Source of the DNA: an uncultured Chloroflexia bacterium | GTDB taxonomy: Bacteria > Chloroflexota > Anaerolineae > Anaerolineales > Anaerolineaceae | NCBI GenBank assembly: GCA_963804865.1 | Contig: CAWDSH010000001.1 | Span: forward strand, 466,977 to 530,976 | Direction of reading: 5' to 3' | DNA length: 64,000 bases | In this document: positions 1-64,000 of the stretch, in pieces | Layout: every line of letters starts with the position of its first letter | How positions within the stretch are numbered: the first letter of the stretch is position 1 | Notes under the pieces: model-generated | What the model was told of the DNA's origin: nothing | Database searches by the model: none | What the model saw: only the letters and a program-made list of their open reading frames with translations | Translations under genes and position numbers: made by a program

Positions 1-1857
1 TTTATCCAATTAGCTTGGACTGAACTCATGAAATGCCATCCGCATGATTCGATATGCGGTTGTTCGGTGGATGAAGTCCATGAAGAAATGCGTTCAAGGT
101 TTTTGCAAGTGGATCAGATCGCCAGTGAAATAACTGCTCAAAGCCTTGATTACCTATCCTCAATAATTGATACATCACATTCAAATGACGAACCCTGCAA
201 ATTATCAGTTGTCGTGTTCAATTCTTCACCATTTCCACAAACAGGATACCTTACTACTGAAATCCCAATTCCTTTTGGGGTATCATCATTTGCTCTGATT
301 GATGAAAACAATAAGCCGATCCCATCGACATTTAAATTCACAGAGCCAAAATTCCTTTTCAAGATTGAGTATGATCGTGCCGGTGTTCTAACTGCATTGA
401 ACCGTATCCATGATAATCAGATCTCAGGAAAGTTTGTACATGATATATGTTTTGATGAAAAGAGAGATGACTCAATAATTGAAATAGCACTCGATGATGA
501 ACCTTCTCCCCAACAGGAGATCATCAAAGAAAAAATTGGTGCAATACTCAAATCACTTAAGACCAGCAAGTCTGCACGGTTTACAGTGACTGCACGACCA
601 CCTCGAATTCAATTAATCGAATTCATTGCAGCAGATGTCCCAGCAATAGGGTATAGAACATATTGGCTCAAGCCGGAATCATCGGATTTTCAAAAGGATG
701 CATTGATTTCGCAGACAGGGATTATTCAAAACGAATTTTATAAAATAATTCTCAATAAAGATACTGGGAAAATTGACATATTTGAGAAACTCACAAATGT
801 CCGTTACATTGATGTTTTAAGATTCGAAGACGGTGGTGATCGTGGGGATGAATACAACTATAATCCACCCGAAAATGATGTCCTGATTCAACCGGTAATT
901 TCTAATTTTTCTGAATACAAAACAAATCTCTCAAGTAGTCTAAAGATTAACTACGATTTTGCATTACCTGAATTCATTGAGCGATGACCGGAATCATCGA
1001 TCATCAAGACTAACCCGCTGTCCATTGAGCACAACCATCACCTTACTAAATGGGATTTCCCGTTTAGATATTGAAATCAGGTTTGAGAATAAAGTAAATG
1101 ACCATCGCCTTCGGTTTCAGCTCCATACTGGAATTCCCTCCAAAGTTGTGCTTACTGATGGGCATTTCGAAATTATGCGAGCGCAAGATTGAGAAAATCG
1201 AATTTTCAACCTGACTGGATTGAACAACCTCGCCCAGAGGTCCCACAGCGTCTCTTCGCAAATGTAAATGCAAAAGGAAAAGGCCTTATGCTCGTGAATG
1301 ATGGTCTGCCGGAAATTGGATTTCAAAATGACCAAAATAACCACGCGGTCATTTCACTTACGCTGCTTCGGTCTGTCGGCTGGCTTTCCCGGGATGACCT
1401 TTCACTCAGAAAGGGAGCTGCGGGTCCCCTCCTCCCTACTCCTGGCGCGCAGGAAATTGGCGAACATGTTTTTCATCTGGCGGTGATCCCACATTCCGGA
1501 AATTGGGAAGCACAATTGCCTGCTGCCTATGGATTTGATAATCCGATGCGCGCAGTTGTTACTTCCATTCATCCAGGAAGACTGGGATCATCTACGAGTT
1601 TCATCAGGTGTGACAATCCTCATTTTCTCATCACGGCAATCAAAAAATCAGAAGATGGAGAAGGGATTATTCTTCGCGGATATAACACAACCAACGGGAA
1701 AATTCTTGTTAAGCTTTTTCCTGTGATCAAATTCAAGCAAGTTCTTCTGGTTCAAATGGATGAAACTCCAATTACACCCATTGAATTGAATTCAAGTGGT
1801 GATTTTGAAATTGAAGTGGAGGCCAAGAAAATAATTACTGTTATGCTAAAGAATTAA
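1..1857 (+). pseudogene. GH38 alpha-mannosidase (mannosylglycerate-hydrolase-like), C-terminal ~615 codons. The 5' end lies outside the window and the frame switches twice.
   Basis: Frame 1 is open from base 1 (..WTELMKCHPHDSICGCS, the GH38 HPHDSI.G motif). The homology continues in frame 2 (959..1192, ENKVNDHRLRFQLHTG..TDGHFEI) and returns to frame 1 (1189..1857, LLRSVGWLSRDDL..GAAGPLLPTPGAQEIGEHVFHLAVIPHSGNW). The breaks are near 985 and 1190. Confidence 0.8.
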
Positions 1858-1861
1858 GGAG

Positions 1862-1887
1862 ATGGCTCCTTCTCGGAGCCATTTTTT
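1862..1887. terminator. Rho-independent terminator hairpin between the convergent mannosidase and typA genes
   Basis: atggctcc-ttctc-ggagccat followed by ttttt. It lies directly after the mannosidase stop and overlaps the typA stop. Confidence 0.6.
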
Positions 1888-3745
1888 ATTCGTTTTCTGC
1901 AAGAATTTCTTTTGACTTCTTTGTCTGCTTACCGCGCTCTTCTGTCTCAAGTATTCTCTTTCGAATCCTGAAATTAGTTGGCGTGACTTCCAGAAGCTCG
2001 TCATCAGAGAGGTATTCAATTGCTTCGTCCAGGCTCATTTCTCTTGGGGGAGTTAGTCGGATTTCTATATCTTTATTAGATGAGCGCATATTGGTCAAGT
2101 GTTTTTTCTTGCAAACGTTGACTATGAGATCGATTGGTCGGGGAGTTTCCCCCACAACCATCCCTTCGTATACTTCAATTCCAGGACCAACAAAAAGTGA
2201 TGCTCTTTCTTCAGCATTTTTTAATCCGTAGGTATATGTCGTCCCGGTTTCCCAGGCAACAACAGAGCTTGAAGTTCGAGAGATAATAGGTCCTGCCATT
2301 GGTGCATATGAGTGGAACATGGAATTCATCACGCCCATACCGTGAGTTGAAGTAAGAAATTGGTAGCGAAATCCCAATAATCCCCGTGTGGGAATTAGAT
2401 ACTTGACGTGCACACTGCCATCTGGATTATTTACCAGGTCAATCATCTTCCCCTTCCGTGGTCCAATTAGTTCAACAACAGTTCCCAATGTCTCGGCGCT
2501 GGTCTCAATATGCAATTCTTCAAATGGTTCCAGGATCTCTCCATTTTCACCATCTCTGAAGATCGCTTCCGGGCGGGAGACTTCAAACTCATATCCTTCC
2601 CTTCTCATCGTTTCAATTAGAATGGCAAGATGAAGTTCTCCCCGACCGGATACTACAAAAATATCTGGACGTTCAGTTTCCTCAACTCGTAAAGCAACAT
2701 TTTTCTTAAGTTCATTCAGTAAACGTTCTCGCAATTTTCGAGATGTCCCCCACTTTCCTTCCCGTCCGGCGAAAGGAGAAGTATTGACACCAAAAGTCAT
2801 TTTTACAGTTGGTTCTTCCACATGGATGGGTGGCAGCGCAATTGGATTTTCGGGATCAGCCAGGGTTTCACCAATTGCAATCCCCTCTAAACCAGCCAAC
2901 GCAACTATTTCTCCTGCCTCTGCCTGGTCTACTTCAATTTTGTCCAATCCCTGATGAACATACAAGTAACGAGCCTTCTCTGGAAGGATTTCTCCATTTA
3001 CCTTGATTCGTGCCAATGCCTGACCAACGGTAATTTTTCCGGCAAATATCCGACCTACAGCGGTCACTCCACGATAATCATCGTAACCTAAATTTGTAAC
3101 CAGGAGTTGCAGCGGTGATTCGATATCGACTTTTGGAGGAGGAACATTTTCCAAAATCGCTTTGAAAAGTGGCTGTAGGTTTGGCGAAAGATCCCAGGTT
3201 AATCCTGCTTGAGCAGTAATGGCATTCGCGAATATTATGGGAAATTCTGCTTGTTTGTCTGTCGCACCCAATTCGATAAAAAGATCGAATGTCGCATTGA
3301 CTGATTTATCAGGCTCCGCGTCCCGACGATCCATTTTGTTGATTACTACGATCGCACGGTGACCCATCTCCAATGCTTTCTTAAGCACAAAGCGTGTTTG
3401 CGGCATGGGTCCCTCAGCAGCATCCACGAGGAGCAGAACCCCATCCACCATATTCATCACGCGCTCAACTTCACCACCAAAGTCCGCATGGCCGGGTGTA
3501 TCAACAATATTGATTTTGATCAACTTGCCATTTTCATCAGGGATGGAGATCGCCGTGTTCTTTGCCAAGATCGTAATTCCCCGTTCGCGCTCAAGGTCGT
3601 TTGAATCCATGATCCTTTCAGCGACCTGTTGGTTCTCTCTAAATACGCGAGCTTGTTTCAACATACCATCCACCAATGTCGTTTTTCCGTGATCGACATG
3701 CGCGATGATGGCTATATTCCTGATATCCGAGCGTTCTCTTAGCAT
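1886..3745 (-). CDS. typA: Translational GTPase TypA/BipA
   Basis: 619-aa ORF with G motifs [18 protein letters not shown] and NKMD. The domain order over the full length is BipA-like. Confidence 0.96.
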
Positions 3746-4002
3746 TTATTTGACTTTCTTTCATCAACTGCAATATACAACGACCCCGGAAACCTTACCG
3801 AGGTCGCACAATTCTATTTTATCAGATTAATATAACAATGAATAGATTCCCGGAATTTGCTGTCGAATCTGATTTTTGCGAATCACATCTTTGTAGATAG
3901 TATGAAAAAGAATTCGAAGCGGCATCATGCAAGAAAGGAACGAAAAAAAATGAGAAGAGTTACCAGGAATACATTTCAACTGCCGCAGATATTAAAACAA
4001 GA

Positions 4003-4033
4003 AAGGAGCTTGCAAGCTCCTTGGTTGTTTTTA
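4003..4033 (-). terminator. Palindromic hairpin downstream of phnE
   Basis: aaggagct-tgca-agctcctt, flanked by T-rich sequence on both strands (tcttgtttt on the minus strand, ggttgttttt on the plus strand). Confidence 0.5.
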
Positions 4034-4079
4034 GAATAGAAAAGGAATTATTAATAACCAATCCGGAATTCAAAAAAGA

Positions 4080-6008
4080 TTACACAAATTCCTCGCGGAT
4101 CTTTGCACTTGCGAAATCCATTAAAGCAACAATTATCACAATTGCAAGGATGACTGTACCTGCCTTGTGATACTGCAAACTTCCGAAAAACATCGAAAGC
4201 ATCATTCCAATGCCTCCGCCGCCGGCAAAGCCAATAATCGTTGCCATGCGAATGTTAATATCCCATTGGTAAATAAGGTAGGACAAGAAAGGTGGAACTA
4301 TTTGCGGAACAATTGCGTAAACGATTGTTTGTATTTTATTCGCTCCGGAGGCGTTGATTGCTTCGATCGGGCCTGGATCAATATTTTCGATTGCCTCGGA
4401 GAAAAGCTTACCCACCAAGGCAAACGAGGTAATCGCCAGTGCAAGCGTGCCAGCAAATGGTCCAATTCCCACCCAGAAAACAAATATTGCTACATAGAGG
4501 ATGGCTTCGATGGAACGAAGAATATTAAAAGTTGATCTCGTGATATAGAAAATCCAGATTAATAACTTGCTTTTCCCGGTGAGGTTCTTGGCTGCCAAAA
4601 AGCTGAATGGAATGGCTAAAAGTCCACCCAGCGTGGTAGCCATAAAAGCCTGCATTGTCGTGATGATCAATTCCCTAATAACATTGTTCACAACCTTTGA
4701 GCTCAAATCGATTGAAACAAAGTCTTTTAATAATCGCCCAAATGTTGGACCCGGATCAAACAAGCTTTTTAGGTCAATCTTGGTTATTTCCAAACAATAC
4801 AGAAAAACTACAACACCAAGGAATATGTAAATGATAGTGCGAACTTTTTTCCAGGTGGGAACTTTGTCAACAGTCTTAGGCTGATCTTTCAGGATATTAA
4901 AACGCCATTTGCTGCTGATGAAATCCACAATAATGATCACAACAGCGACTGCCCATAGCGCTGCTGCATACTGTTGATAACCACCCAACCTAATAGTCTC
5001 GAGGACAAAGAAGCCAATCCCACCACCGGCGACAAAGCCAATGACGGTCGCTGAACGCATATTGATATCCCAGCGAAGAAGTGTATAAGAAAGGAATGAC
5101 GGGATGATCTGTGGTATTACTGCGTATCGAATGACTTGAAAGAAATTCCCGCCAGTTGCCTCTATTGCTTCTACAGGTCCAGGATCGATGTGTTCAATTT
5201 CCTCAGAATAAAGTTTTCCTAGAGCAGCAACGGAATGAATCGTTAGAGCGATTACACCCGCAAAGGACCCCAATCCTACCCATACTATAATAATCAACCC
5301 CCAAACTACTGTGTCCACAGCACGAACAACATTAAGGATGGTACGAGTAATATAATAAACCACCGTACCCCCCGGTACTCGCCGCATTATATTATGGGCT
5401 GCCAAGAAACTGATGGGTACAGCAAAGATTGTTGAGAATAATGTGGCCAATAAACCGATCGCAATGGTTTCAACAATTTTTCCAGTTTCGAATCCGGGGA
5501 TGCGTTGACTTTGTGTGGCTTTACCCAGAAGAACCATCCAATTTGGAGCAGTGATAGTGCCATTCTGACCAAAGATCCTTCCTACATTCTCACTTACAAA
5601 AACATTGGGTGCATTTTCACCCTGAATTTTGGCATTTGTATAATTCCAAAGACACTTCCAACCACAGACAACAACCCTGTCGCCTTCATAGGTGGAAAAA
5701 AAATCAGGATTGACTAATTTTTCCGCAACGGTCTTCGCGTCATTAAATCTGGTAATCAGTCGTTCCATTTTAACGCCTGTGACTGACCAGCCAATAACAT
5801 ATAAAATCATAACAGCAGATAGGAAGGCAATTATGGGGGATGATTTTTTGTTATTTGCAATTGAAAAAGAATCATAAATATTCCAAAGGTAAAATGCAAA
5901 TAATGGGACCAGCAACCAGTTGAAAGTTTTAATTTCATTGAGTTGAATCTTCCCAATCTCATAATTTACGAACGACCAATTTACCAAAAACCCGAGGATT
6001 AAAAACAT
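4080..6008 (-). CDS. phnE: Phosphonate ABC transporter permease, with two PhnE modules fused in one polypeptide
   Basis: 642-aa polytopic ORF that carries the PhnE signature twice: EAIEATGGNFFQVIRYAVIPQIIPSFLSY..RWDINMRSATVIGFVAGGGIG and EAINASGANKIQTIVYAIVPQIVPPFLSY..QWDINIRMATIIGFAGGGGIG. Confidence 0.88.
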   Translation of the reverse strand: MFLILGFLVNWSFVNYEIGKIQLNEIKTFNWLLVPLFAFYLWNIYDSFSIANNKKSSPIIAFLSAVMILYVIGWSVTGVKMERLITRFNDAKTVAEKLVNPDFFSTYEGDRVVVCGWKCLWNYTNAKIQGENAPNVFVSENVGRIFGQNGTITAPNWMVLLGKATQSQRIPGFETGKIVETIAIGLLATLFSTIFAVPISFLAAHNIMRRVPGGTVVYYITRTILNVVRAVDTVVWGLIIIVWVGLGSFAGVIALTIHSVAALGKLYSEEIEHIDPGPVEAIEATGGNFFQVIRYAVIPQIIPSFLSYTLLRWDINMRSATVIGFVAGGGIGFFVLETIRLGGYQQYAAALWAVAVVIIIVDFISSKWRFNILKDQPKTVDKVPTWKKVRTIIYIFLGVVVFLYCLEITKIDLKSLFDPGPTFGRLLKDFVSIDLSSKVVNNVIRELIITTMQAFMATTLGGLLAIPFSFLAAKNLTGKSKLLIWIFYITRSTFNILRSIEAILYVAIFVFWVGIGPFAGTLALAITSFALVGKLFSEAIENIDPGPIEAINASGANKIQTIVYAIVPQIVPPFLSYLIYQWDINIRMATIIGFAGGGGIGMMLSMFFGSLQYHKAGTVILAIVIIVALMDFASAKIREEFV

Positions 6009-6173
6009 GATCAGAATCGTTATGCCCCGCCATGTTCTTTTATATATTAATTGACTGGATCCTGGGATCAGGATGGAGAAAAAAGGTGAGTAATTTATTG
6101 AAAACGCTTGTTATGGACTTCTGTGATGGATCAGGTTTCATTTTGATCAATTTATTGCCAGGATTTTGAGAGA

Positions 6174-6945
6174 TTAGACCACTTCAATTCTTTCAGCTTC
6201 TTTTCCATAAATCTCTTTAAACTGGACATCATCAATTTCCTTCGGTAATCCTTCAAAAACCAATAAACCGTCTTTGAGTGCGATAGCCCTGGTAGCATAC
6301 CGATGGACAAGGTCAAGAAAATGAAGACTGCAAATGACTGTCATTCCAAATTCTTTATTCAACTTCTCCAGATATTTTAAGATTGAATGTGCCAGAACGG
6401 GATCAAGCGATGCCACTGGCTCGTCGGCAAGAATCAGTTTAGGTTCCTGCATTAGCGCACGGGCAATGCCAACTCTTTGTTGCTGCCCGCCGGACAATGA
6501 ATCCGCCCGCACATCAATCTTTTCGGTAAGTCCAACCATATCCAAAGTTTTTTTAACACGCTCATGATCTTCCTTTGAGAAAAATATGAAAAAGGCTGGG
6601 TAAGGTAGGAGCATAGCCCAATCGACCTGATAGCACGTTTGTATTAACTGAAGACCTTTTTACCAAATTAAATTGCTGAAAGACCATACCGATCTGACGG
6701 CGAATATTGCGGATGTCCTTACCGGTTGCCGCAGTGATATCCACCCCATTCCAGGTGATTTTTCCTGATGTAGGTTCGATCAACCGGTTGATACATCTCA
6801 GCAAGGTCGATTTTCCCGAACCACTTAATCCGATGACGGCCATGAATTCGCCTTCCTGAACTTCAAAGCTCACATCTTTTATTGCCTGAGTTCCATTTGG
6901 GTAGGTCTTACATAAATTTTCGATTTTTAACATTTGTGATTCCAA
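6174..6945 (-). pseudogene. phnC: Phosphonate ABC transporter ATPase PhnC, split by one frame change (or an assembly indel)
   Basis: ORF 6562..6945 has the Walker A motif GLSGSGKST. ORF 6174..6614 has LSGGQQQRVGIARAL and Walker B LILADEP. Together the two overlapping ORFs reconstitute one ABC ATPase. Confidence 0.85.
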
Positions 6946-6994
6946 CCTGGAGATGGGATTTGGTAAATTCTATCATATACACAAATAATGTATT

Positions 6995-7028
6995 AAATAA
7001 AAAACTGGCAGGTCTCTCGACCTGCCAG
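6995..7028 (-). terminator. Intra-operon hairpin/attenuator after phnD
   Basis: On the minus strand, ctggcaggtc-gaga-gacctgccag is followed by ttttttattt. It sits between the phnD stop (7039) and the phnC start. Confidence 0.6.
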
Positions 7029-7038
7029 AATGACTAAA

Positions 7039-8067
7039 TTACTTGACCAACGAAGCAGGATCAACACCCGCATCTAACATTGTTTGCGCAAATTCATCAT
7101 AGAATGTGGGATCAATCTTGACCAATCCATTGATGTTATACAGATCCTTCAATAACTTTTTTCCTGCTTCATCTTCAGACATTTTCAAAAATGCAGCAAC
7201 TATCTGCTCTTTCAACGCAGGATCAAAATTCTTTATAAATTGGATCCCATCATTGGGGATTGGGTCCGTATCATAAAAAACGACAACCTTCTCCATGACA
7301 TCGGGATAGGTTGCAACAAGGTCCGCGGAAGCATCTGAGCGGATATCAATATATGTTACCCCAGCGTCACAATCACCTTTATAGACCGCGACACCCACGT
7401 TGTTGTGAGAACCAGCGTTGGTGGCAATGATGTCGCCAGCCTCAGCATCGATGCCATTGGCTTTTAGGATGATATTCGGCACGATATAGCCCGAGGTGGA
7501 ATTGGGGTCTACAAAACAGAAAGTTTTACCTTTGAGATCTGCCAATGTCGTAATCCCGGAATCCTTTTGGGTAATGAATTGACCCCGATAATAGGGTTGC
7601 ATGGTACCCGCAAGGTCTTTATCCGGGCTGACGTCATTTACCGCCAATTTACGTACGACGGCAAGTGCGGGATCAACTCCATATTTGGCTTCAGCAAGCA
7701 GAACTGAGAAGGTATTCAGGAAACCAATCTGTGCCTTCTCTGCGCCCATGGCTTCAATGGAAGCGGCAAAACTGGTCCCGACTTCGATCTTGAAAAATAG
7801 ACCGGTCTCAGCCCATAACCAATCTGCAATTCCTTGTCCGGCGAGCGTGATTTTGCCAGTATCACCAGATGGAACAAAGGTGATTACGCAAGGATCGCCG
7901 GGGTCGCCACAGGTAATGTAGGGAACAGCAGTCGGTTCCGGTGTTGGTGGAACCTCGGTTGGTTCTACCACCGGTGCTTCAGTCGGTACAGGGGTGGCTG
8001 TCTGACAGGCGGTGAATAACATTGCGCCTACGGTCAACAAAGCGAACAACAAATAACTCTTACGCAT
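7039..8067 (-). CDS. phnD: Phosphonate/phosphite ABC substrate-binding lipoprotein PhnD
   Basis: PhnD-family pattern (ITFVPSGDTG.., QKDSGITTLADLKGKTFCFVDPNSTSGYIVP). Start trimmed to MRKSYLLFALLTVGAMLFTAC (lipobox), which is preceded by a GGAGAGGAG Shine-Dalgarno sequence. Confidence 0.85.
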   Translation of the reverse strand: MRKSYLLFALLTVGAMLFTACQTATPVPTEAPVVEPTEVPPTPEPTAVPYITCGDPGDPCVITFVPSGDTGKITLAGQGIADWLWAETGLFFKIEVGTSFAASIEAMGAEKAQIGFLNTFSVLLAEAKYGVDPALAVVRKLAVNDVSPDKDLAGTMQPYYRGQFITQKDSGITTLADLKGKTFCFVDPNSTSGYIVPNIILKANGIDAEAGDIIATNAGSHNNVGVAVYKGDCDAGVTYIDIRSDASADLVATYPDVMEKVVVFYDTDPIPNDGIQFIKNFDPALKEQIVAAFLKMSEDEAGKKLLKDLYNINGLVKIDPTFYDEFAQTMLDAGVDPASLVK

Positions 8068-8195
8068 ATTACTTCTCCTCTCCAAAGATTTGAATTTGGG
8101 AATATTGAATGTGCCTTTGCACAATATTTATCATAACAAAAAGAAGTTATCTTTACAAGATGATTATCTTAATAAATGTGAACAAGTGACATTTA

Positions 8196-10311
8196 TCAAG
8201 GCAATCTCGCTGCAGGATCACCAAAAAGCAGATAAGTTAGGAGCACATCCTTATCTTTGGCATTGGTGATGATCTGTTTCCCCTGAACTTGAACCCATAA
8301 CTCTCCAATCGTCAAATACTTGTTGGAAGCAATTTCTTCAGCTAGAGCTGTACTCAACTGATCCTGAGAGTCTGATAATGTAAGACTTGTAGGAGCAATA
8401 ATCGCGATAGGCCCGTTTTCATAAAGTAGGAGTTTTTCAGAAATTGAATCATATTCTGGATGAATAAAATACCCAGTCAGGCAGGTGAAATTTACAACAA
8501 GAGGCGCAAAATCCGCTGCCAACTCGTTTTCAAGGTCATCATCTCGTAATATATCTTCCCTCCCCCACATCTGAATGGCGCCATGACCAAAATAGATCAA
8601 CCAGTCATTAATTATTTTCGAAGATGACAGCTCTGGATGAGTCCAAACCGAAGCCGATCCTTGTCGTAGCTATTCCATCTTCTAGATTCGTATGACCGCA
8701 TGGCATCCGAGAATGATGCCACCGCATCGCCGAATTCACTCTCTGTTTCGGCTACAATCCCGATTTGAATATTTCTCTCTTTTCGATCGGAAATTGAGTT
8801 CTCATACACGATCAATTTACTAATATAGCCTTCAATTTCATCCGGTTCGCTGAATGGGATTCGACCCAGCGCCACGTCGGGCAGCCCATCACCATTTAAA
8901 TCAGTTAAAGGAATATCGGTAACTGTTTCACCGCCAAAAAGCGACGAATAAAACACTGGTGGCAACCAATTCTCCGATGTTTTTGAGATAAATCCCTTGA
9001 GATCGTAGCTCGAATCACCCACCAGCAATATATTGATCGGTCTAATCTTCCATTCCTGGTTTGCCCACTTCAGAAAGGATCTAACAGCCATCGGATCTGG
9101 TATTCCGTCATTAAAATTGTCATATATCGACTGCCATGACACAACAACTACAGTATGACCTTGCGACTGCCTGTATCCTACTAATCGAGAAAGAGAGTTC
9201 TTGATCTTCTCGGGAACGATAATCACGTAATCGCCACCCTCCATATCCTGAAACAATCCCGTGGCCTCTGCTAACCTCGAAATTTCCGGGTTGATCATAT
9301 CGTTAGTTTCCATAAGCAGATAATGATGACCTGGTACGGTTTTTATTGCGAGATTGTATGTTGAACTCTCATAGATACCGAGAAAGGTAGGAGTAGATAG
9401 ATCTGTCACGTCAAAGCTTAATACTTGTTCCATCAAGTCCTGTGATCAAATGTGACTCTTCCGTTGCAAAGAATTCGATTTGATTCTCCAAAGCTGATAA
9501 AAGTCTGGAGTAATTTAGATCTATAGCATCTAAAAATATCAAGTCGTTTGAAGAATCCGCAAATTTGGGACGTTCGATTATCAAGTGATTATCGTTTTCT
9601 TTGAACAGTTCGTTTGAAATGGTGATATTTGCTTGATATGACTCAATTCCCTCCCAGGATATTTCCTCAATTGGATGACCATTCAAGCTAATGGACAAAG
9701 AATGGTCTGGAGAATTCGGATTTGTCGTCCCCGACCAGAGATATAACGACATATCGATCTGCCCGGGTTGAATCAACGGTAAATCAAAGATAACTTCAAT
9801 GCTATTGGAAGGTGTAACAGTCTTCCAATACCAATGCGAGATCCCTTGCGCTTCCGGCACATACAAAAGGTTATTTTCTAAATGGATAACGGAACGACCC
9901 GTTTCATATCCCTGTAAATTCCCAGCATCACGGATAATGTCATCTCCTTGGATGATTTCCGGATGGATTGATACACCACCAACATTGTTTTTGAGAATAT
10001 AGACATTACCATTGAAATATGGACTTGAATTCTTCTCACCATAAAAAATGATACGTTTTTCGCTCTCAGTAAGCAGAATCGATCCAAAAAGGAATAGGTT
10101 TTTCATTATTGAATAGAGCCAGGTTTTCATAATCATCAACAATAAATCCATACTTTTTCAAAAGGGAATCTGGGATCGCATAAAATGATTCCTCATCAAT
10201 GGTGACTTTTAGTTCGTTGACTGTCTCATTGATCTTTTGTTCAGGGACACATGAGAACAATAGACTGGTAATTAGAAATACCCATATTTTGCGCCGAGTA
10301 TTTCGATTCAT
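8196..10311 (-). pseudogene. Gingipain-like peptidase C25 lipoprotein, shorter paralog of 11950..14985, split into four ORFs
   Basis: The fragments 10066..10311 (lipobox LLFSC), 9411..10151, 8612..9436 and 8196..8600 are collinear with the 1065-aa paralog. The His motif (IYFGHGA) and the Cys motif (NFTCLTGYF) are retained, as is the C-terminal FGDPAARLP (FGDPATQLRIP in the paralog). Confidence 0.75.
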
Positions 10312-11246
10312 GATTCATTCTCAGACTTTCTTCTCCTCTTTTTTATAAGCACCAATATGATATAAAGAAAAGCCGCCAGGAAAAGAACAATCGAGAAAGT
10401 AATCGCTATTTTTAGTAAAGAATCAGACTGTTTATTATAGTAAATTGGCGTGGGAGTTGGTGATAATCCAAGTGGGGGTATCTTTGTCAACGTTGCGGTT
10501 TTTGTTGGTGTCCCCGATGTCGCACTTGGTTCAAGGGACATGGTTATTGTTGATGTATTTGATGGTAAAGGTGATGCTGTTCTCGTCCAGGTGGATGATC
10601 GATAGATCACATTACTCAGTGTTCGAGTTTTTGTAACTGTCCGCGTTACTGTCTTGGTATGAGGTGTTGATGTGATCTTGGTTTGTGTTGGTGTTCTGGT
10701 TCTTGTGGTTGTTTTTGTTCTAGTTGCAGTTGAAGTCTGAGTAAGGGTGACTGTTCTTGACGGGGTTAAAGTCCATGTTGTTGTGCGTGTTGGTGTAAAA
10801 GTAAATGTTGCATTACGAGTTCTGGTCACTGTGGGCGTGAAGGTCCCAAATCCAAAAGTTGTGAAAATCGGTCCATAAAACTCGGATTGATTATTAAAAT
10901 CAACCACTTCAAGTTTATAGAAATATGTCTCACCAATTAGTGGAGTAGTATCTTCAAATGAATATTCTGCGCCTTCGATGCTTCCCCCAGTATGAGCAAT
11001 GAGATCATCGTGAATCCGCAAATAGGTCCCATTTTCTGCATTTGAGCGCAGCACATAGAATCCAAGAATATCAAACTCGGATGCCGTGCCCCAATTGATC
11101 AGAATACTACCTGTTCCTGGCTCAGCGGTGAAATAGGTAAGTGTAACTGCAGCTTGGACAACACCTGGTAGGATAAACAACATCCCAATAATTGCACCCA
11201 GCAGTAATAGCCGGAAAAGTCTAGTCAGCAGGCGTTTTATCGGCAA
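10308..11246 (-). CDS. Secreted, C-terminally anchored protein: signal peptide, FN3/Ig-like beta-sandwich, long Thr-rich linker, TM helix and basic tail
   Basis: TTG start. Signal peptide RLLLLGAIIGMLFILPGVVQA. Beta-sandwich pattern INWGTASEFDILGFYVLRS..YSFEDT..YFYKLEVVD. C-terminus IAITFSIVLFLAAFLYIILVLIKKRRRK. Confidence 0.7.
   Translation of the reverse strand: MPIKRLLTRLFRLLLLGAIIGMLFILPGVVQAAVTLTYFTAEPGTGSILINWGTASEFDILGFYVLRSNAENGTYLRIHDDLIAHTGGSIEGAEYSFEDTTPLIGETYFYKLEVVDFNNQSEFYGPIFTTFGFGTFTPTVTRTRNATFTFTPTRTTTWTLTPSRTVTLTQTSTATRTKTTTRTRTPTQTKITSTPHTKTVTRTVTKTRTLSNVIYRSSTWTRTASPLPSNTSTITMSLEPSATSGTPTKTATLTKIPPLGLSPTPTPIYYNKQSDSLLKIAITFSIVLFLAAFLYIILVLIKKRRRKSENES
10449..10844 (-). 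repeat. Low-complexity coding region with alternating Thr (TxTxT, TRT/TPT/TKT) of about 130 codons
   Basis: TFTPTVTRTRNATFTFTPTRTTTWTLTPSRTVTLTQTSTATRTKTTTRTRTPTQTKITSTPHTKTVTRTVTKTRT... This is a compositional repeat, not an exact tandem repeat. Confidence 0.8.
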
Positions 11247-11524
11247 CTATCCCTGCTTTTTGCAAATGCTTTATAAAACTATCTGTTTCGATTAATGCTT
11301 TATCCGGACTTACATCAAATTCCTGGTAAATGATATCTGCGATTTCCGTTCACGGAACGCTGGCTATTGATCAATTGCCAAATTCTCGTTCCAACTTCAT
11401 TCAGGACTTTTACTTTGCCTTTATCAGGAATAACGATAATAGCGCCATCATCCACCGGCTCACCAATGACATCAACGCAGAGCTGGGGTACAAACGAATA
11501 GTCATTGTGTGTCTCTTTTTTCAT
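11221..11524 (-). pseudogene. PqqD-family (RRE-type) peptide-binding protein of about 100 aa, with one 1-nt frame disruption near 11350 (possibly an assembly indel)
   Basis: ORF 11315..11524 reads ..DDGAIIVIPDKGKVKVLNEVGTRIWQLINSQRSV. The next frame continues TEIADIIYQEFDVSPDKALIETDSFIKHLQKAGIV to a TAG at 11221. This fits the PqqD pattern (LN.tg..iW.li.g.rsv.eI...i...y.v......D...Fi..L...Giv). The ATGA start overlaps the upstream S26 gene. Confidence 0.75.
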
Positions 11525-11934
11525 ATGATTTCTTTACCAGTCAAGCGTCTATAGTTCAGAAATAATACAAAATAAATTCTTCCGATAATTGTTAAAATAA
11601 AATTCACTCCAGGAAAAATCCAATCATATAATTTGCTTTTTTTATCAATTGAGATCAATGTTCCAATAATTTCGCTGGAGGAAATTGATGCATCCGAATA
11701 TTTTTGATTATCACCCTTGGAAAAATAACGATTTTCAAATTTTCCTATGATCCGGTGCAAAAGAAGTCCACCTGGTTTTTTTATCAATACGATATTGCCA
11801 ATATTATAGGTTTTTCGTTCCCGAAAATCGATCAACACCCAATCATTATGTTTCAATAGAGGTAACATGCTCTGCCCTACCACCTTAAACCGGGCGTGAT
11901 CAACCTTCACTTCGGGGCGTGATTGGGTTTTCAA
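11521..11934 (-). CDS. S26/S24-family serine peptidase (SipW/archaeal-type signal-peptidase fold) with no N-terminal TM segment and one C-terminal TM helix
   Basis: VVGQSMLPLL (Ser box), LLLHRIIG (His box) and FSKGDNQKYSDAS (GDN..D box). The C-terminal hydrophobic segment is WIFPGVNFILTIIGRIYFVLFLNY. Confidence 0.65.
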   Translation of the reverse strand: MKTQSRPEVKVDHARFKVVGQSMLPLLKHNDWVLIDFRERKTYNIGNIVLIKKPGGLLLHRIIGKFENRYFSKGDNQKYSDASISSSEIIGTLISIDKKSKLYDWIFPGVNFILTIIGRIYFVLFLNYRRLTGKEII

Positions 11935-11949
11935 ATTCAGGCCTTACAA

Positions 11950-14900
11950 CTAATTCTTAACAAATGGAAAGAAGATTTTATTATTCAGGGTGGCAGGGAT
12001 GCGCAATTGGGTCGCCGGATCACCAAATATCGTATACGAATTGATGATCGAGTAATCAATACCGCTCCCAAACAGATTTAGCTTGGCTCCAAGCACCGCA
12101 CTCCCTAGAGTGTTCCCATTCGTTTGGGTTATTTGATCGAAAAATCCTCGAAGAAGCCAATCATGTTGATCGCTGGTGCCAAAACCTGTAGGAGAAAATG
12201 CTGCCACTGCTCCACCAGCCTCTCTTTTAAGAAAATTCTCTGCCAGACTTATTGTTGCTGAGGTTTTGTCGGCATAGCTCCAATAGCCATCAAGACACGT
12301 AAGAGAAAAAATGACAGGCAACTCACCCAGGTTAGACAATGATGCAACATCGCTATTATAAAAGAAACGAGAGTTGTAACCCCATCCATTGACTCCGCCA
12401 TGACCATTATATAGAACTACAGAAACTCCGTTATTGATACCATTTATCAAGTCTTCTCTGGCTTCAGGACAAGCCGCACCAGAACTACAGGGATAATCGG
12501 GTAAATATATCTTTTGAAAATCCATCCCAAGCGAAGAATAATCCGCGAGAAAGGAATCCATTTCTGTTGTGAAATCGCCGGCCTCATCCGGGAAATAGGC
12601 AGAAGCGATCATCCGGTTTTGCCAGGGATAATCCACGGGGTTGATGGGAATATTTTCATACGAAATGATCTTGTCAATCACATCAGACAATTCCTCTGTT
12701 GTATTGACTGGGATGCGGCCAATCAATAGATCAGGAAGCGGGTCATCGCCATCTACTGCAGCAAGAAGGCTGGAGCTATCCACTTCGCCCTGGATTTCAT
12801 CCACCCACGCCAGGTTGGGTGGCATATAGATCGGCGAAGTTCCATATATATCAGGATTGTATCCTTTAAAATTCCAATGACCGTCGCCTATAAGAACAAT
12901 GTAGGTCGGAGCTGGTGAACGCCATTCATGATAAGCGTAATCCAGGAAAGCATGAATGGCCGCCGGGATTTCAATCCCGTAGCTGAACTGATTGTAGATA
13001 TCATCCAGGTGCACGATCTGGCCGCGCAACCCCTGACTTATCCGGTGGTCAACCAAGCGTTGAACCTGTGAATCGAAAATGGGATCACTGATGGCAACAA
13101 AATCTGCACCATTGAAATGCGAATGAAGATCTGCTCCGTTGTACAAGTCGATCTGGATTGGATTCAATATCTTCTCTTCCCCTGCCAGATAATACCTGGT
13201 ATCGAGGGTTGGTGAGGTTTGGAATGTGACTTTCCCAGAATCAATCACACCATTTTGGATTCTCTTGGGAAGCAAGGGATTTGTGATATCAAGTACAAAA
13301 ATGCCCGGTGAAACGAAATTTTCTACCTCGAATTCCAATTCACCGTCCTGCGGTGAGCGAAAATTCAATTCATCATTCAATGCTCTAAAGAGACGGTCGT
13401 ATTCAACTTCAAACCAGTTGAAGAGAATTGCATCCGAGCCTTGACCCACATCCGTTAGCACTTCAAACTTCAGATTGTTCGCTCCTGGAAGTAACGAAGA
13501 ATTGCTCACATTTCCTGAAAATTGGTGAGATATCTTCCCATCCCACGTTGAATCTTCAATCAATGTGCTTGTGTTGATCCAGAACCGTGTGTGGTGGTCC
13601 GGATTTACATTCGGATTATTAGCTTGAGCATTAACTTCTCCATAGATGGTGGCATCCCCTCCGCTGTTAGCAACATCAAATAACTCAACTGGAAATTCCA
13701 TTGAAATTGAACTACTTGTGGATAATTCATTCCAAAACCAAGTATCTTCAGAGTTAAAGTGGTAAGTTCGCCAACGCATGTTTTGTTCAGAGTGTGATAT
13801 TGACCGGAAATATGACGGAGGAGTCAGGCTATCATTGATCGGGTTCCCGTCGATTTCTTCCATAAATATTGCTTTACCATTAAAATCAATCCAATATACA
13901 TTTTCATCAGTATATTTTTCAACCATCGTGGCATTGAAGGTTGGTCTCCAACCGGTTGAATAATCGTTCCACCAGGTATCTTCCTGGTTAAATAATTCTG
14001 CTAAATGCTGCCCGTAAAGTTTTTGACCATAGAAGAGGAAGGCTTCCCCTGCTTCAAACAAACCATTCTCATTTTCGTCTTCCGGCAGGATGGCTACACT
14101 CTCTCCCTGACAAGAAAAACCGACTGAAGTATATGGGATGTCAGAATATGTGATTCCAGCTGTTGTCAGATCTTCAAATGTAACCCTGTATAGCCCATCT
14201 TGATTGACCTTCAACTTCACTTTTTCGATAAAGCTCTCAGACATCGCATTCACTTCGAAAGATTCTGAAGTGACATCACCAATCCGCCAATCTTTTGCAG
14301 CAGCATAATTAACCAGCTCCTGGGCAAGAGCCATATCAAATGGGGAATTCTCCAATTCCTTATGGTTTATTGACATCGATGCCACGTCATCAAAATCTAT
14401 TCGGATGCGAATAGTTCGATTCCAAAGCAATTCACCGGTTACAGGATTATATTGAAAAGGAAATACCTGCAGGTTGGCTATGCGATGTTGCCTAACAATT
14501 GAATCAGAACTGCCACTTACCAGCGCGTCTGGGAAAAACGCATTACGTTGATAAATGTTTTCGTCTTCAATCCTGGAATAATCAACTGCGGGAAATTCAT
14601 TTTGATAAGATATGATCTCGCTTTCAGATGGTAAAATCCTGAATTCTCCCGGCAATGAAACAAACTCACCGCTCGTTACTGATATTCGATAACCACCTGT
14701 CTGAGGTAGACCAAAAGATAGGCTTTTTACAGGCAACTCAGGGGAACCTGCCGATGAAAAAGTATTGGTACCCGGAATTGTTAATCGTTGATAGACAATT
14801 CCATCAATGTCCATTGATTCGAGCTCATAATTGGGAAAATGAAATTCAAGAGTAAAACCCGAACTGTCTGATTTCAATAATTCAAATAATCCGGAATCCT

Positions 14901-14985
14901 TATTATCAGATTGGGAATCAAAAGTTAGAGGAAAACACCCCAGTCCTAATATTAAGATCAGGCTAAATAGTAATCTCCAGGTCAT
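11950..14985 (-). CDS. Large secreted gingipain-like cysteine peptidase (C25 propeptide plus C25 catalytic domain)
   Basis: Start trimmed to MTWRLLFSLILILGLGC. The 15147 extension would overlap the upstream gene. Propeptide-like DIDGIVYQRLTIPG..AGSPELPV. Catalytic-domain block YIVLIGDGHWNF. His motif VVLYNGHGGVNGW and Cys motif IFSLTCLDGYW. Confidence 0.8.
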   Translation of the reverse strand: MTWRLLFSLILILGLGCFPLTFDSQSDNKDSGLFELLKSDSSGFTLEFHFPNYELESMDIDGIVYQRLTIPGTNTFSSAGSPELPVKSLSFGLPQTGGYRISVTSGEFVSLPGEFRILPSESEIISYQNEFPAVDYSRIEDENIYQRNAFFPDALVSGSSDSIVRQHRIANLQVFPFQYNPVTGELLWNRTIRIRIDFDDVASMSINHKELENSPFDMALAQELVNYAAAKDWRIGDVTSESFEVNAMSESFIEKVKLKVNQDGLYRVTFEDLTTAGITYSDIPYTSVGFSCQGESVAILPEDENENGLFEAGEAFLFYGQKLYGQHLAELFNQEDTWWNDYSTGWRPTFNATMVEKYTDENVYWIDFNGKAIFMEEIDGNPINDSLTPPSYFRSISHSEQNMRWRTYHFNSEDTWFWNELSTSSSISMEFPVELFDVANSGGDATIYGEVNAQANNPNVNPDHHTRFWINTSTLIEDSTWDGKISHQFSGNVSNSSLLPGANNLKFEVLTDVGQGSDAILFNWFEVEYDRLFRALNDELNFRSPQDGELEFEVENFVSPGIFVLDITNPLLPKRIQNGVIDSGKVTFQTSPTLDTRYYLAGEEKILNPIQIDLYNGADLHSHFNGADFVAISDPIFDSQVQRLVDHRISQGLRGQIVHLDDIYNQFSYGIEIPAAIHAFLDYAYHEWRSPAPTYIVLIGDGHWNFKGYNPDIYGTSPIYMPPNLAWVDEIQGEVDSSSLLAAVDGDDPLPDLLIGRIPVNTTEELSDVIDKIISYENIPINPVDYPWQNRMIASAYFPDEAGDFTTEMDSFLADYSSLGMDFQKIYLPDYPCSSGAACPEAREDLINGINNGVSVVLYNGHGGVNGWGYNSRFFYNSDVASLSNLGELPVIFSLTCLDGYWSYADKTSATISLAENFLKREAGGAVAAFSPTGFGTSDQHDWLLRGFFDQITQTNGNTLGSAVLGAKLNLFGSGIDYSIINSYTIFGDPATQLRIPATLNNKIFFPFVKN

Positions 14986-14995
14986 ATGAGCCCAG

Positions 14996-16420
14996 TTAGA
15001 TCTTTCGTTTGAAGAATTGACTGGCAAAAACAACAACGAGGAAGAAACCGAGAACAGGGAAGATGTATCGTTGACTTGGGGAAGACTGCGCAGTGAAATC
15101 AACCAGTGTAAGAGCAGTGGGATTCGTCCCCTCAAAACTACCGGCAACGAATGGAGTTCCCCCCAAATCCACGTATGTTAAGCCGGATATTTCGAGATCG
15201 TTTAAGCCGTAATGGTTAAGGGTTGCGCTTGGCAAAGTCGCAGCATTCACCATCGGCCAGCATGTTTTTAAAGTCGGCGAACTGGCACATAGATCGAATT
15301 GGGTGTCATTTGTTGGAGATGCTGGAATAAAGAATACATCCCTTTTTGCCCAAACTTCTTCATGACACGCAGTATCAAGGTCGACGGGCAAAACGATCGT
15401 ATAAGGATCACTGGAGGTCGCTTCAATCGTGAAGAAATCATAGTAATCCGAGCACATACTTGATACCCAGGGTTCAATCCCATTACCAAATGGAGCATTA
15501 CTGGGTGATCGACCAAAGGTCACAATCACGTTAATTCCATCTGAACCCCCTGTCAATTGCGCAATCCCAAGTGTTGCACCTAATGGAGCAATTCCTGCAT
15601 TCCAATCGACAATTTCTGCTCCCAACCTTGTATTCCACCAGGAATCACTCGGAGGGTCAACTTCATATGTTGGCATAGTGGCATCATCATACACACCCCA
15701 CCAATTATGGGATAAATTAAAAATCCCATAACTCTGAGCACGTAATGAATATGTAAAACCAATGAAATTATTGGCAAAAGCTAAAATAGAACCCTCTGCG
15801 TCATAATTGATTGGTGAAGCTGATGCAATGCCTGTTGAATTAAAAGTGTTGCCAACGATCAAAACATCTCCAATCCCACCATCATCAATAAGACCAATAT
15901 AACAGCCATCAATATTTGTATTTGTGATAGCCAGATTTCCATCCGGTTCTACGCCATCAGCAATCATGCGAATTGCAGATATATTATCATTAAGGCAAAC
16001 AATCGTTAAATCCCTGAAAGCAAAATCTCCCTCCATGATTTCAAAAATTGGAACTGTTGCATTAGTTCCCGTTGCTATTATTTGACCTTCACCATTTAGG
16101 CTGTCTATCGTCAGCGGATATTCACCAAGATAATTATCATCAATATCCTTTGGTCCACTTCGAATGGGAGTTGTCGAATTATCAATATAATTGGTGCCAA
16201 TAAAAGTCAACGTCGAAGCGGAGCTATCCACGAGATTATCGATAGCTGTAAAGATATCCGTATAACAGGGAATCAGAGATGGATTCGCATCACATGTTGC
16301 TTGATCTGGAGCTACATAAACATGATCGTAAATCTGCATCCTGGGAGCCGCAGATACATGTTGTGAAAATAATAAAAAGATAAAACAAGTGATGATTAAT
16401 ATTCTTATTGTAGTCTTCAT
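14996..16420 (-). CDS. Secreted right-handed beta-helix (pectate-lyase/NosD-like) repeat protein with a C-terminal TM anchor
   Basis: Start trimmed to MKTTIRILIITCFIFLLFSQHVSA (signal peptide) after an AAGGGG Shine-Dalgarno sequence. Repetitive I.N..I.G segments (LAITNTNIDGCYIGLIDDGGIGDVLIVGNTF). C-terminus YIFPVLGFFLVVVFASQFFKRKI. Confidence 0.6.
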   Translation of the reverse strand: MKTTIRILIITCFIFLLFSQHVSAAPRMQIYDHVYVAPDQATCDANPSLIPCYTDIFTAIDNLVDSSASTLTFIGTNYIDNSTTPIRSGPKDIDDNYLGEYPLTIDSLNGEGQIIATGTNATVPIFEIMEGDFAFRDLTIVCLNDNISAIRMIADGVEPDGNLAITNTNIDGCYIGLIDDGGIGDVLIVGNTFNSTGIASASPINYDAEGSILAFANNFIGFTYSLRAQSYGIFNLSHNWWGVYDDATMPTYEVDPPSDSWWNTRLGAEIVDWNAGIAPLGATLGIAQLTGGSDGINVIVTFGRSPSNAPFGNGIEPWVSSMCSDYYDFFTIEATSSDPYTIVLPVDLDTACHEEVWAKRDVFFIPASPTNDTQFDLCASSPTLKTCWPMVNAATLPSATLNHYGLNDLEISGLTYVDLGGTPFVAGSFEGTNPTALTLVDFTAQSSPSQRYIFPVLGFFLVVVFASQFFKRKI

Positions 16421-16435
16421 GCTTACCCCTTTGCC

Positions 16436-16475
16436 AAAAACAATCTGGGTCCGTCGTTCCTGACAAAACCCAGAG
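16436..16475 (-). terminator. Hairpin plus short T-run between the small ORF and the beta-helix gene (possible attenuator)
   Basis: On the minus strand, ctctgggt..(17-nt loop)..acccagat is followed by tgtttttgg. It lies about 35 nt after the small-ORF stop and about 16 nt before the next start. Confidence 0.3.
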
Positions 16476-16510
16476 AGCAAATCAACATTCTATTCAACGT
16501 AACTTTTTTA

Positions 16511-16684
16511 TCAAGGATTACTGTCATTATCCAATCCTAATGGATCCAATGGATCCACTCCCAAAGGTGAACCTAGAGGGACGGACCCGGCGCGAACTTC
16601 CAGGTCCATTTCGATCATGATCCTGGGAGTCTCATATTTCTTCTTTTTGTTATCAAGCTCATCCATATCGATACTTTTCATCAT
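16511..16684 (-). CDS. Untracked 57-aa ORF, a candidate leader-core precursor-like peptide
   Basis: My translation is MMKSIDMDELDNKKKKYETPRIMIEMDLEVRAGSVPLGSPLGVDPLDPLGLDNDSNP. It falls below the 60-aa cut-off of the ORF track. It fills an otherwise empty 290-nt gap and has its own promoter-like element. Whether it is coding is unproven. Confidence 0.45.
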   Translation of the reverse strand: MMKSIDMDELDNKKKKYETPRIMIEMDLEVRAGSVPLGSPLGVDPLDPLGLDNDSNP

Positions 16685-16707
16685 CAATAGTTTGGTGATT
16701 AAATTGG

Positions 16708-16736
16708 ACTATAGCATACTTCAATATCGGTTGCAA
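16708..16736 (-). promoter_or_regulatory. Sigma70-like promoter in front of the 57-aa ORF
   Basis: On the minus strand, TTGCAA-N17-TATAGT, with the -10 element about 24 nt upstream of the ATG at 16684. Confidence 0.4.
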
Positions 16737-16772
16737 GCAATCGTACTTTACTGTTGGTTTACAATAATCCCC

Positions 16773-18077
16773 TCAATTATTAGTAATAATTGACCAAAAA
16801 GTGTTATCTTTCCGAAAACCCAGCTCATATGAGCTGCAGGCATCGGCAATTTCCTCGCACCTCTTTATAACAAGTGGTAAAAGCGTTTTTTCAGAAGTCA
16901 ATACTGGAGTGTTGGCCAGTAATGCAGCTATTGCATAATTCTTCCCCATTTTCTTAATATTGACCTTTAGTGATTTATTAATTTGATAAATTCCTTTAAT
17001 CTTGGCTCCATTATTTTGAGGAATCTCCCTTGTTGGATTCCAGAAAGGTGTTGAAAAAGCGCTCCAGCTTCTTCCAATAGGTTTGGTTGCAACGAGGTCA
17101 TCACTCAATACTTGATCTCCAGCATCGATATATTTTGTAATCGTTGTTTTTCCACTCCCGGAATGACCCATGAAAATATAAGCTTTATCATTCCGCTTAA
17201 CCCCTGCAGAATGAAGCAATAATCCTCCTGATCGGAAGATGAGAATTGAGAAGATTATTCTCATTAATATCTCCAAATCTGCATTGCCTAAATCCTTATG
17301 GGCGATAATATCTCCGGTTTTTCTAGAAAAATCGATTTTTACTTTTATCTTTTTTGTTTGATAGTGCAATACTTTTATGTCATGTGAAATCAATAATGGA
17401 ATTTCAGAAAACTCATTTTGATTTGCATCTAAGATTCCAATGTGCAAATCAATTCGATCCGGGGTATCCAGAATAAAATTCTTGTATCTTTGGATCAAAT
17501 CAGAAAAATGATTTTCTTCATATAGAAATTCGAGGTTGCATCCACCGATGGAAAAGACCTTGCTTTCTTTTGTTTTTCGACCAATCTTCTGAAAATATCT
17601 TCTCCCAGCGTATATGAAGAAAAGCAGCATACAAATAATGCCTGGAAAAAATAAGTAACTGCTCCATGACATTGCTTTCACAGGCACAGGACCGAATAGG
17701 TTCCCCCTTGACCCTTCACTCCTGACTTCTTCTAAATAATATTGGTACTCACGACCATTAATTAGGTGATTGTCCGTAAATGTGTAGTTTTCCCCAGTAA
17801 ATGCACCTCCCCTTTTTTCAATGAACGTGATCAATTGTCTATTATGCTCTACTTCATCGAACCGGAAAATATTGAAACCGGTGATACCCACCTCGGATAC
17901 TGTTTCCCATTTCACTTCGACTATGGCATTATCGTTACATATCAGGGATAGAGATAGAAAAATAGTTCCAATGAGTAATACCAACCATTGGAGATAGGAT
18001 CTCAAAACTCTATTGAGCATAAAAAGATTATACACAATCACATCCCTGGATAATTCCAAGTAGCATATTACTTGCAT
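16773..18077 (-). CDS. Bitopic membrane protein: TM, extracytoplasmic FN3/Ig-like domain, TM, cytoplasmic HPr-kinase-C-like P-loop kinase domain
   Basis: P-loop block GGLLLHSAGVKRNDKAYIFMGHSGSGKTTITKYI..VLSDDLV, typical of HprK-C/HprK-related kinases. TM1 is WLVLLIGTIFLSLSLI and TM2 is YLFFPGIICMLLFFIYAG, followed by RRYFQKIGRK. An alternative start exists at 18020 (MLNRVL..). Confidence 0.7.
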   Translation of the reverse strand: MQVICYLELSRDVIVYNLFMLNRVLRSYLQWLVLLIGTIFLSLSLICNDNAIVEVKWETVSEVGITGFNIFRFDEVEHNRQLITFIEKRGGAFTGENYTFTDNHLINGREYQYYLEEVRSEGSRGNLFGPVPVKAMSWSSYLFFPGIICMLLFFIYAGRRYFQKIGRKTKESKVFSIGGCNLEFLYEENHFSDLIQRYKNFILDTPDRIDLHIGILDANQNEFSEIPLLISHDIKVLHYQTKKIKVKIDFSRKTGDIIAHKDLGNADLEILMRIIFSILIFRSGGLLLHSAGVKRNDKAYIFMGHSGSGKTTITKYIDAGDQVLSDDLVATKPIGRSWSAFSTPFWNPTREIPQNNGAKIKGIYQINKSLKVNIKKMGKNYAIAALLANTPVLTSEKTLLPLVIKRCEEIADACSSYELGFRKDNTFWSIITNN

Positions 18078-18104
18078 CCCCTTATTCCGGAGAAGATGTT
18101 CTTC

Positions 18105-18133
18105 TTGACAGAATATGACCTCTTCTCTAGAAT
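18105..18133 (+). promoter_or_regulatory. Near-consensus sigma70-like promoter of the EPS operon
   Basis: TTGACA-N17-TAGAAT, about 38 nt upstream of the ATG at 18171. Confidence 0.5.
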
Positions 18134-18170
18134 TTCATTAGCAAGTTTTGCATGAAGAATAGGTGTAAAC

Positions 18171-19808
18171 ATGACCATGCCACCCGTAAATATTCAAGCT
18201 GATACCGATAATATTGATATCAGGCAGTATTTGGGCCTGATTTGGCAATGGGCTTGGTTAATAATTTTGATCACGATTTTAGCTGGTGTGATTGCATTCT
18301 TCGTCAGCCAGCAAATCACACCAATTTACCAGGCATCCACGACTCTTTTAGTTAATGAAGCTCCATCCACAAGAACTACAGATTACACATCTGTTCTTGC
18401 CAGTGAAAGGCTTACCCGAACATACGCTGAAATGATGTTGACGCAACCCATTCTTGCGACTGTAAACGAACAACTCACATTGGGTGTCAATTTCGAAGCA
18501 TTACGATCATCTATTTCAGTTGAACCAATCAAGGATACTCAATTAATCCAGATAAAAATTGACTCAATTGATCCGAATCGAGCTGCCATGATTGCAAATA
18601 CCCTGGTTTCGGTTTTTTCCAGCCAAATCCAATCATTGCAAGCTGAGAGATTCATGGTTTCAAAACAAAGTTTACAGGATCAATTGGCAAATATTGATTC
18701 TCAGATCCAGCACTTCACCGAGCAATTGGCTCGAACATCGGATGCCACAGAAAGGGATCGGATTGAATCAAATGCCGCGCAGTATCGTCAGATCTATTCA
18801 AATTTATTGCTTAGCCTCGAACAGGTACGGCTGGCTGAAGCACAGACGACCTCGACCGTAGTTCAAGTTGAGCCGGCAATTCCCAATAGCACTCCTATTC
18901 GACCAAAGATTATTAACAACACTGTAATTGCAGCGCTTTTGGCAATGCTTTTAACGATCGGTTTAATTTTTACTATTGAAGCATTGGACGATACGATCAA
19001 AACACCTGATGAAGTCAATAAGATCTTGCACCAACCTGTCCTCGCATTGATCGCGCATCATACATTCGAAGAGGGTAAACCAATTACAGAAGCCCAACCC
19101 AGGTCTCCTGTTTCAGAAGCTTTTCGGACTTTACGGACCAATGTTCAATACGCCAGCGTCGATCGTCCACTTCGAACATTGTTGATTACCAGTCCGGATC
19201 CAGGTGAAGGTAAAACGACTATTGCCGTGAATCTGGCTCTTGTACTTGCACAAAGTGGAAGACGTGTAATTCTGATCGATGCCGATCTTCGGAGACCGGC
19301 GATCCACCGTCAATTCCGATTGCCCAATAAGATGGGATTGAGTACCCTGTTTTTCCAATCCGAAGTGAAATTGGATGGAATCCTTCAGTTGACCCGGATA
19401 CCCAATCTATCTTTAATCACTTCGGGAGATTTACCGCCCAATCCATCCGAATTATTGGGATCTCAAAAAATGCATTTGATCCTTGAAAAAACCCAGGCAC
19501 TTGCTGATGTTGTTATCATTGATACTCCTCCTACGTTGGCTGTCACAGATGCCTCGGTGTTAATGCAAGTCGTCGATGGCGCACTTCTTATCATCCAACC
19601 TGGCGTGACTCGCATGGGCACAGCCATGGGCGCCATCGAGCAATTCCAGCGGGTAGGGTCAAAGATACTGGGTGTTGTATTTAATAACGTTGAGCTAAGT
19701 CGGGGTAGATATCGATATCGATACTATAAAGATTATCATGGTTATGGTTCATATTATTACTACAAAGGTTACCGAGACGATCAAAGATCACATCGAAATA
19801 AAAAATGA
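18171..19808 (+). CDS. Polysaccharide co-polymerase (Wzz domain) fused to a BY-type tyrosine autokinase
   Basis: Wzz-like N-terminus with two TM segments. Walker A SPDPGEGKTTIAVNLA and Walker A' ILIDADLRRP. C-terminal Tyr cluster RYRYRYYKDYHGYGSYYYYKGY. Confidence 0.9.
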   Translation: MTMPPVNIQADTDNIDIRQYLGLIWQWAWLIILITILAGVIAFFVSQQITPIYQASTTLLVNEAPSTRTTDYTSVLASERLTRTYAEMMLTQPILATVNEQLTLGVNFEALRSSISVEPIKDTQLIQIKIDSIDPNRAAMIANTLVSVFSSQIQSLQAERFMVSKQSLQDQLANIDSQIQHFTEQLARTSDATERDRIESNAAQYRQIYSNLLLSLEQVRLAEAQTTSTVVQVEPAIPNSTPIRPKIINNTVIAALLAMLLTIGLIFTIEALDDTIKTPDEVNKILHQPVLALIAHHTFEEGKPITEAQPRSPVSEAFRTLRTNVQYASVDRPLRTLLITSPDPGEGKTTIAVNLALVLAQSGRRVILIDADLRRPAIHRQFRLPNKMGLSTLFFQSEVKLDGILQLTRIPNLSLITSGDLPPNPSELLGSQKMHLILEKTQALADVVIIDTPPTLAVTDASVLMQVVDGALLIIQPGVTRMGTAMGAIEQFQRVGSKILGVVFNNVELSRGRYRYRYYKDYHGYGSYYYYKGYRDDQRSHRNKK

Positions 19809-20869
19809 ATCCCAATTCCAGGGGCGTGATATCCACAAAAGTTAGAGTCGCCCCCACAGTGTCAATTATTATTCCCACGTATAACGAAGAAGCGTTTATA
19901 GATAATTGCATGGATTCAATATTGAATCAGGATTTTCCAGGAATAATTGAAATTTATATAATTGACGGTGATTCCAATGACGGAACGAAGATAAAACTTG
20001 AAGATTGGTTGAAAAAGGATTCCAGAATAAAACTTATTAATAACCCCCACCGATATCAAACAAGTGCCTTGAACCTTGGTATCAAAAAAAGTAAGGGGGA
20101 CATCATTGTTCGCATTGACGCTCATGCAGTATATGCATCCAATTATGTAAGTGAATGTATTTTTGCTTTTGAGCGATCCCACGCTGGTTGCGTAGGTGGT
20201 GGGGTTAACCTCCTCCCCGGTGAAGATTTTTTATCAAAATTGATTGGACTTGTACAAAAGAATCTACTTGGTTCCGGCATCGCCAAATTCAGGAGACAAT
20301 CCTATGAAGGGTATGTCGATACGGTTTGGCCGGGTGCTTATCACCGTTCTATTTTTGAGAAGGTTGGGTATTTTCGTGAATACTTGACCCGTACAGAGGA
20401 TCTGGATTTTCATGCTCGTATGCGGCAATTGGGTTATACCATCTATCAAACCCCACGGATAAAACCATATTACCACCCGAGAACCAGTCTTTTATCCCTA
20501 TTTCATCAATACTTTGGAAATGGCCAACAGGTCATTACAACATTGGTGGTGAATGCCGAAGCGATCTCCTTGCGACATCTTGTTCCATTTATTACGAGCA
20601 CTTTATTCATTCTTGTTTTGATTCTTGGAATTTGGGATAAAACTGGAATGCCCATTTCCTGTGGATTTGTAGGATTTTATTTACTATTGCTTCTTTTGGC
20701 ATCAATATCAATTGGGATAAATAATGGGATCAAATATTTTTTCGCATCGCCCCTCATTTTCGTAGTAATTCACATTAGCTATGCACTTGGTTCATGGAGC
20801 GGATTATTCTTACTATTGAGAAATTGTTTTAATGTGAATAGAGTTTTTAAAGAAAACTTTGCGAAATGA
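19805..20869 (+). CDS. Family 2 glycosyltransferase with a C-terminal membrane domain
   Basis: VSIIIPTYNEEAFI..IIDGDSNDGT and TEDLDF motifs, with 3-4 C-terminal TM helices. The start overlaps the upstream stop by 4 nt. Confidence 0.85.
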   Translation: MNPNSRGVISTKVRVAPTVSIIIPTYNEEAFIDNCMDSILNQDFPGIIEIYIIDGDSNDGTKIKLEDWLKKDSRIKLINNPHRYQTSALNLGIKKSKGDIIVRIDAHAVYASNYVSECIFAFERSHAGCVGGGVNLLPGEDFLSKLIGLVQKNLLGSGIAKFRRQSYEGYVDTVWPGAYHRSIFEKVGYFREYLTRTEDLDFHARMRQLGYTIYQTPRIKPYYHPRTSLLSLFHQYFGNGQQVITTLVVNAEAISLRHLVPFITSTLFILVLILGIWDKTGMPISCGFVGFYLLLLLLASISIGINNGIKYFFASPLIFVVIHISYALGSWSGLFLLLRNCFNVNRVFKENFAK

Positions 20870-21990
20870 TTACACCTGATCAGCTCGTAATCCCTATTAG
20901 TAAATGGACAGCTTCAATTGCAGAAGCCAGTAAAGATGGTATATATTCACAAAAACCACAATTTCGCCCCCTCCTGGCTTCGACTTGGTATCTCAATAAA
21001 AGGAGCTTGCTAGAAACTAAAGAAGCCGACATATGCGAGCAAACATATTTGCAAAATCGCTCCCGCTGGTTACGGTTCGAAAAGACTATAACTAATTCAA
21101 TTAATATTGTGTCATGCTCAAGAATAGAACTTGTTTTATTGAAAGGACTGGATTTTTTAACAACTTTATATCCGGATACAGGGATTAGGCATCTTGGTGA
21201 TGTGGATATTTTACTAAGACCGAATGATTTAATAAGAGCTGCCACTATTTTATTGAAAAACGGTTTTTTACTGGTTGGTATTAACGATAAGAAAGAAGCC
21301 ATTAAATGGCTAAAGATCTCTAAAGATATTCCAAGTGAACTTGTGCTTTTCCATAGATCAGGTCTTTATTTCGAATTACATCAGCATCTCGTTTCATCAA
21401 ATTGGTTTGAAGATGTATATCCAATTGATTTGGATCGTATTTGGGAAAATTCGGTTTTAAACAAATTCCTAAATGAACAATCGAACAATATTCGGGTATT
21501 ATCCCGCGAAGATAACATTGCTTACCTCATTCTCCATTTAGCGAATCATGGCATGGGATATCAAGCGCTTCATAATTATTTGGATTTGGATCTGATAATC
21601 CGAAATTCCCATAATGAACTAGATTGGTCCCTAATTCGGGAAAATATTATTTCATGGCGATTGTCAACTGCAGCAAACTTTATTTTTTCCTTCTGTTCTA
21701 AATACCTTGACACTCCTTTGCCGGATGATTTTCTTGATAGTTTGCCGCATCATTTATGGTCGAGGTTGGCAGTATTTCTTCTCTTAAAACCAGTGGATCT
21801 AATCACTGGTCGAGAGACATTGGGTGTAAAGTATCCCACACTGGTAAAAGTTGCAGTTATTGAACGATTCAGTGATCAAGTAAAAACGATTGTTAATGGA
21901 ATACTTCCTAAAAAAATACCTTTTCAACATCCAAGGAAGTCACTAAGCCATTGGTCAAATATGCTTAGGGCAATCAGGCGAGGAGATTAG
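20866..21990 (+). CDS. Uncharacterised nucleotidyltransferase family protein (NTP_transf_5/PF14907-like)
   Basis: LLKGLDFLTTLYPDTGIRHLGDVDILLRPNDLIRAATILLKNGF matches the family core (LKG..l....Y.....R...DiDlLv......a...L...GF). The start overlaps the upstream stop by 4 nt. Confidence 0.65.
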   Translation: MITPDQLVIPISKWTASIAEASKDGIYSQKPQFRPLLASTWYLNKRSLLETKEADICEQTYLQNRSRWLRFEKTITNSINIVSCSRIELVLLKGLDFLTTLYPDTGIRHLGDVDILLRPNDLIRAATILLKNGFLLVGINDKKEAIKWLKISKDIPSELVLFHRSGLYFELHQHLVSSNWFEDVYPIDLDRIWENSVLNKFLNEQSNNIRVLSREDNIAYLILHLANHGMGYQALHNYLDLDLIIRNSHNELDWSLIRENIISWRLSTAANFIFSFCSKYLDTPLPDDFLDSLPHHLWSRLAVFLLLKPVDLITGRETLGVKYPTLVKVAVIERFSDQVKTIVNGILPKKIPFQHPRKSLSHWSNMLRAIRRGD

Positions 21991-21998
21991 GAAAATCA

Positions 21999-23642
21999 AT
22001 GCCAGTTCCAATTCAGTCTGATGCTGCAAACCGACAAGATATGAGTGAACAGCTACACGATCTGCGATCATCTTCAAATTTACTTTTGAGACGGATATTT
22101 AATATTGTCACGGCTATTTTTGCATTATTCTTTCTTTTCCCCTTCCTATGCATAATTGGAATATTAATTAAATCTGACTCACCGGGTCCAATATTTTACA
22201 AAGCGAAAAGGGTTGGTAAGAACGGTAAAGAATTCGAAATGCTAAAATTTCGGACAATGTATAAATATGGCGATCAAAAGAACTCTTCTCCACTCTCTGG
22301 CGCAAACGATGAGAGAGTAACCCGCTTTGGAAAATGGCTTCGAGCCACAAAAATGAATGAACTTCCTCAAATCTGGAATGTTCTAAAAGGTGAAATGGAT
22401 TTCGTTGGTCCTCGACCCGAAGATCCATCATTTGTTGCCAAATGGCCGGAAGAGGTAAGGAATATTATCCTCTCTGTAAATCCGGGAATCACCAGCCCGG
22501 CTTCAATCATCTATCGAGATGAAGCGAGTATATTGGGTGAAAAAAACGTCATTGATAAATATCTTAGTAATATTTTACCCAGCAAGCTCCGACTGGATTT
22601 ACTTTATTTGCGCTTTCGAAATTTCTTAACAGACCTGGATGTATTTTTTCTTACTTTCATTCTTCTATTGCCAAATGTGAGAAAGATTTCCATCCCCGAT
22701 TCTCTTTACTACTCAGGACCATTTTCAATCTTCTTCTCAAGGTATTTAAACTGGTTTGTGATTGATTGCTTTATTGCTTTCCTTAGCGTAAGCACAACAG
22801 GAGTAATCTGGAGATTGAGCGGCCCACTCGACCTTGGCTGGGGATTGTCAATAATTGTTGGCATTGCTATCGCTCTCATCTTTAGTATTTTTAACGCAGC
22901 GTTAGGAGTTAACCGGATTGAATGGTCTCGTGCAAATTCCTCTGACGCCCTCGCTCTTGCACTATCTTGTGCAATGGCAACTGGCTGCTTGCTGCTTTTC
23001 AATCCCTATGTGGGTTTCAGCATTCCGTTACCGCCATCAATGATTGTAGTTGGCGGGTTGATTTCTTTCTTTGGTTTTGTGGTAATTCGGTACCGCGAAC
23101 GGATACTTACTGGATTGGCATCGAGATGGTTATATATTCGTGGTGGCGCACGGTCTATCGGCGAGCGGGTTCTACTTGTGGGCGCAGGTGATACGGGTGA
23201 ACTTGCGATTTGGCTTTTCTCACGTGGTCAATTAGCTCAAGCCTTCAACCTTGTTGGTTTTATTGATCATGATCCGCATAAAAAAGGATCAATTATAAGA
23301 GGATTACCAGTGTTGGGTTCACCGGAGATGATCCCTGAAATTTCCGAAAAGATGGATATTGGCCTTATTCTGATTTCCATACCCAATCTCCCGGTGAGTG
23401 AAAAGAAAGAACTTTTATCTTATTGCGAAAAAACTAACGCTCGCATCGTATTCTTTCCAAATATTGCGAAAATGCTACTGGAAAATATGATACCTGATGA
23501 GGAAACTCATGTTAATCGAGGTCAGATAAAAATTTGGTTGCTTGAAATCCAAAAAATGATCGAAAGTGAAAATAAAAAAGCTCTTAAAAAGAGAATCAGT
23601 AAATATCTGAAAATTCTGGATGAAAGCAGTGACCATGAATAA
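21999..23642 (+). CDS. Polyprenyl-phosphate phosphoglycosyl transferase (Bac_transf domain) with the TM and Rossmann-like module on the C-terminal side
   Basis: N-terminal SPGPIFYKAKRVGKNGKEFEMLKFRTM..RVTRFGKWLRATKMNELPQIWNVLKGEMDFVGPRPE, then about 5 TM helices, then VLLVGAGDTGELAI..LVGFIDHDPHKKGSIIRGLPVLG. Confidence 0.85.
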   Translation: MPVPIQSDAANRQDMSEQLHDLRSSSNLLLRRIFNIVTAIFALFFLFPFLCIIGILIKSDSPGPIFYKAKRVGKNGKEFEMLKFRTMYKYGDQKNSSPLSGANDERVTRFGKWLRATKMNELPQIWNVLKGEMDFVGPRPEDPSFVAKWPEEVRNIILSVNPGITSPASIIYRDEASILGEKNVIDKYLSNILPSKLRLDLLYLRFRNFLTDLDVFFLTFILLLPNVRKISIPDSLYYSGPFSIFFSRYLNWFVIDCFIAFLSVSTTGVIWRLSGPLDLGWGLSIIVGIAIALIFSIFNAALGVNRIEWSRANSSDALALALSCAMATGCLLLFNPYVGFSIPLPPSMIVVGGLISFFGFVVIRYRERILTGLASRWLYIRGGARSIGERVLLVGAGDTGELAIWLFSRGQLAQAFNLVGFIDHDPHKKGSIIRGLPVLGSPEMIPEISEKMDIGLILISIPNLPVSEKKELLSYCEKTNARIVFFPNIAKMLLENMIPDEETHVNRGQIKIWLLEIQKMIESENKKALKKRISKYLKILDESSDHE

Positions 23643-24647
23643 TCCATTATTGGGAAAACGCGTACTGGTTTCGGGTGCGGGTGGTTTCATAGGCAGCTCT
23701 CTCGTTGATCAACTTGTAAAAAGCGGAGCGAAGGTCAGGGCATTTGTCAGATATAACAGCCGCGGAGACCCTGGTCTTTTGCATTATTCCTCCAAGGATA
23801 TTCTTAATAAAATTGAAATCATAGCAGGAGATATCAAGGACTATCATGCTGTTTTAAAAGCATGTGAAGACATGGAATATGTTTTTCATCTCAGCGCATT
23901 CATTTCCATCCCTTATTCTTACATTCACCCTTTTGAAGTTATTGAGGTAAATGTCCTGGGGACAACAAATATTCTCTTGGCATGTAAAGAGTATAGGATT
24001 GAAAAAATCATACATACCTCAACCAGCGAGGTTTATGGGACTGCGCAATCCATTCCTATGAATGAAGAACATCCGCTAAAGGCACAATCTCCTTATGCAG
24101 CTAGTAAGATTGGTGCGGATAAAATCGTGGAGAGTTTCTACTGCTCTTATGGACTACCGGTTATTACTCTTCGACCATTTAATACCTACGGACCACGTCA
24201 ATCCCTTCGAGCGGTCATTCCATCGATAATCACCCAGGCACTTCGGGGGAAAAATATAAGAGTTGGAAATCTGGAGAGTATCAGGGATTTCACCTATATC
24301 ACTGACACCGTTGATGGCTTTATTCAAGCAGCCTCCACCGCGATTCCATTTGGCAGCACGATCCATCTTGGAACAGGTACTGCAGTCACCATTGCTGAAT
24401 TAATAAATAAGAATAGAAACAATTTTTGGCAGCAAATTGAAAGTTGAAGTTGATTCCAAGTTACGTACGTCCACCCCATTCCGAAGTTGGGCGTCTGATA
24501 TCAGATAATCAATCCGCAAAAAGATTGATGAATTGGCTACCCAAGATTGATTTGAATCAAGGATTGGTTGAAACCATCAAATGGTATAAAGAACATCCGG
24601 ATTTTTATGAGAATTCAGTCGTTTTTCACATAAAGGATAGATTATGA
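23620..24647 (+). pseudogene. NAD-dependent sugar epimerase/dehydratase (extended SDR), with a frame change near 24420-24447
   Basis: GKRVLVSGAGGFIGSSL, STSEVYG and YAASKIG (YxxxK) are in ORF 23620..24447. The conserved C-terminus (RPPHSEVGRLISDNQSAKRLMNW..GLVETIKWY) is in the next frame, 24444..24647. Confidence 0.85.
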
Positions 24648-25357
24648 AAGCTGTCATCTTGGCGGGAGGACGGGGAACACGGTTAGCGCCATACACTAGG
24701 ATATTCCCAAAACCGATGATGCCCATCGGGGATAAAACCATCCTTGAAATATTGCTTCTCCAATTAAAGCATTTTGGAATCACCGATATTGTCCTGACCA
24801 TAGGACATTTATCAGGGTTAATGCGTGCGTTTTTTCAAGATGGAAAACAATTGGGTGTTAATATTGAATACAGTTTTGAAGAAGAACCTTTAGGTACCGC
24901 CGGCCCATTAAAAATGATAAAAGATCTGGATGAGACTTTTATCGTTTTAAACGGTGATGTATTAACAAATCTCGATATTAACAAGATGGTTGATTTTCAC
25001 AAGATTAATGATGGCGTGGCCACAATAGCAATGCATGAATACCAAGTATTCATTGATCTTGGGATTATCAACCACGATTTGGAGAATCATATAATCGGTT
25101 ATATTGAGAAACCAACGCTAGAATACAATGTCAGCATGGGGATATATATATTTGAACCAAAAGTATTGGACTTCATCCCCGAGCAGAAATATTACGATTT
25201 CCCCGAATTGGTTAAAAATTTGATTGCCCATAATTTAAATGTTATTGGTTATCCCTTTAATGGATATTGGAAAGATCTGGGCAGACCAATTGATTATGAA
25301 CAAGCCTGTAATGATTTTGAAAACATGCGGTCCACGTTTCTTGATGAGGTCCACTAA
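24644..25357 (+). CDS. Sugar-1-phosphate nucleotidylyltransferase (NTP_transferase family)
   Basis: MKAVILAGGRGTRLAPYT..PKPMMPI, EEPLGTAGPL. Confidence 0.88.
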   Translation: MKAVILAGGRGTRLAPYTRIFPKPMMPIGDKTILEILLLQLKHFGITDIVLTIGHLSGLMRAFFQDGKQLGVNIEYSFEEEPLGTAGPLKMIKDLDETFIVLNGDVLTNLDINKMVDFHKINDGVATIAMHEYQVFIDLGIINHDLENHIIGYIEKPTLEYNVSMGIYIFEPKVLDFIPEQKYYDFPELVKNLIAHNLNVIGYPFNGYWKDLGRPIDYEQACNDFENMRSTFLDEVH

Positions 25358-26502
25358 TGGATTGGCTTGTTCCTTTAAGTGATATCGATTACGGTGCCGA
25401 AGAAGAAAAAGCGGTGCTGAATGTTTTCCGCAGCCGCTGGTTGACGATGGGAGATGTGACCAGGGAATTTGAATGTGAATTCGCAAAATCATTGAATGTT
25501 AAGCATGCAATTGCAGTTTCCAACGGTACGGAGGCTCTTCATTTGGCGTGTATTGCTCTTGGAATCGAACCGGACGATGAAGTAATAGTGCCGGCTTTAT
25601 CTTTTGTGGCAACTGCTAATGCTGCTAGTTATACAGGGGCAAAAGTAAGATTTGCGGACATTATTTCCTTAAAGGAACCATGCATCGATCCTGGAGAAAT
25701 AAATAGATTAATCAACCATAAAACAAAAGCTGTTATTGTGATGCATTATGCCGGTTTCCCATGCCGAATGCAGGAGATATTGGATATCTGCAATGCAAAA
25801 GGGATAGCAGTCATTGAGGACGCAGCACATGCTCCGGGTGCCGCCTTCCTTGATCGGAAACTTGGAACTTGGGGAAAAATCGGTTGTTTTAGTTTCTTCT
25901 CAAATAAAAATTTAGCAACGGGCGAAGGTGGAATGCTAGTAACCAATGATGATACACTGGCAAAACGCCTTCAATCGTTAAGATCTCATGGAATGACATC
26001 ATCCACATTAGATCGTCACCAGGGACATGCTTACTCTTATGATGTGGTTGAGCTGGGATATAACTATCGCTTAGACGAAATTCATTCTGCGCTTGGTTTG
26101 GTTCAATTATCAAAACTCAAAGAAAACAATCTAATTCGTAAAGATCTAACATCTAAATATATTGCCGAACTTAAATCTTCCAGCCTGATTTTCCCATTTG
26201 AAGAACCATTGGGTGATCCTTCATTTCATATTATGCCTACTCTACTGAATCAAATCTACGACAGAAATCTATTTATGGAAGAAATGAGAAAAAGGAAGAT
26301 TCAAACGAGTATTCATTATCCTGCCATTCATCATTTTTCATATTATTTAAAGAAGAATCCTTCAATCTCCCTCCCTATAACCGAAGAATATTGTAAAAGA
26401 GAATTAACCCTACCATTATTTCCGACCATGACCAGTAATCAATTTCAGAGCGTGATCAACTCAGTTACGGAATGCCTGAAATTAGCGGTAAAAAAGGTGT
26501 AA
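25357..26502 (+). CDS. DegT/DnrJ/EryC1/StrS-family PLP-dependent sugar aminotransferase
   Basis: Family-typical blocks SNGTEALHLA, EDAAHAPGA and FSFFSNKNLATGEGGM (PLP-lysine region). Confidence 0.9.
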   Translation: MDWLVPLSDIDYGAEEEKAVLNVFRSRWLTMGDVTREFECEFAKSLNVKHAIAVSNGTEALHLACIALGIEPDDEVIVPALSFVATANAASYTGAKVRFADIISLKEPCIDPGEINRLINHKTKAVIVMHYAGFPCRMQEILDICNAKGIAVIEDAAHAPGAAFLDRKLGTWGKIGCFSFFSNKNLATGEGGMLVTNDDTLAKRLQSLRSHGMTSSTLDRHQGHAYSYDVVELGYNYRLDEIHSALGLVQLSKLKENNLIRKDLTSKYIAELKSSSLIFPFEEPLGDPSFHIMPTLLNQIYDRNLFMEEMRKRKIQTSIHYPAIHHFSYYLKKNPSISLPITEEYCKRELTLPLFPTMTSNQFQSVINSVTECLKLAVKKV

Positions 26503-26533
26503 TCCCTTTCTGATTTTTGATTAGAATATCAAT

Positions 26534-27907
26534 ATGAAAACTTCTCCTTTTAACAGTTTTTCACTTTTTAGAAAGAAGAAACCAAAACCTCCTACCGCTG
26601 CATTAAAAAAAGAGGGTAGTCAATCACAAAAAAAGGGAACTGAGCCTTTTGACCAGAACCTGGTAAAAGAAAAAGATCTGCCAACAGGAACTTCAAGTCA
26701 AAAAAAGCCATCACAATTACCACAACCTACTACTCCATTATTCGATAATCAAACTTATTCAGGCACCCGTCCATTGCGCGAAGAGGCAAGAGAACAACAG
26801 ACAGGTCCTATTCAAACACCCGCTCCTCCTAACAATCCTCCCCCACCCAAAATAAAACAAAAAAAGCCCAAAAAAAGAGGGGGATTTTGGAAAGCATTGT
26901 TATGGGGATTGTTCCTGGCTGTATTGCTTGGTGGGGTCCTTGCTTTAGGGTATGCAGCTATTCGATTCCTTCAACAACCTTTGGCACCACAACTGGCAAT
27001 CACGACTGTACCTTCAACGGATATACCAACTTCACTTCCTTCTCCAGAACCATTACTCCCTTCGGTTACTCCCGAAATAAGCCCATCTCCAACGCCCGCA
27101 GGTATCTGTGGGTTGTCAGGCAGACTTAGTGTTCTGGTTATTGCAGATGATATGAATTACTGGGAATATCCTTATGGAGCTGATGCAATAAGAATGATTG
27201 GGATCGATTTTGATAAAGCCAGTGTGGCCATATTTGCATTTCCGCGTGATCTATGGTTGACAACATCACCACTTAATAAGTACAACATCCAGGAATATAA
27301 GCTGGGGCCTTCCTATGGCTTCATCCAGCAAAGAGAAGGAATGAACCAGCAATCATCAATCCTATCAACCAATGCGGTTGCACAAATCATTTATGATAAC
27401 TTTAATATTGCCCCTGATCATTATCTCGTGATTTATCAATCGATGATGAAAAATCTAATCGATACATTGGGTGGCTTGGAAGTTTCTATCTCTCAATCCG
27501 TCAATGATCCACAACTTGGCTTGTATCTCAATTCTGGTTACCAAAAGCTTGATGGATTGACAGTCGAAAAATACATGCGTTATCTAAATGGACACTCGAC
27601 CCTCGATGAATGGGGTCGCTTTTCAAGACAAAACGAGATACTGCGAGGTTTTCAACAGAACCTATCAAAGCCAGAGATATTTAGCCAAATCCCTCAATTG
27701 GTCAACCAATTCTCTAACTTATTTACAACTGATTTGAGTATTACCCAATTATTGGATCTGGCATGCGCAGCCAATACGATTACAACTGAAAAGATAGAAT
27801 TCTCGCAAATGGACCGGAATTTCATCCAGATAAGTCCAGATGGGACTATGTATCTGCTAAATAAACAGTCTGTGATTGATCAACTGAATACCATTTTTGC
27901 CAAGTAA
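26534..27907 (+). CDS. LytR-CpsA-Psr (LCP) family glycopolymer ligase with a long Lys/Pro-rich cytoplasmic N-terminal tail
   Basis: About 115 aa of low-complexity N-terminus, one TM (ALLWGLFLAVLLGGVLALGYAAI) and an LCP core (ADAIRMIGIDFDKASVAIFAFPRDLWL). Confidence 0.75.
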   Translation: MKTSPFNSFSLFRKKKPKPPTAALKKEGSQSQKKGTEPFDQNLVKEKDLPTGTSSQKKPSQLPQPTTPLFDNQTYSGTRPLREEAREQQTGPIQTPAPPNNPPPPKIKQKKPKKRGGFWKALLWGLFLAVLLGGVLALGYAAIRFLQQPLAPQLAITTVPSTDIPTSLPSPEPLLPSVTPEISPSPTPAGICGLSGRLSVLVIADDMNYWEYPYGADAIRMIGIDFDKASVAIFAFPRDLWLTTSPLNKYNIQEYKLGPSYGFIQQREGMNQQSSILSTNAVAQIIYDNFNIAPDHYLVIYQSMMKNLIDTLGGLEVSISQSVNDPQLGLYLNSGYQKLDGLTVEKYMRYLNGHSTLDEWGRFSRQNEILRGFQQNLSKPEIFSQIPQLVNQFSNLFTTDLSITQLLDLACAANTITTEKIEFSQMDRNFIQISPDGTMYLLNKQSVIDQLNTIFAK

Positions 27908-27931
27908 TTCATCTCTTTTCTGGAGTGCACC

Positions 27932-29424
27932 ATGGCTAGCTTTATTGCAGCAATCGACCAGGGAACGACCAGTACTCGCTGTATGGTATTCAACCATGAG
28001 GGCAATATCGTTGCGATGGATCAGCAGGAGCATAAGCAGATCTATCCCAAGCCAGGCTGGGTTGAACATGATCCCTTGGAAATCCTTGAAAAGGTAAACA
28101 CTGTCATCCATTCCGCTTTACACAAGTCCAGCTTACAACCGTCCGATTTACAAGCAATAGGAATAACAAACCAACGGGAGACAACTGTCGTCTGGGATCG
28201 CACAACAGGCAAGCCATTGCATAATGCTATCGTTTGGCAGGATACTCGAACGGATCAAATTATCAAAGAATTATCAAATACCGGTGGTATCGATCGTTTT
28301 CGAGAACGAGTAGGATTGCCCCTGGCCACCTACTTCTCAGGTCCAAAAATAAAATGGTTAATTGATAATGTTCTTGAGGTAAAAGACGCTGTCCAAAATG
28401 GGACTGCTTTCTTTGGGAATATTGATACCTGGTTAATTTGGAACCTTACTGGAGGTGTAAAGGGTGGCAATTTTGTCACTGATGTTACAAATGCATCAAG
28501 AACGATGCTCATGAATTTAGTCACACTTGATTGGGATCCTGAAATCTTATCGGAATTTGGAATATCCTTATCTTTGCTGCCAAAAATTGTTTCTTCATCT
28601 GAAGTGTATGGCTATGCGCAGTCTATTTGAAAATGTGCCCATTTCAAGTGATCTGGGCGATCAACAGGCAGCGCTTTTCGGACAAACCTGTTTCTCTCCG
28701 GGAGAAGCAAAAAACACGTATGGGACCGGCTGCTTTATGTTATTAAACACCGGCAATAAACCGATTCAAAGCAAATCTGGCTTACTAACTACTTTGGGAT
28801 ATAAACTTGGGCTCCGAACCAGCAGTCTATTGCCTGGAGGGATCTATTGCAATCGCTGGTGCATTGGTGCAATGGCTGCGAGATAATCTAAAAATCATCG
28901 AAAGTTCCTCAGATATTGAACCGCTAGCGCGTACGGTTGAAGATAACGGCGGCATTTACTTTGTTCCTGCATTTTCTGGCTTGTTTGCACCTTATTGGCG
29001 CAGCGATGCCAGGGGTGCGTTGGTAGGAATGACCCGGTATATTAATCGAGGACATATTGCACGTTCAGTTCTTGAAGCATCAGCCTTTCAAACACGTGAA
29101 GTACTGGATGCGATGGAAACTGATTTGGGTGTTAAATTAAAATCCCTGAGAGTTGATGGAGGAATGGTCCACAACGAGCTTTTAATGCAGTTCCAGGCAG
29201 ATATCCTGAATGTCCCCGTTGTCCGTCCACGGATCGCGGAAACCACCGCCCTGGGTGCTGCATACGCTGCGGGTCTTGCGACAGGATATTGGAATAATCT
29301 CTCCGAGTTAAGAGAAAATTGGGGTATTGAGAAAGAATGGACACCGGTGATGGATCCAGAGAAGCGCGTTGAGCTCTATTTAAACTGGAAAAAGGCAGTA
29401 ACTAAAACATTTAACTGGGTTTGA
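27932..29424 (+). pseudogene. glpK: Glycerol kinase, split over three frames (breaks near 28620 and 28810)
   Basis: [16 protein letters not shown] (frame 2), [25 protein letters not shown] (frame 3) and [29 protein letters not shown] (frame 1) are collinear with GlpK. Confidence 0.9.
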
Positions 29425-29462
29425 TCGTAAACTTGAGAGCATCATTAATCACATAGTATTCC

Positions 29463-29491
29463 TTGACGAATCATCAATCAGAGAATACAAT
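29463..29491 (+). promoter_or_regulatory. Sigma70-like promoter upstream of rplY
   Basis: TTGACG-N17-TACAAT. This leaves a leader of roughly 95 nt that contains several short hairpins before the AGGAAGG Shine-Dalgarno sequence. Confidence 0.4.
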
Positions 29492-29593
29492 CTTACGCCG
29501 TGCTTGAGCACGAGAATCCAAGGCGGAATCCCGCTATTCAAACGAGCGAGGGTAACCCATGATAGGGTGAGAGGCGCTCACAGGAAGGAATTG

Positions 29594-30253
29594 ATGGATA
29601 AGCCAGTTTTACACGCAACTCGCCGGACTGTCATCGGCAAACAGGTTGGAGCCCTGCGCAGGGAAGGTAAATTACCAGCAGTATTGTATGGTCACGAAAT
29701 CGCTGCTACCCCAATTACACTCGATTTACGCGAAACATCCCGTTTACTCAACTCAATAACCTCATCCAGTATTATTAGTGTTGAATTGGATGGAAAAGAA
29801 AACGCAACACTTGTGCGCGAAAAGCAAAAAGACTACATCCGAGGTACATTGCTGCATGTTGATTTCCAGGTCGTTTCCCTAACCGAGAAAATCCGTACCG
29901 AGGTCAGTATCGAGATCGCTGGGCTTGCACCCGCCATTAAAGACTTCAATGGTGTCATGGTCACTGGCGTAGATGAAATTGAAGTAGAGTGCTTGCCAAA
30001 GGACTTGCCCGATCGCATCGTGGTCGATATCAGCACATTGGCTAATATCGGGGATGGAATTTACGTTCGGGATATTCCCATCCCAGAAAATGTTGTTTTC
30101 CTTGCAGAACCTGATGAAATGATAGTCCTCATCACCCACCCTGCAGCTGAGGAAGTTGAAGAAGTTGTCGAACCAGTCATTGAAGAACCGGAAATCATTG
30201 AGCGTGGTAAGAAAGAGGAAGAAGTACCACCTGAAGAACCAGAAACTAAGTAA
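29594..30253 (+). CDS. rplY: 50S ribosomal protein L25 / general stress protein Ctc form, with an acidic tail
   Basis: Start trimmed to MDKPVLHATRRTVIGKQVGALRREGKLPAVLYG, after a Shine-Dalgarno sequence. The two-domain Ctc-type length and the Glu-rich C-terminus fit. Confidence 0.88.
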   Translation: MDKPVLHATRRTVIGKQVGALRREGKLPAVLYGHEIAATPITLDLRETSRLLNSITSSSIISVELDGKENATLVREKQKDYIRGTLLHVDFQVVSLTEKIRTEVSIEIAGLAPAIKDFNGVMVTGVDEIEVECLPKDLPDRIVVDISTLANIGDGIYVRDIPIPENVVFLAEPDEMIVLITHPAAEEVEEVVEPVIEEPEIIERGKKEEEVPPEEPETK

Positions 30254-30260
30254 TCAAAAA

Positions 30261-30290
30261 GGCAGCGAAGAGTTCGCTGCCTTTTTATTT
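30261..30290. terminator. Bidirectional rho-independent terminator (rplY versus the NUDIX gene)
   Basis: ggcagcgaa-gag-ttcgctgcc followed by tttttattt, with an A-run on the other side. Confidence 0.75.
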
Positions 30291-30884
30291 CTTATTGATA
30301 ATCTTTAGAAAATCTTGAGTGATTCGAGCTGTTATCCCCCATAAGATCTCTCCATCATATGGCTTATAAAATATCACATCTTCTTTATTGCCGTTTGGCA
30401 GAACATAAGGTCTTATTTCGGAATTGGAATGATCAGATAACCAATGAAGAGGAATTGAAAACACTCGGGTAACTTCATGATCAGCTATATTTAATTCAAT
30501 TGGCCATCCTTCAATAAAGCCAACAATGGGTGTTACCTGATATTGGGTAATTGTTGGGATTGATTTCATTCTCCCTAGGATGATCACATTGTCTTGGGTT
30601 AAACCGATTTCCTCCTCAGCTTCTCTTAGCGCAGCGTTCTCCAAGTTTCCATCATATTTCTCAAAAGCACCTCCGGGAAATGCCACTTGTCCTTTATGAT
30701 TTTCAACGGTATCGCTTCGACGGGTAAACAGTAAATACCAGCAGTCATCAATACAATAAAGCGGTAAGAGAACAGCAGCTCTGACACGTTGATTAAATTC
30801 TGCTGTCTCACCTTTCTTAGATGTCAAATGGATTTGTTTGCGGATATGATTAAGCGATAAATCAGCGCAATATAAATTTTTCAT
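30285..30884 (-). CDS. NUDIX hydrolase, CoA-pyrophosphatase-like
   Basis: NUDIX box GGAFEKYDGNLENAALREAEEEIGL, preceded by LLFTRRS..HKGQVAFPGG. Start trimmed to MKNLYC, directly after the upstream stop. Confidence 0.75.
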   Translation of the reverse strand: MKNLYCADLSLNHIRKQIHLTSKKGETAEFNQRVRAAVLLPLYCIDDCWYLLFTRRSDTVENHKGQVAFPGGAFEKYDGNLENAALREAEEEIGLTQDNVIILGRMKSIPTITQYQVTPIVGFIEGWPIELNIADHEVTRVFSIPLHWLSDHSNSEIRPYVLPNGNKEDVIFYKPYDGEILWGITARITQDFLKIINKK

Positions 30885-30885
30885 T

Positions 30886-31758
30886 TCAGTCCTTCTCTTC
30901 ATCTTGCGATTCATGATCTGAGAAGGATATTTCAAGACTGGCATCTGAAGCACTGGTTTCTGAAAATTCAGGTTCCAAGATCAGACGAGCAAATATCAGG
31001 AATCCAGTATGTGCAACCATTCTATCCACCGGGCGGAAACGGTCAGATTCGGGTTTGTAATACCGTAGAATGATTTCCAGAACTTCAATAAAAGAAAATC
31101 CGCTTCTTCTCAATTCAGGTAGGAATCGAATTACTTGATTGGTTGTTGGAAGAATTGTTCCGAAAAAACCTCCAGGTTTTAAGCCGGTTTTTACCTGGGA
31201 CATAAAATCATATGGATTGGGCAAATCTAGAAATAATGCATCCACACCAGTCTCATCAAAACCACCACTAATATCCTTGAGTTTAAACTCCACCCTATCG
31301 GATAGTCCCAATCTCTCGATATTCTTTTTTGCCAAACGTTGCATTTCTTCGCGATTTTCATAAGAAAACACACGACCTGAATCCCCCACTGCATAGGCAA
31401 ACGCAGTGGTAAGCCCGCCGGATCCTGTCCCAGCTTCGATAACGTGCGCGCCCGGGCCGATGCCCATGGTGACCAAAATAAAGCCGATATCTTTGGGATA
31501 CATGATTTGGGTTATTCGTGGTGTATCCCTAATCAGATCTGCAAGGGAAGGTTGCATCAAATAAAATGGATTACCGAGGTGGCTATATACTTTGCTCCCC
31601 CAGGGTTTATCGATCAGCTCATCATGATGAACAATCCCCCGATGGGTATGTAATGCACCACCCTTCTTTAAGGTGATGATGAAGTGTTTGAAACCCATTC
31701 CAACCAATTCTGCGAGATCCCCTTCCGCAGCATTGGTACCATGTAAATTCCAGGGCAT
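30886..31758 (-). CDS. trmI: tRNA (adenine-N1)-methyltransferase TrmI/GCD14 family
   Basis: TQIMYPKDIGFIL and the SAM motif VIEAGTGSGGLTTAFA. Acidic C-terminal tail. Confidence 0.85.
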   Translation of the reverse strand: MPWNLHGTNAAEGDLAELVGMGFKHFIITLKKGGALHTHRGIVHHDELIDKPWGSKVYSHLGNPFYLMQPSLADLIRDTPRITQIMYPKDIGFILVTMGIGPGAHVIEAGTGSGGLTTAFAYAVGDSGRVFSYENREEMQRLAKKNIERLGLSDRVEFKLKDISGGFDETGVDALFLDLPNPYDFMSQVKTGLKPGGFFGTILPTTNQVIRFLPELRRSGFSFIEVLEIILRYYKPESDRFRPVDRMVAHTGFLIFARLILEPEFSETSASDASLEISFSDHESQDEEKD

Positions 31759-31762
31759 GGTT

Positions 31763-33671
31763 TTATCCAGGTAAGAGATGCTTAATAAAGAATTGTGTTA
31801 TCTCTTGATAACACTTCGCCCTGTTTTCCATTTTGAGAACATCATGACCCTCATTCTCAAAAACGATGAATTCGATTTCCTTTCCTTCTTTTCTTAAATT
31901 ATCGACCAGATCCTGCGATTCTTTAGCAACAACTCTTGGATCATTCCTACCCTGGATCACCAGGAGTGGACATGCAAGTTGGGACATGTATGTTTTGGGA
32001 GAACGTTCGATAAGCATTTCGCGATCCTCCTTGATATCGCCAACAGCCAGCTTCATATATGGTTTCCAGCTCTCAGGTATCCTCTTTAAAAAAGTTAATA
32101 GATCATATGGCCCGAACATATCCACTGCAGCTTTCCATAATTCAGGATGTCTGCCGGCCAGCATGAGTGACATATATCCACCGTAAGAACGCCCAACCAC
32201 TGCTGCACGACTTGTGTCAATACGATTGTCTTTGGAAAGTAATTTCATTGCATAAACATGATCCAAACGATCCTTACCTCCCCAATCTTTGTCTACTTTC
32301 TTGGCATAGGAAAGTCCATAGCCAGAGCTTCCCCGAACGTTGGGTACAAAGACTGCAAATCCATTTAGAGTAAGGTATTGAATTAAAGGCATCGAGAACC
32401 AACCGAAGTCAGGCTTCTCCTGCCCTTGTGGCCCTCCGTGCACATAATAAACCAATGGTCTCGGACCGCTAAATTCAAGCTTTGGTGATGGCATATAAAG
32501 CTTGGCAGAGATCCTTAAACCATCTTCGGCTACAAAAGAGGTATCTTCACTGTAGGAGAGTAATTCCCGATCAATACCAAGCACCTTCTCGTTAGTCTGC
32601 AATTTTATTTTCTTTCGTTTCTTTCCCGATATGATATAAAGTTGTGTCGGTGATGTAGCGGTTGAAAATGAAATCGCAAACCTGTCTTTCTTTTCATCAT
32701 AATAAAATGCTTCCATTACACCATTGCTTAGCGGTTCTTCACCACAAAGAATGGTTTTGATCCTTAATTTCTTCGATTTTTCTCTATATTCTGCCTCATA
32801 CAGCCATGACGCCCCATCTATGTTGTATTGAAGGGCATAAGTCGATTTTGATAATCGCGAAATACCTTCCAATTCACCAACACCTTTATGTTTAATACCT
32901 TTAATCTCCAAAGGTATCATCTGCTGATTACCATCGAAATGCAATAATCCCGGACTAAAAGTATCTTGGAAAATGGCTGATGTGATAATCAACCCGCTAT
33001 TATCAGGTGATAATGCAACGCTTTTTATTCCTGAAACAGGATATTCCCCATCAGGTTCCCTTTTGTCTAAAGGGGTGCCAAAGATGTCAACTATTTCGTT
33101 GGTTTTTTCATCCCATTCTTTTAGTATTACGTCTCCTGCTGAATATGATTCAAAAAGGATCACTTTTCTATGCTTCTTGTAATGGGTTATGGGTGCTCCC
33201 CCCCATTCCGATTCAAAGAGTTTATGGATTGATCGTTTCTCCAAATCAACTTTAAAAGAATAATTCATGGAGGCATTAAGCGATTCGGATGACAAGTAAC
33301 AAATATTCTTTTCAATGTCACATTCACCCAGGTGTGTTCGGGTTTCTTTTAGTTCATTCTTCGAAAATTGGTTCGGGAAAACCGCCATCCATTGAAATTA
33401 GCATCGGTCGGTAGATCTCGTCTCCGTTCGAATCAATCATCACAAGAACTTTCTTAATCTTTGGGAAAACAAAGAATGACAAACCGTCGATTAAATGCGG
33501 ATTTTGTAAAGCGATGTTAGGTGGAAGCAGTGGTTGAGGTACTCTGCCACCCACCTTCATTTTATAAAGACTTAATTGACCACTCAGGTTGGATAAATAA
33601 AACAATTCATCATCAACAACTTGTGGCCTGAGGAATAACCGTGCGGATAGAAAGGATTGAATTTTGAACAT
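31763..33671 (-). pseudogene. S9 family serine peptidase (prolyl oligopeptidase/acylaminoacyl-peptidase-like), with a frame change near 33354-33388
   Basis: The propeller N-terminus is in ORF 33354..33671 and the remainder in 31763..33388. Catalytic motifs are GRSYGGYMS (Ser), QGRNDPRV (Asp) and NEGHDV (His). Confidence 0.8.
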
Positions 33672-33680
33672 TATTCTCCT

Positions 33681-35042
33681 TTACTTGCCACCTTTTGAAA
33701 TCAAACTAAGCCAAAATCCAATAAATAAAAATCCAAGGCTGAAAATGGAAGCAAGAAATAAATGTAATGGCCCAACACTCAGAAACTGCCAGTTTAAAAT
33801 ATTGGCGATTAACTGGCCTGCCCAAAAACCAGCCCAACTTAAAACCAGGTAGAAAACCAATCTGCCCAGTTTTCCGCCTTTTACAAAATGAAAAACTGCA
33901 CCAAAGAGAGTGGCAAAAAAGCATCCGAATAGAAATGAAGGTAAAGTCATTTTGTCCCTCAAGTTTGGTGTAATGAACCCACCGCCAAGAACAGTATCAC
34001 CATCATAGAATACCGCAAATTGACCGGGGGTGATATCCCTAATTTTAGTATCACTGACCACATTTATCGTATTATTTTGTGCTGGAGAAATCCTTGCTTT
34101 CACCAAGGGAGCTTTATACCGAATTTTTATTTGTACGTGCGTTTCACTATCAGGAGCGTGGTTAATCCAATTGATATCTTTTACCGTGAATTCATTGCTA
34201 CCTAATTCTTCCTTTGGTCCAACGATCAGTGAATTTGATTGGAGATCTTTCTTTAAGACATATAACGGATGACTGGATGATATCTGGATATTTTTTCTCT
34301 GCCCGATCGTGAAATACGCTAAACCATTATGCTGCCCAAGTACTTGTCCACTCGCGTCCTTGATTTCTCCTGGAATACTTTCAATGTGCATGTTTCCCTT
34401 AAGAAATTCTTCCAGCGAATTTGAATCCAAAAAACATAAATCCTGGCTATCAGGTCGTTCCGCAACTGGTAAATTCAAATCCCTGGCAATTTCTCGGACC
34501 TGTTTTTTATTCAATTCTTGTAAAGGTAGTAAAGTTTGGGCGAGTTGTTCCTGGCTTAACCCGGCTAGGACATATGATTGATCTTTGCTTTCATCCCAAC
34601 TGCGGAGTAAATTCACTCTTCCATCTGCAGTTTTTATCAATCTTGCGTAATGACCAGTGGCCAGGTAATCCGCAGCCATCATTCTCGCCCGATCCAGTAA
34701 AAATCCCCAACGAATAAACCGGTTGCACATAATGCAGGGATTTGGGGTCTCACCAATCTCATAACCATTAATTAAATAATCGACCACCTGATGTTTAAAT
34801 AGCTCTTTAGCGTCGATTGTATAAAATGGTATTCCTAATATTCCTGCAACTTTCCTGGCATCCTGCATGGCATCCGGGGCACAACATCGATTTTGGTTTC
34901 CTTCCCCTCCCGATGTCCACAAATTGAGCATCACTCCGATTACATCAAAACCCCCTTGAACTAACAATGCTGCCGCTACGGAGCTATCCACACCCCCGCT
35001 CATTGCCACCACAATCTTATCTCTTTGCCTTTTTACCATCAA
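33681..35042 (-). CDS. mnmA: tRNA 2-thiouridine(34) synthase MnmA. As assembled it continues in frame into a ~90-aa three-TM segment.
   Basis: PP-loop VVAMSGGVDSSVAA, followed by MnmA-typical blocks (CCAPDAMQDARKVA, NPCIMCNRFIRWG). The C-terminal extension starts at ..LRDK-MTLPSFLFG. Confidence 0.88.
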   Translation of the reverse strand: MMVKRQRDKIVVAMSGGVDSSVAAALLVQGGFDVIGVMLNLWTSGGEGNQNRCCAPDAMQDARKVAGILGIPFYTIDAKELFKHQVVDYLINGYEIGETPNPCIMCNRFIRWGFLLDRARMMAADYLATGHYARLIKTADGRVNLLRSWDESKDQSYVLAGLSQEQLAQTLLPLQELNKKQVREIARDLNLPVAERPDSQDLCFLDSNSLEEFLKGNMHIESIPGEIKDASGQVLGQHNGLAYFTIGQRKNIQISSSHPLYVLKKDLQSNSLIVGPKEELGSNEFTVKDINWINHAPDSETHVQIKIRYKAPLVKARISPAQNNTINVVSDTKIRDITPGQFAVFYDGDTVLGGGFITPNLRDKMTLPSFLFGCFFATLFGAVFHFVKGGKLGRLVFYLVLSWAGFWAGQLIANILNWQFLSVGPLHLFLASIFSLGFLFIGFWLSLISKGGK

Positions 35043-35046
35043 ATTA

Positions 35047-36208
35047 TCATAAACTCCGTAATTTCCTGATGATGCCTGGAAGCACTTCCAGGAAAAGATC
35101 GATCTGTTCTAACGAAGTTTCGCGGCCAAGAGTGACGCGCAAGGATCCAAGTGCCCAATCCGGTGGAAGACCAATTGCCAATAGTATGTCAGATGGATCA
35201 GGATTTCCCACCTTGCAGGCGGATCCCGAAGAACAAGCAAATCCAGCCTGATCCAACGCCATTAATAACTCATTTCCATCGATATTTCTGAAAGCAAAAC
35301 TCGCATGGTTTGGTAAGCGACTTTTAGGGTGACCTGTAAGTCTCGCATCTGGGATTTCCTCAACCACCATATTTATTATCCGATCGCGTAACGGTACCAG
35401 ATGCTTGTGAAATTCCCGAAGCTCATTCTGTGTGATTTCAAAAGCTTCAGTCAATCCTACAATGTAGGGTACATTTTGCGTTCCTGCTCGTAATCCCTCT
35501 TCCTGCTTTCCGCCTGTCTGAACTGGAATAATCGGAGTACCTGCACGGACAAACAAAACACCTGTCCCTTTAGGGCCATAAAATTTATGGCTCCCAATCG
35601 AAAAAAGATCCAGGTGATCCCGTTTCATATCCATCTTGAGATGTGCAGCTGCCTGGACACCATCAGAATGGAATGGGATTTCATGTATCAGAGCAGATCT
35701 TCCGATTTCACCAATTGGATTGACCGTGCCAATTTCATTGTTGGCGTAAATAACAGAAACGAGTGCTGTATTGGACCTGATCTTTTTTCTCACAGTATCT
35801 GGGTCGACCATCCCATATTGATCAACTGGAAGTAATTCAATCTCAAAATCAAACCAATCAGCACAGTTGTTTCGCGGTCTGTGAGACCGCATGATGTTCC
35901 ACCGGGCTGATCAAGATATGATTGGCATTACGTGCATTTCTCATTGCGAAAGCGGTTCCACGGATCGCCAGATTGTCACTTTCAGTTCCACCCGATGTGA
36001 ATAGAACTTCACTAGATTTCGCGTTCAGAAGCTCGGCAATTCTTTGTCTGCTTTCTTCAATGACAGTATCTGCCTTTTGACCCCAGAAATGAATTGACGA
36101 AGGATTTCCATAATCCTCTGAAAAATACGGCTCCATTTTCTCTCGAACTTTATTAGAAAGAGGTGTTGTGGCCGCAAAATCCAGGTATATTTGGCTGGTT
36201 TTCATCAT
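35047..36208 (-). pseudogene. Cysteine desulfurase (NifS/IscS class), with a frame change near 35858-35892
   Basis: The N-terminal part is in ORF 35858..36208 (IYLDFAATTP). The C-terminal part is in 35047..35892, with the PLP Lys block SIGSHKFYGPKG and the active-site block ACSSGSAC. Confidence 0.88.
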
Positions 36209-36276
36209 TTTTTACCTTAATGTCGGGGACATTATAACGGATGTTGATAGCCAAACTACCACCAATGCATCACCCT

Positions 36277-36285
36277 TGATATAAT
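36277..36285 (+). promoter_or_regulatory. Extended -10 element upstream of the phosphoglucomutase gene
   Basis: TGaTATAAT about 35 nt upstream of the GGAGG Shine-Dalgarno sequence and the ATG at 36320. There is no clear -35 element. Confidence 0.3.
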
Positions 36286-36319
36286 TTCATCAGTTCTATC
36301 AGCATTAACTGGAGGAGTC

Positions 36320-37741
36320 ATGGCTCATAAAATCATATTTGGCACCGATGGCTGGCGGGGTATGATCGCTGAAGACTATACTTTTGATAATGTCCGCCGG
36401 TGTACACAGGGTTACGCTTCTTATATGCTTTCCTTGGGGAAAAAAGAGCATTGGTTTGTTATTGGTCATGACAAGCGATTTCAATCCGAGGCTTTCGCCC
36501 TTGCTGCCGCAGAAGTGATGGTTGGCAATGGATTAAAAGTGTATCTGACGGAAGGTCCAACACCCACTCCTGTCATTGCATATTCTGTTGTCGTAAAAAA
36601 AGCATCGGGAGCGATAAATATTACTGCGTCACACAATCCTCCATCGGATAATGGTTTCAAGGTTCGGGACGAAAATGGTGGTGCGATTGCCCCTGAAGGT
36701 TTAAAGAAAATTGAGAGTTTGATCCCGGAGGATATTACTTCAGTCAAAAGGGTGGATTATGTAACAGCTGAGAAAGAAGGGGCTTTGATTCGTTTTGATC
36801 CTGCTCCTTCGTATATCGACCATATCAACAAACTCATTGACCTCAAGCCAGTCCGAGATGCTAATTTAAGAGTTCTTGTTGATTGTATGTGGGGAAATGG
36901 AGCTGGGTGGTTCACGAAAATGCTTGAAGGTGGAAATATCCAAGTTGAAGAAATCCATAATCAAAGGAATCCTTCTTTCCCTGAAATGAAGCGACCGGAA
37001 CCCATCCAGCCGAATATTGATGTTGGTCTTGCAAAAACACTCGAAATAAAAGCTGATGTGCTTCTAATATTGGATGGAGATGCAGATCGTGTTGGATTGG
37101 GCGATGAGAACGGGAAATTCGTGAATCAATTACGTGTTTTTGCACTATTGGCTTATTATTTCCTCGGTATTCGAAATATGAAAGGTCCGATTGTCAAAAC
37201 CCTTTCTTCAACAAGTATGCTTGAAAAACTCGGAAAACTCTATGGTGTTCCAGTATATGAAACAGGTGTGGGTTTCAAATATGTTGCTCCAAAAATGCTG
37301 GAGACGGATGCATTAATTGGTGGTGAAGAATCGGGAGGTTATGCTTTTCGCGGGAATGTACCTGAGCGCGATGGTATCCTGGCAGGGTTATTTATCCTGG
37401 ATATGATGGTTCGATTGAACAAAAAACCCTCTGAATTGATCCAGGAATTATTTGCGAAAATCGGCTCGCATTTTTATGATCGTGTGGATCGCTCCTTCAA
37501 AGGTAATCGTGCCGAGCGGGAAGAGAAGATTATTAATGCCAATCCACAAACGATTGGTGGATTGAAATGTATTGGACTTAATAAAACGGATGGGTATAAA
37601 TTTATGCTTGAAGATGGGGGGTGGTGTCTCATCCGGTTCTCTGGGACAGAGCCTATCATGCGGGTGTACTGCGAGACTACCCATGAGGATAAAGTTCAAG
37701 CAATTCTTGAGGACGGATTGAAAATCGCAGGGTTGTCTTAA
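36320..37741 (+). CDS. Phosphoglucomutase/phosphomannomutase family protein
   Basis: Active-site loop [13 protein letters not shown], metal loop LDGDADR and sugar loop GGEESGG. Confidence 0.9.
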
Positions 37742-38527
37742 TTGCTTATTGATACTCATTGTCACCTGAACCTGGATCTTTTTGAAAACGATCTTCGCGA
37801 TGTAATTATTCGTGCCAGAAACGCTGGTGTAGAAAAACTTATCGTTCCGGGTATCGATCTGGAAACGAGTGAAAGAGCTATTCAGATCTGTAATGATTTC
37901 TCAGAGGTTTATGCTGCCATTGGAATCCACCCAAATTCACTGGATGAATATACTCATGGTGATATCGATAAAATTAGAAAGCTATCGCAACATCCAAAGG
38001 TTATATCGATCGGTGAAATCGGACTGGATTATTTCCGAAATCGCGCAACAAAAAAACTGCAGATCAGTGCATTTGTGGAACAGTTAAATCTTGCCCGTGA
38101 ACTCAACTTGCCTGTCATACTCCACAGCAGGAAATCTCTGGAAGATATGAAGCAAATTCTTTTCAATTGGGCAGCAGATAATAAAGCATCAATGGCCGGT
38201 GTAATGCACTCATTTGAAGGAAAATGTGAAGATGCCCTCCAATTTACCCAAATGGGAATCATGGTAAGTGTAAACGGCAGCGTCACTTTTAAGAATGCGG
38301 TCGAAAAGCATAGTCTTGCCAGAAATATTCCGCTAGATTCGCTTTTATTGGAAACTGATGCGCCATTTATCACTCCTGTTCCTTTTCGGGGAAAACGCAA
38401 TGAACCTGCTTATTTAAAATTGATCGCCCAGCGTGTAGCTGAACTACGAAAGTGTACAATTGAAGATATTGTCAACAAAACGTCATCAAATGCCCTAAAG
38501 ATTTGGAATCTGGATCCAATGAAATGA
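37742..38527 (+). CDS. tatD: TatD-family metal-dependent hydrolase
   Basis: TTG start. LIDTHCHLN, GEIGLDY, VILHSR, ETDAPF. Confidence 0.88.
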   Translation: MLIDTHCHLNLDLFENDLRDVIIRARNAGVEKLIVPGIDLETSERAIQICNDFSEVYAAIGIHPNSLDEYTHGDIDKIRKLSQHPKVISIGEIGLDYFRNRATKKLQISAFVEQLNLARELNLPVILHSRKSLEDMKQILFNWAADNKASMAGVMHSFEGKCEDALQFTQMGIMVSVNGSVTFKNAVEKHSLARNIPLDSLLLETDAPFITPVPFRGKRNEPAYLKLIAQRVAELRKCTIEDIVNKTSSNALKIWNLDPMK

Positions 38528-38548
38528 GTTTCCAACAAGACGTGAATT

Positions 38549-38580
38549 ATAAAATAAGAACAGCCGCAAAATGCGGCTGC
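38549..38580 (-). terminator. Rho-independent terminator of tRNA-Leu
   Basis: On the minus strand, cagccgc-atttt-gcggctg is followed by ttcttatttt. Confidence 0.6.
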
Positions 38581-38584
38581 CAAA

Positions 38585-38666
38585 TGCGCTGGGTGGGAGT
38601 TGAACCCACACGCCTTGCGGCACATGGCCCTCAACCATGCCTGTCTGCCAATTCCAGCACCAGCGC
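38585..38666 (-). tRNA. tRNA-Leu (anticodon GAG), class II with a long variable arm. CCA is not encoded.
   Basis: Reverse complement folds as GCGCTGG-TG-CTGG-AATTGGCAGA-CAG-G-CATGG-TTGAGGG-CCATG-TGCCGCAAGGCGT-GTGGG-TTCAACT-CCCAC-CCAGCGC-A. I folded the cloverleaf by eye. Confidence 0.85.
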
Positions 38667-38730
38667 TGAAGCAACGATATTATAACCGCCTTAAGGCGAT
38701 TGTCAAGAAATTATCTTATATGGAGGTTAA

Positions 38731-39735
38731 ATGTCTATTGTATTGGATGCCATGGGGAGCGATCGATATCCTGAGCCAGAACTGGAGGCTGCGATTAATG
38801 CCTCGCAAATTCTTGAAGAAGAAATTATCCTGGTTGGGAATCAAGATCTCATCGAACCAGCTCTCTGTAAATTGGATAAAGGTACTTCACAAATTCGGAT
38901 AGTCCATGCTCCGGATATTCTCAACATGGATGAACATGCGGTTGAAGCCACCAGGCAAAAACCAAATAATTCAATGGCGATTGGTATCGGGCTGGTTAGG
39001 GATGGGATTGCCCGCGCATTTGTTACTGCCGGTAATACTGGTGGAGCATACTTCAATGCGGTTACCCAATTACGAAGAATTCCAGGTATTTCCAGGCCAG
39101 CTTTAACCAGTGTTATCCCCAACAAAATTGGACGCACCGTCTTCCTCGATACCGGCGCTAACGCTGATTGCCGGCCGGAATTCATGCAGGAATTTGCCAT
39201 AATGGGTTCGATCTATGCAGAAAAAGTCCTGGGTATTAATTCTCCAAGGGTCGGTCTGCTTGCCAATGGGGAAGAAGAAGGAAAAGGCAACGAATTGATT
39301 AAGAATTCCTTCCCCTTCCTTAAATCATCTGGAGTAAATTTTATCGGAAATGTTGAGCCGAAAGAGGTCTTTGCCGGTGAGGCAGATGTCGTGATCGCTG
39401 ATGGATTTACAGGAAACATATTCATTAAAACTAGTGAAGCTGTGGGAAAATTAATTACGGATGTCCTTCGTGAGAATATCTCTTCATCCACCCTAAGTAA
39501 AGTGGGTTATTTACTGGCAAAGCCAGCTTTTACTTCTTTAAAGAAAATGATGGATCCTGCGGAGGTAGGTGTTGGGATTCTCATGGGAGTTAATGGATAC
39601 GTTTTTATCGGACACGGAAGATCAGATGCACGTGCACTAACCAATGGTTTACGGCTGGCAAAAAAGACTGCTGATTCAGGTTTGTTGGAGAGTATAAGTA
39701 CACTGATCCAGGCAAAAATTAGAAAGAGTCTTTAG
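38731..39735 (+). CDS. plsX: Phosphate acyltransferase PlsX
   Basis: MSIVLDAMGSD.., FVTAGNTGG and GFTGNIFIKT blocks, with PlsX-typical length. Confidence 0.92.
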   Translation: MSIVLDAMGSDRYPEPELEAAINASQILEEEIILVGNQDLIEPALCKLDKGTSQIRIVHAPDILNMDEHAVEATRQKPNNSMAIGIGLVRDGIARAFVTAGNTGGAYFNAVTQLRRIPGISRPALTSVIPNKIGRTVFLDTGANADCRPEFMQEFAIMGSIYAEKVLGINSPRVGLLANGEEEGKGNELIKNSFPFLKSSGVNFIGNVEPKEVFAGEADVVIADGFTGNIFIKTSEAVGKLITDVLRENISSSTLSKVGYLLAKPAFTSLKKMMDPAEVGVGILMGVNGYVFIGHGRSDARALTNGLRLAKKTADSGLLESISTLIQAKIRKSL

Positions 39736-39750
39736 AATAGGATTTTAGAA

Positions 39751-40453
39751 ATGAAGATTATTTCCAACGACAAGTATATTGAACGAAATAAAAAACTCTC
39801 GAAAATCACCATGATAGCATCACTTGTATTTCTTGGATTTTCCTTCATTGCCATGCTAAATGGAGATCCAAATTCAGTGCTCTTTTTTCCATCGTTGGTT
39901 GCTGGTGTGATTGGGATTATTCTTGCCACGATCAATATCCCCTTAACCAGCAGAATTCGGTGGATCACCACGCCCGGATGAATTGATCACCCGTTCTCTT
40001 AAAGGCCTCGGTGAAGAATTTTCCCTTTTTCATTATATTGCCGATGTACCCCATTTGCTTGCGGGTCCCAATGGACTTTGGGCAATAATCCCTTATCAGG
40101 TAAAGGGAAAGGTCATTTATGATAAATCTCGAAACAAATGGAAACTAAAGAAGAAAGGCAACTTCTTAGCTAATCTCTTTGGTTCTGAGGGGTTGGGAAA
40201 TCCCGGTAATGAAGCCAGGTTATTAATAAAAGATCATCTGCAACAAATTAAGGGTCATAAGGAGTTCACTGATCTTCCAGAACTGACTCCCCTTGCATTA
40301 TTCCTTTCAGACTCAGTCGAATTGGAAACTGGAGATTCTCCATTCCCAGCACTCCAAATGGAGAAAATCAAGAATTTCATCAGAAAATATCCCGATCTAC
40401 CTAAGGATAAGCAACTTCGCATTAATGAATATAAATCATTTCTTTTAGAATGA
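39751..40453 (+). pseudogene. Hypothetical membrane protein (two N-terminal TM helices plus a soluble, possibly NERD-like domain), with a frame change at about 39975
   Basis: ORFs 39751..39981 and 39983..40453 are adjacent in different frames and read through as ..RP(D)ELITRSLKGLGEEFSLFHYI..PHLLAGPNGLWAI. The function is not recognised with any confidence. Confidence 0.4.
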
Positions 40454-40466
40454 AGAAGTACCGGGT

Positions 40467-41204
40467 TCATGTTGAACCCGGTTTTTTTGTGTAATTGATT
40501 AATTCACTTTTTTCTGTTTCAGACAGGTATCGCCACTCACCGGGTTTTAATTTTCCGAGCATTAAAGTGCCAATCCTGGTACGAAGGATTTTTTTCACCG
40601 GCAAACCGATCGTTTTCCCAACTTCACGAATCTGCCTCTTCCTTCCCTCATGCATGATTATCTTCAGCAAAGTAACATTTGACATTGCTCTTAATATATA
40701 AACCTTGGCATGGGAAGTCTTTATTCCTTCTTCCAGGACCACGCCTCTTCTCCAAGCGCTTAGCTGTTTCTCATCAGGTTTTCCAGATACCAATACTTCA
40801 TATTCTTTTTCGTGTCCATAGCGCGGATGGGTTAACAGATTCGCCATTTCACCATCATTTGTCAGCAAAATGAGACCCTCTGAATCCATATCGAGTCTGC
40901 CCACCGGGTAGAGATGCCCGGTGACAGGTACAAGGTCCCTTACGGCTGGTCTTGGATCAGCTGGATCAACATCCGATCGAACACCAATGGGTTTATTGAC
41001 CGCGATATATATTTTCTTGGATGCTGAAATTTTAATTTGCTGCCCATCCAATTGAACTTGATCCTTCGCAATATCCGCTTTGCTTCCTAAAATGGCGGTT
41101 TTTCCATTGATCAAAACGCGGCCAGCTTCAATTAACCCTTCACAATATCGTCGTGAACCGTATCCCGCTTGAGAAAGAATTTTTTGAACCCGTTCCAAAG
41201 GCAT
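40467..41204 (-). CDS. rluB: Pseudouridine synthase, RsuA/RluB family (S4 domain plus catalytic domain)
   Basis: S4 domain RVQKILSQAGYGSRR and catalytic block GRLDMDSEGLILLTNDGE. Confidence 0.88.
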   Translation of the reverse strand: MPLERVQKILSQAGYGSRRYCEGLIEAGRVLINGKTAILGSKADIAKDQVQLDGQQIKISASKKIYIAVNKPIGVRSDVDPADPRPAVRDLVPVTGHLYPVGRLDMDSEGLILLTNDGEMANLLTHPRYGHEKEYEVLVSGKPDEKQLSAWRRGVVLEEGIKTSHAKVYILRAMSNVTLLKIIMHEGRKRQIREVGKTIGLPVKKILRTRIGTLMLGKLKPGEWRYLSETEKSELINYTKKPGST

Positions 41205-41205
41205 A

Positions 41206-41778
41206 TTAATCCTTCAATATGGGGTTCTTTTCGGGTTCCCCTTCGGGTCCAACTGCTGTTTCGAATGATGGAAGATCATTTATTGAATTTAATCCAAACA
41301 ATTGGAGAAACTCAATGGTCGTACCATACAAAATTGGCCTGCCAGGTCCTTCAGCGCGACCGATTTCTTCAATAATGCCTTTCATTAAAAGACTTTTGAG
41401 TACTCCATCACTATTCACCCCACGGATCGCGTCAATTCCAGGACGGGTAATTGGTTGGCGGTATGCGATAATTGCCAAAGTCTCAACGCCCGCCCTGCTC
41501 AAACGTGCATAAGCTTCCAAGCCTAATAACATTTCCACATGTTGGGCATAGTCAGGCGAAGATGTTAATTGGACTTTACCATGATGCCATTGAAGCCTGA
41601 GACCACGTCCATTCGAATATACCTTTTCCAGTTCTTTAAGACCTGATTCAATATCCGAACTCCTTTTCCCGGTTGCTTCTACGAGTTGAGCAATTGTTAC
41701 CGGGGAAGAAGCCGAGAAAAGCATGGCTTCAATTAAAGCTGGTAAAGAATGATCCTTCTGGGGCTGATACTCACTCAT
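41206..41778 (-). CDS. scpB: Segregation and condensation protein B
   Basis: LIEAMLFSASSPV.., ETLAIIAYRQPITRPGIDAIRGV.., GRAEGPGRPILYGTT. Confidence 0.9.
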   Translation of the reverse strand: MSEYQPQKDHSLPALIEAMLFSASSPVTIAQLVEATGKRSSDIESGLKELEKVYSNGRGLRLQWHHGKVQLTSSPDYAQHVEMLLGLEAYARLSRAGVETLAIIAYRQPITRPGIDAIRGVNSDGVLKSLLMKGIIEEIGRAEGPGRPILYGTTIEFLQLFGLNSINDLPSFETAVGPEGEPEKNPILKD

Positions 41779-41835
41779 GCTATAATATTTTTTCTAATCG
41801 AGATAATCGATGATTATACCTGATAAGAATTCTTT

Positions 41836-43416
41836 ATGATGAAACCCGGCAGAATACTAATTCTTTTCCTATTCCTTGTTATTGTTGTGGCATGTTCCAA
41901 TGGAAAGACAAATTTAGAACAAATTAAAGTAAATATCGTTGCTGACGGGAAGATCCTCACCCTCGATGTTGAATCTGGTTTATCTGTCGCTCAAATTCTC
42001 TCTCAAAATGAAATCATATTGAATACATTGGATAAAGTTGAGCCCCCTTCCTATACACTTTTGATAAACGATTCCGATATTCGTATTATTCGAGTTGTCG
42101 AGGAATTTTTAGCTGAAGAGCAGAGTATTCCTTTTGAGCATCAAACCGTCCAAAACGAATCGCTGACGGAAGGCCAGACACTCTTGATTCAACCAGGATA
42201 TAACGGAAGTCAACAAGTGACATACCGCAGGATTTTGGAAGATGGAATGGAGACATCGAAAACCATTTTTCAAATCACGACCATCAGCGATCCGATCCCT
42301 GAGATCGTCATGGTCGGTGTGCATGCGCCGTTCACAGCATTACCGATTGCGGGTGAGCTGGCTTATTTGATCGCTGGCAATGCTTGGATCATGGAAGAAA
42401 CAACGGGCAACAGGCGCCCAGTAGTGACTACTGGTGATTTGGATGGTTTTGTTTTTTCAATTTCTCCCGATGAAGAATGGTTGTTGTATACCCGTAAGCT
42501 TGCCAATGATGAGGACAGTATTAATAACTTATGGGTTATAGATATCAAACATGAAGGTGCAAAAGCCATTGACCTGGGAATAAAGAATATTTATCATTTC
42601 GCGGATTGGGTCGCCAATCAGGACAATACGATCACTTATTCTACGGTTGAGCCCAGGTCGTCTCCGCCAGGGTGGCAGGCTAATAATGATCTCCATATCC
42701 TTACCTTCACCAGCAATGGAACTGTAATGAGAAATGAGCAGATCATTGATTCAAACAGCGGTGGTGCCTATGGGTGGTGGGGTACGGATTTCGCCTGGTC
42801 GCCAAATAGCAAAACCCTTGTTTTTGCCCGGCCAGATGGTATCGGCGCTGTTGATTTAGAAAACGCTGATTTCATCCCATTTTTAGAAATCCTCCCTTAT
42901 GATTCTCAAAGTGACTGGGCTTGGATACCACCCATCAACTGGTCTCCGGATAACAGGTTATTATTTACCTTGGTGCATGGTGTTGCAACAGGAACTACGA
43001 TTAAAGAAACATCCACCCGCTTTGATCTATGTGCCCTCGATCCAATTAATGGCTCATCTATAACCATTGTGCAAGAAGTTGGTATGTTTGCCACGCCTGT
43101 TCCCTCCCCTTTTCTTAATGATGACCATTTTTATGTTACCTGGCTTCAAGCGGTTTTTCCAAATCAAAGTGATACAAGTCGTTATAAACTCATGATCATG
43201 GATCGGGATGGCTCAAATAAAAGAACCCTATTCCCCAGAGAAGGCTTGATTGGAATGGAACCGCAAACAATCGAATGGGCACCAAATGTAAATTCTGATC
43301 AAGTTTTGCATTTGGGATTGGTTTATCAAGGAAATATTTGGATGATCAATTCAGCAAATGGCGAGACATTTCAGATAACTGGTGATGGATTGATCACGGC
43401 TATTGATTGGAAATAA
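41836..43416 (+). CDS. Lipoprotein with a DUF348-like segment, a G5 domain and a C-terminal PD40/TolB-like beta-propeller
   Basis: Lipobox LVIVVAC. G5 block FEHQTVQNESLTEGQTLLIQPGYNGSQQVTYRRILEDGMETSK. Propeller repeats WSPNSKTLVFARPDG and WSPDNRLLF. Confidence 0.6.
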   Translation: MMKPGRILILFLFLVIVVACSNGKTNLEQIKVNIVADGKILTLDVESGLSVAQILSQNEIILNTLDKVEPPSYTLLINDSDIRIIRVVEEFLAEEQSIPFEHQTVQNESLTEGQTLLIQPGYNGSQQVTYRRILEDGMETSKTIFQITTISDPIPEIVMVGVHAPFTALPIAGELAYLIAGNAWIMEETTGNRRPVVTTGDLDGFVFSISPDEEWLLYTRKLANDEDSINNLWVIDIKHEGAKAIDLGIKNIYHFADWVANQDNTITYSTVEPRSSPPGWQANNDLHILTFTSNGTVMRNEQIIDSNSGGAYGWWGTDFAWSPNSKTLVFARPDGIGAVDLENADFIPFLEILPYDSQSDWAWIPPINWSPDNRLLFTLVHGVATGTTIKETSTRFDLCALDPINGSSITIVQEVGMFATPVPSPFLNDDHFYVTWLQAVFPNQSDTSRYKLMIMDRDGSNKRTLFPREGLIGMEPQTIEWAPNVNSDQVLHLGLVYQGNIWMINSANGETFQITGDGLITAIDWK

Positions 43417-44379
43417 ATGATGCGAATACTACTCACAGGCGCTGCAGGATTTCTTGGTTCACATTTATGTGACCGAATGCTCTCAGAAGGTCATGAGGTG
43501 GTCGGAATTGACAACTATGTGACAGGAAATCCTGAGAACCTAGTACATTTATCCGAACATCCTGGATTCAAATTCATCGAGCAAGATGTTTCCAATCATA
43601 TTTCCATACCGGGTAAGGTCGATGCAGTTATGCATTTTGCTTCTCCTGCGAGTCCAAATCCCAAATCCCCATATGGTTACCCCAATCTTGCCATTCAAAC
43701 GATGAAAGCAGGTGCTTTGGGTACCCATAACACTCTAGGGGTTGCACGCGCCAATAACGCTCGTTATTTATTAGCATCAACAAGTGAGATTTACGGCGAT
43801 CCTCTAGAGCACCCGCAAAAAGAATCTTATTGGGGGCATGTGGATCCTGTTGGTCCTCGATCGGTCTACGACGAAGCAAAAAGATTTGCTGAAGCATTGA
43901 CGATGGCTTACCATCGTACACATAATCTGAATACACGCATAGTCCGCATTTTTAATACGTATGGCCCGAGAATGCGGCTTGATGATGGGAGAGTAGTCCC
44001 CAATTTCATTTTACAAGCCCTGCGGAAACAGCCGCTAACAATCTATGGTAAAGGAGATCAAACTCGAAGTTTTTGCTTTGTGAGTGATCTGATTGAAGGT
44101 ATATATAAATTACTACTCTCGGATGAGCATTACCCGGTCAATCTAGGAAATCCCGAAGAGACCTCAATCCTGAGATTTGCGGAATTGATCAACAAGCTGC
44201 TGGATAATCCAGCTGGGATTGAGCTGCAAGATGGCATGTTTGTCGGGCACGACCCACAACGCAGGCAACCGGATATTTCAAGGGCAAAGGAAATTCTTCA
44301 ATGGATACCTCTGGTAACGCTTGAAGAGGGGCTTGAAAAGACTATTTCTTTTTTCAAGGGAAAATTGAATTTATTATGA
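43417..44379 (+). CDS. UDP-glucuronate decarboxylase (UDP-xylose synthase)
   Basis: Near-canonical UXS blocks: [88 protein letters not shown]. Confidence 0.88.
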
Positions 44380-44828
44380 TAAAAGCACCCACAAGCGAAA
44401 AATCACGGATGGTTCGCTTTGCCGTCGTTGGTGCCATTGGAACCGTTGTGGATTTTGGGATTTTCAACCTTCTTATTAATTTCACCTCAATCGAGCCCAT
44501 TAGTGCTAGTGCGATTTCATTTGGATTCGCTGTGATTAATAATTTTATATTAAATAGGACTTGGACTTTTCCGGATGCCCGAAAAAAGAAAATTATTGCC
44601 CAGCTTATTCAATTTGCGATTGTCAGTGTTATTGGATTGATCATTCGCACTCCCATATTCTCCTTCTCTGAAAAGGTATATGCCTCACTAGCAAATCAAT
44701 GGTTGCCCAATTTCGTTATTAACCCCGAAAAACTTGGATACAACCTGGGATTGGCAACTGCGATCGTCATTGTCATGATATGGAATTTCGTCGTCAATAA
44801 ATATTGGACATTTAATGAAAGCAAATGA
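44376..44828 (+). CDS. GtrA-family membrane protein
   Basis: [20 protein letters not shown].., four TM helices, about 150 aa. The start overlaps the UXS stop by 4 nt. Confidence 0.8.
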
Positions 44829-44831
44829 GGT

Positions 44832-46019
44832 TTGATGGAAGGAAATCCGCAAATTGTTGAGCCTGGTGATCAGGAATCGAAACCACCCCAGGTCCGATCT
44901 CTTAGGGAATTAGTGGATCTGGTATCAGGACGAGGATTTGATAAGGATATCCCCCAGGAAGATTCAGGGCTCGCTGAAGTCCTCCCATTTCCTTTTTTAG
45001 CTTTGGTGGGACAACCAGAACTTAAGCTCGCTCTACTTCTCGCTTTATTGAATCCAACCATTGGCGGTGTCCTCTTAATTGGTCCTCGAGGTACCGGAAA
45101 AACAACTGCGGTGCGCAGTTTGATGGATCTGCTTCCAAGTGTCGAACGGAGCGCTTGTTACTATGGCTGCCTGCCCGAAGATATCGAGAACGGTGGCATG
45201 GATGTTGTCTGTCCTGACTGTGCTAAAAAGTTTGCGGAGGGCAGACCATTGACCAAATTGGATCGTGTCCGTCTTGTGGAACTCCCTCTGAATGCACGTA
45301 TCGAGGATGTCATTGGTGGTTTTGATGAGAGGGCGTTGGTTCACGAGCGTTTACGATTGAAACGAGGGCTTCTCGCCCAGGCGGATCAAAATATTCTCTA
45401 TGTGGATGAAGTGAATCTGCTATCAGACGAAATTGTCGATGCGATCCTGGACGCAGCTGCCCAGGGCACATATTCAGTAAGACGGGGACCAATTTCTGCC
45501 ACATACCGGGCACGATTTAATCTTATTGGCTCCATGAATCCTGAGGAAGGAAGTTTACGCCCGCAGATCATGGATCGTTTTGGATTACGAGTTATTGTCC
45601 GGGGGCTTTCAGAACCAAAAGAAAGGCTTGAAGTTTACAGGCGAGTCAGGTCTTATCTTCGTAACCCACATGGAATGACGACTTTTTATGCGCATGACAC
45701 CAAGAAAGCACGAGATGAAGTGCAGACGGCGAGAGAGCTGCTTCCTAAAGTCCAGTTATCGGATAAAGTCGCTCAGATCGGCATCAAATTGATCCAGTCA
45801 ATGAAAATTGATTCATTAAGAGCTGAGATCACTCTTTTCGAAGCGGCACGGGCATATGCAGCCGCTGATGGTAGAACTTTAGTCAAGTTCAATGACATTA
45901 AAGTTGTTGCTCCTTTGGCATTACGTTTGCGTCGATCAGAATTCATCACGAAATATTTTGTTGATCAGCAAGGTGAGGAATCTGAAATCAATAAAATATT
46001 GGACAAATCAGGAAAATAA
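44832..46019 (+). CDS. ChlI/BchI-like AAA+ ATPase (Mg-chelatase subunit I family) with a four-Cys insert
   Basis: FPFLALVGQPELKLALLLALLNPTIGGVLLIGPRGTGKTT, ILYVDEVNLL and NLIGSMNPEEGSLRPQIMDRFG. The insert is SACYYGC..VVCPDCAKKF. Confidence 0.8.
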   Translation: MMEGNPQIVEPGDQESKPPQVRSLRELVDLVSGRGFDKDIPQEDSGLAEVLPFPFLALVGQPELKLALLLALLNPTIGGVLLIGPRGTGKTTAVRSLMDLLPSVERSACYYGCLPEDIENGGMDVVCPDCAKKFAEGRPLTKLDRVRLVELPLNARIEDVIGGFDERALVHERLRLKRGLLAQADQNILYVDEVNLLSDEIVDAILDAAAQGTYSVRRGPISATYRARFNLIGSMNPEEGSLRPQIMDRFGLRVIVRGLSEPKERLEVYRRVRSYLRNPHGMTTFYAHDTKKARDEVQTARELLPKVQLSDKVAQIGIKLIQSMKIDSLRAEITLFEAARAYAAADGRTLVKFNDIKVVAPLALRLRRSEFITKYFVDQQGEESEINKILDKSGK

Positions 46020-46023
46020 GATC

Positions 46024-47022
46024 ATGCCGGAATTTATTCAACTTGCCAATAGTCATCGGGCTCGGATGCAATCATGTTTGGGTATGAAACAAATGAAACA
46101 ACCTCCCGTTGCTCTTTGGCGTCATTTCCCGGTTGATGACCAGGATCCGGGATACTTCGCAAGTGCGATTGCGAACTTTCAGGATACTTTTGATTTTGAT
46201 CTTATTAAAGTCACCCCTTCCTCATCTTTTTGTATCAAAGACTGGGGAGTTTTGGATGAGTGGAAAGGTAATGTGGAAGGCACCAGGGATATCACATCAT
46301 TTGTAATAGAAAAACCAGAAGATTGGGAAAAATTAGCCAAACTCGATCCCAATCATGGTATTCTCAACGATCAATGGGATTGCTTGAAATTACTGTCGAA
46401 TACATATCTCCCTTCGACGCCGATCCTTCAAACGATTTTCAATCCCCTTGCCCAGGCAAAGAATCTTACAGGTAGAGAACGACTTCTGGATCATCTCCGT
46501 AATCATCCGGATCAATTAAAAAAAGGACTTGAAACGATAACCCAGAGCACTCTCTCGTTTATAGAAAAATGTATGGAGTCGAAGATCGATGGAATATTTT
46601 ATGCCATCCAACATGCCCAAAAGTCGTTGTTGACTCAAAGTGAGTTCGAGGAATTCTGCAAGCCTTACGATATGCAAATTTTGGAAGCGGTCAGTAATTT
46701 ATGGTTGAATATGATCCACATCCATGGCGAGAATATTTATTTCAAACAGGTAAGTGAATATCCAGCAACAATTTTGAATTGGCATGATCGGCATACTTAC
46801 CCCTCCTTGAGTGAAGCACGGAAAAGTTTTCATGGTGTCCTATGCGGTGGCATTAGCAGATTGGAATCTTTGGTACTGGGTGATCCTAAGCAGATAGCGG
46901 TTGAAGCAAAAAATGCCATGGATTCCACTGAAAGGACCGGATTTATTCTCGGCACCGGTTGTGTTGTTCCAATTACTGCTCCTTATGGCAATATACTAGC
47001 GGTAAGATCCAGCATTAATTAA
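46024..47022 (+). CDS. Uroporphyrinogen-decarboxylase (URO-D/MtaA-like) family protein
   Basis: Start trimmed to MPEFIQL.., 4 nt after the upstream stop. The URO-D-like fold is suggested by PVALWRHFP..D, IHIHGENIYF and GFILGTGCVVP. The specific activity is unknown. Confidence 0.55.
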   Translation: MPEFIQLANSHRARMQSCLGMKQMKQPPVALWRHFPVDDQDPGYFASAIANFQDTFDFDLIKVTPSSSFCIKDWGVLDEWKGNVEGTRDITSFVIEKPEDWEKLAKLDPNHGILNDQWDCLKLLSNTYLPSTPILQTIFNPLAQAKNLTGRERLLDHLRNHPDQLKKGLETITQSTLSFIEKCMESKIDGIFYAIQHAQKSLLTQSEFEEFCKPYDMQILEAVSNLWLNMIHIHGENIYFKQVSEYPATILNWHDRHTYPSLSEARKSFHGVLCGGISRLESLVLGDPKQIAVEAKNAMDSTERTGFILGTGCVVPITAPYGNILAVRSSIN

Positions 47023-47032
47023 TATATTATTT

Positions 47033-47602
47033 ATGTCCAATCCGAGGATCATATCAGGTACAGCAAAAGGTTTGAGGTTAAAACCGGTACCTGGTGATAC
47101 CACTCGTCCAATCACAGATCGAGTCAAGGAAGCATTATTCAATATTATCGGGGCCGATATACAAGATTCAAAATTCCTTGATCTTTTTGGTGGCACAGGG
47201 AGTGTTTCGATCGAGGCTCTCAGCCGTGGTGCGTTATTTGCTCGCATTATTGATCTAAACCACAATGCTGTTGAAACATTAAAGATCAATTTAAAGTCAG
47301 CAAGATTGTTGTCGAAAGCAGATGTTATAAAGACTAACGCCTTTAATTATTTACAAAGCCAACCAGATAAGATATTTGAATATTGTTACATTGCCCCTCC
47401 CCAGTATTTGGGAATGTGGCAAAAAGCCCTTGAGCTCCTGGATCTTAACATCGGATGGTTAACAGATGACGCTTGGGTTATTGCACAAATCCATCCACTT
47501 GAATATAAAACCCTATTGCTTCAAAATATGTTTGAATTTGACACACGGAAATATGGCAGCACGCTATTGGCTTTTTATACCCCCAAAACCACGAACTCTT
47601 AA
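47033..47602 (+). CDS. rsmD: 16S rRNA (guanine966-N2)-methyltransferase RsmD
   Basis: RIISGTAKGLRLKPVPGDTTRPITDRVKEALFNIIG, DLFGGTGSVSIEALSRGA and an IAPPQY block (corresponding to the DPPY motif). Confidence 0.88.
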   Translation: MSNPRIISGTAKGLRLKPVPGDTTRPITDRVKEALFNIIGADIQDSKFLDLFGGTGSVSIEALSRGALFARIIDLNHNAVETLKINLKSARLLSKADVIKTNAFNYLQSQPDKIFEYCYIAPPQYLGMWQKALELLDLNIGWLTDDAWVIAQIHPLEYKTLLLQNMFEFDTRKYGSTLLAFYTPKTTNS

Positions 47603-48102
47603 TCGTTGAATTCCATAACCAATTCGTCAGTATTGTTATAAAAATATCTTCCTGAAATGGGCTTTGTACCTGTTTTCCATTGGAAAACGAGCGGGATCAA
47701 TTGTTTAAGATCCTCAACAAGAGGATATTTTTCAATTTCGTTAACCTCAATCCACTCAAGTTTGCCTTCCTCAGACGATGTGATTTTCCCACCTTGATAA
47801 TGTCCCTTGTATATGAAAAGTCCAATTCCTGGTATTTGGCCAGTATCAATAAAGACTGTCCCGCAAAGGACAAGTGAATCACAAATTAGTCCCGATTCCT
47901 CATGTAGTTCTCTTCTCGCTGCATTGATCGCATCTTCACCCCTCTCAATGTGCCCTCCGATCCCGTTATATTTTCCAGGCCAGATCCGTTTAGTCGTATT
48001 GCCACGCAAAAGTAGTACTTCATTTTCATTAAAAATAAAGATTAACACACGAGGTATGATTTGATATTTGTCCAGTAAAACACCTTGGTCGGTTTTTGGC
48101 AT
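47599..48102 (-). CDS. NUDIX hydrolase
   Basis: NUDIX box GIGGHIERGEDAINAARRELHEESGL. Confidence 0.8.
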   Translation of the reverse strand: MPKTDQGVLLDKYQIIPRVLIFIFNENEVLLLRGNTTKRIWPGKYNGIGGHIERGEDAINAARRELHEESGLICDSLVLCGTVFIDTGQIPGIGLFIYKGHYQGGKITSSEEGKLEWIEVNEIEKYPLVEDLKQLIPLVFQWKTGTKPISGRYFYNNTDELVMEFND

Positions 48103-48110
48103 ATTATCGC

Positions 48111-48148
48111 TAAAAAGATAGGATAGGCTTTATAGACCTATCCTATCC
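48111..48148 (-). terminator. Rho-independent terminator of the aldolase gene
   Basis: On the minus strand, gataggatagg-tctataaag-cctatcctatc is followed by tttttag. Confidence 0.7.
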
Positions 48149-48166
48149 TCAATAATAGAATTGTGG

Positions 48167-49594
48167 CTAGTCTGCGAGATCGCGCACATCACCGGTCGCT
48201 GCGACTTCACCTAAATAATCATTGATTAATGGTTTTACTTTTCCTTCCTTGATGGCTTCTTTTATATATTTGTTTGTATCTTTTACACCTAAAGCAGAAA
48301 ATAGTTTCGTAAACTGTACCTCCCAGGCTTTGCCAATTTTTTCGCGTTCCGGAAGAGGGAGATTCCATGATTTAGCCTTGAATGGACCAATGGCATTTTT
48401 CCTGAATTTATAATAGAACTGTTCATCTGTCATGTCAGCTTTTCTATCACTGGCATGCTTCTCATGTAAATACGCATAAATCTCTTCCCTGAAAACATCA
48501 GGGATCAGATCAAAAAACATATTGGTGAAGTTTGTGGCAAGGTGTACTTCTGTCGCTTCATATTCCACAAACTTACTGAAGGCATCTTCGGGTAATGTTG
48601 ATGCACCATGTTGGACCGTGCCCCCCAGACCATAATCATTTCTGGCAACTCTGCTAAGATCGCGAAGGATATCAAAATCAACGTTTACTTTTGCAATCGA
48701 CCCATCAGGTAAAACTACGCCTCCATGGGAAGTCCCAGTTTGAATACTGATCTTACTTAAACCTGCAGCAGTGGCATCCAGTTTCTTAAGTTTGGATGAA
48801 AAACCATCCAAATATCCACGTAGTTCTTCTTCGGTAGAATTATGTCCACCCACCTCGCCAATTTCTCCACCTATGGAGACTGTAATTTCAGCGGGTTCCA
48901 CGGAGCGAATATATGCGGTAAACATGGCTGACAGCTCGGTGTTTAATTCCTGCTGCTCTGGTATGGTGGATTTATTGATATCAACAAGCGTGGAAGTATC
49001 GATATCGATATTGAAGAAACCTGCAGCAAGTGCTTCTCTTATCAAAGTTTTAAGTGCTTTGATCTCTCCTTCAGGATCAGTGCCGTATTTCTTAAGCGAG
49101 ACTTGAAAATGATCCCCTTGGATAAAAACAGGTCCTTTATAATTTTCTGCAATCGCAGCTGCAAGAATGGATGTGGCATATTCTGTTGGCTTTTGATCCG
49201 TATAACCCATTTCCGAGCGCGCAATTTCAAAGATAATTGCTGCTCCATTCATTTTCATTGCTGCCCTAAAAGCTGCTTTTGCAGAATCAAAAGCAAGTAC
49301 GCGCAGGTTTAACGCTGGAACTGAAAACGTAAATGGGTATTTACCTTTTCCCCGTGCAATATAAAGCTCATGAATGGACGCAGGATAAGTTCCCATTTCC
49401 AAGGCGATCATTCGGGTAAGGTATCTGGCAAAACCTTGTTTTATCCCGGTGCCCAATGCCGACAGTTCAGCAAGTTTATGGATTTGATTCTTGACTTCAT
49501 CAGGTTTCAGAATTCGGACCGTATCTTCAGTTATTTCTATACTATGATTCAATAGACTTTCAAACTCAGAGAAAAATGACTTATCCATGATCAC
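48167..49594 (-). CDS. fba: Class II (metal-dependent) fructose/ketose-bisphosphate aldolase, long form
   Basis: FIQGDHFQ, GGEIGEVGG, QTGTSHGG and VQHGASTL blocks of class II aldolases. It is 475 aa, longer than classical FbaA. Confidence 0.7.
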   Translation of the reverse strand: MIMDKSFFSEFESLLNHSIEITEDTVRILKPDEVKNQIHKLAELSALGTGIKQGFARYLTRMIALEMGTYPASIHELYIARGKGKYPFTFSVPALNLRVLAFDSAKAAFRAAMKMNGAAIIFEIARSEMGYTDQKPTEYATSILAAAIAENYKGPVFIQGDHFQVSLKKYGTDPEGEIKALKTLIREALAAGFFNIDIDTSTLVDINKSTIPEQQELNTELSAMFTAYIRSVEPAEITVSIGGEIGEVGGHNSTEEELRGYLDGFSSKLKKLDATAAGLSKISIQTGTSHGGVVLPDGSIAKVNVDFDILRDLSRVARNDYGLGGTVQHGASTLPEDAFSKFVEYEATEVHLATNFTNMFFDLIPDVFREEIYAYLHEKHASDRKADMTDEQFYYKFRKNAIGPFKAKSWNLPLPEREKIGKAWEVQFTKLFSALGVKDTNKYIKEAIKEGKVKPLINDYLGEVAATGDVRDLAD

Positions 49595-49612
49595 TCCTAA
49601 TAATATAAATGC

Positions 49613-50782
49613 TCAACTTAAAAACATGGGAACGCCCATAAAATCATGTATTTTTGGTTTGTAAGCTTCGATATCGTAATAACTCGCAACATCCACACGT
49701 TTTTTGCCCGCCAAAACCATATCAACCGGAACAGTCGTGTACTTTCCACCGTGTAATGCAACCATTTTACCAGTCTCATTTCGGCGGATTAACTGAACCG
49801 CCAGGTTGCCATAAGACATTGCCACCATGCGATCTAAAGAATCCGGGGCACCCGAGCGCATCAGGTATCCTAATTGCTGATAAAGAATATCCTGACCGGA
49901 AATTTTTTTAATTTCCTCAGCAACCAGTTCACCCACTCCCCCCAATTTCCGATGACCAAACATATCCGCTTCACCTGATTCAATCACATCTCCACCTTCC
50001 ATGATGGCGCCTTCAGAAATGGTCATGATCGCATAATTGGAGGGATTGTTTCGTTTATCTTCGACAAGAAAATCCACTAATTTATGGATATTGAATGGAA
50101 CCTCAGAGATGATTGACCGATCCACATAGGATAAATAAGCGCTGATCAGACTTGTTTCTCCAGAATTTCGTCCAAATAATTCCACAACTGCAATTCTTTC
50201 ATGGGAACCGGCGCTTGTTCGCATGTTGGTGATAAACTCCACACTTCTGGTTACCGCAGTTGAGAATCCAATGCAATAATCGGTTCCAAATACGTCATTA
50301 TCCATGGTCTTGGGAATGGCAACAACTGGGAAACCCTCCTTATGCAGCCGTACACCAAAACTCAATGTATCATCTCCACCAATGGGGCACATCACATTGA
50401 TACCTAGATGGTTCAGGACATTCAGCACATAATCTGTGTAATCCATCGTGCCATCGTCATCAACTTTCTTGCCCCATTTGGAATTGACAAGAAAATCTGG
50501 GATGCGTTTACTCCCTACTTTTTGCGGATTGGTCCTCGAAGTGTGTAAAAATGTCCCACCTGTTCGATCGATCGTTCGAACATCGTCTTTATGTAATTCC
50601 TTTATGTAGTAATCACGGGTGGATGGTTCATCTAAATTGTAATTGAGCAATCCAGCCCACCCCTTTTTTATCCCTATTACCCTGTATCCTAATTCCAATG
50701 CACTTAAGACTACTGCTTTCATCGCAGGATTTAAGCCGGGGACATCTCCACCGCCCGTTAAGATTCCGATAACCTTAGACAT
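49613..50782 (-). CDS. pfp: Phosphofructokinase with PPi-dependent-type signature residues
   Basis: Start trimmed to [18 protein letters not shown]. It has GGDDT where ATP-PFKs have GGDGS/T, and PKTMDND where they have PGTIDND. Confidence 0.75.
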
Positions 50783-50802
50783 TCGATTCTCCGATGTGAG
50801 GA

Positions 50803-51882
50803 TTATGACTGCGCAGCTTGAGGTACGGTAGAGACACAAGGTATCTGGAAAGTGATCATGCTTCCTTTACCCGGAGCTGAATCTATATCCATCCGCCCGC
50901 CCAGCATCTCAACCCTGTCGCGAATCAACTTAAGACCAAGGCCACCTGTTTTCATTACAGATTCAGGTTCAAACCCAACGCCGTTATCTCCAATTGTGAC
51001 CCTGACATAGTCTTCTTCAATAATGACCGTTACTTCTATACGGATCTTGCTGAGCTGCTCCTGATTATGAGTAACGACATTTCCCATTAATTCTTGAACA
51101 GCCCGATAGATCATCACTTCAAGATAATTTTCCATGCGTCTTTCGGAGCCACGAATCTGGAAATTAATATCTACGCCGGATTGTTCTTTGAACGTCTCCA
51201 TATATCGCTTCATGGTCGGAGCCAAACCAAGATCATCGAGACTCATAGGTCGTAATTCTGTAATAAATGTCCTTACTTTTTGGAAGGTGCTCATAGCCGA
51301 AGTTTTAAGGTTTTCCAATTCTTCTTTGGCACGAGCAGGATCTATTTCCATTAATCGTGCAGAAATTTCTGCTTGAACAATAAAATTCGAAAGCGCTTGG
51401 GCGGGACCATCATGCATTTGCCTCGAAAGCCGTTGTCGTTCTGATTCCTGGGCACTAATCAACATTTCAAGAGATGCAATGCCGCTCCCACTTTTTCCAG
51501 CGCTCTTTCCTCCTGATGGATTCTCACCCAACTGTAACTTGGTTTTTTCCAGGAATTCCAGATATTGTTTTAGATTTGTCTGCTCATTTTGAACTTTTTC
51601 AATCTGTCCCCGCATCACCAGCAAACGCTGCTGGGCTTCAATCGCATTCCGATAAGTCGTCCTTATTTCTTCTCTTGCCATGGTATCGATGGAGGTTTCC
51701 ATCTGCTGTAATTGGCTGGTAATCGTTGTATTTCGCTGAACGAGCTTATTAAGTTCCATTTGGCTCTGATCGATCATTACCTTGTTTTCGTTGAGTTTTC
51801 GTTGAATTTGTTCAGTTTCCTGAGCCAATACTTGATCAAAACTCTCTGAAATCTCGTTGGTATCAAATGATTCGAGCGCCAT
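50803..51882 (-). CDS. Cytoplasmic DegS-like sensor histidine kinase (coiled coil, HisKA_3, HATPase_c)
   Basis: H-box [20 protein letters not shown]-box ELMGNVVTH and G-box [14 protein letters not shown]. There are no TM segments. Confidence 0.85.
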
Positions 51883-51963
51883 CTTGAAACTCCTAAATTG
51901 GACTTGTCATTAACTAATCAAGTATAGCATAACCTTTCTTAGGTTATCCGAACAACTTTCAAC

Positions 51964-53448
51964 TTACTCTTTTGGCAATTTAAAAATCTCCATATTCTCG
52001 CCCCCGGCATTTATTGAAAATTCACTAGTAGTTTTAAAAACAGAAGGTAATCCATTTACAAGGGCCGGATACCACCCAGGAAATGTCATCAAGTATGATG
52101 CCCTTTGTTCCGAAATATACTTAGCAAGTTCTGTCTCATCCCGAATAATCGGAATAATCTCTGGTGATATCAAACCAGCCAGATCTAAAATATCCCGTTC
52201 ACCAAAGTATCCAAGAGCCCCAATGTCATGTACCGCAATGAGTGCATTAGCATCAGTATTAGACCTTATCCATTGAGAGGTCGTTACCATTTCGGATTCA
52301 ACAATCGCTACGTCTTCTGAATATGCCTTCGCTCCCAGTCCCACAAATAGCAACCAAACAACAAGGAAAGTGATTATCCATACACGTTTGAAGGTTCTTC
52401 TAATGAAATTTGAATCAGCAATTTGGTGAATGAGTTTATAGAAACCAGATCCCGAAATCAGAAAATATATCGTCATACTTGGTATTAGATAGCGACCGTG
52501 CTGATAAACCACTGGTAGCCTTAGTGCATATACTAAAGAAAATCCTAACCACCATATAACCATACCAATGATCGCCCATTCTTTTGAGAGAATTGCATTC
52601 TTGATCCGGTAAATAAAACCGGGTAGAAGCAAGATACCTGCTCCTATTGACGGCTGTTTTAATATTTCATAAAAACGCAAATAAAAGGGAACTTGAAGTA
52701 AAGATATATATTCCATTTGTTTTGCATAAAAAGTGTTAGGCCACCATGTTCCTGCAAATTGATAATTGAAGAATAAGTACAATAAGAACGGAATTAAGAA
52801 TCCAAATAAGGATACTATGATGGAGCGAAAATCAGCACGATGTGAAAGTAGAGAGATTAAAGCAACGAAACCCAGGGGTCCAAGCAGCGTTACAGCATCA
52901 GGTCGGATCCAAGCACCAATTCCAACCAATATCCCTGTCCAAAACCAATGGATTTTCTTTTGAGCAAGGCAAAGAAACACTAATACAACAAGAACTGACA
53001 TCAAGATCGTTTCCATCCCAGATAAGGCAGCCCATATAAAATGCCATTCACCAATTAAGAGGATCCCAACCCAAGGAATTTTGAATTGAGCATGATCAGT
53101 AATGAGTTGAAACACTTTTTCCCCTATCCATCCTATCAGGAACAGGCAAAGACCCCCCACAAGAAACGCCCAAAATAAATGACTTATATTAAAAAAATAA
53201 CCGATGGCCAAAAGAATTGTCCACAAGGGTGATGTTGAACCAGAAGTGGGTTTTCCTGGAATTAATGACCATTCGCCATATCTTACAAGATTCCGGGCAA
53301 AAGTTTGATGGATCCATGCGTCATCTAGTGGAAACCCAATTCTGAAATACTTGAAACTGGCGATGATGAATATACCCACGATAAAGAGAGTAACAAAGAT
53401 TAATATCAACAAACCGGATCTGTTCTGAAAAATTGGATGCTTTTTCAT
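51964..53448 (-). CDS. Polytopic membrane protein, GT-C-like putative glycosyltransferase
   Basis: About 11 TM helices with a first-loop acidic motif (GFPLDDAWIHQTFARNL..GSTSPLW) and a C-terminal soluble domain. Confidence 0.5.
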   Translation of the reverse strand: MKKHPIFQNRSGLLILIFVTLFIVGIFIIASFKYFRIGFPLDDAWIHQTFARNLVRYGEWSLIPGKPTSGSTSPLWTILLAIGYFFNISHLFWAFLVGGLCLFLIGWIGEKVFQLITDHAQFKIPWVGILLIGEWHFIWAALSGMETILMSVLVVLVFLCLAQKKIHWFWTGILVGIGAWIRPDAVTLLGPLGFVALISLLSHRADFRSIIVSLFGFLIPFLLYLFFNYQFAGTWWPNTFYAKQMEYISLLQVPFYLRFYEILKQPSIGAGILLLPGFIYRIKNAILSKEWAIIGMVIWWLGFSLVYALRLPVVYQHGRYLIPSMTIYFLISGSGFYKLIHQIADSNFIRRTFKRVWIITFLVVWLLFVGLGAKAYSEDVAIVESEMVTTSQWIRSNTDANALIAVHDIGALGYFGERDILDLAGLISPEIIPIIRDETELAKYISEQRASYLMTFPGWYPALVNGLPSVFKTTSEFSINAGGENMEIFKLPKE

Positions 53449-53457
53449 AATGATTAT

Positions 53458-54987
53458 TTACGGAAGTTCATAATACTGAAAACCATCATACTCGCCAAGA
53501 AAATGTAATCCATATTTGCTATTGGTCGTTATGTATAGATCATCTAATCCATCCACGTGTTCATTTTCAAGAATGAGATAACTGGCGTTGAATTTATCAG
53601 CCGCTTCTAAAAGTACGACTTCACTACCGTCCGGTATTACTATGGCAGGATCCCCTGTTACATAAAACCAACCTGGTGGATTTTTAACCATCACGATATC
53701 ATCATCAGTTTTTCCAATTGTGATTAATCTCTCATCTACCCCAGCGTATTGAACCTCGTGTTTGCTCCATATCTGAAAACCATTTTCAACTTTGAGTACT
53801 CTCTGTTGAAAAATCACGAAGGTAGCTAACACCAAGAATCCCAATAAGCTAATTGAAAAGAATTGGAATGCATGGTCAATATTCCAATTTCGTTTTTTAC
53901 CTGCATATTCAATTAACTGGTTAAATCCATATGGAACCATCGCCCAAAGGAATAATTGACTGGATGCGGCAGAGTGAATGTAACCACCTCGAGATCCCGC
54001 AAAAGGAAATATTACTGTCATGACAAATAGAGTCACACCCAGCATAAATACGTTATATCTTATAAGGTTTTTCTTACGAAGACTCCAAATTGCCATGGCC
54101 ATGAATGGCAAAAGGAGCACCATGGATTGAAAAGCCAGTAAGTTCTTTAAATTCATCCATAGAGCATCTAATCTGGAAGATAAGATAAGCTTTAATCCTT
54201 GGCTTAACCACGATGATAAATTAAGGTCTTCAACAGAAAACAAGAAAGTCTGGTTATAGTTCGTTAGCCAGAGAGTGCGGCTGTTTCCTGGCGGAAAAAT
54301 TGCTCCAAAATAAGAAAGATTTCTAAAATACCAGGAAGATGTTATCAATAAATATCCGGCCAAATAAAAAAGGGTATTTTGCATAAATGCAGAAATCTTG
54401 GACTTCTTATTCTTGACGACTAAGATGACCATTGCAACAATAAACCAAATGATGCCATCAGCGCGGGTCATATGCATAAGCCCAGTTAATACCCCAATTA
54501 CACCCCATTTGATCAATGGAGAAAAATTCAATTTAATCATTGAATTATCCTCACAGAGCAGAATTGACACCAACGCCCCCAAAATCATATATAAAACAAA
54601 TGTCTCGGTGAGTGAATAATAAACGAATAAAAATCCGGGAAAAATGGAAAGCAAACCTGCCATCCAACCTGCTCGTCGTCCAGGGAGGAACAAGGAACTC
54701 AAATAGGAAGTCAACACAGGAATTAAACCCGACAACAATATAAATCCCGATTGAAGAGCCAAATAGGATTTCGATCTCAACAACCACATACCCAAAGCAG
54801 CGATTAATGAAGGCAATGGCATCCAATAAGTGTGGGAAGGATGCGGCAAGCTTGAGGGGGAATCGAGATAATTCCACAAAATGCTTTCATTAAAACCGTG
54901 CCCTTCAAAGAGCCGAATTCCACCACCTGCATAGTATTCGGCATCCATATAGCCAGGAGCTTGAATAAGTAATGCGGAAATGAACAC
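53458..54987 (-). CDS. Polytopic membrane protein, GT-C-like (ArnT/PMT_2-like) putative glycosyltransferase
   Basis: Multi-TM with a first-loop motif APGYMDAEYYAGGG. The true start is probably the ATG near 55036 (MKK..), which is 1 nt out of frame with the ORF. Confidence 0.5.
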   Translation of the reverse strand: MFISALLIQAPGYMDAEYYAGGGIRLFEGHGFNESILWNYLDSPSSLPHPSHTYWMPLPSLIAALGMWLLRSKSYLALQSGFILLSGLIPVLTSYLSSLFLPGRRAGWMAGLLSIFPGFLFVYYSLTETFVLYMILGALVSILLCEDNSMIKLNFSPLIKWGVIGVLTGLMHMTRADGIIWFIVAMVILVVKNKKSKISAFMQNTLFYLAGYLLITSSWYFRNLSYFGAIFPPGNSRTLWLTNYNQTFLFSVEDLNLSSWLSQGLKLILSSRLDALWMNLKNLLAFQSMVLLLPFMAMAIWSLRKKNLIRYNVFMLGVTLFVMTVIFPFAGSRGGYIHSAASSQLFLWAMVPYGFNQLIEYAGKKRNWNIDHAFQFFSISLLGFLVLATFVIFQQRVLKVENGFQIWSKHEVQYAGVDERLITIGKTDDDIVMVKNPPGWFYVTGDPAIVIPDGSEVVLLEAADKFNASYLILENEHVDGLDDLYITTNSKYGLHFLGEYDGFQYYELP

Positions 54988-55048
54988 CGCAGTGGTGCCA
55001 ATAAGAAATAAGAAAAAGAAATCTAGATTTCTTCATGATGATTAATAA

Positions 55049-56528
55049 TTATCGATCAAAGAAATATATTTCCAAGTCATTAAATGAAGTTTTCTCTTGA
55101 AAATTGAATTCGTCATTGAGCCAACTGAGAATCGGATGCTGGTCCAATCCCCGTTCATTGTATTCTTCAACCGCCGATGAAAAAACCACAAATGCGATAC
55201 TTTTTGCTCCATCAACCGCATCCTCGATGTTGTTGACAGGAAAAATTTCCATCGCCTGTTGCGATGCAACTGCGAATGTGTCATTCGATGTCCCAGGTTC
55301 ATCAGCAAGGAATACCTGATCACTACCTGGAAGATAATAGCGCATAGGGAAGAAGCTTAATTTATTGTCATGGATTATCCGGAGATTAGAATCTTCACTG
55401 GTTTCAAGGAAATTGGCTGCTTCTTTATAAGGTGATCGTGGAAATTCAGCATAAGAATATAGGCTTGGCAAGGATAGGGCAGAATTTAGAACGAACAGAC
55501 TTGCCAGAACCAGCCCTATTCTTTTATTCCATCCCTTAGCTATGGCAATCCCGGCAATTCCCAGGAATATTGTCGCTGAATAAATAAACACGCGGGTAAC
55601 GAAGACCGGTCTCACAATATAAGAAACGAGAAACAATATTATTGGTGTCGATAAAGCTAAAATTAAGAGTAATGGCAATAACGGGATTTCTTTCCTATTT
55701 TTCCACGCGAAGAATAAAACAAGCATAAAACTTTCGATTGATAATAACGAACAAGCAAACAATAACCAGGATGGCGTTAGCGGTAAATGAGAAGTTAGCA
55801 AAATGATGGATTGAAATACTTCAACAATTCCGGGCCTTGGGGTCCAGAATGCTACCTGGACTTTCTGCAATTGGCCTGGAAGCATCACCAACCAGGGTAT
55901 GGAGAACAGCCCAATGATGATCTGAATGAGAAACAATGACCTAAAATTCTTCCAATCACGTTTTATCAAGAAGTAAACATCTGGTGCAATGATGCCAAAT
56001 ATTGCAAGGTTATGTGTATACATAGCACCGATACCGCAGACAGATTGCGCCGAACGAATATAATTGTTTTTTTTGATTAGGTTCATCGACCTGAATCAAC
56101 ACAATAACAAAATAGAAATAGAGAATTACCAATATTGCAAATAAAGCGTACATGCGAATATCCTGCGCATGATAGATTTGCAGAGGTGAAATAGCTACCA
56201 GGAATGCAGCCCATAAAGCAGCCGGCTCGTTGCTTACTTTGTTTATAAGTAGATACAAAGATACGATGATCCCAAGGCTTAACAAAACACTCAGTAATCG
56301 GAGGAACCAGATTTCCCGGTTGATTAGAAGCCAAAAATGTAATAGAAAATAATACAAGGGCGGCATGGTATCAGCTGCTGTCCCTTTAATAATCTCTCCT
56401 AGATTCTGAGTAGCGAGAAAAAAGCTAAACATGTCATCGTATTGGATATTACGACTGGAAATGAATAAAAGACGCAAAACTAATCCCAGAAGTATTATTC
56501 CTAATAGCGATCCCCCATTTTTTTTCAT
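55049..56528 (-). pseudogene. GT39/GT83-like (PMT_2 family) membrane glycosyltransferase, with a frame change near 56010-56086
   Basis: N-terminal ORF 56010..56528 (SRNIQYDDMFSFFLA..DTMPPLYYFLLHFW) and C-terminal ORF 55049..56086 overlap in different frames. Confidence 0.6.
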
Positions 56529-57787
56529 AAACGATTCATCATTTCATCATTATTAAAGGATTCGTAATACAAAGAAGGCGGTCGTACCGCCCATGAACGA
56601 AACCAATACAACATTATTAGAAGAAATGCTGGTAATGGGAAGAATAAAACAGGACTCTGGATAGGTTGATACGACATCTCCAACGTTGTGAGAAAAATGA
56701 TCCAAATACCAAAAAAAAGAACAAATAAAGTTATAAAAATTGGAAGATCAGCCTTTTTCTTCCATCTCGCTACAATAACCGAAAATATGAGCATCAAAGC
56801 GGGAAACATCGTTATGAAATTCCCCGGATCGGTTTGAATACCGATCCATGGGCTTATCGTGAGTGTCAGACAAGATACCCACAGAAAATGACGATAATCA
56901 GCTTTTCTAGCGAGCCACCATTCTACTAAAAGGATCACAATCATACATAGGGATATTACCGTGCCGATACGAGGACCAACAACTGGAAACCAGGTTGCTA
57001 ATGCTGCACTCGGAGTACCGGGTGGATTGTAACCAGGATATCTCATGACCTCCCTGATATTCTGCATAATCCAATCAGGAATGAGCAGAATGGCACTGAT
57101 AGAAATAAAAGCTATGGTGATTATGAACCAGACAATGATGCGATTTCGCTTTTGAATTATTGACCAGAAGAGGATTGCCGCGAGGAAGATCATCGTTACT
57201 TGAGGTTTAATGGTTGAGAATGCAAGTAATACACCGGCGAGCTCATCGTTCTTATTCTTTATCGCATAAAGAGCGGTTGCCAGGAAAAGTGCTATAAGTA
57301 TGATTACATTGCCATTGATGATTGCGCGAAGTGCGTGATACCAAAGCAAGGAAAACACAAGCAATACGATCCACATCCTCATCCCCGGACGCCAGCTTGT
57401 TAACCGGACTGATACAAACGTTAATAAAATAAGACCTAGCTCAAGTAAAGTCATCCACAATGCGCGTGCTAATTCATAATTACTAACAAAAGAAAAAGGC
57501 GCAAATAGGATAACTGAATATAACGGGTAAGCTACCCGTAATTCATGTTCTCCCTTTAGTGCGGGTCTACCATATACGGCGGTTTGAATTCTTAGAGCCA
57601 CTTCATCGGAGTAAGGGCTGATCCCTTCAGTAAATAATGCCCTGGTGCCAATCCAATGAACAAGGAAATCTGTACCACCTGGATTGGTAATTGAGTATCG
57701 GTAGTTTCCATAGGTGATCAAAACAAAAATGATAATCACCAAGGCAATCAAGAAAATAAAAGATTTCTGCTTATTTTGGTTTTTCAA
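56525..57787 (-). CDS. Polytopic membrane protein, DUF2029/GT87-like putative glycosyltransferase
   Basis: About 10 TM helices and a first-loop motif GGTDFLVHWIGTRALFTEGISPYSDE. The stop overlaps the downstream start by 4 nt. Confidence 0.5.
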   Translation of the reverse strand: MKNQNKQKSFIFLIALVIIIFVLITYGNYRYSITNPGGTDFLVHWIGTRALFTEGISPYSDEVALRIQTAVYGRPALKGEHELRVAYPLYSVILFAPFSFVSNYELARALWMTLLELGLILLTFVSVRLTSWRPGMRMWIVLLVFSLLWYHALRAIINGNVIILIALFLATALYAIKNKNDELAGVLLAFSTIKPQVTMIFLAAILFWSIIQKRNRIIVWFIITIAFISISAILLIPDWIMQNIREVMRYPGYNPPGTPSAALATWFPVVGPRIGTVISLCMIVILLVEWWLARKADYRHFLWVSCLTLTISPWIGIQTDPGNFITMFPALMLIFSVIVARWKKKADLPIFITLFVLFFGIWIIFLTTLEMSYQPIQSPVLFFPLPAFLLIMLYWFRSWAVRPPSLYYESFNNDEMMNRL

Positions 57788-57830
57788 ATAATCTCCGGGA
57801 TTATTAGTATGAATAAATTATAATTCACAC

Positions 57831-58611
57831 ATGCAATTAAAGATTTCTGTGGCTCAAGTGAACATTCATCTGGGCAATATCTCCAAAAATCTTTCAATCG
57901 GTCGCGATCTAATTAAGCAGGCTGCTGATGAAGGTAGTAAATTTATCATTTTCCCCGAATTATGGACAAGTGGCTTTGATTACTCGAATATTGAAAAAAT
58001 TGCTTTGAACAACCGAAGCGTACTCAATGAATTATTATCCATTTCAAAGCAATATCAGATCGTCATCGCTGGCTCTTATATAACCAAAAACAAGGAACTG
58101 TATGGAAATGAATTGATCGTAATTGATCCACATCAAGAACATTCATCATATCAAAAGATCCATTTGTTCAAATTAAATAATGAGCATCTTTACTTTACAC
58201 CCGGTAATGCTCCTGTAAGCCTAAATATTTTGGGAGTAAATATTGGCTTATCGATTTGCTATGATCTGCGTTTTCCCGAGATGTTCCGATTTTACATGAA
58301 AAACGGCGCAGAAATAGTGATTAATTCAAGCGAGTGGCCTCTCAAGCGAATCAAGCATTGGAATACCTTGCTCATTGCACGAGCTATCGAAAATCAATAT
58401 CTATCTTGTAGGATGCAACGCTGGTGGAATTTCCGGGGATGTTCTTCTTGGAGGAAGATCAGCTGTCATTGATCCATGGGGAAAACGGATTGCAGTCTCC
58501 TCTTCATATGAACAAGCCCTATTGTCAACAACGATTGATATCGATCGAATAAAAGAAGTACGGTCCAAACTCCCGGTTCTGGATGATTCCCGATTCGATA
58601 TTTACGGCTGA
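57831..58611 (+). pseudogene. Carbon-nitrogen hydrolase (nitrilase superfamily), with a frame change near 58375-58472
   Basis: Catalytic Glu (IIFPELW) and Cys (GLSICYDLRFPE) are in ORF 57831..58472. The conserved tail (GGRSAVIDPWG..) is in 58375..58611. Confidence 0.8.
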
Positions 58612-60224
58612 TAGGTGAATACAAAATCCTCAATTCGAACCGGTTGAGACAATCCATAGAAGATCTGATAATCACCAATTATCGCTTCATCCCAATCGAT
58701 TTTTAATTCATTCATTTTCTGCCTGAGTAGTTTATCCAAATCAGGTGTATTCGTTGTGATTAAAGCCATTCTACTATTGGCTGCTACAAGTTCTGAATAA
58801 GGTGCGTATCGATTATCTCGGGATGTATAACGCAAATCTTGGTGATAGGGCAATAGTGGCACAAAAATCACTTCTTCATTGGATTGAAAGGCAAGAGGAT
58901 AGCTTACCCAATAATTTGTTATTCCACGAATTTCCCCATTTTCTTTTAAGAATTCAATCAGTTTCTCATCATAGCTGTGATCTATGACGGTTGTCTGATC
59001 GAATTGTGTACTGATTCCCGGGGGATTGCGAAACGCGCATTCAAGCGTACCCCATGCATTGAAACCCAACACTCCAGCGAGGATCAGCAATTTCCATTTC
59101 ATCGCCCAATTAGCCCTATATAACATCCCCCCAGCAAAAACGGTAAGGATTATCTGAATGGGTAAAAAATATCTTCCAGAAGGATCAGCTCCAAATGACG
59201 TAAATAAAAATCCTATCATTAGGACCAGGATCACTCCGAATAAAAGAAGGATTTTTATCCAGTTTTTGGTTTTCTTCCGGATAGCAAAGTATCCAAAGAA
59301 TACAGACGCTGACCAAAATATCAATGCCAGGGGAATCAAAGGAACTCCAAGCCATTTAACAGCCCACGGTGGACGCATGCCAAATATTACCGGTACTCCT
59401 AAAATCAATAAGTTGATCAAATGATTGATGATCCTGCTTCCCAACTCAGATGTTTCGACTGCAACCGCAGATCCGGTCAGCTCACTAATTAATAGAGCGG
59501 GAGAAATATTAATGGCATAGAATCCCCAAGGAGCTGCTCCAAGAAGCATCCCAAGTGTAATAAGAAAAACTGTGACAAGAATCAAATCCCTTTTCTTGCT
59601 GACAGTTAATTTCCATAGGACGTAAATCGCGCATGGAAATGCGTATATAAGAGTCAATCCATTTGCCCATAATCCCATGCCGATGAATAATCCCAATAAA
59701 AATGAGAACAAATATCTTTTCTTGTTTCCTGCTTCAGGCTTGTTGATGCCTTCGACAAGAGTAAATCCTAAGAGCAGAATCAGGTTTCCAATTAATAATG
59801 CTTCCCCGTATCCACCGAGACTCACCGTTGTGTAGAGCGTCATATTCACTGTAGGAATAGCCAGGAGCGCGACAGCAAATAATCCTGGTATTGCTGAGTC
59901 AAAAATCTTTTCTGCAATCCGGTAAGTTGTAAAACTGATTGCGCAATAAAGAATAATTTGAACCAATCGGATGACCCAGATTTTCTGCCCAATAATTGAG
60001 AAACCTAAAGCCACCAGATATGCATCCAGGCTCCCCATGTAAGCCTGCCCATAAAAGAATATTGGCCTTTCACCAAAGAGGATATGGCGCGCCATTAAGC
60101 CTACAATAGCTTCATCTGAGTTGAAGGGAAACGCATCTAATAGTATTAGGATTAATTTCCAGAATAGTGCAAATACCAGTATCGCAATAAAATAATATAA
60201 AGGTTTCGGTTTGTTGAATTTCAT
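58602..60224 (-). CDS. GT39/GT83-like (PMT_2 family) membrane glycosyltransferase
   Basis: AFPFNSDEAIVGLMARHIL..FFYGQAYMGSLDAYL first-loop motif, about 12 TM helices and a C-terminal soluble domain. Confidence 0.6.
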   Translation of the reverse strand: MKFNKPKPLYYFIAILVFALFWKLILILLDAFPFNSDEAIVGLMARHILFGERPIFFYGQAYMGSLDAYLVALGFSIIGQKIWVIRLVQIILYCAISFTTYRIAEKIFDSAIPGLFAVALLAIPTVNMTLYTTVSLGGYGEALLIGNLILLLGFTLVEGINKPEAGNKKRYLFSFLLGLFIGMGLWANGLTLIYAFPCAIYVLWKLTVSKKRDLILVTVFLITLGMLLGAAPWGFYAINISPALLISELTGSAVAVETSELGSRIINHLINLLILGVPVIFGMRPPWAVKWLGVPLIPLALIFWSASVFFGYFAIRKKTKNWIKILLLFGVILVLMIGFLFTSFGADPSGRYFLPIQIILTVFAGGMLYRANWAMKWKLLILAGVLGFNAWGTLECAFRNPPGISTQFDQTTVIDHSYDEKLIEFLKENGEIRGITNYWVSYPLAFQSNEEVIFVPLLPYHQDLRYTSRDNRYAPYSELVAANSRMALITTNTPDLDKLLRQKMNELKIDWDEAIIGDYQIFYGLSQPVRIEDFVFTYQP

Positions 60225-60315
60225 AGATTACTCAAATTCTACATCAGCTTGAATAATCCAATTTGATTTGAAATCTAGTCTTTAAAAAAAGCTGTAGAAT
60301 AAACTCAGAAAAGAA

Positions 60316-61641
60316 ATGAGCATAATACAACCTCATTTTTCCAAGGTGGAAATATTATCCTGGGTGTATGTTTCTCTTTTTATCACCCTTGCTTCAATAT
60401 TATATTTTTGGGATTTATTAGCGGTTCCATTCCATCCTGATGAAAGCACTCAGATCTACATGAGTTCGGATATTGAGCTTATTTTCAAGGAACCCAAGTC
60501 ATTTTTCTTTAGCCAAACACCCTCAAATCCAATTCGCCAATCTTATCGTCTATTGGATGCCCCACTAACCCGCTACCTGATTGGGATTGCCAGAAATTTG
60601 TCTGATATCCCACCATTGAAGTCTGATTGGGATTGGTCAAAAACATGGGATCAAAATATCGATGCAGATGCTTTTCCAAGCGATAGTCAACTTTTGGTTA
60701 GTAGGCTTTCCACTGCAATTTTCTTTCCTTTTTCTTTGTTTTTTCTATTTAAACTTGGCAAGCAGATAACTTCTCACTTGTTAGGTTGGTTATTTATGGC
60801 TTTTTACACAATAAATCCATTGATCTTATTACACACTAGAAGAGCCATGTCAGAAGGACCATTGGTATTTTTTATAATCTTGTTTCTATGGATAATAATT
60901 AAAAATCAGAAAAATTGGCCGCTTGCTGCAATTGTTATAGCGCTCGCCATAAATACTAAGTATTCTGCAGCTCCCCTTGCATTTGTTGTATTACTCATAT
61001 TGCTATTTAAAATCATTAGGAAAACTGATAACTGGAGGAATATTCTAACCATATCAATAGGTTCCATGACAATTGTCATTTTTGTCACTTTTTTGCTTAA
61101 TCCTATCCTTTGGTCCAATCCCTTGAGATCTATTAATACCGCGATAATTGCGAGGAGTAATCTAATAACAAATCAAGTGGAAGATTTACATAAAGTAGCC
61201 CCAGAACGAGTACTTGATTCATATGGTGACCGGTCTCTCTCAGTCATCGGTAATTTATATTTTTCTCCCCTCGCCTTTTACGATTACGGAAATTACTCTC
61301 TACGAACCAAGCAAAGTGAAATATCGTATCTAGCAAATCCTTTGAACGGTTCCTTTAGAAATAAAACTGGTGGGATATTGTTATTTTTCTTTACGCTTTT
61401 GGGTCTCGGATTGTCCCTGTTTGAGATAAAAAAATACCGAGATGATCATCCAAATGCTTGGTTGATAATATTACTTGGTTTCTTATGTGAATTAGCTTTC
61501 TTCCTGGTCTCAGTTCCTTTACCATATCAAAGATATATCATTCCATTGCTCCCCTTTGTTATTTTATGGGAAGCAGCTGGGATTTATTCCTTACTACGAT
61601 TAATGCGTAAGAGGGTATTAAAAACAGAAAAACCGGGCTGA
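60316..61641 (+). CDS. Polytopic membrane protein, GT-C-like putative glycosyltransferase
   Basis: Multi-TM with a first-loop acidic motif FHPDESTQIYMSSD. Confidence 0.45.
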   Translation: MSIIQPHFSKVEILSWVYVSLFITLASILYFWDLLAVPFHPDESTQIYMSSDIELIFKEPKSFFFSQTPSNPIRQSYRLLDAPLTRYLIGIARNLSDIPPLKSDWDWSKTWDQNIDADAFPSDSQLLVSRLSTAIFFPFSLFFLFKLGKQITSHLLGWLFMAFYTINPLILLHTRRAMSEGPLVFFIILFLWIIIKNQKNWPLAAIVIALAINTKYSAAPLAFVVLLILLFKIIRKTDNWRNILTISIGSMTIVIFVTFLLNPILWSNPLRSINTAIIARSNLITNQVEDLHKVAPERVLDSYGDRSLSVIGNLYFSPLAFYDYGNYSLRTKQSEISYLANPLNGSFRNKTGGILLFFFTLLGLGLSLFEIKKYRDDHPNAWLIILLGFLCELAFFLVSVPLPYQRYIIPLLPFVILWEAAGIYSLLRLMRKRVLKTEKPG

Positions 61642-61657
61642 TCAATTTAGCCCGGTT
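61621..61657 (-). terminator. Rho-independent terminator of the GNAT-like gene (overlaps the 3' end of the convergent gene)
   Basis: On the minus strand, aaccgggct-aaattgatc-agcccggtt is followed by tttctgtttt. Confidence 0.5.
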
Positions 61658-61675
61658 CTTAATCTCAATAATTAG

Positions 61676-62824
61676 CTAAACATCTCGGTGGAAAATTCTA
61701 TGGTTCTTGTACTCGATTCCACCTAAAGTTTTCAGATCTTTACGCATTTGCACAGCTGTCTCAGCGACTTGAGTCAATTCGCCATGCTCAAAATGCCCAG
61801 CTTTAATGCTCTTTTCCATTTCGGCATACATAAGGGCATTACCACCTCTTCCCTGGAATTCAGGTAGGACGCCTGCACCATTGAGAGAGATCCAATTTGT
61901 ACGTTTTATCTCATTCATAATATCCATTATTCCCCAGGGTTTCCAAAGAGATACATCCCCTTTTTGTCTTTGAAGCGCCTTGGTGATATCAGGAAACCCA
62001 AGTAAGAAACCCACAACTTCATCATGATGAGTGATTAATTTGATCAAAGATGGAACAGCAACCAATAAAAGACCATCCAAGGCAAGTTTAATTTCCCCTT
62101 CAGTAAAAGGATAATATTCCCAGTTATTTACAAATGTTTTATTGTAAGCCTGTCCAATTCTTTGAGCCCATTCTTTCAATTCTTTCTTAGAGGAAAAATT
62201 CTTGATTTTAAGAGATCCTCTTTCTTCGACCTTGCGTGCTACCTCCCTTACTTTTTCAGGAATGTTGAAATGCTCTTTGGCGAGGTAGCAGGATACAAAA
62301 TCAACTTCTTTTTTAAAACCTTGTGCTTCCATTAATCTTGGGTAATATGGAAAGTTGTAATTCATCATCGTCATCATTTGATGTTGATCGTATCCTTCAA
62401 CCAGAATGCCGTAACCATCAAATGGACTGAATCCCTTCGGACCCACGTAATGATCCAGATTCCTTTTCTTTGCCCAATCGGATGCTCTTTCAAAAACCGC
62501 GTTCGCAGCTTCCTGGTCATCGACAGAATCAAACAGATAGAATTGAGCCTTCTTTACTTTATGATAATCATTGAACGCCCGATTCTCCATGATTGCCAGG
62601 CGTGCTACGACCTCGTTCCCCTTTTTGGCTAGGATAAAATCAGCGTCATTACGTTCATAAAACGGGTGTTTGTTTTTATTTAGCATCAACCGGATATCGC
62701 TGTAAAAAGGCGGAACCCATTGCGGCGTACCTTCATACAGCCTGTAATGAAAATCTACGAATTCCTTGACTTGCGCCTTATTTTGAGTGTCGATGATTTC
62801 TGTCTGGATCATTTTATTCTCCAT
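61676..62824 (-). CDS. GNAT-fold acyl-CoA N-acyltransferase-like protein (382 aa)
   Basis: GNAT motif-A-like VLPEFQGRGGNALMYAEM near the C-terminus. The substrate is unknown. Confidence 0.5.
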   Translation of the reverse strand: MENKMIQTEIIDTQNKAQVKEFVDFHYRLYEGTPQWVPPFYSDIRLMLNKNKHPFYERNDADFILAKKGNEVVARLAIMENRAFNDYHKVKKAQFYLFDSVDDQEAANAVFERASDWAKKRNLDHYVGPKGFSPFDGYGILVEGYDQHQMMTMMNYNFPYYPRLMEAQGFKKEVDFVSCYLAKEHFNIPEKVREVARKVEERGSLKIKNFSSKKELKEWAQRIGQAYNKTFVNNWEYYPFTEGEIKLALDGLLLVAVPSLIKLITHHDEVVGFLLGFPDITKALQRQKGDVSLWKPWGIMDIMNEIKRTNWISLNGAGVLPEFQGRGGNALMYAEMEKSIKAGHFEHGELTQVAETAVQMRKDLKTLGGIEYKNHRIFHRDV

Positions 62825-62916
62825 AAAGCCAGGATTTTATAAATCTTTTCATAATGAATAATTATTGCACGATTCATTAGTAAAAGCGTTAAAATAATAA
62901 TGAAATTGGAGAACCC

Positions 62917-63951
62917 ATGTCTATACTTCGAAAAGAGATTTTGCAGCAACCAGATATTGTTAAGAGTTTGCTCAAATTAGAAACTAATCATATTGATTCT
63001 ATTTGCACAACACTTAGAAATAGATTCCGATACGTTGTCATCGCTGCACGTGGAACTTCGGATAACGCCGCCAGGTATGCACAGTATCTCTTTGGAGCTC
63101 AAAACCATATTCAGGTAGCATTAGCGACACCATCTCTTTTCTCGATTTATAAATCTCCACCTGACCTTACGGATGCATTGGTAATTGGGATTTCACAATC
63201 AGGTCAATCCCCAGATATTATCGCTGTTTTATCAGAAGCAAAAAGAAAGGGATGTCCAACTCTGGCTATCACCAATTCGGTGAATTCGCCTCTATCAAAA
63301 CAAGCGGAATTCGTTATTTCAGTTCATACCGGTATCGAAAAAGCTGTCGCAGCAACAAAGACATACACAGCCTCACTTGCAGCTCTGGCAATTTTTTCTA
63401 AATGCCTTCAACAAGATTTGCAAGGGCTTAAACGCATTGAATTACTTCCATCAATAATGACAGAAACGTTAAATGCTTCATTGGAGAAACTGGATCATGT
63501 TGAACGGTATCGTTATATTGAATACTGTGCAGTCCTTGGTCGTGGATATAACTATGCAACAGCTTTCGAAATAGCCTTAAAAATCAAAGAGTTGACTAGA
63601 GTAGTAGCGGAGCCATATTCTTCAGCTGACTTTCGCCATGGCCCTATTGCTACTGCTCAACCAGGATTCCCAATCATTATCATTTCTCCTAAAGGAGAAA
63701 TTTCAGCTGACATGCATGATCTCATAAAGAATCTGGATTGCCGAGGTGCAGAGATTATCCTGATTTCAAATCAGATTACCAAAACGCATACTTCTAAACT
63801 CTCTTTTCAAATCCCAATAAGGGTTGATGAATGGTTGTCTCCATTAGTAGCTGTCCTCCCAGGGCAATTATTTGCCATGCAGCTGGCAAAAGAGAAAAAC
63901 CTGGAAATTGATAACCCCGTAGGTTTAACAAAAATAACAAATACTCTTTAA
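62917..63951 (+). CDS. Double-SIS-domain sugar-phosphate isomerase/deglycase (GlmS-C/AgaS/FrlB-like)
   Basis: IAARGTSDNAARYAQY, GISQSGQSPD.. and a second SIS repeat with LGRGYNYATAFEIALKIKE. There is no glutaminase domain. Confidence 0.8.
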   Translation: MSILRKEILQQPDIVKSLLKLETNHIDSICTTLRNRFRYVVIAARGTSDNAARYAQYLFGAQNHIQVALATPSLFSIYKSPPDLTDALVIGISQSGQSPDIIAVLSEAKRKGCPTLAITNSVNSPLSKQAEFVISVHTGIEKAVAATKTYTASLAALAIFSKCLQQDLQGLKRIELLPSIMTETLNASLEKLDHVERYRYIEYCAVLGRGYNYATAFEIALKIKELTRVVAEPYSSADFRHGPIATAQPGFPIIIISPKGEISADMHDLIKNLDCRGAEIILISNQITKTHTSKLSFQIPIRVDEWLSPLVAVLPGQLFAMQLAKEKNLEIDNPVGLTKITNTL

Positions 63952-63979
63952 CTGTATTGGTACAATTTTAAAAGGAGTC

Positions 63980-64000
63980 ATGCATGGAAAAATTCATAAT
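63980..64000 (+). CDS. Start of an unidentified gene, truncated by the window end
   Basis: ATG preceded by an AAAGGAG Shine-Dalgarno sequence. Only 7 codons are visible. Confidence 0.3.

What the first reader, a model, noticed from the sequence alone, without database searches (positions are those of the whole stretch)
8196..21990. Lasso-like accessory and tailoring gene set (RRE, HPr-kinase-like, PF14907-like nucleotidyltransferase, candidate precursor) with no cyclase, embedded in a C25-protease/EPS surface locus
Seen in the sequence: one minus-strand operon (18077 to 8196) encodes a membrane HPr-kinase-like protein, a promoter-equipped 57-aa ORF, a beta-helix protein, a C25 peptidase, an S26-type peptidase, a PqqD-like protein, a Thr-rich anchored protein and a second C25 paralog. 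The divergent EPS operon carries a PF14907-like nucleotidyltransferase. Established knowledge: PqqD/RRE proteins bind RiPP leader peptides. In Firmicutes lasso clusters (the paeninodin and pseudomycoidin types), HPr-kinase-like enzymes phosphorylate the precursor's C-terminal Ser and a PF14907-type nucleotidyltransferase decorates it further. HprK-related kinase plus PqqD cassettes of unknown function have also been noted beside EPS loci. The new element here is the combination. The accessory genes and a candidate precursor are present, but no Asn-synthetase-like cyclase or transglutaminase-like B2 protease is in the window. An S26-fold peptidase and clan-CD (C25) proteases take their place, and the kinase has a receptor-like topology. 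Inference: the system may make a phospho- or glyco-decorated linear peptide, or a peptide-linked modification tied to surface polysaccharide. I am not aware of a described system with this layout.
Basis: partly seen in the sequence, partly recalled or inferred. Interest (0 to 1): 0.85.

Follow-up and report, generated by a model that had tools for sequence, protein, structure and literature searches.

The report
Linear phosphopeptide cassette with C25 proteases
This Anaerolineae operon is a real, widely conserved peptide-modification cassette whose core (precursor peptide, leader-binding protein, HPr-kinase-like kinase, signal-peptidase-like leader peptidase) matches the "linear polyphosphorylated peptide" family described in Bacilli in 2026, but here it lies outside that phylum and is interleaved with two gingipain-type proteases and stalked surface proteins.

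Summary
The genes are there. Profile, fold and synteny evidence supports the kinase-like, PqqD, S24/S26, C25 and PF14907 assignments. The 58-codon ORF is a genuine precursor gene: 23 synonymous against 3 non-synonymous codon changes versus a relative, and 28 distinct homologues share (R)KPYxKPEIIHExxLE[TVA][RQK]AG[ST]P. No lasso cyclase, B2 protease or ABC exporter lies in the 64 kb.

The core is no longer undescribed. Popov et al. [quoted passage not shown] The window's proteins hit the same models and are homologous to a bona fide Paenibacillus LppK/LppB/LppS set.

The context is new. The host is Chloroflexota, although LPP was called Bacillota-restricted. There is no exporter, and the kinase is tethered by a TM-Fn3-TM module. 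In about 80 metagenomic loci the order is kinase, peptide, C25, SpI, PqqD, Fn3-stalk protein, C25b.

Corrections: PqqD carries a 1-bp frameshift, the second C25 is broken into four frames, "beta-helix" and "promoter-equipped" are unverified, and the PF14907 link is weak in this lineage.

Verdict: new variant of a known kind, moderately interesting.

The parts
16773..18077 (-). Membrane-tethered ScmC/LppK-type (HPr-kinase/PEPCK-fold) kinase. Layout: TM 29-47, Fn3-like ecto-domain about 50-135, TM 140-158, cytoplasmic P-loop kinase domain about 170-434.
   Evidence: NCBIfam ScmC 3.9e-6, HprK_rel_A 5.1e-5. Homologues carry PF27840. Invariant H..GxSGSGKT..DD motif. Versus Paenibacillus LppK: 28% identity over 195 aa, E=2.8e-18, and family HMM 6e-42. 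AF2 model plus Foldseek: PEPCK and HprK/P for the kinase domain, FnIII for the ecto-domain. TM segments.
16511..16687 (-). Precursor peptide, 58 codons from TTG (57 from the ATG at 16684). The leader carries Y18-x-x-P21-x-I23 ... L29-E30-V31. The conserved junction is R32-A33-G34-S35. The core tail is rich in Pro, Leu, Asp and Gly.
   Evidence: Conserved next to kinases that are only 30-43% identical. 23 synonymous versus 3 non-synonymous codon differences. 28 unique homologues with Y0, P3, E12 and G16 invariant.
14996..16480 (-). Secreted protein of unknown fold with a C-terminal TM anchor and basic tail (probable start at 16420). It is variable 'cargo': other loci carry different proteins at this place.
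   Evidence: Signal-like N-terminus and C-terminal TM. No Pfam or NCBIfam hit. AF2 pLDDT 36. Homologue only in L005.
11950..15147 (-). C25 (gingipain/PorU-type) cysteine peptidase with an N-terminal gingipain-like pro-domain and a signal sequence (probable start at 14985).
   Evidence: PF01364 1.6e-75 and PF08126 3.8e-27. PorU models 6.4e-70 but below cut-off. PDB: PorU 1.1e-15, RgpB 1.2e-12. His916 and Cys951 invariant.
11521..11934 (-). SpI/LppS-like (SipW, archaeal-type signal peptidase I) putative leader peptidase with a C-terminal hydrophobic helix.
   Evidence: PF00717 3.6e-7 and TIGR02228 1.3e-9. HMM built from published LppS sequences: 3.5e-13. 30% identity to Paenibacillus LppS, E=2e-10. 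Ser, His and Asp conserved.
11221..11524 (-). PqqD-type RiPP recognition element (LppB/ScmD-like). The reading frame is broken by a 1-bp insertion near 11345, so the ORF as assembled is 11315-11524.
   Evidence: PF05402 23.4 bits as assembled. Repaired: 57.7 bits, E=1.5e-15. The LppB HMM hits both pieces. The N33-equivalent Asn is present, and the D70-equivalent position is Glu.
10308..11246 (-). Surface protein: signal peptide, Fn3-like head (same domain as the kinase ecto-domain), Thr-rich stalk, C-terminal TM and basic tail.
   Evidence: Domain shared with the kinase N-terminus and with the L001, L007 and L008 proteins. 38% Thr in residues 135-265. TM segments. Present downstream of C25 in 32 of 36 informative loci.
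8196..10311 (-). Second C25 peptidase (C25b) with a lipoprotein-like N-terminus. It is broken into four reading frames in this assembly. The catalytic GHG and TC motifs are retained.
   Evidence: The pieces are collinear with the intact L008 gene 16199-18433. Frames 0/2/1/2 and the motifs. C25b present in 23 of 28 informative loci.
20866..21990 (+). PF14907 (NTP_transf_5) nucleotidyltransferase, LppN-like. It lies in the divergent Wzz/GT2/Bac_transf polysaccharide operon. Its membership of the cassette is inferred, not shown.
   Evidence: PF14907 2e-32. It sits directly upstream of the Fn3-TM/kinase/PqqD genes in L001, L011, L019 and L043. It is part of the LPP core set.
18171..20869 (+). Context: Wzz/BY-kinase and a GT2 glycosyltransferase, the start of the divergent polysaccharide operon. 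The operon continues with Bac_transf, an epimerase, an NTP-transferase, DegT and LCP up to 27907.
   Evidence: Pfam. The same arrangement occurs in L005. It is not conserved in most related loci.

Best explanation
The locus is a Chloroflexota (Anaerolineae) version of the LPP-type RiPP pathway.

**Proposed cytoplasmic steps**
1. The PqqD-like RRE binds the YxxPxI motif of the 58-aa precursor.
2. The ScmC/LppK-type kinase domain, held at the inner face of the membrane by a TM-Fn3-TM module, phosphorylates the nearly invariant Ser/Thr of the AG[ST]P junction. This is Ser35 here, and phosphorylation may be repeated.
3. The SipW-like serine peptidase then removes the leader. By analogy with the F-E-T cleavage site of LppA, the cut falls at or just after the invariant L-E-[T/V/A] motif, that is after V31, R32 or A33.
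4. The product is a linear phosphopeptide of about 25-27 residues, rich in Pro, Leu, Asp and Gly. The PF14907 enzyme of the neighbouring polysaccharide operon may extend the phosphate.

**What is shown and what is inferred**
- Shown here: homology of every core component, conservation of the catalytic and leader-binding residues, selection on the peptide, and strict synteny.
- Inferred by analogy: the chemistry, meaning the phosphorylation and the cleavage site.
- Inferred from gene order only: the product works together with the secreted C25 peptidases and the Fn3-stalk surface protein with which the RiPP genes are interleaved. It could be their substrate, ligand or regulator. The export route is unknown.
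For: **Homology to LPP**
- The LPP core set and its chemistry come from PMC13381572.
- That paper's 'HprK kinase' group is TIGR04249, TIGR04352 and TIGR04355. Its SpI is TIGR02228, its NTase is NTP_transf_5 and its RRE is PqqD. The window proteins hit the same models.
- A bona fide Paenibacillus LPP locus (L093) reads PF27840 kinase, PqqD, SpI, ABC exporter.
- Pairwise E-values against the window proteins are 2.8e-18, 3.5e-6 and 2e-10. The kinase HMM scores 6e-42. An LppS HMM scores 3.5e-13.

**Residues and fold**
- The RRE Asn that fixes the leader Pro is present in 54 of 54 sequences, and the Tyr-binding acidic residue in 52 of 54. The SpI Ser/His/Asp is conserved in 35-36 of 36.
- The kinase fold matches only PEPCK and HprK/P.

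**Peptide**
- Purifying selection on the peptide.
- 28 unique peptides with Y0, P3, E12 and G16 invariant, and S/T17 in 26 of 28.

**Synteny and absences**
- In 79 loci found with C25 as bait, the order is kinase, peptide, C25, SpI, PqqD, Fn3-stalk, C25b.
- Genome MAGs titled Anaerolineaceae, Chloroflexia and Anaerolineae carry the same cassette.
- No cyclase or B2 lies in the window, and no cyclase is among the recurrent large neighbour genes.
Against: - No biochemical data exist for this lineage.
- The precursor is not detectably homologous to LppA by HMM. The similarity is at motif level only, and the spacing between the hydrophobic-E-T motif and the Ser differs by one residue.
- Four of 28 peptides have Thr at the acceptor position, whereas S3T abolished phosphorylation by LppK.
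- No MsbA-like exporter lies in the window, and none was found among the recurrent large neighbours of related loci. It is therefore unclear how a cytoplasmic peptide would meet the secreted C25 enzymes.
- SpI is absent from some otherwise complete loci (L007, L008, L045).
- PF14907 is rare in the family.
- In this assembly PqqD and C25b are frameshifted.
Confidence: 0.72

Rival explanations
1. Signalling reading. The matured peptide is an extracellular cue. Secreted C25 proteases trim it after export, and the Fn3-like ecto-domains sense it. These ecto-domains sit on the kinase and, in sister loci, on an ECF anti-sigma factor. This would form an autoregulatory circuit that controls the surface-protein module. 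The reading concerns biological role and is compatible with the proposed LPP-type chemistry.
For: - The same Fn3-like domain, flanked by two TMs, occurs on three partners: the kinase (fused or as an adjacent gene), the stalk protein, and anti-sigma factors paired with ECF sigma genes.
- Those sigma/anti-sigma pairs lie between the kinase and the peptide in L014, L016 and L045, where the sigma gene was identified. The anti-sigma homologue also lies there in L024 and L069. A pair follows PqqD in L001.
- The C25 proteins carry signal sequences and pro-domains.
Against: - No exporter was found.
- No binding evidence exists.
- The window itself has no ECF pair.
- The C25-Fn3-C25 module exists without any peptide genes (L055, L075, L082).
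Confidence: 0.12
2. Adaptor or anchoring reading. After leader removal, the free N-terminus (or a site in the DP[L/F] tail) of the phosphopeptide is used by the PorU-like C25 enzymes in a transpeptidation. This would link surface proteins to a phospho-glycan assembled by the neighbouring polysaccharide genes, by analogy with PorU attaching cargo to A-LPS.
For: - The C25 proteins are as close to the PorU sortase as to the gingipains.
- The RiPP genes are interleaved with the C25 and stalk-protein genes.
- Variable cargo proteins with a C-terminal TM and basic tail occur in the loci.
- A PF14907 enzyme and an LCP phosphotransferase are nearby in the window.
Against: - The idea rests entirely on analogy.
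- The PorU models score below their cut-offs.
- No conserved sorting motif was found in the cargo C-termini.
- The polysaccharide neighbourhood is not conserved.
- No exporter was found.
Confidence: 0.08
3. In this particular genome the cassette is decaying and non-functional, because PqqD and C25b are pseudogenes.
For: - A 1-bp frameshift in PqqD.
- C25b is split into four frames.
Against: - Housekeeping genes in the window are broken in the same way: phnC, glpK and an N-truncated cysteine desulfurase. This points to assembly indel errors.
- The catalytic motifs and the downstream PqqD frame are intact.
Confidence: 0.1
4. This is a split lasso-peptide cluster whose cyclase and B2 protease lie elsewhere in the genome.
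For: - A YxxP leader and a PqqD-type RRE are present.
- An HprK-like kinase and PF14907 also decorate paeninodin-type lasso peptides.
- 15 of 28 cores have Asp or Glu at positions 7-9 counted from the invariant Gly.
Against: - No cyclase or B2 lies in 64 kb.
- No cyclase is among the recurrent large neighbours in the roughly 90 loci.
- The window core has its first Asp at position 12 counted from that Gly (sequence).
- An SpI-type leader peptidase is present instead of B2, as in cyclase-free LPP clusters.
Confidence: 0.03

Closest known systems
Linear polyphosphorylated peptides (LPP), lppAKBSDN clusters of Bacilli (Popov et al., Nat Commun 2026;17:6633, PMC13381572)
   Same: - The enzyme set is the same: a PF27840/TIGR04249-type HprK-like kinase, a discrete PqqD RRE with the same leader-binding residues, a SipW/TIGR02228-type leader peptidase with Ser/His/Asp, and an NTP_transf_5 enzyme nearby.
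- Both have a YxxPx[I/V] leader followed by a hydrophobic-E-T motif and a conserved Ser a few residues later.
- Neither has a cyclase.
- The window cluster and many LPP clusters lie next to polysaccharide genes.
   Different: - The phylum differs: Chloroflexota, whereas the paper calls LPP Bacillota-restricted.
- There is no MsbA-like exporter.
- The kinase is coupled to a TM-Fn3-TM module.
- The genes are interleaved with two C25 peptidases and an Fn3-stalk protein.
- The precursor consensus differs, (R)KPYxKPEIIHExxLE[TVA][RQK]AG[ST]P, with a short Pro/Leu/Asp-rich core.
- PF14907 is rarely present.
- The chemistry is untested.
Phosphorylated or glycosyl-phosphorylated lasso peptides (paeninodin type)
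   Same: - A discrete RRE that recognises [Y/W]xxP.
- An HprK-like kinase and NTP_transf_5 act as tailoring enzymes.
   Different: - No Asn-synthetase-like cyclase and no transglutaminase-like B2.
- The leader peptidase is a serine SpI-type enzyme.
- The window core lacks an acidic residue at ring positions 7-9.
SynChlorMet (Scm) cassette: ScmC (TIGR04249/PF27840), ScmD (TIGR04248), two rSAM/SPASM enzymes
   Same: - The kinase and the RRE are the best NCBIfam matches of the window proteins.
- Relatives L004, L009 and L010 carry ScmC, PqqD and rSAM/SPASM. L004 and L009 also carry an LppS-like peptidase and YxKPxI leaders, and L009 has a C25 peptidase as well.
   Different: - No radical-SAM enzyme is in the window or in any of the 79 C25-baited loci.
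- The cores contain no Cys.
- The scores are far below the equivalog cut-offs.
PorU (type IX secretion sortase) and gingipains, peptidase family C25
   Same: - The catalytic domain, the His/Cys dyad, a gingipain-like pro-domain, and homology to the region N-terminal of the PorU catalytic domain.
   Different: - The host is not Bacteroidota, and no T9SS genes or CTD-type cargo were seen.
- The NF033707 score is 236, below the 420 cut-off.
- An association with a RiPP module has not been reported: the literature search for gingipain plus PqqD returned 0 papers.

Membership tests
LPP (linear polyphosphorylated peptide) BGC | SipW/archaeal-type signal peptidase I homologue (TIGR02228) with a Ser/His/Asp catalytic set, next to an RRE | tested here: met
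   TIGR02228 1.3e-9, below the NCBIfam cut-off as for many LppS. LppS HMM 3.5e-13. 30% identity to Paenibacillus LppS. Ser, His and Asp conserved. The gene lies directly upstream of PqqD.
LPP (linear polyphosphorylated peptide) BGC | Discrete PqqD-type RRE with the Asn (N33) and acidic (D70) residues that hold the YxxP leader | tested here: met
   Repaired protein PF05402 E=1.5e-15. The LppB HMM hits it. Asn is present, and Glu stands at the D70 position. The gene carries a 1-bp frameshift in this assembly.
LPP (linear polyphosphorylated peptide) BGC | HprK-like kinase of the TIGR04249/TIGR04352 (PF27840) type | tested here: met
   Same models hit (the paper's grouping). LppK of L093 is PF27840. 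E=2.8e-18 pairwise and 6e-42 with the HMM. PEPCK/HprK fold.
LPP (linear polyphosphorylated peptide) BGC | NTP_transf_5 (PF14907) nucleotidyltransferase in the cluster | tested here: met
   PF14907 2e-32 at 20866-21990. However, it sits in the divergent operon 2.8 kb from the kinase, and only 6 of the roughly 90 related loci carry one (L001, L005, L011, L012, L019, L043).
LPP (linear polyphosphorylated peptide) BGC | MsbA-like ABC exporter | tested here: not met
   No ABC_membrane protein in the window; the only ABC system is the phosphonate importer. Related loci have none between the cassette genes. An ABC-2 transporter follows C25b in 7 loci, including ones without RiPP genes.
LPP (linear polyphosphorylated peptide) BGC | Precursor with the leader YxxPxVLxHQxIxFETxxS | tested here: inconclusive
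   The window has Y-ETP-R-I ... L-E-V-R-A-G-S. YxxPx[I/V], His+Glu, the hydrophobic-E-[T/V] motif and the Ser recur in 28 peptides. The LppA HMM gives no significant hit, and the spacing differs by 1-2 residues.
LPP (linear polyphosphorylated peptide) BGC | Kinase-dependent (poly)phosphorylation of a core Ser, and RRE-dependent leader cleavage by SpI | not testable with these tools
   Needs expression and mass spectrometry.
Lasso peptide BGC | Asn-synthetase-like macrolactam cyclase (C) and transglutaminase-like leader peptidase (B2) | tested here: not met
   No such Pfam hit among the window ORFs scanned. No cyclase among the recurrent large neighbour genes of related loci. The rest of the genome was not available.
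Lasso peptide BGC | Core with Gly/Ala/Ser/Cys at position 1 and Asp/Glu at positions 7-9 | tested here: not met
   In the window core the first Asp is at position 12 counted from the invariant Gly (sequence). In the family, 15 of 28 cores have an acidic residue at 7-9, so the feature is not conserved.
SynChlorMet cassette | Two PqqE-like radical SAM/SPASM enzymes (ScmE, ScmF) next to ScmC and ScmD | tested here: not met
   No radical-SAM ORF in the window. The rSAM HMM hits none of the 79 C25-baited loci. It is present in relatives L004, L009 and L010.
T9SS sortase PorU | Score above the NF033707 cut-off, and a T9SS context with CTD cargo | tested here: not met
   236 bits against a 420 cut-off. 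No Pfam or NCBIfam hit to T9SS components or a CTD sorting domain among the operon proteins or the other window ORFs scanned. No shared C-terminal sorting motif in the stalk proteins.

The most novel reading that the evidence does not exclude
The leader-less phosphopeptide is not a free natural product. It would be a ribosomally made adaptor that the two PorU-like C25 enzymes use as substrate or nucleophile. The C25 enzymes would couple the Fn3-stalk or cargo surface proteins, or a phospho-glycan, to the cell envelope. That would be a RiPP-dependent 'sortase' system in Chloroflexota. It would also make LPP, the SynChlorMet cassette and this cassette three branches of one ancient chassis (YxxP leader, PqqD, ScmC kinase, SpI).
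Probability: 0.1. Interest if true: 0.88.

Novelty: new variant of a known kind. Interest (0 to 1): 0.6.

Why it matters
- It extends LPP-type machinery beyond Bacillota. The family was published in May 2026, its final product and function are still unknown, and it was described as Bacillota-restricted. The same core machinery is widespread in Chloroflexota.
- It supplies about 28 new precursor sequences. Their very short, conserved cores may be easier to solve by mass spectrometry than the 45-residue LppA core.
- It ties the pathway genetically to a defined partner module: two C25 proteases, an Fn3-stalk surface protein and, in some loci, an ECF sigma/anti-sigma pair with the same ecto-domain. 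This gives the first concrete lead to what these phosphopeptides are for.
- It links LPP to the long-orphan SynChlorMet cassette through a shared leader motif and a shared SpI-type peptidase. It points to candidate precursors for that cassette (L004 9809-9985, and three ORFs in L009).

Tried and rejected
- **Profile search of kinase alignment A1 against PDB sequences:** only generic P-loop and weak PEPCK hits, so fold search was needed.
- **LppA HMM against all locus ORFs:** no significant hits. The precursor relationship is at motif level only.
- **AlphaFold of the 474-aa 'beta-helix' protein without an alignment:** pLDDT 36, unusable. phmmer of it against the gap genes of other loci found nothing.
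- **Gap genes between kinase and peptide, tested as possible exporters:** they are ECF sigma and anti-sigma factors, a response regulator, an LTD-domain protein and unknown secreted repeat proteins. None is a transporter.
- **Arg-specific C25 cleavage at ExR|AGS:** considered and set aside, because position 14 is Gln, Lys, Asn or Ser in 9 of 28 peptides.
- **EPS context as a conserved feature:** rejected. Homologues of the window's Wzz, GT2 and Bac_transf genes occur in only a few loci.
- **Look-up of the window's own contig through its 100%-identical TypA:** not on record.
- **Literature searches:** SynChlorMet, ScmC+PqqD and gingipain+PqqD returned nothing; PF14907 returned only one unrelated phosphonate-biosynthesis paper.
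- **Promoter scan:** not above chance.

Full report
**1. What is in the sequence**

The minus strand between 18077 and 8196 carries a tight string of ORFs, and the plus strand from 18171 carries a divergent operon.

- 11950-15147 is a C25 peptidase (PF01364, E=1.6e-75) with a gingipain-type pro-domain (PF08126, 3.8e-27).
- 11521-11934 is an S24/S26-clan peptidase (PF00717, 3.6e-7). Its best NCBIfam model is the archaeal-type signal peptidase I, TIGR02228 (1.3e-9).
- 11315-11524 hits PqqD exactly at the Pfam threshold (23.4 bits).
- 20866-21990 is PF14907 (2e-32).
- 19805-20869 is a GT2 glycosyltransferase.

The 434-aa protein at 16773-18077 gives only weak, sub-threshold hits to ScmC (3.9e-6), HprK_rel_A (5.1e-5) and HprK_rel_B (1.5e-3), all centred on a P-loop.

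Neither the 494-aa protein at 14996-16480 nor the 58-codon ORF at 16511-16687 hits any family.

**2. Corrections to the observation**

- **PqqD is frameshifted.** Removing one G near 11345 restores a 100-aa protein ending at 11221. It matches PF05402 end to end (57.7 bits, E=1.5e-15).
- **The second C25 is broken.** It lies in four reading frames, at 10066-10311, 9411-10151, 8612-9436 and 8196-8600 (frames 0/2/1/2). It keeps the GHG and TC catalytic motifs. Its pieces are collinear with an intact orthologue in L008.
- **Assembly errors are likely.** Housekeeping genes in the window are broken in the same way: phnC, glpK and a cysteine desulfurase. Indel errors in the assembly are therefore more likely than decay of this locus.
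- **'Beta-helix' is unverified.** There is no family hit, and the single-sequence AlphaFold model has pLDDT 36.
- **'Promoter-equipped' is not supported statistically.** The region has 24 promoter-like sites against 30 +/- 5.8 in shuffles. A 9/12 site with an extended -10 does lie just upstream of the small ORF, at 16736-16708.
- **No cyclase, B2 or exporter.** Pfam scans of the ORFs across the window found no Asn-synthase-like cyclase, no Transglut_core3 protease and no ABC exporter. The only ABC system is a phosphonate importer.
- **Source organism.** The window comes from an Anaerolineae genome. Its TypA is 77-79% identical to those of Longilinea and Anaerolineaceae, and a 100% identical copy sits on a 1.73-Mb contig.

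**3. The kinase-like protein**

- Its closest relatives carry the precomputed Pfam family PF27840 (ScmC).
- The alignment shows an invariant H...F.G.SGSGKT...DD motif and a C-terminal F..FW motif.
- An AlphaFold model built on that alignment (mean pLDDT 79.7) has a TM helix, a beta-sandwich, a second TM helix and an alpha/beta domain.
- Apart from an FnIII hit for the ecto-domain, Foldseek against the PDB returns only ATP-dependent PEPCK (E down to 4.5e-8) and HPr kinase/phosphorylase (3.3e-5; target TM-score up to 0.54).

'HPr-kinase-like with a receptor-like topology' is therefore correct at fold level.

The family is large: 29,556 representatives at 50% identity reach E<=1e-3. Only 4 of the best 150 carry the fused N-terminal module. 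In most relatives the TM-Fn3-TM protein is a separate gene placed immediately upstream.

**4. The small ORF is a real precursor-like gene**

- A neighbour kinase that is 43% identical (L006) is followed by a peptide whose last 33 residues are identical to the window's. Over 42 codons there are 23 synonymous and 3 non-synonymous differences.
- Kinases only about 30% identical, in an Anaerolineaceae MAG and a Chloroflexia MAG, are followed by peptides with the same motif.
- A metagenome scan with the C25 protein as bait returned 79 loci. Sandbox HMMs found the peptide in 25 of 49 loci that had enough upstream sequence, giving 28 unique sequences.
- Counted from the Tyr, positions Y0, P3, E12 and G16 are invariant. 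I5 and A15 occur in 27 of 28, L11 in 26, S/T17 in 26 and P18 in 20.
- The consensus is (R)KPYxKPEIIHExxLE[T/V/A][R/Q/K]AG[S/T]P. A 14-34-residue tail follows, rich in Pro, Gly, Leu and Asp. The tail often carries a DP[L/F] motif and never a Cys.

**5. Synteny**

In the C25-baited loci the gene order is strikingly constant. It runs TM-Fn3-TM protein, ScmC-type kinase, (variable genes), peptide, C25, SpI-like peptidase, PqqD, Fn3-head/Pro-Thr-stalk/TM protein, second C25.

The table gives the frequency of each component where enough flanking sequence exists.

| Component | Loci with it / informative loci |
|---|---|
| Kinase | 14/21 |
| Peptide | 25/49 |
| SpI | 31/56 |
| PqqD | 30/50 |
| Fn3-stalk protein | 32/36 |
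| C25b | 23/28 |

- Presence of the peptide and of PqqD go together: 13 loci have both, 11 have neither and 8 are discordant.
- The C25, Fn3-stalk, C25b trio is therefore the broader module. Roughly 60% of its occurrences have the RiPP genes inserted on both sides of the first C25 gene. That interleaving argues for joint function rather than mere adjacency.
- The variable genes between kinase and peptide are of several kinds. They include ECF sigma factors paired with anti-sigma factors whose ecto-domain is the same Fn3-like fold between two TMs, a response regulator, and secreted proteins with a C-terminal TM and basic tail. None is an exporter.
- Recurrent outer neighbours are a convergent ABC-2 transporter (also in loci without RiPP genes), a bacterial alpha-2-macroglobulin, an M23/PPC protein and TMEM260/PMT-type protein O-mannosyltransferases. 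No lasso cyclase is among them.
- The polysaccharide operon beside the window's cassette is shared with its close relative L005. It is not a conserved feature of the family.

**6. Comparison with what is known**

A full-text search led to Popov et al., Nat Commun 2026;17:6633 (PMC13381572). That paper describes 'linear polyphosphorylated peptides' (LPP) in Bacilli.

- The clusters are often embedded in capsular polysaccharide loci.
- The precursors carry YxxPxVLxHQxIxFETxxS.
- Only about a third of the clusters are linked to a lasso cyclase and B2.
- Experimentally, LppK places several phosphates on Ser3 of the core. LppS cleaves after T-1, but only when LppB presents the leader. F-3, E-2 and T-1 matter for cleavage. 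LppN was inactive in the heterologous host, and the final product and its function are unknown.

The paper's Supplementary Data 2 shows which models define each component. Its 'HprK kinase' class is TIGR04249 + TIGR04352 + TIGR04355, its SpI is TIGR02228, its NTase is NTP_transf_5 and its RRE is PqqD. These are the same models the window proteins hit.

I tested homology in three ways.
- HMMs built from the published LppS and LppB sequences hit the window peptidase at 3.5e-13, and hit both halves of the frameshifted PqqD.
- I retrieved a bona fide LPP locus from Paenibacillus sp. MBLB4367. It reads PF27840 kinase, PqqD, SpI, ABC exporter. Pairwise comparison with the window proteins gave E=2.8e-18 for the kinase (28% over 195 aa; 6e-42 with the family HMM), 3.5e-6 for PqqD and 2e-10 for SpI.
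- The LppB Asn that fixes the leader's Pro kink is present in 54 of 54 cassette RREs. The Tyr-binding Asp is present in 51 of 54, with Glu in the window. The LppS Ser/His/Asp set is conserved in 35-36 of 36.

The core of the finding is thus an LPP-type pathway.

**7. Most likely mechanism**

- The RRE binds Y18-x-x-P21-x-I23 of the precursor.
- The membrane-tethered kinase phosphorylates the conserved hydroxyl residue of the AG[S/T]P junction, which is Ser35 in the window.
- The SpI-like peptidase cuts at or just after L29-E30-V31, the counterpart of F-E-T in LppA. Cleavage after R32 or after the near-invariant A33 cannot be excluded. A33 would fit the -3/-1 rule of signal peptidases.
- The product would be a linear phosphopeptide of about 25-27 residues (RAGSVPLGSPLGVDPLDPLGLDNDSNP or slightly shorter).

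These steps are inferred by homology and were not shown here.

What happens next is open. The C25 enzymes and the Fn3 proteins are extracytoplasmic, the peptide has no signal sequence, and no exporter was found. I rank three readings of the coupling.
- (a) The peptide is a substrate of, or cue for, the C25/Fn3 module, with the Fn3 ecto-domains as sensors.
- (b) The peptide is an adaptor used by PorU-like C25 transpeptidases.
- (c) The modules are co-regulated without direct interaction.

**8. Wider relationships noticed**

- The same chassis (ScmC kinase, PqqD, SpI-like peptidase, YxKPxI leader) occurs with radical-SAM/SPASM enzymes in relatives outside Chloroflexota.
- An Acidobacteriota MAG (L009) has three Cys-containing precursors, and a C25 peptidase as well.
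- A deltaproteobacterial SynChlorMet cassette (L004) has two uncalled ORFs. One is a peptide with YEKPRI...HFET, and the other is an LppS-like peptidase.
- LPP, the SynChlorMet cassette and the present cassette therefore look like three elaborations of one leader, RRE, kinase and peptidase core.

**9. Novelty and verdict**

Its claim that no such system has been described is overtaken by the 2026 LPP paper.
- What remains new:
  - the phylum, since the paper calls LPP Bacillota-restricted;
  - the absence of an exporter;
  - the Fn3-tethered kinase;
  - a distinct and compact precursor family;
  - above all, the conserved interleaving with two C25 peptidases and Fn3-stalk proteins, for which I found no literature.
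- I file it as a new variant of a known kind, with interest 0.6.

Noticed in passing
L004 9809-9985 and 12240-12725: This is a classic SynChlorMet cassette (ScmC, PqqD, rSAM/SPASM) in a deltaproteobacterial MAG, and it has two uncalled ORFs. One is a small peptide, ...TIYEKPRIESEEHFETLVLYC..., with an LPP-like YxKPxI/FET leader. The other is an LppS-like peptidase (LppS HMM 2.7e-18). Together they may be the cassette's missing precursor and leader peptidase.
   Followed up: partly
L009 3704-12010: An Acidobacteriota MAG carries, in order, an SpI-like peptidase, an ScmC kinase, PqqD, rSAM/SPASM, three Cys-containing precursors (for example MKKTYQKPIIEHTEVIEARAVACAKTSDTDCGGTPLTS, all ending in Thr-Ser) and a 1501-aa C25 peptidase. 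The link between C25 and this RiPP chassis therefore extends beyond Chloroflexota.
   Followed up: partly
L014 7889-9249; also L016, L045, L024, L069; L001 11093-12258: An ECF sigma factor is paired with an anti-sigma factor whose ecto-domain is the same Fn3-like fold flanked by two TMs as on the kinase. In L014, L016 and L045 the pair sits between the kinase and peptide genes. The anti-sigma homologue also sits there in L024 and L069. In L001 a pair follows PqqD. The window itself has no such pair.
   Followed up: partly
window 6174-6945, 27932-29424, 35047-35892, 28-1857, 11315-11524, 8196-10311: Many genes, including housekeeping ones, are split or truncated by frame changes: phnC, glpK, a cysteine desulfurase and a mannosidase-like gene. 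This suggests an indel-prone assembly rather than locus-specific decay.
   Followed up: partly
window 51964-62824: A block of membrane glycosyltransferases (GT87 at 56525-57787; PMT_2/PMT at 56010-56528, 58602-60224 and 60316-61641) lies next to four large ORFs with no Pfam hit (51964-53448, 53458-54987, 55049-56086, 61676-62824). TMEM260/PMT-type protein O-mannosyltransferases also recur beside the cassette in L001, L075, L083, L084 and L087, so the Thr/Pro-rich stalks may be O-glycosylated.
   Followed up: no
L031 17493-23090; also L022, L039: A bacterial alpha-2-macroglobulin (a protease-trapping inhibitor) lies in these loci; in L031 it follows just downstream of the second C25 gene.
   Followed up: no
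L055, L075, L082 (and others): The C25, Fn3-stalk, C25b trio occurs without a kinase, PqqD, SpI or peptide, so it is a separable module. A convergent fused ABC-2 transporter follows C25b in L086, and homologues occur in seven loci in all (L021, L055, L076, L082, L085, L086, L090).
   Followed up: partly
L011 487-2019: In an Anaerolineae MAG the PF14907 domain and the TM-Fn3 module fall in one stop-to-stop ORF directly upstream of the kinase and PqqD. This hints at a physical link between the nucleotidyltransferase and the membrane tether.
   Followed up: no
window 41836-43416: A 526-aa protein with a G5 domain (2.8e-16) and no other annotation. It is unrelated to the finding.
   Followed up: no

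What the first reader, a model, noticed from the sequence alone, without database searches (positions are those of the whole stretch)
16511..16684. Hidden 57-aa ORF with a YxxP leader-like motif and a Pro/Gly/Asp-rich tail
The ORF is missing from the track because it is shorter than 60 aa. It translates to MMKSIDMDELDNKKKKYETPRIMIEMDLEVRAGSVPLGSPLGVDPLDPLGLDNDSNP. The N-terminal half is charged and contains KKYETPRI. This matches the YxxPx(L/I) core that lasso-type RRE/PqqD proteins recognise in leader peptides. The C-terminal half is a distinct Pro/Gly/Leu/Asp-rich segment with a DPL-DPL repeat and a near-terminal Asp-Ser (..DNDSNP). That recalls the phosphorylated C-terminal Ser of kinase-associated lasso precursors. 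Arg-Ala at EVR/AGS is a plausible cleavage boundary, and some clan-CD C25 enzymes are Arg-specific. The ORF has its own TTGCAA-N17-TATAGT promoter and is followed by a hairpin before the next gene. That architecture is typical of over-expressed precursor genes.
Basis: partly seen in the sequence, partly recalled or inferred. Interest (0 to 1): 0.8.

Follow-up and report, generated by a model that had tools for sequence, protein, structure and literature searches.

The report
Chloroflexota phospho-peptide (LPP-like) precursor gene
The 57-codon ORF is a real, strongly conserved gene for a modified-peptide precursor, one of more than 100 relatives in Chloroflexota, and it most resembles the "linear polyphosphorylated peptide" system described in 2026 and thought to be confined to Bacillota.

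Summary
The ORF exists on the minus strand (16684..16511) and translates exactly as reported. It is under strong purifying selection: the last 33 codons have no amino-acid change against 22 synonymous differences in a relative whose flanking genes are about 65% identical.

It belongs to a family of at least 106 short ORFs, almost all in Chloroflexota. The shared pattern is (R/K)K-x-Y-x-x-P-x-[IV]-[IV]-x-E-x-x-L-E-[T/V]-R-A-G-[S/T]-P, followed by a short Pro/Gly/Leu/Asp-rich acidic tail.

In related loci the gene lies just downstream of an HprK/PEPCK-fold kinase and just upstream of a PorU-like C25 peptidase. A PqqD-type peptide-binding protein is often nearby, and sometimes an archaeal-type signal-peptidase-like S24 protease or an NTP_transf_5 gene. 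Several loci, including this one, sit in polysaccharide gene clusters.

This parts list matches the linear polyphosphorylated peptides of Bacillota (PMC13381572), where the kinase phosphorylates core Ser3.

Supported:
- leader motif
- kinase link
- promoter
- hairpin
- frameshifted PqqD

Not supported:
- a lasso peptide (no cyclase)
- the near-C-terminal Ser as acceptor; the conserved hydroxyl residue is Ser34

Unresolved: the cleaved bond and the protease.

Verdict: a new variant of a known kind, of moderately high interest.

The parts
16511..16684 (-). Precursor peptide gene (57 aa plus stop). The start may be ATG 16684. That position is ATG/ATG/GTG in the three species. An internal Met7 was used by the gene caller in L007.
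16592..16684 (-). Putative leader (residues 1-31), ending L-E-V-R31. The first roughly 13 residues are poorly conserved.
16619..16636 (-). Y17-E-T-P20-R-I22, the YxxPx[IV] RRE-binding-type motif. Lys at Y-2 matches the K-18/Y-16 pair of LppA.
   Evidence: PMC13381572
16514..16591 (-). Putative core A32-P57 (AGSVPLGSPLGVDPLDPLGLDNDSNP). It is identical in amino acids in three species despite saturated synonymous change.
16583..16585 (-). Ser34 codon (core position 3 if cleaved after Arg31), the predicted phospho-acceptor.
   Evidence: S/T in 104 of 106 family members. 31 of 106 cores have no other S/T. Analogy to LppA S3 and BsfA S3.
16708..16736 (-). Promoter-like TTGCAA-N17-(TG)C-TATAGT.
16744..16764 (-). 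Invariant 21-nt element TTGTAAACCAACAGTAAAGTA (GTAAA-N6-GTAAA) just upstream of the -35 hexamer. Possible regulator site.
16436..16474 (-). Conserved stem-loop plus U-tract between the precursor gene and the next gene (terminator or attenuator-like).
   Evidence: The stem is invariant and the loop differs in L001.
16773..18077 (-). Membrane-anchored kinase. Layout: TM, Fn3-like ectodomain, TM, then a ScmC/HprK/PEPCK-fold P-loop domain with Walker A GHSGSGKTT.
11221..11524 (-). PqqD-family RRE gene, interrupted by a 1-nt frameshift near 11346-11350.
11521..11934 (-). S24/S26 peptidase of archaeal/ER signal-peptidase type (Ser22 in GQSM, His60 in HRI, GDN75) with a C-terminal TM helix. Candidate leader peptidase.
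   Evidence: LppS precedent
11950..15147 (-). C25 cysteine peptidase, PorU/gingipain-like, with a propeptide domain. The likely true start is Met55, at about 14985. Catalytic His (NGHGG) and Cys (SLTCLDG) are retained.
14996..16420 (-). 474-aa secreted protein with a C-terminal TM helix and a basic tail. Found only in close relatives. Function unknown.
10308..11246 (-). 312-aa protein: signal peptide, Fn3-like domain, Thr-rich linker, C-terminal TM anchor.
20866..21990 (+). NTP_transf_5 nucleotidyltransferase in the divergent polysaccharide operon. Candidate counterpart of LppN/PsmN.
   Evidence: PMC8498205; PMC13381572

Best explanation
The ORF encodes the precursor of a linear, phosphorylated (possibly phospho-glycosylated) ribosomal peptide. 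It is a Chloroflexota counterpart of the Bacillota linear polyphosphorylated peptides (LPPs).

**Proposed steps; all are inferred and none was tested biochemically here**
1. The gene is transcribed from its own conserved promoter. A conserved stem-loop with a U-tract lets only part of the transcription continue into the downstream genes.
2. The discrete PqqD-type RRE (11524..11221) binds the leader through Y17-x-x-P20-x-I22.
3. The RRE presents the peptide to the membrane-anchored HprK/PEPCK-fold kinase (18077..16773). The kinase phosphorylates Ser34 in the invariant R-A-G-S.
4. The NTP_transf_5 enzyme (20866..21990) may extend the phosphate, as in pseudomycoidin.
5. The leader is removed within L-E-V-R-A-G. 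The enzyme is either the archaeal-type signal-peptidase-like S24 protease (as LppS does) or the extracytoplasmic C25 peptidase encoded next to the precursor, or both. The favoured bond is R31|A32.
6. This releases a 26-residue acidic Pro/Gly/Leu/Asp-rich peptide that acts at the cell envelope or polysaccharide layer.

**What is shown**
- Coding selection on the ORF.
- The family and its conserved positions.
- Gene linkage across relatives.
- The fold and family of each neighbouring protein.
For: **Coding**
- No amino-acid change against 22 synonymous differences over 33 codons.

**Family**
- 23 peptide hits at E<1e-3 in 1.84 billion representative proteins.
- A degenerate DNA scan found at least 119 sites against the roughly 17 I estimated by hand from the pattern's information content, not by a shuffle or control. 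Of these, 106 are short ORFs with the same layout, almost all in Chloroflexota MAGs.
- Positions that the scan pattern did not impose are nevertheless conserved:
  - S/T at +3 in 104 of 106
  - Pro at +4 in 79
  - L/I/V at +5 in 86
  - T/V/I at -2 in 100
  - basic residues at -18 and -17

**Linkage**
- All 40 ScmC-domain ORF hits, in 37 of 106 loci, lie upstream on the same strand (median gap 367 nt).
- 48 of 50 C25 ORF hits, in 33 of 106 loci, lie downstream on the same strand (median gap 202 nt).
- PqqD occurs in 26 loci, S24 in 10 and NTP_transf_5 in 6, although each slice is only 8 kb.
- Tandem precursor copies occur in L100 and L126.

**Neighbouring proteins**
- Kinase: the AF2 model has pLDDT 89. 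Foldseek matches PEPCK at 2e-8 and HPr kinase 1knx at 1e-5. NCBIfam gives ScmC, HprK_rel_A and HprK_rel_B.
- RRE: ScmD 9e-12, lasso_PqqD_Bac 3e-9, TbiB1 3e-4.
- S24: the best NCBIfam hit is archaeal-type signal peptidase I, 1.3e-9.
- NTP_transf_5: 113 bits.

**Precedent**
- The LPP core gene set is SpI-like peptidase, RRE, HprK-like kinase, NTP transferase and a transporter, inside capsule loci. Ser3 is polyphosphorylated and cleavage is RRE-dependent (PMC13381572).
- BsfK phosphorylates core Ser3 in a B1-dependent way, and I/V is tolerated at -2 (PMC10368454).
- A kinase plus a nucleotidyltransferase gives a phosphoglycosylated Ser (PMC8498205).

**Same leader, different core**
- L008 carries the same leader on a Cys-rich core, next to ScmC, PqqD and a radical SAM/SPASM enzyme. 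This is the modular leader/core logic of RiPPs.
Against: - There is no biochemical evidence and no transcript or peptide data.
- Every NCBIfam match scores far below its curated cut-off: ScmC 26 bits against 125, ScmD 45 against 100, signal peptidase I 38 against 52.
- The leader consensus differs in detail from the LPP motif YxxPxVLxHQxIxFETxxS.
- No MsbA-like exporter, and no other ABC exporter, was found among the ORFs scanned, which cover most of the first 45 kb of the window.
- The PqqD gene is frameshifted here. This may be an assembly error, since at least three other genes in the window are split.
- The S24 gene was detected in only 10 loci and NTP_transf_5 in only 6.
- 56 of the 106 family loci showed none of ScmC, PqqD, C25 or S24 in their 8-kb slice. 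A few of these 56 are probably chance matches, and many have the peptide at a slice end.
- The core is more conserved than is usual for RiPP cores.
- The near-invariant Arg at -1 suits a gingipain-type protease better than a signal-peptidase-type one.
Confidence: 0.65

Rival explanations
1. The C25 (gingipain/PorU-like) peptidase, not the S24 enzyme, is the dedicated Arg-specific leader peptidase. It would cut R31|A32 outside the cell after export, like NisP for nisin.
For: - The C25 gene follows the precursor on the same strand for 48 of 50 C25 ORF hits (33 loci), with a median gap of 202 nt.
- In the pattern-independent HMM hits, Arg at -1 is more than 90% conserved; one member has Lys.
- C25 retains its catalytic His and Cys. 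Arg-gingipain RgpB is among its best structural-database relatives, at 8e-14.
- An N-terminal hydrophobic segment suggests that it is secreted.
Against: - The closest relatives of this C25 are PorU-type sortases (NF033707 6e-70; 6za2 5e-16). Those are not Arg-specific.
- The S1 Asp163 of RgpB aligns with Thr, although that part of the alignment is weak.
- L008 has a C25 gene, but its precursor has A-L-A at the junction and no Arg.
- The characterised analogue uses the signal-peptidase-like enzyme.
- Some ScmC-PqqD-precursor loci show no C25 in the slice.
Confidence: 0.3
2. It is a lasso peptide precursor. The N-terminal Ala or Gly of the core would be cyclised onto an Asp or Glu by a cyclase encoded elsewhere.
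For: - The leader is lasso-like: YxxPx[IV] with T/V/I at -2 (PMC10368454).
- The RRE matches lasso B1 models.
- 59 of 106 family cores have Asp or Glu at positions 7-9.
Against: - The window core has its first acidic residue at position 13.
- No Asn-synthetase-like cyclase or B2 peptidase was found among the window ORFs of at least 400 aa, in the roughly 8-30 kb neighbourhood scanned, or in the related loci examined.
- In typical loci ScmC, the precursor and C25 are contiguous.
Confidence: 0.04
3. It is a functional small protein that is not post-translationally modified. Examples would be a secreted signal, or a regulatory or chaperone-like partner of the C25 peptidase or of envelope proteins. 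The PqqD and kinase genes would then serve another substrate.
For: - The 26-residue C-terminal part is unusually well conserved.
- Many copies lie away from the enzymes, next to giant surface proteins.
- No exporter was identified.
Against: - The best-conserved block is exactly an RRE-type motif plus a fixed S/T.
- Linkage to ScmC and PqqD is tight and directional.
- Tandem copies occur.
- A leader swap onto a Cys-rich core is seen beside a radical SAM enzyme.
Confidence: 0.1
4. It is a transcription-attenuation leader ORF. Its translation would control read-through of the downstream hairpin into the C25 operon, and the peptide itself would be irrelevant.
For: A short ORF is followed by a conserved terminator-like hairpin ahead of a long operon.
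Against: - Purifying selection acts on the amino-acid sequence.
- The family is conserved at phylum level, yet its position varies: after PqqD, as an orphan, or in tandem.
- The stop codon lies 36 nt before the stem.
Confidence: 0.02

Closest known systems
Linear polyphosphorylated peptides (LPPs) of Bacillota: LppA precursor with LppB (RRE), LppK (HprK-like kinase), LppS (SipW-like signal peptidase I), LppN (NTP transferase) (Nat Commun 2026, PMC13381572)
   Same: - The precursor has a K-x-Y-x-x-P-x-[V/I] leader motif.
- A fixed Ser lies 17 residues after the Tyr (18 in LppA).
- The locus has a discrete PqqD-type RRE, an HprK-fold kinase, an archaeal/ER-type signal-peptidase-like protease with Ser, His and Asp motifs, and a PF14907-type nucleotidyltransferase.
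- There is no macrolactam cyclase.
- The locus is embedded in a polysaccharide locus.
   Different: - The phylum is Chloroflexota, whereas the paper calls LPPs restricted to Bacillota.
- The leader consensus is different (…E-x-x-L-E-[T/V]-R-A-G-S rather than …H-Q-x-I-x-F-E-T-x-x-S).
- The core is short (median 19 aa), conserved and Pro/Gly/Asp-rich, whereas LPP C-termini are highly variable.
- The kinase is fused to two TM helices and an Fn3-like ectodomain.
- A large PorU-like C25 peptidase is the precursor's immediate neighbour.
- No MsbA-like transporter was found.
- Sequence matches to curated models are all below their cut-offs.
Phosphorylated lasso peptides (paeninodin, pseudomycoidin, Bsf from Bradymonas)
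   Same: - YxxPx[L/I/V] leader with T, I or V at -2.
- B1-type RRE.
- HPr-kinase homologue; in Bsf it phosphorylates core Ser3 with the help of B1.
- An associated nucleotidyltransferase.
   Different: - There is no C cyclase and no B2 peptidase.
- The window core lacks Asp or Glu at positions 7-9.
- The Tyr is at -15 rather than -17 if cleavage follows Arg.
SynChlorMet cassette (ScmC, ScmD/PqqD, ScmE/ScmF radical SAM/SPASM; TIGR04248-04251)
   Same: ScmC and ScmD are the best NCBIfam matches for the kinase-like protein and for the repaired PqqD. A related metagenomic locus (L008) combines ScmC, PqqD and a radical SAM/SPASM enzyme with a precursor that carries the same leader.
   Different: - There is no radical SAM enzyme in the window.
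- Scores are far below the equivalog cut-offs.
- The core here has no Cys.
PorU, the type IX secretion sortase, and the gingipains (peptidase family C25)
   Same: The neighbouring 1065-aa protein has the C25 propeptide and catalytic domains with the His/Cys dyad. PorU is its best structural-database and NCBIfam relative.
   Different: - The organism is a Chloroflexota bacterium. I looked for no type IX secretion genes or CTD-type cargo, so their absence is untested.
- The score is below the PorU cut-off (236 bits against 420).
- Its substrate here is unknown.

Membership tests
LPP-type RiPP (PMC13381572) | Precursor leader with a [Y/W]xxPx[L/V/I] RRE-binding motif | tested here: met
   Y17-E-T-P20-R-I22 in the window. 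Y and P are invariant and I/V is present in the HMM-derived set and in all 106 scan members (there the pattern imposed these positions).
LPP-type RiPP (PMC13381572) | Ser at core position 3 that is (poly)phosphorylated | tested here: inconclusive
   S/T is fixed three residues after the invariant Arg in 104 of 106 members, and the search pattern did not impose this. Neither the cleavage site nor phosphorylation can be tested with these tools.
LPP-type RiPP (PMC13381572) | Discrete PqqD-type RRE in the cluster | tested here: met
   Gene at 11524..11221. It is frameshifted in the window. PqqD is present in 26 related loci.
LPP-type RiPP (PMC13381572) | HprK-like kinase | tested here: met
   Walker A GHSGSGKTT. 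The AF2 model (pLDDT 89) matches PEPCK at 2e-8 and HPr kinase 1knx at 1e-5. NCBIfam gives HprK_rel_A/B and ScmC below their cut-offs. Orthology to LppK was not tested.
LPP-type RiPP (PMC13381572) | Archaeal-type (SipW-like) signal peptidase I as leader peptidase | tested here: inconclusive
   The best NCBIfam hit is sigpep_I_arch, 1.3e-9, but at 38 bits against a cut-off of 52. Ser22, His60 (HRI) and GDN75 motifs were read from the sequence. The AF2 model failed (pLDDT 49). A homologue was found in only 10 related loci.
LPP-type RiPP (PMC13381572) | Uncharacterised NTP transferase | tested here: met
   PF14907 at 2e-32 for 20866..21990. The gene is adjacent to the kinase in L007, L009, L021, L041, L049, L103 and L121.
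LPP-type RiPP (PMC13381572) | MsbA-like ABC transporter | tested here: not met
   No ABC exporter was found among the window ORFs scanned with Pfam.
LPP-type RiPP (PMC13381572) | Leader consensus YxxPxVLxHQxIxFETxxS | tested here: not met
   The family consensus is YxxPx[IV][IV]xExxLE[TV]RAG[ST]. The layout is similar but the residues differ, and the Tyr-to-Ser distance is one residue shorter.
Lasso peptide | Asn-synthetase-like macrolactam cyclase and a B2 (transglutaminase-like) peptidase in the cluster | tested here: not met
   None was found among the ORFs scanned in the window or in the related loci examined.
Lasso peptide | Asp or Glu at core position 7, 8 or 9 | tested here: not met
   In the window core AGSVPLGSPLGVD the first acidic residue is at position 13. 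Asp or Glu at 7-9 is present in 59 of 106 relatives.
SynChlorMet cassette | ScmC and ScmD together with two radical SAM/SPASM maturases (ScmE, ScmF) | tested here: not met
   ScmC scores 26 bits against a cut-off of 125 and ScmD 45 bits against 100. No radical SAM gene lies near the locus.
Peptidase C25 / PorU-type sortase (neighbouring gene) | C25 catalytic domain with the His/Cys dyad and a propeptide domain | tested here: met
   PF01364 at 1.6e-75 and PF08126 at 3.8e-27. His (NGHGG) and Cys (SLTCLDG) align with the RgpB catalytic residues. The PorU equivalog cut-off is not reached (236 bits against 420).

The most novel reading that the evidence does not exclude
The mature phospho(glyco)peptide might not be a diffusible product. 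It could instead be the amine-bearing acceptor or adaptor of a PorU-like C25 transpeptidase. After leader removal, its free N-terminus would be joined to surface proteins whose C-terminal TM-plus-basic-tail signals are cut off. Its Ser34 phosphate would be extended by the NTP transferase into the locus-encoded polysaccharide. The result would be a ribosomal peptide linker between envelope proteins and exopolysaccharide in Chloroflexota. The evidence does not exclude this. The precursor and C25 genes are adjacent. Fn3-like ectodomains occur on the kinase and on anchored Thr-rich proteins. The locus is embedded in polysaccharide genes, and orphan copies lie next to giant surface proteins. Nothing shows it directly.
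Probability: 0.08. Interest if true: 0.9.

Novelty: new variant of a known kind. Interest (0 to 1): 0.62.

Why it matters
LPPs were described only in 2026. Their final structure and role are unknown, and they were reported as restricted to Bacillota.

A family of more than 100 members in Chloroflexota with the same enzymatic logic would show that kinase-dependent linear phospho-peptides tied to polysaccharide loci are an ancient, cross-phylum system. The Chloroflexota version has a conserved short core, a membrane-anchored kinase and a gingipain/PorU-type protease.

It offers a second, simpler model: a 26-residue core with one conserved acceptor Ser. That could help find the missing final product and function.

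It also provides a candidate precursor for ScmC/PqqD/radical-SAM cassettes of the SynChlorMet type. As far as I recall from the TIGRFAM descriptions, their substrate was never identified.

For annotation, neither Pfam nor NCBIfam has a model for these peptides, and the public gene call for the partner signal-peptidase-like gene lacks its catalytic Ser.

Tried and rejected
**Searches that gave nothing**
- Pfam and NCBIfam scans of the peptide found no family.
- Rfam over the whole window gave no match, so the conserved upstream DNA is not a known RNA.
- A profile search of PDB sequences with the peptide family found nothing.
- A sequence search of the kinase domain against the PDB gave nothing significant. 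Only the fold search worked.
I replaced it with a hand-built degenerate DNA pattern.
- Literature searches for SynChlorMet/ScmC and for C25 with PqqD in Chloroflexi found nothing relevant. The Zhu 2016 and Hegemann 2018 papers are not held.

**Structure predictions that failed**
- The AF2 model of the S24 peptidase from a 4-sequence alignment was unusable (pLDDT 49), so I ran no fold search on it.

**Ideas considered and rejected**
- Lasso membership: no cyclase and no acidic residue at core positions 7-9.
- C-terminal Ser as acceptor: not conserved.
- An attenuation leader peptide: selection acts on the amino-acid sequence and the gene's position varies.
- The overlapping plus-strand ORF 16617..16793 as the real gene: substitutions are synonymous in the minus-strand frame.

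**Left undecided**
- Arg specificity of the C25 enzyme. RgpB Asp163 aligns with Thr, but only in a low-confidence part of the alignment.
Full report
**1. The observation**

The ORF is real but lies on the minus strand. The ATG is at 16684 and the stop at 16513-16511.
- The promoter-like TTGCAA-N17-TATAGT is at 16736..16708, with a TG before the -10 hexamer.
- The number of such sites in the region is not above the shuffled expectation (7 found, 8.8 expected), so the pattern alone proves nothing.
- A stem-loop at 16474..16444 (dG about -17 kcal/mol, z = -2.65) is followed by UUGUUUUU. It sits between the ORF and the next gene.
- The exact 57-aa product is already a called, unnamed protein in public gene calls from a 1.73-Mb contig (P0001). 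"Hidden" therefore applies only to a 60-aa track.

**2. Is it a gene?**

Two other species carry it: L001-L006 (P0002) and L007.
- Their flanking genes are about 65% (L001) and about 80-90% (L007) identical to the window.
- The N-terminal 13 or so residues diverge. From E25 to P57, all 33 residues are identical.
- Window versus L001 shows 22 synonymous differences over those codons. These include the six-fold-codon switches Ser TCC->AGT and Arg CGC->AGA. Synonymous sites are saturated (pS about 0.9).
- That pattern means purifying selection on the protein in the minus-strand frame.
- The 59 nt that hold the promoter and a 21-nt element (TTGTAAACCAACAGTAAAGTA, 16744-16764) are 86% identical to L001. 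The neighbouring spacers are 26-39% identical.
- The hairpin keeps its stem while its loop changes.

**3. The family**

- A profile search of 1.84 billion representative proteins gave 23 hits at E<1e-3. All but one are 37-73 aa long; the exception is a 111-aa call that carries the motif at its C-terminus.
About 17 would be expected by chance, a figure I estimated by hand from the pattern's information content, not from a shuffle or control.
- Of these, 106 are short ORFs with complete 3' ends. Nearly all come from Anaerolineae/Anaerolineales, Thermoflexales, Caldilineaceae and Herpetosiphonaceae MAGs. About a dozen hits are chance matches inside long genes such as mutS.
- The pattern did not fix the following positions, yet they are conserved:
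  - S/T at the third residue after Arg, 104 of 106
  - Pro next, 79 of 106
  - L/I/V next, 86 of 106
  - T/V/I before Arg, 100 of 106
  - R/K at -18 and -17
  - H/Y at -8
- The part after R-A-G-S is 11-34 aa long (median 19). It is rich in Pro (16%), Gly (15%), Leu (13%) and Asp (10%), with a mean net charge of -2.3. It often contains DP[LIF] (56 of 106).
- 31 of 106 cores have no Ser or Thr other than the fixed one. Only 5 of 106 end in Ser.
- Neither Pfam nor NCBIfam has a model that matches the window peptide.

**4. Neighbourhood**

In the window the minus-strand order is:

| Coordinates | Product |
|---|---|
| 18077..16773 | TM, Fn3-like ectodomain, TM, P-loop domain |
| 16684..16511 | precursor |
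| 16420..14996 | secreted 474-aa protein |
| ~14985..11950 | C25 peptidase |
| 11934..11521 | S24 peptidase |
| 11524..11221 | PqqD |
| 11246..10308 | Fn3-like, Thr-rich, C-terminally anchored protein |
| 10151..8196 | fragments of a second C25 gene |

A polysaccharide operon runs divergently. It encodes Wzz/CpsD-type kinase, GT2, NTP_transf_5 at 20866..21990, a sugar transferase, sugar-nucleotide enzymes and an LCP protein.

Evidence for the individual proteins:
- **P-loop domain.** Walker A is GHSGSGKTT. Its AF2 model (pLDDT 89, pTM 0.88) matches PEP carboxykinase at 2e-8 and HPr kinase/phosphatase 1knx at 1e-5. The NCBIfam hits are ScmC, HprK-related kinase A and HprK-related kinase B, all far below their cut-offs.
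- **PqqD.** The ORF is split by a 1-nt indel near 11346-11350.
- **Assembly quality.** At least three other genes in the window are also split. An indel-prone assembly is therefore as likely as a true pseudogene.
- **S24 protein.** Its best hit is archaeal-type signal peptidase I (1.3e-9). It shows Ser22 (GQSM), His60 (HRI) and GDN75. To my knowledge these are the marks of ER/archaeal-type signal peptidases. LppS uses Ser29, His68 and Asp93.
- **C25 protein.** It is closest to the type IX sortase PorU (NF033707 6e-70; 6za2 5e-16), then to Arg-gingipain (1cvr 8e-14). It keeps the catalytic His and Cys.

**5. Linkage across the family (8-kb slices only)**

- All 40 ScmC-like ORF hits, in 37 of 106 loci, lie upstream of the peptide gene on the same strand (median gap 367 nt).
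- 48 of 50 C25 ORF hits, in 33 of 106 loci, lie downstream on the same strand (median gap 202 nt).
- PqqD is found in 26 loci, the Fn3-like domain in 36, S24 in 10, NTP_transf_5 in 6 and Wzz in 9.
- Two gene orders recur:
  - (NTP_transf_5)-(Fn3)-ScmC-precursor-C25-S24-PqqD-Fn3 protein
  - ScmC-PqqD-precursor
- Tandem precursor copies occur in L100 and L126.
- 56 of the 106 loci have none of ScmC, PqqD, C25 or S24 in the slice. A few of these are probably chance matches and many have the peptide near a slice end.
- Several of these orphans lie directly after giant surface proteins carrying RHS, SdrD_B or GEVED domains.
- For the MAGs that gave two hits, the second copy is usually cluster-linked (titles).
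- A more distant locus, L008, reads ScmC-PqqD-radical SAM/SPASM-precursor-CBM-C25-Fn3-Rce1-like. Its 48-aa precursor has the same leader (VYEKPQVILERELEA; 16.3 bits against the family HMM) but a Cys-rich core. One leader on different cores, paired with different enzymes, is the modular logic of RiPPs.

**6. Comparison with what is known**

- A 2026 paper (PMC13381572) describes linear polyphosphorylated peptides in Bacillota.
  - The clusters lie inside capsular polysaccharide loci.
  - Precursors carry YxxPxVLxHQxIxFETxxS.
  - LppK adds several phosphates to core Ser3.
  - LppS removes the leader only when the RRE presents it.
  - The final product and its role are unknown, and the authors state that LPPs are restricted to Bacillota. 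That paper does not mention Chloroflexota or C25.
- In the Bsf lasso system the HPr-kinase homologue phosphorylates core Ser3 in a B1-dependent way, and the leader has I or V at -2 (PMC10368454).
- In pseudomycoidin a kinase and a nucleotidyltransferase together give a phosphoglycosylated Ser (PMC8498205).
- The window locus has the LPP parts list except the transporter. It adds the C25 peptidase and the Fn3/TM fusion on the kinase. The leader consensus differs in detail. Tyr-to-Ser is 17 residues here, 18 in LppA and 19 in BsfA.
- Membership in the lasso class fails. There is no cyclase or B2 peptidase, and the window core has no acidic residue at positions 7-9.
- Membership in the SynChlorMet cassette fails. 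There is no radical SAM enzyme, and scores are below the cut-offs.

**7. Mechanism**

Inferred steps:
- The RRE binds Y17-x-x-P20-x-I22.
- The membrane-anchored kinase phosphorylates Ser34.
- The NTP_transf_5 enzyme may extend the phosphate.
- The leader is removed within L-E-V-R-A-G.

Three bonds are possible:
- **After Val30.** This is the T/V position and is analogous to F-E-T| in LppA.
- **After Arg31.** This gives Ser at core position 3 and T/V at -2, as in lasso and Bsf leaders. It would also suit an Arg-specific C25.
- **After Ala32.** This follows the classical -3/-1 rule, T/V-R-A|. L008 has A-L-A| at the same place.

I favour R31|A32 but cannot decide it, nor which protease acts. C25 might also act on other substrates, for example the co-encoded C-terminally anchored proteins.

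**8. Verdict**

- It is wrong about the lasso kinship as membership and about the C-terminal Ser.
- The cleavage bond and the protease remain open.
- The finding is a new, phylum-wide variant of a recently described kind of RiPP, not a new category.
- All functional steps remain inferences from sequence, linkage and precedent.

Noticed in passing
window 11221-11524; 8196-10151; 23620-24647; 27932-29424: Four genes are split by frameshifts or stops: PqqD, a second C25 peptidase in at least 3 pieces, a sugar 4,6-dehydratase, and an FGGY kinase. This suggests an indel-prone assembly or local gene decay.
   Followed up: partly
window 16744-16764 (minus strand): The 21-nt element TTGTAAACCAACAGTAAAGTA, with a GTAAA-N6-GTAAA direct repeat, lies just upstream of the -35 hexamer. 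It is invariant in two other species and unique in the window. It may be a regulator-binding site.
   Followed up: partly
window 17640-17960 (within 16773-18077) and 10308-11246; 36-43 related loci: A domain of about 95 aa that looks Fn3-like from its sequence (no Pfam match, no fold search run) sits between two TM helices at the N-terminus of the kinase. It also occurs in a Thr-rich, C-terminally anchored protein. It is a recurrent, uncharacterised component of the system.
   Followed up: partly
L008 1491-9296 (ENA ERZ27248288 k141_606235): The locus reads ScmC-PqqD-radical SAM/SPASM, followed by a 48-aa ORF (3784-3930) that has the same YEKPxVIxExELE leader and a Cys-rich core. CBM, C25, Fn3-like and Rce1-like genes follow. 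The 48-aa ORF is a candidate precursor for SynChlorMet-like cassettes.
   Followed up: partly
L031 5256; L043 2986; L069 ~3700; other 'orphan' loci: 56 of the 106 family loci have no ScmC, PqqD, C25 or S24 gene within the 8-kb slice. Several of these orphan copies sit directly after giant surface proteins with GEVED/SdrD_B, RHS or SdrD_B domains. MAGs that gave two hits usually also carry a cluster-linked copy.
   Followed up: partly
window 11521-11934 (minus strand): The public gene call for the S24/signal-peptidase-like protein is 115 aa (P0057). It starts at Met23 and so lacks the catalytic Ser22. The 137-aa form with a TTG start is conserved in a relative (P0058).
   Followed up: yes
window 14996-16420 and 10308-11246: Both secreted proteins end in a hydrophobic helix followed by a basic tail (…FFKRKI; …KKRRRKSENES). 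These resemble C-terminal sorting or anchor signals and lie next to a PorU-like C25 enzyme.
   Followed up: no
L025 173-2755: In a locus of the ScmC-PqqD-precursor type, two HtrA/DegP-like trypsin-PDZ proteases lie upstream. The 260-270-aa proteins after the precursor have no Pfam match.
   Followed up: no

What the first reader, a model, noticed from the sequence alone, without database searches (positions are those of the whole stretch)
16773..18077. HPr-kinase-like P-loop kinase built like a transmembrane receptor
The cytoplasmic C-terminal half carries the HprK-C-type block LLLHSAGVKRNDKAYIFMGHSGSGKTT..SDDLV. Two TM helices precede it and bracket an extracytoplasmic beta-sandwich of about 100 aa (VEVKWETVSEVGITGFNIFR..YTFTDN..YQYYLEEV). 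HprK and the known RiPP-associated HprK-like kinases are soluble. An outward-facing domain fused to this kinase suggests that phosphorylation of a cytoplasmic peptide or protein substrate is coupled to an extracellular cue or partner. The outside domain is homologous to the one in the neighbouring anchored protein 10308..11246, which hints at a homotypic interaction.
Basis: partly seen in the sequence, partly recalled or inferred. Interest (0 to 1): 0.7.

Follow-up and report, generated by a model that had tools for sequence, protein, structure and literature searches.

The report
Membrane-anchored peptide kinase, gene fusion
A kinase-like enzyme that probably phosphorylates a small ribosomal peptide is here fused to a membrane hairpin with a conserved outward-facing domain; that hairpin is a separate neighbouring gene in most relatives, so the enzyme evidently works at the membrane as part of a larger, undescribed Chloroflexota version of a recently discovered peptide-modification system.

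Summary
Window 16773..18077 (-) encodes an intact 434-aa protein: TM helix, ~85-aa FN3-like beta-sandwich, TM helix, then a P-loop domain of the HprK/PEP-carboxykinase fold (AF2 pLDDT 90; Foldseek PEPCK 1e-7, HprK/P 7e-5; HHalign 97% to a lasso-cluster Hpr_kinase_C protein).

It is not an assembly artefact: four other proteins from other samples have the same architecture. In most relatives, however, the TM-sandwich-TM module is a separate gene directly upstream of a soluble ~270-aa ScmC-type protein, and in one MAG it is fused to the neighbouring NTP_transf_5 enzyme instead. The window protein is therefore a Rosetta-stone fusion of two subunits.

[quoted passage not shown] It differs in having gingipain-type C25 peptidases, the hairpin module and an anchored FN3 protein, and in lacking the exporter.

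The ectodomain is as conserved as the catalytic domain, so it has a specific partner. Receptor-like signalling remains unproven. Verdict: a new variant of a known kind, of moderate to good interest.

The parts
16773..18077 (-). Fused protein, 434 aa: membrane hairpin module plus ScmC-type (HprK/PEPCK-fold) P-loop kinase-like enzyme
   Evidence: ORF; colinear with P0001, P0002, P0026 and P0069; AF2 mean pLDDT 90.1
17937..17996 (-). TM helix 1 (aa ~28-47), probably an uncleaved signal-anchor
   Evidence: Hydropathy 2.24; AF2 helix 4-46
17676..17927 (-). Extracytoplasmic FN3-like beta-sandwich (aa 51-134) with invariant W.T.SE..G..R / G..Y..D / G..Y.Y..E..G positions
   Evidence: AF2 gives six strands; Foldseek FN3 hits with TM 0.57; alignment A4; no Pfam family
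17598..17666 (-). TM helix 2 (aa ~138-160), followed by a Lys/Arg-rich cytoplasmic linker
   Evidence: Hydropathy 1.92 and 7 K/R in aa 158-180; AF2 helix 138-165
16776..17570 (-). Cytoplasmic ScmC-type core (aa 170-434): beta-rich N-subdomain 171-260 plus P-loop domain 265-434. Catalytic candidates are His289, G304-x-S-G-S-G-K310-T-T, and Asp326/Asp327
   Evidence: Invariant columns; NCBIfam ScmC/HprK_rel_A/B weak hits; Foldseek PEPCK 1e-7 and HprK/P 7e-5; HHalign 97.3% to a lasso-cluster Hpr_kinase_C protein
16511..16687 (-). Precursor peptide gene (58 aa, or 57 from the second Met): leader with Y18..P21 RRE-type motif, L29-E30-V31-R32-A33-G34-S35, then an acidic Pro/Gly/Leu-rich core
   Evidence: 111-member family; invariant Y18, P21, L29, E30, A33; 23 synonymous against 3 non-synonymous codon differences versus L002
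14996..16480 (-). 494-aa protein of unknown function with an N-terminal signal sequence and a C-terminal TM anchor; an extra member in the window/L001 lineage
   Evidence: ORF; no Pfam or NCBIfam hit; partial homologue at the same place in L001
11950..15147 (-). C25 (gingipain/PorU-type) cysteine peptidase with propeptide. The true start is probably the Met at about 14985, which is followed by a signal-like segment
   Evidence: Pfam Peptidase_C25 1.6e-75 and Propeptide_C25 3.8e-27; conserved next to ScmC/PqqD in L007, L008, L009, L011, L012 and L013
11521..11934 (-). Archaeal-type signal-peptidase-I-like (S24/S26) peptidase; candidate leader peptidase (LppS analogue)
   Evidence: TIGR02228 1.3e-9 and Peptidase_S24 30.3 bits; Ser22/His60/Asp75 invariant with the L007 and L013 homologues
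11247..11524 (-). PqqD-family RRE, frameshifted in this assembly: the ORF stops at 11315 and the C-terminal half continues in another frame
   Evidence: PF05402 23.4 bits and ScmD 3.4e-5; frame analysis
10308..11246 (-). Anchored surface protein: signal peptide, the same FN3-like domain, a Thr/Pro-rich linker and a C-terminal TM anchor
   Evidence: BLASTP E=1e-6; module HMM E=7e-25; orthologues in L007, L009, L011 and L012
8196..10311 (-). Second C25-like peptidase, broken into four ORFs here but intact (744 aa) at the same position in L012
   Evidence: ORFs; L012 14199-16433
20866..21990 (+). NTP_transf_5 nucleotidyltransferase-like enzyme (LppN/PsmN analogue)
   Evidence: PF14907 2e-32; directly upstream of the module and ScmC in L003/L004, and fused to the module in L015
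18171..20869 (+). Divergently transcribed polysaccharide genes (Wzz/tyrosine autokinase, GT2) that embed the cluster in an EPS/capsule locus
   Evidence: same synteny in L001

Best explanation
The protein is the membrane-tethered form of the kinase of an LPP-like RiPP pathway.

Shown: it consists of two parts that are separate, adjacent and translationally coupled genes in most relatives. The first is a two-TM hairpin that displays a conserved FN3-like domain outside the cell. The second is a cytoplasmic ScmC-type enzyme with the HprK/PEPCK P-loop fold and conserved His, Walker-A and Asp-Asp residues.

Shown: it sits in a conserved cluster with a strongly selected YxxP-leader precursor peptide, a PqqD RRE, an archaeal-type signal-peptidase-like protease, an NTP_transf_5 enzyme, one or two C25 peptidases and an anchored protein that carries the same FN3-like domain.

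Inferred, by analogy with LppK and the lasso kinases: the PqqD RRE binds the leader and presents the precursor. The kinase domain uses ATP to phosphorylate, possibly polyphosphorylate, a Ser of the linear precursor. The most likely target is the invariant Ser35 in the LE[VT]RAGS motif, three to four residues after the predicted cleavage site. NTP_transf_5 may then decorate the phosphate, and the SpI-like peptidase removes the leader.

Inferred: the hairpin holds the cytoplasmic tailoring enzymes at the membrane, and its ectodomain docks an extracytoplasmic partner (a C25 peptidase, the anchored FN3 protein or the mature peptide). Modification would then be spatially coupled to export and surface processing. 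In the window lineage this non-covalent complex has become one polypeptide.
For: Architecture and fold.

Fusion is real and recurrent. There were at least two independent ScmC fusions.

Split versions have the module immediately upstream of ScmC, often with a 4-base overlap: L003, L009, L010, L011 and L012. The module lies elsewhere in the cluster in L007 and L008. The module is fused to NTP_transf_5 in L015. Every Chloroflexota-type locus has the module.

Topology: among 110 stand-alone modules, K+R averages 4.55 on the inside flanks against 2.49 outside, and both fusion partners are nucleotide-dependent enzymes.

Homology to RiPP kinases: HHalign 97.3%, E=2.3e-11, to the Hpr_kinase_C protein of a Sulfitobacter lasso cluster.

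LPP parallel: the core gene set, the precursor motif YxxPxVLxHQxIxFETxxS with phospho-Ser3, RRE-assisted cleavage by the SpI-like LppS (Ser/His/Asp), and location in capsule loci (PMC13381572). In the window: SpI-like peptidase with invariant Ser22/His60/Asp75, RRE, NTP_transf_5 and an EPS context.

Precursor: 111-member family with invariant Y..P...LE..A and Ser/Thr at the aligned position; 23 synonymous against 3 non-synonymous differences.

Ectodomain constraint: 43% mean pairwise identity against 41% for the P-loop domain and 16-19% for the TM helices.
Against: No biochemical data exist for any ScmC-type protein: the paper library holds nothing on ScmC or SynChlorMet.

The window protein fails the Pfam Hpr_kinase_C profile, and its NCBIfam hits are far below cut-off. 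Orthology to LppK was not tested, because no LppK sequence was available.

The phospho-acceptor is inferred only. The offset of the conserved Ser from the leader motif differs by one residue from LPP. The rSAM-linked variants end in a C-terminal Ser, which is the site lasso kinases use, so the target residue could differ.

No MsbA-like or other exporter lies within the window's cluster, so export of the peptide is unexplained.

The PqqD gene and the second C25 gene are frameshifted in this assembly. These are either indel errors or decay of the system in this genome.

L003 has the module but no C25 peptidase within 10 kb, and L013 has a C25 peptidase but no module, so a module-C25 partnership is not obligatory.

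Nothing tested here shows what the ectodomain binds.
Confidence: 0.6

Rival explanations
1. True receptor kinase. The FN3-like ectodomain senses an extracellular ligand or partner and transmits this through the two-helix hairpin to switch the kinase on or off. Phosphorylation of the cytoplasmic precursor would then be gated by an outside cue, such as the mature peptide, the anchored FN3 protein or C25 peptidase activity.
For: The ectodomain is as conserved as the catalytic domain. The same domain occurs on a neighbouring surface protein. In L003 the cassette is followed by an ECF sigma factor and a protein with a TM / beta-domain / TM layout that resembles an anti-sigma factor, which hints that this kind of hairpin can serve in signalling.
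Against: The linker between TM2 and the kinase is short and unconserved: 0 of 12 residues are identical between the window and P0002. There is no recognisable signal-transducing element. In most genomes the module is a separate polypeptide, and it can equally be fused to a different enzyme, NTP_transf_5. That fits a scaffold better than an allosteric switch. The L003 anti-sigma-like protein was not picked up by the module profile.
Confidence: 0.15
2. The hairpin is part of the export or processing route, for example an oligomeric conduit or an adaptor that stands in for the missing MsbA-like exporter. Fusion to the kinase would channel the modified peptide directly to it.
For: LPP clusters have a dedicated ABC exporter (PMC13381572). 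The Chloroflexota clusters examined lack one but always have the module. Extracytoplasmic C25 peptidases imply that something is exported.
Against: Two poorly conserved TM helices (16-19% identity) with no polar or charged pattern make a weak case for a channel. No energy-coupling component is present. An exporter could be encoded elsewhere in the genome.
Confidence: 0.1
3. The C-terminal domain is not a peptide kinase. It could be another ATP-dependent enzyme of the PEPCK/HprK fold (small-molecule phosphotransferase or ATPase), or it could act on a protein substrate such as the tyrosine-autokinase/EPS machinery next door.
For: The best structural and sequence matches in the PDB are ATP-PEPCKs, not HprK. 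The Pfam HprK profile is not matched. The cluster is embedded in polysaccharide genes.
Against: The association with PqqD RREs and YxxP peptides holds across Chloroflexota, Acidobacteriota and Deltaproteobacteria. There is profile-level homology to a lasso-cluster Hpr_kinase_C protein over the whole catalytic domain. The characterised LPP and lasso precedents use exactly this enzyme set.
Confidence: 0.1
4. Artefact: two neighbouring genes were joined by an indel in an error-prone assembly.
For: The window has several frame-split genes: PqqD, the second C25 peptidase, phnC and the FGGY kinase. In many relatives the two parts are separate genes that overlap by 4 bases.
Against: The continuous fused reading frame is present in four other proteins from independent samples and assemblers, at 80% and 43% identity to the window for P0001 and P0002, plus the more distant P0026 and P0069, with a proper Lys/Arg-rich linker.
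Confidence: 0.03

Closest known systems
LPP (linear polyphosphorylated peptide) biosynthetic clusters and their kinase LppK (Popov et al., Nat Commun 2026, PMC13381572)
   Same: The cytoplasmic toolkit is the same: an HprK-fold kinase, a discrete PqqD-type RRE, an archaeal-type SpI-like leader peptidase with Ser/His/Asp, and an uncharacterised NTP transferase. The precursor has a YxxP leader motif and a conserved Ser a few residues after the cleavage site. The cluster is embedded in a capsule/EPS locus, and there is no lasso cyclase.
   Different: LPPs are described as restricted to Bacillota, whereas this system is in Chloroflexota, with relatives in Acidobacteriota and Deltaproteobacteria. 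The kinase here is of the ScmC type and fails Pfam Hpr_kinase_C. It is fused to, or neighbours, a TM-FN3-TM module that the paper does not mention. There is no MsbA-like exporter. One or two C25 peptidases and an anchored FN3 protein are extra conserved members. The precursor core is highly conserved rather than variable.
Lasso-peptide kinases (PadeK, ThcoK, PsmK) with the nucleotidyltransferase PsmN
   Same: These are HprK homologues that phosphorylate a Ser of the linear, leader-bearing precursor. A partner nucleotidyltransferase decorates the phosphate, and the RRE recognises a [Y/W]xxP leader (PMC8498205). A lasso-cluster Hpr_kinase_C protein aligns to this family at 97% HHalign probability.
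   Different: The lasso kinases are stand-alone proteins (309 aa in the Sulfitobacter example; no TM module is described for them in the papers read), they act on the C-terminal Ser, and they work alongside a macrolactam cyclase and a B2 protease, neither of which is present here.
ScmC of the SynChlorMet cassette (TIGR04249 / PF27840)
   Same: This is the best-scoring named family for the kinase half. PF27840 is precomputed on the close relatives. The PqqD partner best matches ScmD. Relatives L006, L007, L008 and L013 have the ScmC-PqqD-rSAM/SPASM arrangement.
   Different: The score of 26 bits is far below the 125-bit equivalog cut-off. The window cluster has no radical SAM enzyme and its precursor has no Cys. 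ScmC has no known function and no membrane module.
HPr kinase/phosphorylase (HprK/P) and ATP-dependent PEP carboxykinase
   Same: They share the P-loop fold with a preceding His and a following Asp-Asp (Foldseek: PEPCK 1e-7; HprK/P 7e-5; TM 0.54 against the L. casei catalytic domain).
   Different: The substrate is different. The Pfam Hpr_kinase_C and PEPCK_ATP profiles are not passed. The hexameric HprK organisation was not tested. HprK/P is a regulator of carbon catabolite control and is not part of a peptide-tailoring cluster.
Bacterial transmembrane receptor kinases (sensor histidine kinases; PknB-type Ser/Thr kinases with extracellular domains)
   Same: The layout is the same: an extracytoplasmic domain, membrane span(s) and a cytoplasmic kinase.
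   Different: The catalytic fold is unrelated, there is no HAMP, DHp or juxtamembrane transducer, and the outside module is a separable subunit that is also fused to a non-kinase enzyme in L015.

Membership tests
HprK/P family sensu stricto (Pfam Hpr_kinase_C PF07475; TIGR00679) | Passes the family profile | tested here: not met
   No PF07475 hit at E<=0.1 and no TIGR00679 hit. A lasso-cluster relative does pass it, at 33.7 bits against a 33.3 cut-off.
HprK/P family sensu stricto (Pfam Hpr_kinase_C PF07475; TIGR00679) | Walker-A G-x-S-G-x-G-K-[ST], with an upstream His and a downstream Asp-Asp | tested here: met
   H289, G304-H-S-G-S-G-K-T-T312 and D326-D327 are invariant or nearly invariant in 14- and 88-sequence alignments.
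HprK/PEPCK P-loop fold superfamily | Structural match of the catalytic domain | tested here: met
   Foldseek gives probability 1.00 to ATP-PEPCK (E 1e-7) and to HprK/P (1knx 7e-5; 1jb1 TM 0.54, rmsd 4.1 A over 167 columns). The profile against PDB sequences hits PEPCK 1j3b at E 4e-5.
RiPP/lasso-type HprK-like kinases | Homology to a kinase encoded in a lasso or LPP cluster | tested here: met
   HHalign of A1 against the Sulfitobacter lasso-cluster protein: probability 97.3%, E 2.3e-11, 161 columns. A direct comparison with LppK or PadeK was not possible.
RiPP/lasso-type HprK-like kinases | Phosphorylates a Ser of the linear precursor | not testable with these tools
   This needs expression and mass spectrometry.
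ScmC (TIGR04249 / PF27840) | Passes the family profile | tested here: inconclusive
   TIGR04249 is the best hit, but at 26.4 bits against a 125-bit cut-off. PF27840 is absent from the local Pfam copy. It is precomputed as a hit on P0002, P0010, P0009 and P0012, and as 'weak' on P0001.
ScmC (TIGR04249 / PF27840) | Cassette with a PqqD homologue and radical SAM/SPASM enzymes | tested here: not met
   The window has PqqD but no rSAM gene. Relatives L006, L007, L008 and L013 do have one.
LPP biosynthetic cluster (PMC13381572) | Archaeal-type SpI-like leader peptidase with a Ser/His/Asp triad | tested here: met
   11521..11934: TIGR02228 1.3e-9, Peptidase_S24 above cut-off; Ser22/His60/Asp75 invariant.
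LPP biosynthetic cluster (PMC13381572) | Discrete RRE plus HprK-like kinase plus NTP transferase | tested here: met
   PqqD at 11247..11524 (frameshifted), the kinase half of the target protein, and NTP_transf_5 at 20866..21990.
LPP biosynthetic cluster (PMC13381572) | MsbA-like exporter | tested here: not met
   None was found among the ORFs of window 1..35042 that were scanned against Pfam or read by eye. The only ABC system nearby looks, from its sequence, like a phosphonate-type importer (not profile-tested).
LPP biosynthetic cluster (PMC13381572) | Precursor with YxxPx[V/I]...[F/L]E[T/V] leader and a conserved Ser just after the cleavage site | tested here: met
   Y18-E-T-P21-R-I ... L29-E30-V31-R-A-G-S35; the family consensus comes from 60 sequences read out of 111. 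The Ser offset is one residue longer than in LPP.
LPP biosynthetic cluster (PMC13381572) | Bacillota lineage / monophyly of the RRE with LppB | tested here: not met
   Relatives are Chloroflexota (Anaerolineae and Chloroflexia MAGs), Acidobacteriota and Deltaproteobacteria. RRE phylogeny was not done.
Two-TM transmembrane receptor | An extracytoplasmic domain bracketed by two TM helices, with the catalytic domain in the cytoplasm | tested here: met
   plus the complementary fusions. No dedicated topology predictor or experiment was available.
Two-TM transmembrane receptor | Catalytic output controlled by ligand or partner binding outside | not testable with these tools
   There is only indirect evidence: strong conservation of the ectodomain.

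The most novel reading that the evidence does not exclude
The TM-FN3-TM hairpin is a transmembrane coupling subunit that makes an HprK/PEPCK-fold enzyme a true receptor Ser kinase. Engagement of the ectodomain by an extracytoplasmic partner (a gingipain-type C25 peptidase, the anchored FN3 protein or the mature peptide) would gate phosphorylation of the cytoplasmic precursor. This would be a new class of bacterial receptor kinase, and a feedback link between surface processing and cytoplasmic RiPP tailoring in a monoderm-like Chloroflexota envelope.
Probability: 0.12. Interest if true: 0.8.

Novelty: new variant of a known kind. Interest (0 to 1): 0.55.

Why it matters
LPPs were described only in 2026. 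They were reported as restricted to Bacillota, and their final product and biological role are unknown. This locus shows that the same cytoplasmic toolkit (HprK-fold kinase, RRE, SpI-like peptidase, NTP transferase, YxxP precursor) exists in Chloroflexota and beyond. It is built around the uncharacterised ScmC family, which gives that family its first concrete functional hypothesis.

The Rosetta-stone fusions (module with kinase here, module with NTP transferase in L015) predict a membrane-bound tailoring complex. They also predict a conserved extracytoplasmic branch (C25 peptidases and FN3 proteins) that the Bacillota systems lack. The precursor core is almost invariant and the cluster sits in a polysaccharide locus, which suggests a structural or cell-envelope role rather than a fast-evolving antibiotic. 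The fused protein is a convenient single-chain handle for testing how cytoplasmic peptide phosphorylation is linked to surface processing.

Tried and rejected
1. **Assembly-error fusion.** Rejected, because four independent fused homologues exist.
2. **Membership of Pfam Hpr_kinase_C.** Tested and not met. Homology was established indirectly instead.
3. **Literature on ScmC/SynChlorMet.** No relevant paper: 'SynChlorMet' occurs nowhere in the library and every 'ScmC' match was an unrelated acronym. Two RRE-mining papers mention neither kinases nor Chloroflexi. A search combining C25, PqqD and Chloroflexi found nothing relevant.
4. **Family assignment of the ectodomain.** No Pfam or NCBIfam family; only faint FN3-like hints.
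5. **Lasso-peptide reading of the precursor** (Gly1 with Asp at position 7-9). Considered and dropped: the Asp position varies from 7 to 12, and no cyclase or B2 protease is present.
6. **C25 as an Arg-specific leader peptidase cleaving LEVR|A.** Considered, but the rSAM-type variants lack the Arg, and the SpI-like peptidase is the characterised leader peptidase in LPP.
7. **Promoter and terminator scan of 16300-18300.** Counts were not above shuffles.
8. **Retrieving the source contig.** The look-up of encoding contigs found no record for the window protein. The P0281 look-up returned only a 967-bp contig.
9. **Plasmid tblastn hit H1 (Streptomyces).** Weak, and in an unrelated context.
10. 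**Unused resources.** The second structure job and the metagenome scan were not used, because the question was already answered.
Full report
**1. The observation**

Window 16773..18077 (-) is an intact ORF of 434 aa. It contains the quoted block LLLHSAGVKRNDKAYIFMGHSGSGKTT (aa 286-312) and SDDLV (aa 325-329).

Hydropathy shows two strongly hydrophobic segments, at aa ~28-47 and ~138-158. The 23 residues after the second one carry 7 Lys/Arg.

An AlphaFold2 model built on an 88-sequence alignment is confident (mean pLDDT 90.1, pTM 0.69). It shows a long helix at 4-46, six strands at 51-134, a second long helix at 138-165, a beta-rich subdomain at 171-260 and an alpha/beta P-loop domain at 265-434.

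The outside domain is homologous to that of the neighbouring protein at 10308..11246. BLASTP gives 31% identity over 80 aa at E=1e-6. A profile of the module family hits that protein at E=7e-25.

**2. The fusion is not an artefact**

This window does have frame-split genes: PqqD, a second C25 peptidase, a phnC-like ATPase and an FGGY kinase. An indel-made fusion therefore had to be considered. Three lines of evidence exclude it.

- The exact 434-aa product is on record on a 1.73 Mb NCBI/ENA contig.
- The same continuous architecture occurs in P0001 (80% identical, from a Logan assembly), P0002 (43% by BLASTP, from ENA), P0026 and P0069.
- On a distance tree of the catalytic cores, window/P0001/P0002 form an exclusive clade. 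P0026 and P0069 each have unfused nearest neighbours. The fusion therefore arose at least twice.

**3. What the C-terminal half is**

- **Profile searches.** It does not match Pfam Hpr_kinase_C at E<=0.1. Its best named hits are ScmC (TIGR04249, E 3.9e-6), HprK-related kinase A (E 5.1e-5) and HprK-related kinase B (E 1.5e-3), all far below their cut-offs. Pfam's newer ScmC family (PF27840) is precomputed on its relatives.
- **Family size.** An exhaustive profile search shows a large family: 1,492 cluster representatives below 1e-30 and 29,556 below 1e-3. Nearly all of the best 150 are about 270 aa long.
- **Structure.** The model matches ATP-dependent PEP carboxykinases (E ~1e-7) and HprK/P. 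The HprK/P hits are 1knx at 7e-5 and the L. casei catalytic domain 1jb1, with TM 0.54 and rmsd 4.1 A over 167 columns. All have Foldseek probability 1.00.
- **Conserved residues.** His289, the Walker-A motif G304-x-S-G-S-G-K-T-T and Asp326-Asp327 are invariant or nearly so.
- **Bridge to RiPP kinases.** A 309-aa unannotated protein lies just after the cyclase of a Sulfitobacter plasmid lasso cluster (PqqD, B2, asparagine-synthase-like cyclase). It passes Hpr_kinase_C (33.7 bits against a 33.3 cut-off). It aligns to the window's family at 97.3% HHalign probability (E 2.3e-11) over 161 columns, covering window residues 268-428.

The half is therefore a sister family of HprK and the lasso kinases with the catalytic constellation intact. 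'Kinase' remains an inference.

**4. What the N-terminal half is**

It is a widespread, unannotated protein family in its own right. A profile of twelve modules finds 319 proteins. The best 120 are 133-232 aa (most 140-190), are labelled 'hypothetical' where named at all, and have no Pfam domain. Where an organism is named, it is Anaerolineae.

Its relationship to the ScmC-type gene varies between loci:

| Arrangement | Loci |
|---|---|
| Module gene immediately upstream of a soluble ScmC-type gene, often overlapping by 4 bases (ATGA) | L003, L009, L010, L011, L012 |
| Module a few genes away in the same cluster | L007, L008 |
| Module fused to the C-terminus of the NTP_transf_5 enzyme, followed by soluble ScmC and PqqD | L015 |
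| Module fused to the N-terminus of ScmC | window, P0001, P0002, P0026, P0069 |

Every Chloroflexota-type locus fetched has the module. The Deltaproteobacteria and Acidobacteriota loci do not.

The two complementary fusions are classic Rosetta-stone evidence for a complex of NTP_transf_5, hairpin and ScmC. They also fix the topology, because both nucleotide-dependent enzymes must be cytoplasmic, which puts the sandwich outside. Charge statistics agree. In 110 stand-alone modules the predicted inside flanks carry 4.55 K+R against 2.49 outside, and 83 of 110 show that bias.

The ectodomain is as conserved as the catalytic domain: 43% mean pairwise identity against 41%. The TM helices are at 16-19%, and the window-P0002 linker has no identical residues. 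The ectodomain is therefore selected for a specific interaction and is not a mere spacer.

**5. The system around it**

The same gene set recurs in Chloroflexota MAGs (L011, L012) in the window's order:

1. module
2. ScmC-type gene
3. small peptide
4. C25 (gingipain/PorU-type) peptidase
5. PqqD
6. anchored FN3 protein with a Thr/Pro-rich linker and a C-terminal TM anchor
7. a second C25-like peptidase, seen in L012 (L011's contig ends at the anchored protein)

The window adds a 494-aa anchored protein of unknown function and an S24/S26 peptidase. NTP_transf_5 lies just across a divergent Wzz/tyrosine-autokinase and GT2 pair.

The small ORF at 16511..16687 is a real gene. It belongs to a 111-member family with the consensus (R)KPY.KP.I[IV].E.[DE]LE[VT]RAGSP[LI]G.PDPLDPL. 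Against L002, whose kinase is only 43% identical, it shows 23 synonymous and 3 non-synonymous codon differences. None of the non-synonymous ones falls in the last 33 residues.

Variants linked to radical SAM/SPASM enzymes (L007, L008, and L013 in Acidobacteriota) keep the Y..P...LE.xA.[ST] pattern. They have Cys-rich cores that end in a C-terminal Ser.

**6. Comparison with what is known**

HPr-kinase homologues in lasso clusters phosphorylate a Ser of the linear precursor, and a partner nucleotidyltransferase decorates the phosphate (PMC8498205).

Popov et al. (Nat Commun 2026, PMC13381572) describe linear polyphosphorylated peptides (LPPs). The core genes are an archaeal-type SpI-like leader peptidase LppS (Ser/His/Asp), a discrete RRE LppB, the HprK-like kinase LppK, an NTP transferase LppN and an MsbA-like exporter. 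LppK polyphosphorylates core Ser3. The precursor motif is YxxPxVLxHQxIxFETxxS, with cleavage after T-1. The clusters lie in capsular polysaccharide loci, and the family is stated to be restricted to Bacillota.

The window matches four of the five core genes:

- **Peptidase.** Its best hit is archaeal-type signal peptidase I, and it has invariant Ser22/His60/Asp75.
- **RRE, kinase and NTP transferase.** All three are present.
- **Precursor motif.** Y18..P21.I...L29-E30-V31-R-A-G-S35 parallels the LPP motif, with a one-residue longer offset to the Ser.
- **Locus.** It is a polysaccharide locus, with Wzz/tyrosine kinase, GT2, Bac_transf, epimerase, DegT and LCP genes.

The differences are also clear:

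- No exporter lies within 35 kb.
- The kinase is of the ScmC type.
- The C25 peptidases, the hairpin module and the anchored FN3 protein are additional conserved members.
- The core peptide is nearly invariant rather than variable.
- The lineage is Chloroflexota.

The LPP paper contains no occurrence of 'transmembrane'.

**7. How it most likely works**

Shown: the domain architecture, the fold, the conserved catalytic residues, the split and fused gene arrangements, the cluster composition, and selection acting on the precursor and on the ectodomain.

Inferred by analogy with LppK and the lasso kinases:

1. PqqD binds the YxxP leader.
2. The kinase domain phosphorylates a Ser of the linear precursor, most likely Ser35.
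3. NTP_transf_5 may extend the phosphate.
4. The SpI-like peptidase removes the leader.

Also inferred: the hairpin keeps these enzymes at the membrane, and its ectodomain docks an extracytoplasmic component (a C25 peptidase, the anchored FN3 protein or the peptide itself). I put this at about 0.6.

It is weakened by three observations: the short, unconserved linker; the fact that the module is a separable subunit; and its alternative fusion to a different enzyme.

Other readings are an export-adaptor role (about 0.1), a non-peptide substrate (about 0.1) and an artefact (about 0.03).

**8. Caveats**

- No ScmC-type protein has been studied experimentally.
- Orthology with LppK was not tested directly.
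- The acceptor residue is a guess.
- Export of the peptide is unexplained.
- The window's PqqD and second C25 genes are frameshifted. This is probably assembly error, given the other split housekeeping genes, but decay cannot be excluded.
- The NJ tree used to count fusion events is crude.
- Only the best 150 of 29,556 family members could be inspected for architecture.

**9. Verdict**

The protein is a membrane-anchored HprK-fold kinase-like enzyme, and that architecture is rare. It is best understood as a fusion of two conserved subunits of an undescribed Chloroflexota relative of the LPP RiPP pathway, and not as a newly invented sensor kinase. Novelty: a new variant of a known kind. Interest: 0.55.

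Noticed in passing
window 16511..16687 (-); L001 6047-6223; L002 1909-2079; L011 5334-5498; L012 9389-9580: A small ORF just downstream of the kinase gene encodes a precursor-like peptide. Its last 33 residues are identical between the window and L002, although the kinases are only 43% identical (23 synonymous and 3 non-synonymous codon differences). It belongs to a 111-member family with the consensus KPY.KP.II.E..LE[VT]RAGSPLG.PDPLDPL.
   Followed up: yes
window 11247..11524 (-): The PqqD/RRE gene is frameshifted. The listed ORF stops at 11315, and the C-terminal half (EIADIIYQEFDVSPDKALIETDSFIKHLQKAGIV) continues in another frame.
   Followed up: yes
window 8196..10311 (-), 6174..6945 (-), 27932..29424 (+): Several other genes are split across frames: a second C25-like peptidase in four pieces (intact at 744 aa in L012), a phnC-like ABC ATPase in two, and an FGGY sugar kinase in two. 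This suggests indel errors in a long-read assembly, or gene decay.
   Followed up: partly
L015 493..2022: In an Anaerolineae MAG the same TM-FN3-TM module is fused to the C-terminus of the NTP_transf_5 enzyme (a single 509-aa ORF), followed by soluble ScmC and PqqD. This is the fusion complementary to the one in the window.
   Followed up: partly
L003 11093..12258: Directly after the NTP_transf_5 / module / ScmC / PqqD genes come an ECF sigma factor and a protein with a cytoplasmic N-terminus, a TM, a beta-domain (W.E...F.VYR ... Y.L.D ... Y.V.ALD.NG) and a second TM. It resembles an anti-sigma factor with a related ectodomain, but the module profile did not detect it.
   Followed up: no
L007 2312-3770, L008 2674-3930, L013 5499-7501, L006 11154-12239: Variant clusters add a radical SAM/SPASM enzyme. 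Their YEKP-leader precursors have Cys-rich cores that end in a C-terminal Ser (..CTVITS, ..CTTLQS, ..CPGGPITS), which is the site lasso kinases phosphorylate. L013 (Acidobacteriota) pairs this with a 1501-aa C25 peptidase that carries FN3 repeats.
   Followed up: partly
window 14996..16480 (-): A 494-aa protein with no family hit has a signal peptide and a C-terminal TM anchor. The segment before the anchor (LTLVDFTAQSSP) resembles the first strand (VTL..F.A) of the FN3-like domain of the anchored proteins, and L008's CBM_4_9 protein ends similarly (VTLSDISAVQTSP plus a TM). This may be a sorting signal for the C25 peptidases.
   Followed up: no
window 4080..8124 (-): What looks like a phosphonate/phosphate-type ABC importer (substrate-binding protein, split ATPase, fused permease) lies directly next to the cluster. 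This assignment rests on reading the sequences; these ORFs were not scanned against a family library. The adjacency is probably incidental, but it is notable beside a putative peptide-phosphorylating system.
   Followed up: no
window 11950..15147 (-): The listed C25 ORF starts at a TTG that overlaps the upstream gene by about 150 bases. The real start is more likely the Met of MTWRLLFSLILILGLGC (around 14985), which gives a signal-like N-terminus.
   Followed up: no
protein collection: The window's 434-aa protein is filed in a 90% cluster whose representative is an unrelated 52-aa fragment named 'processing peptidase subunit beta'. That is why the first homology search did not return it.
   Followed up: partly
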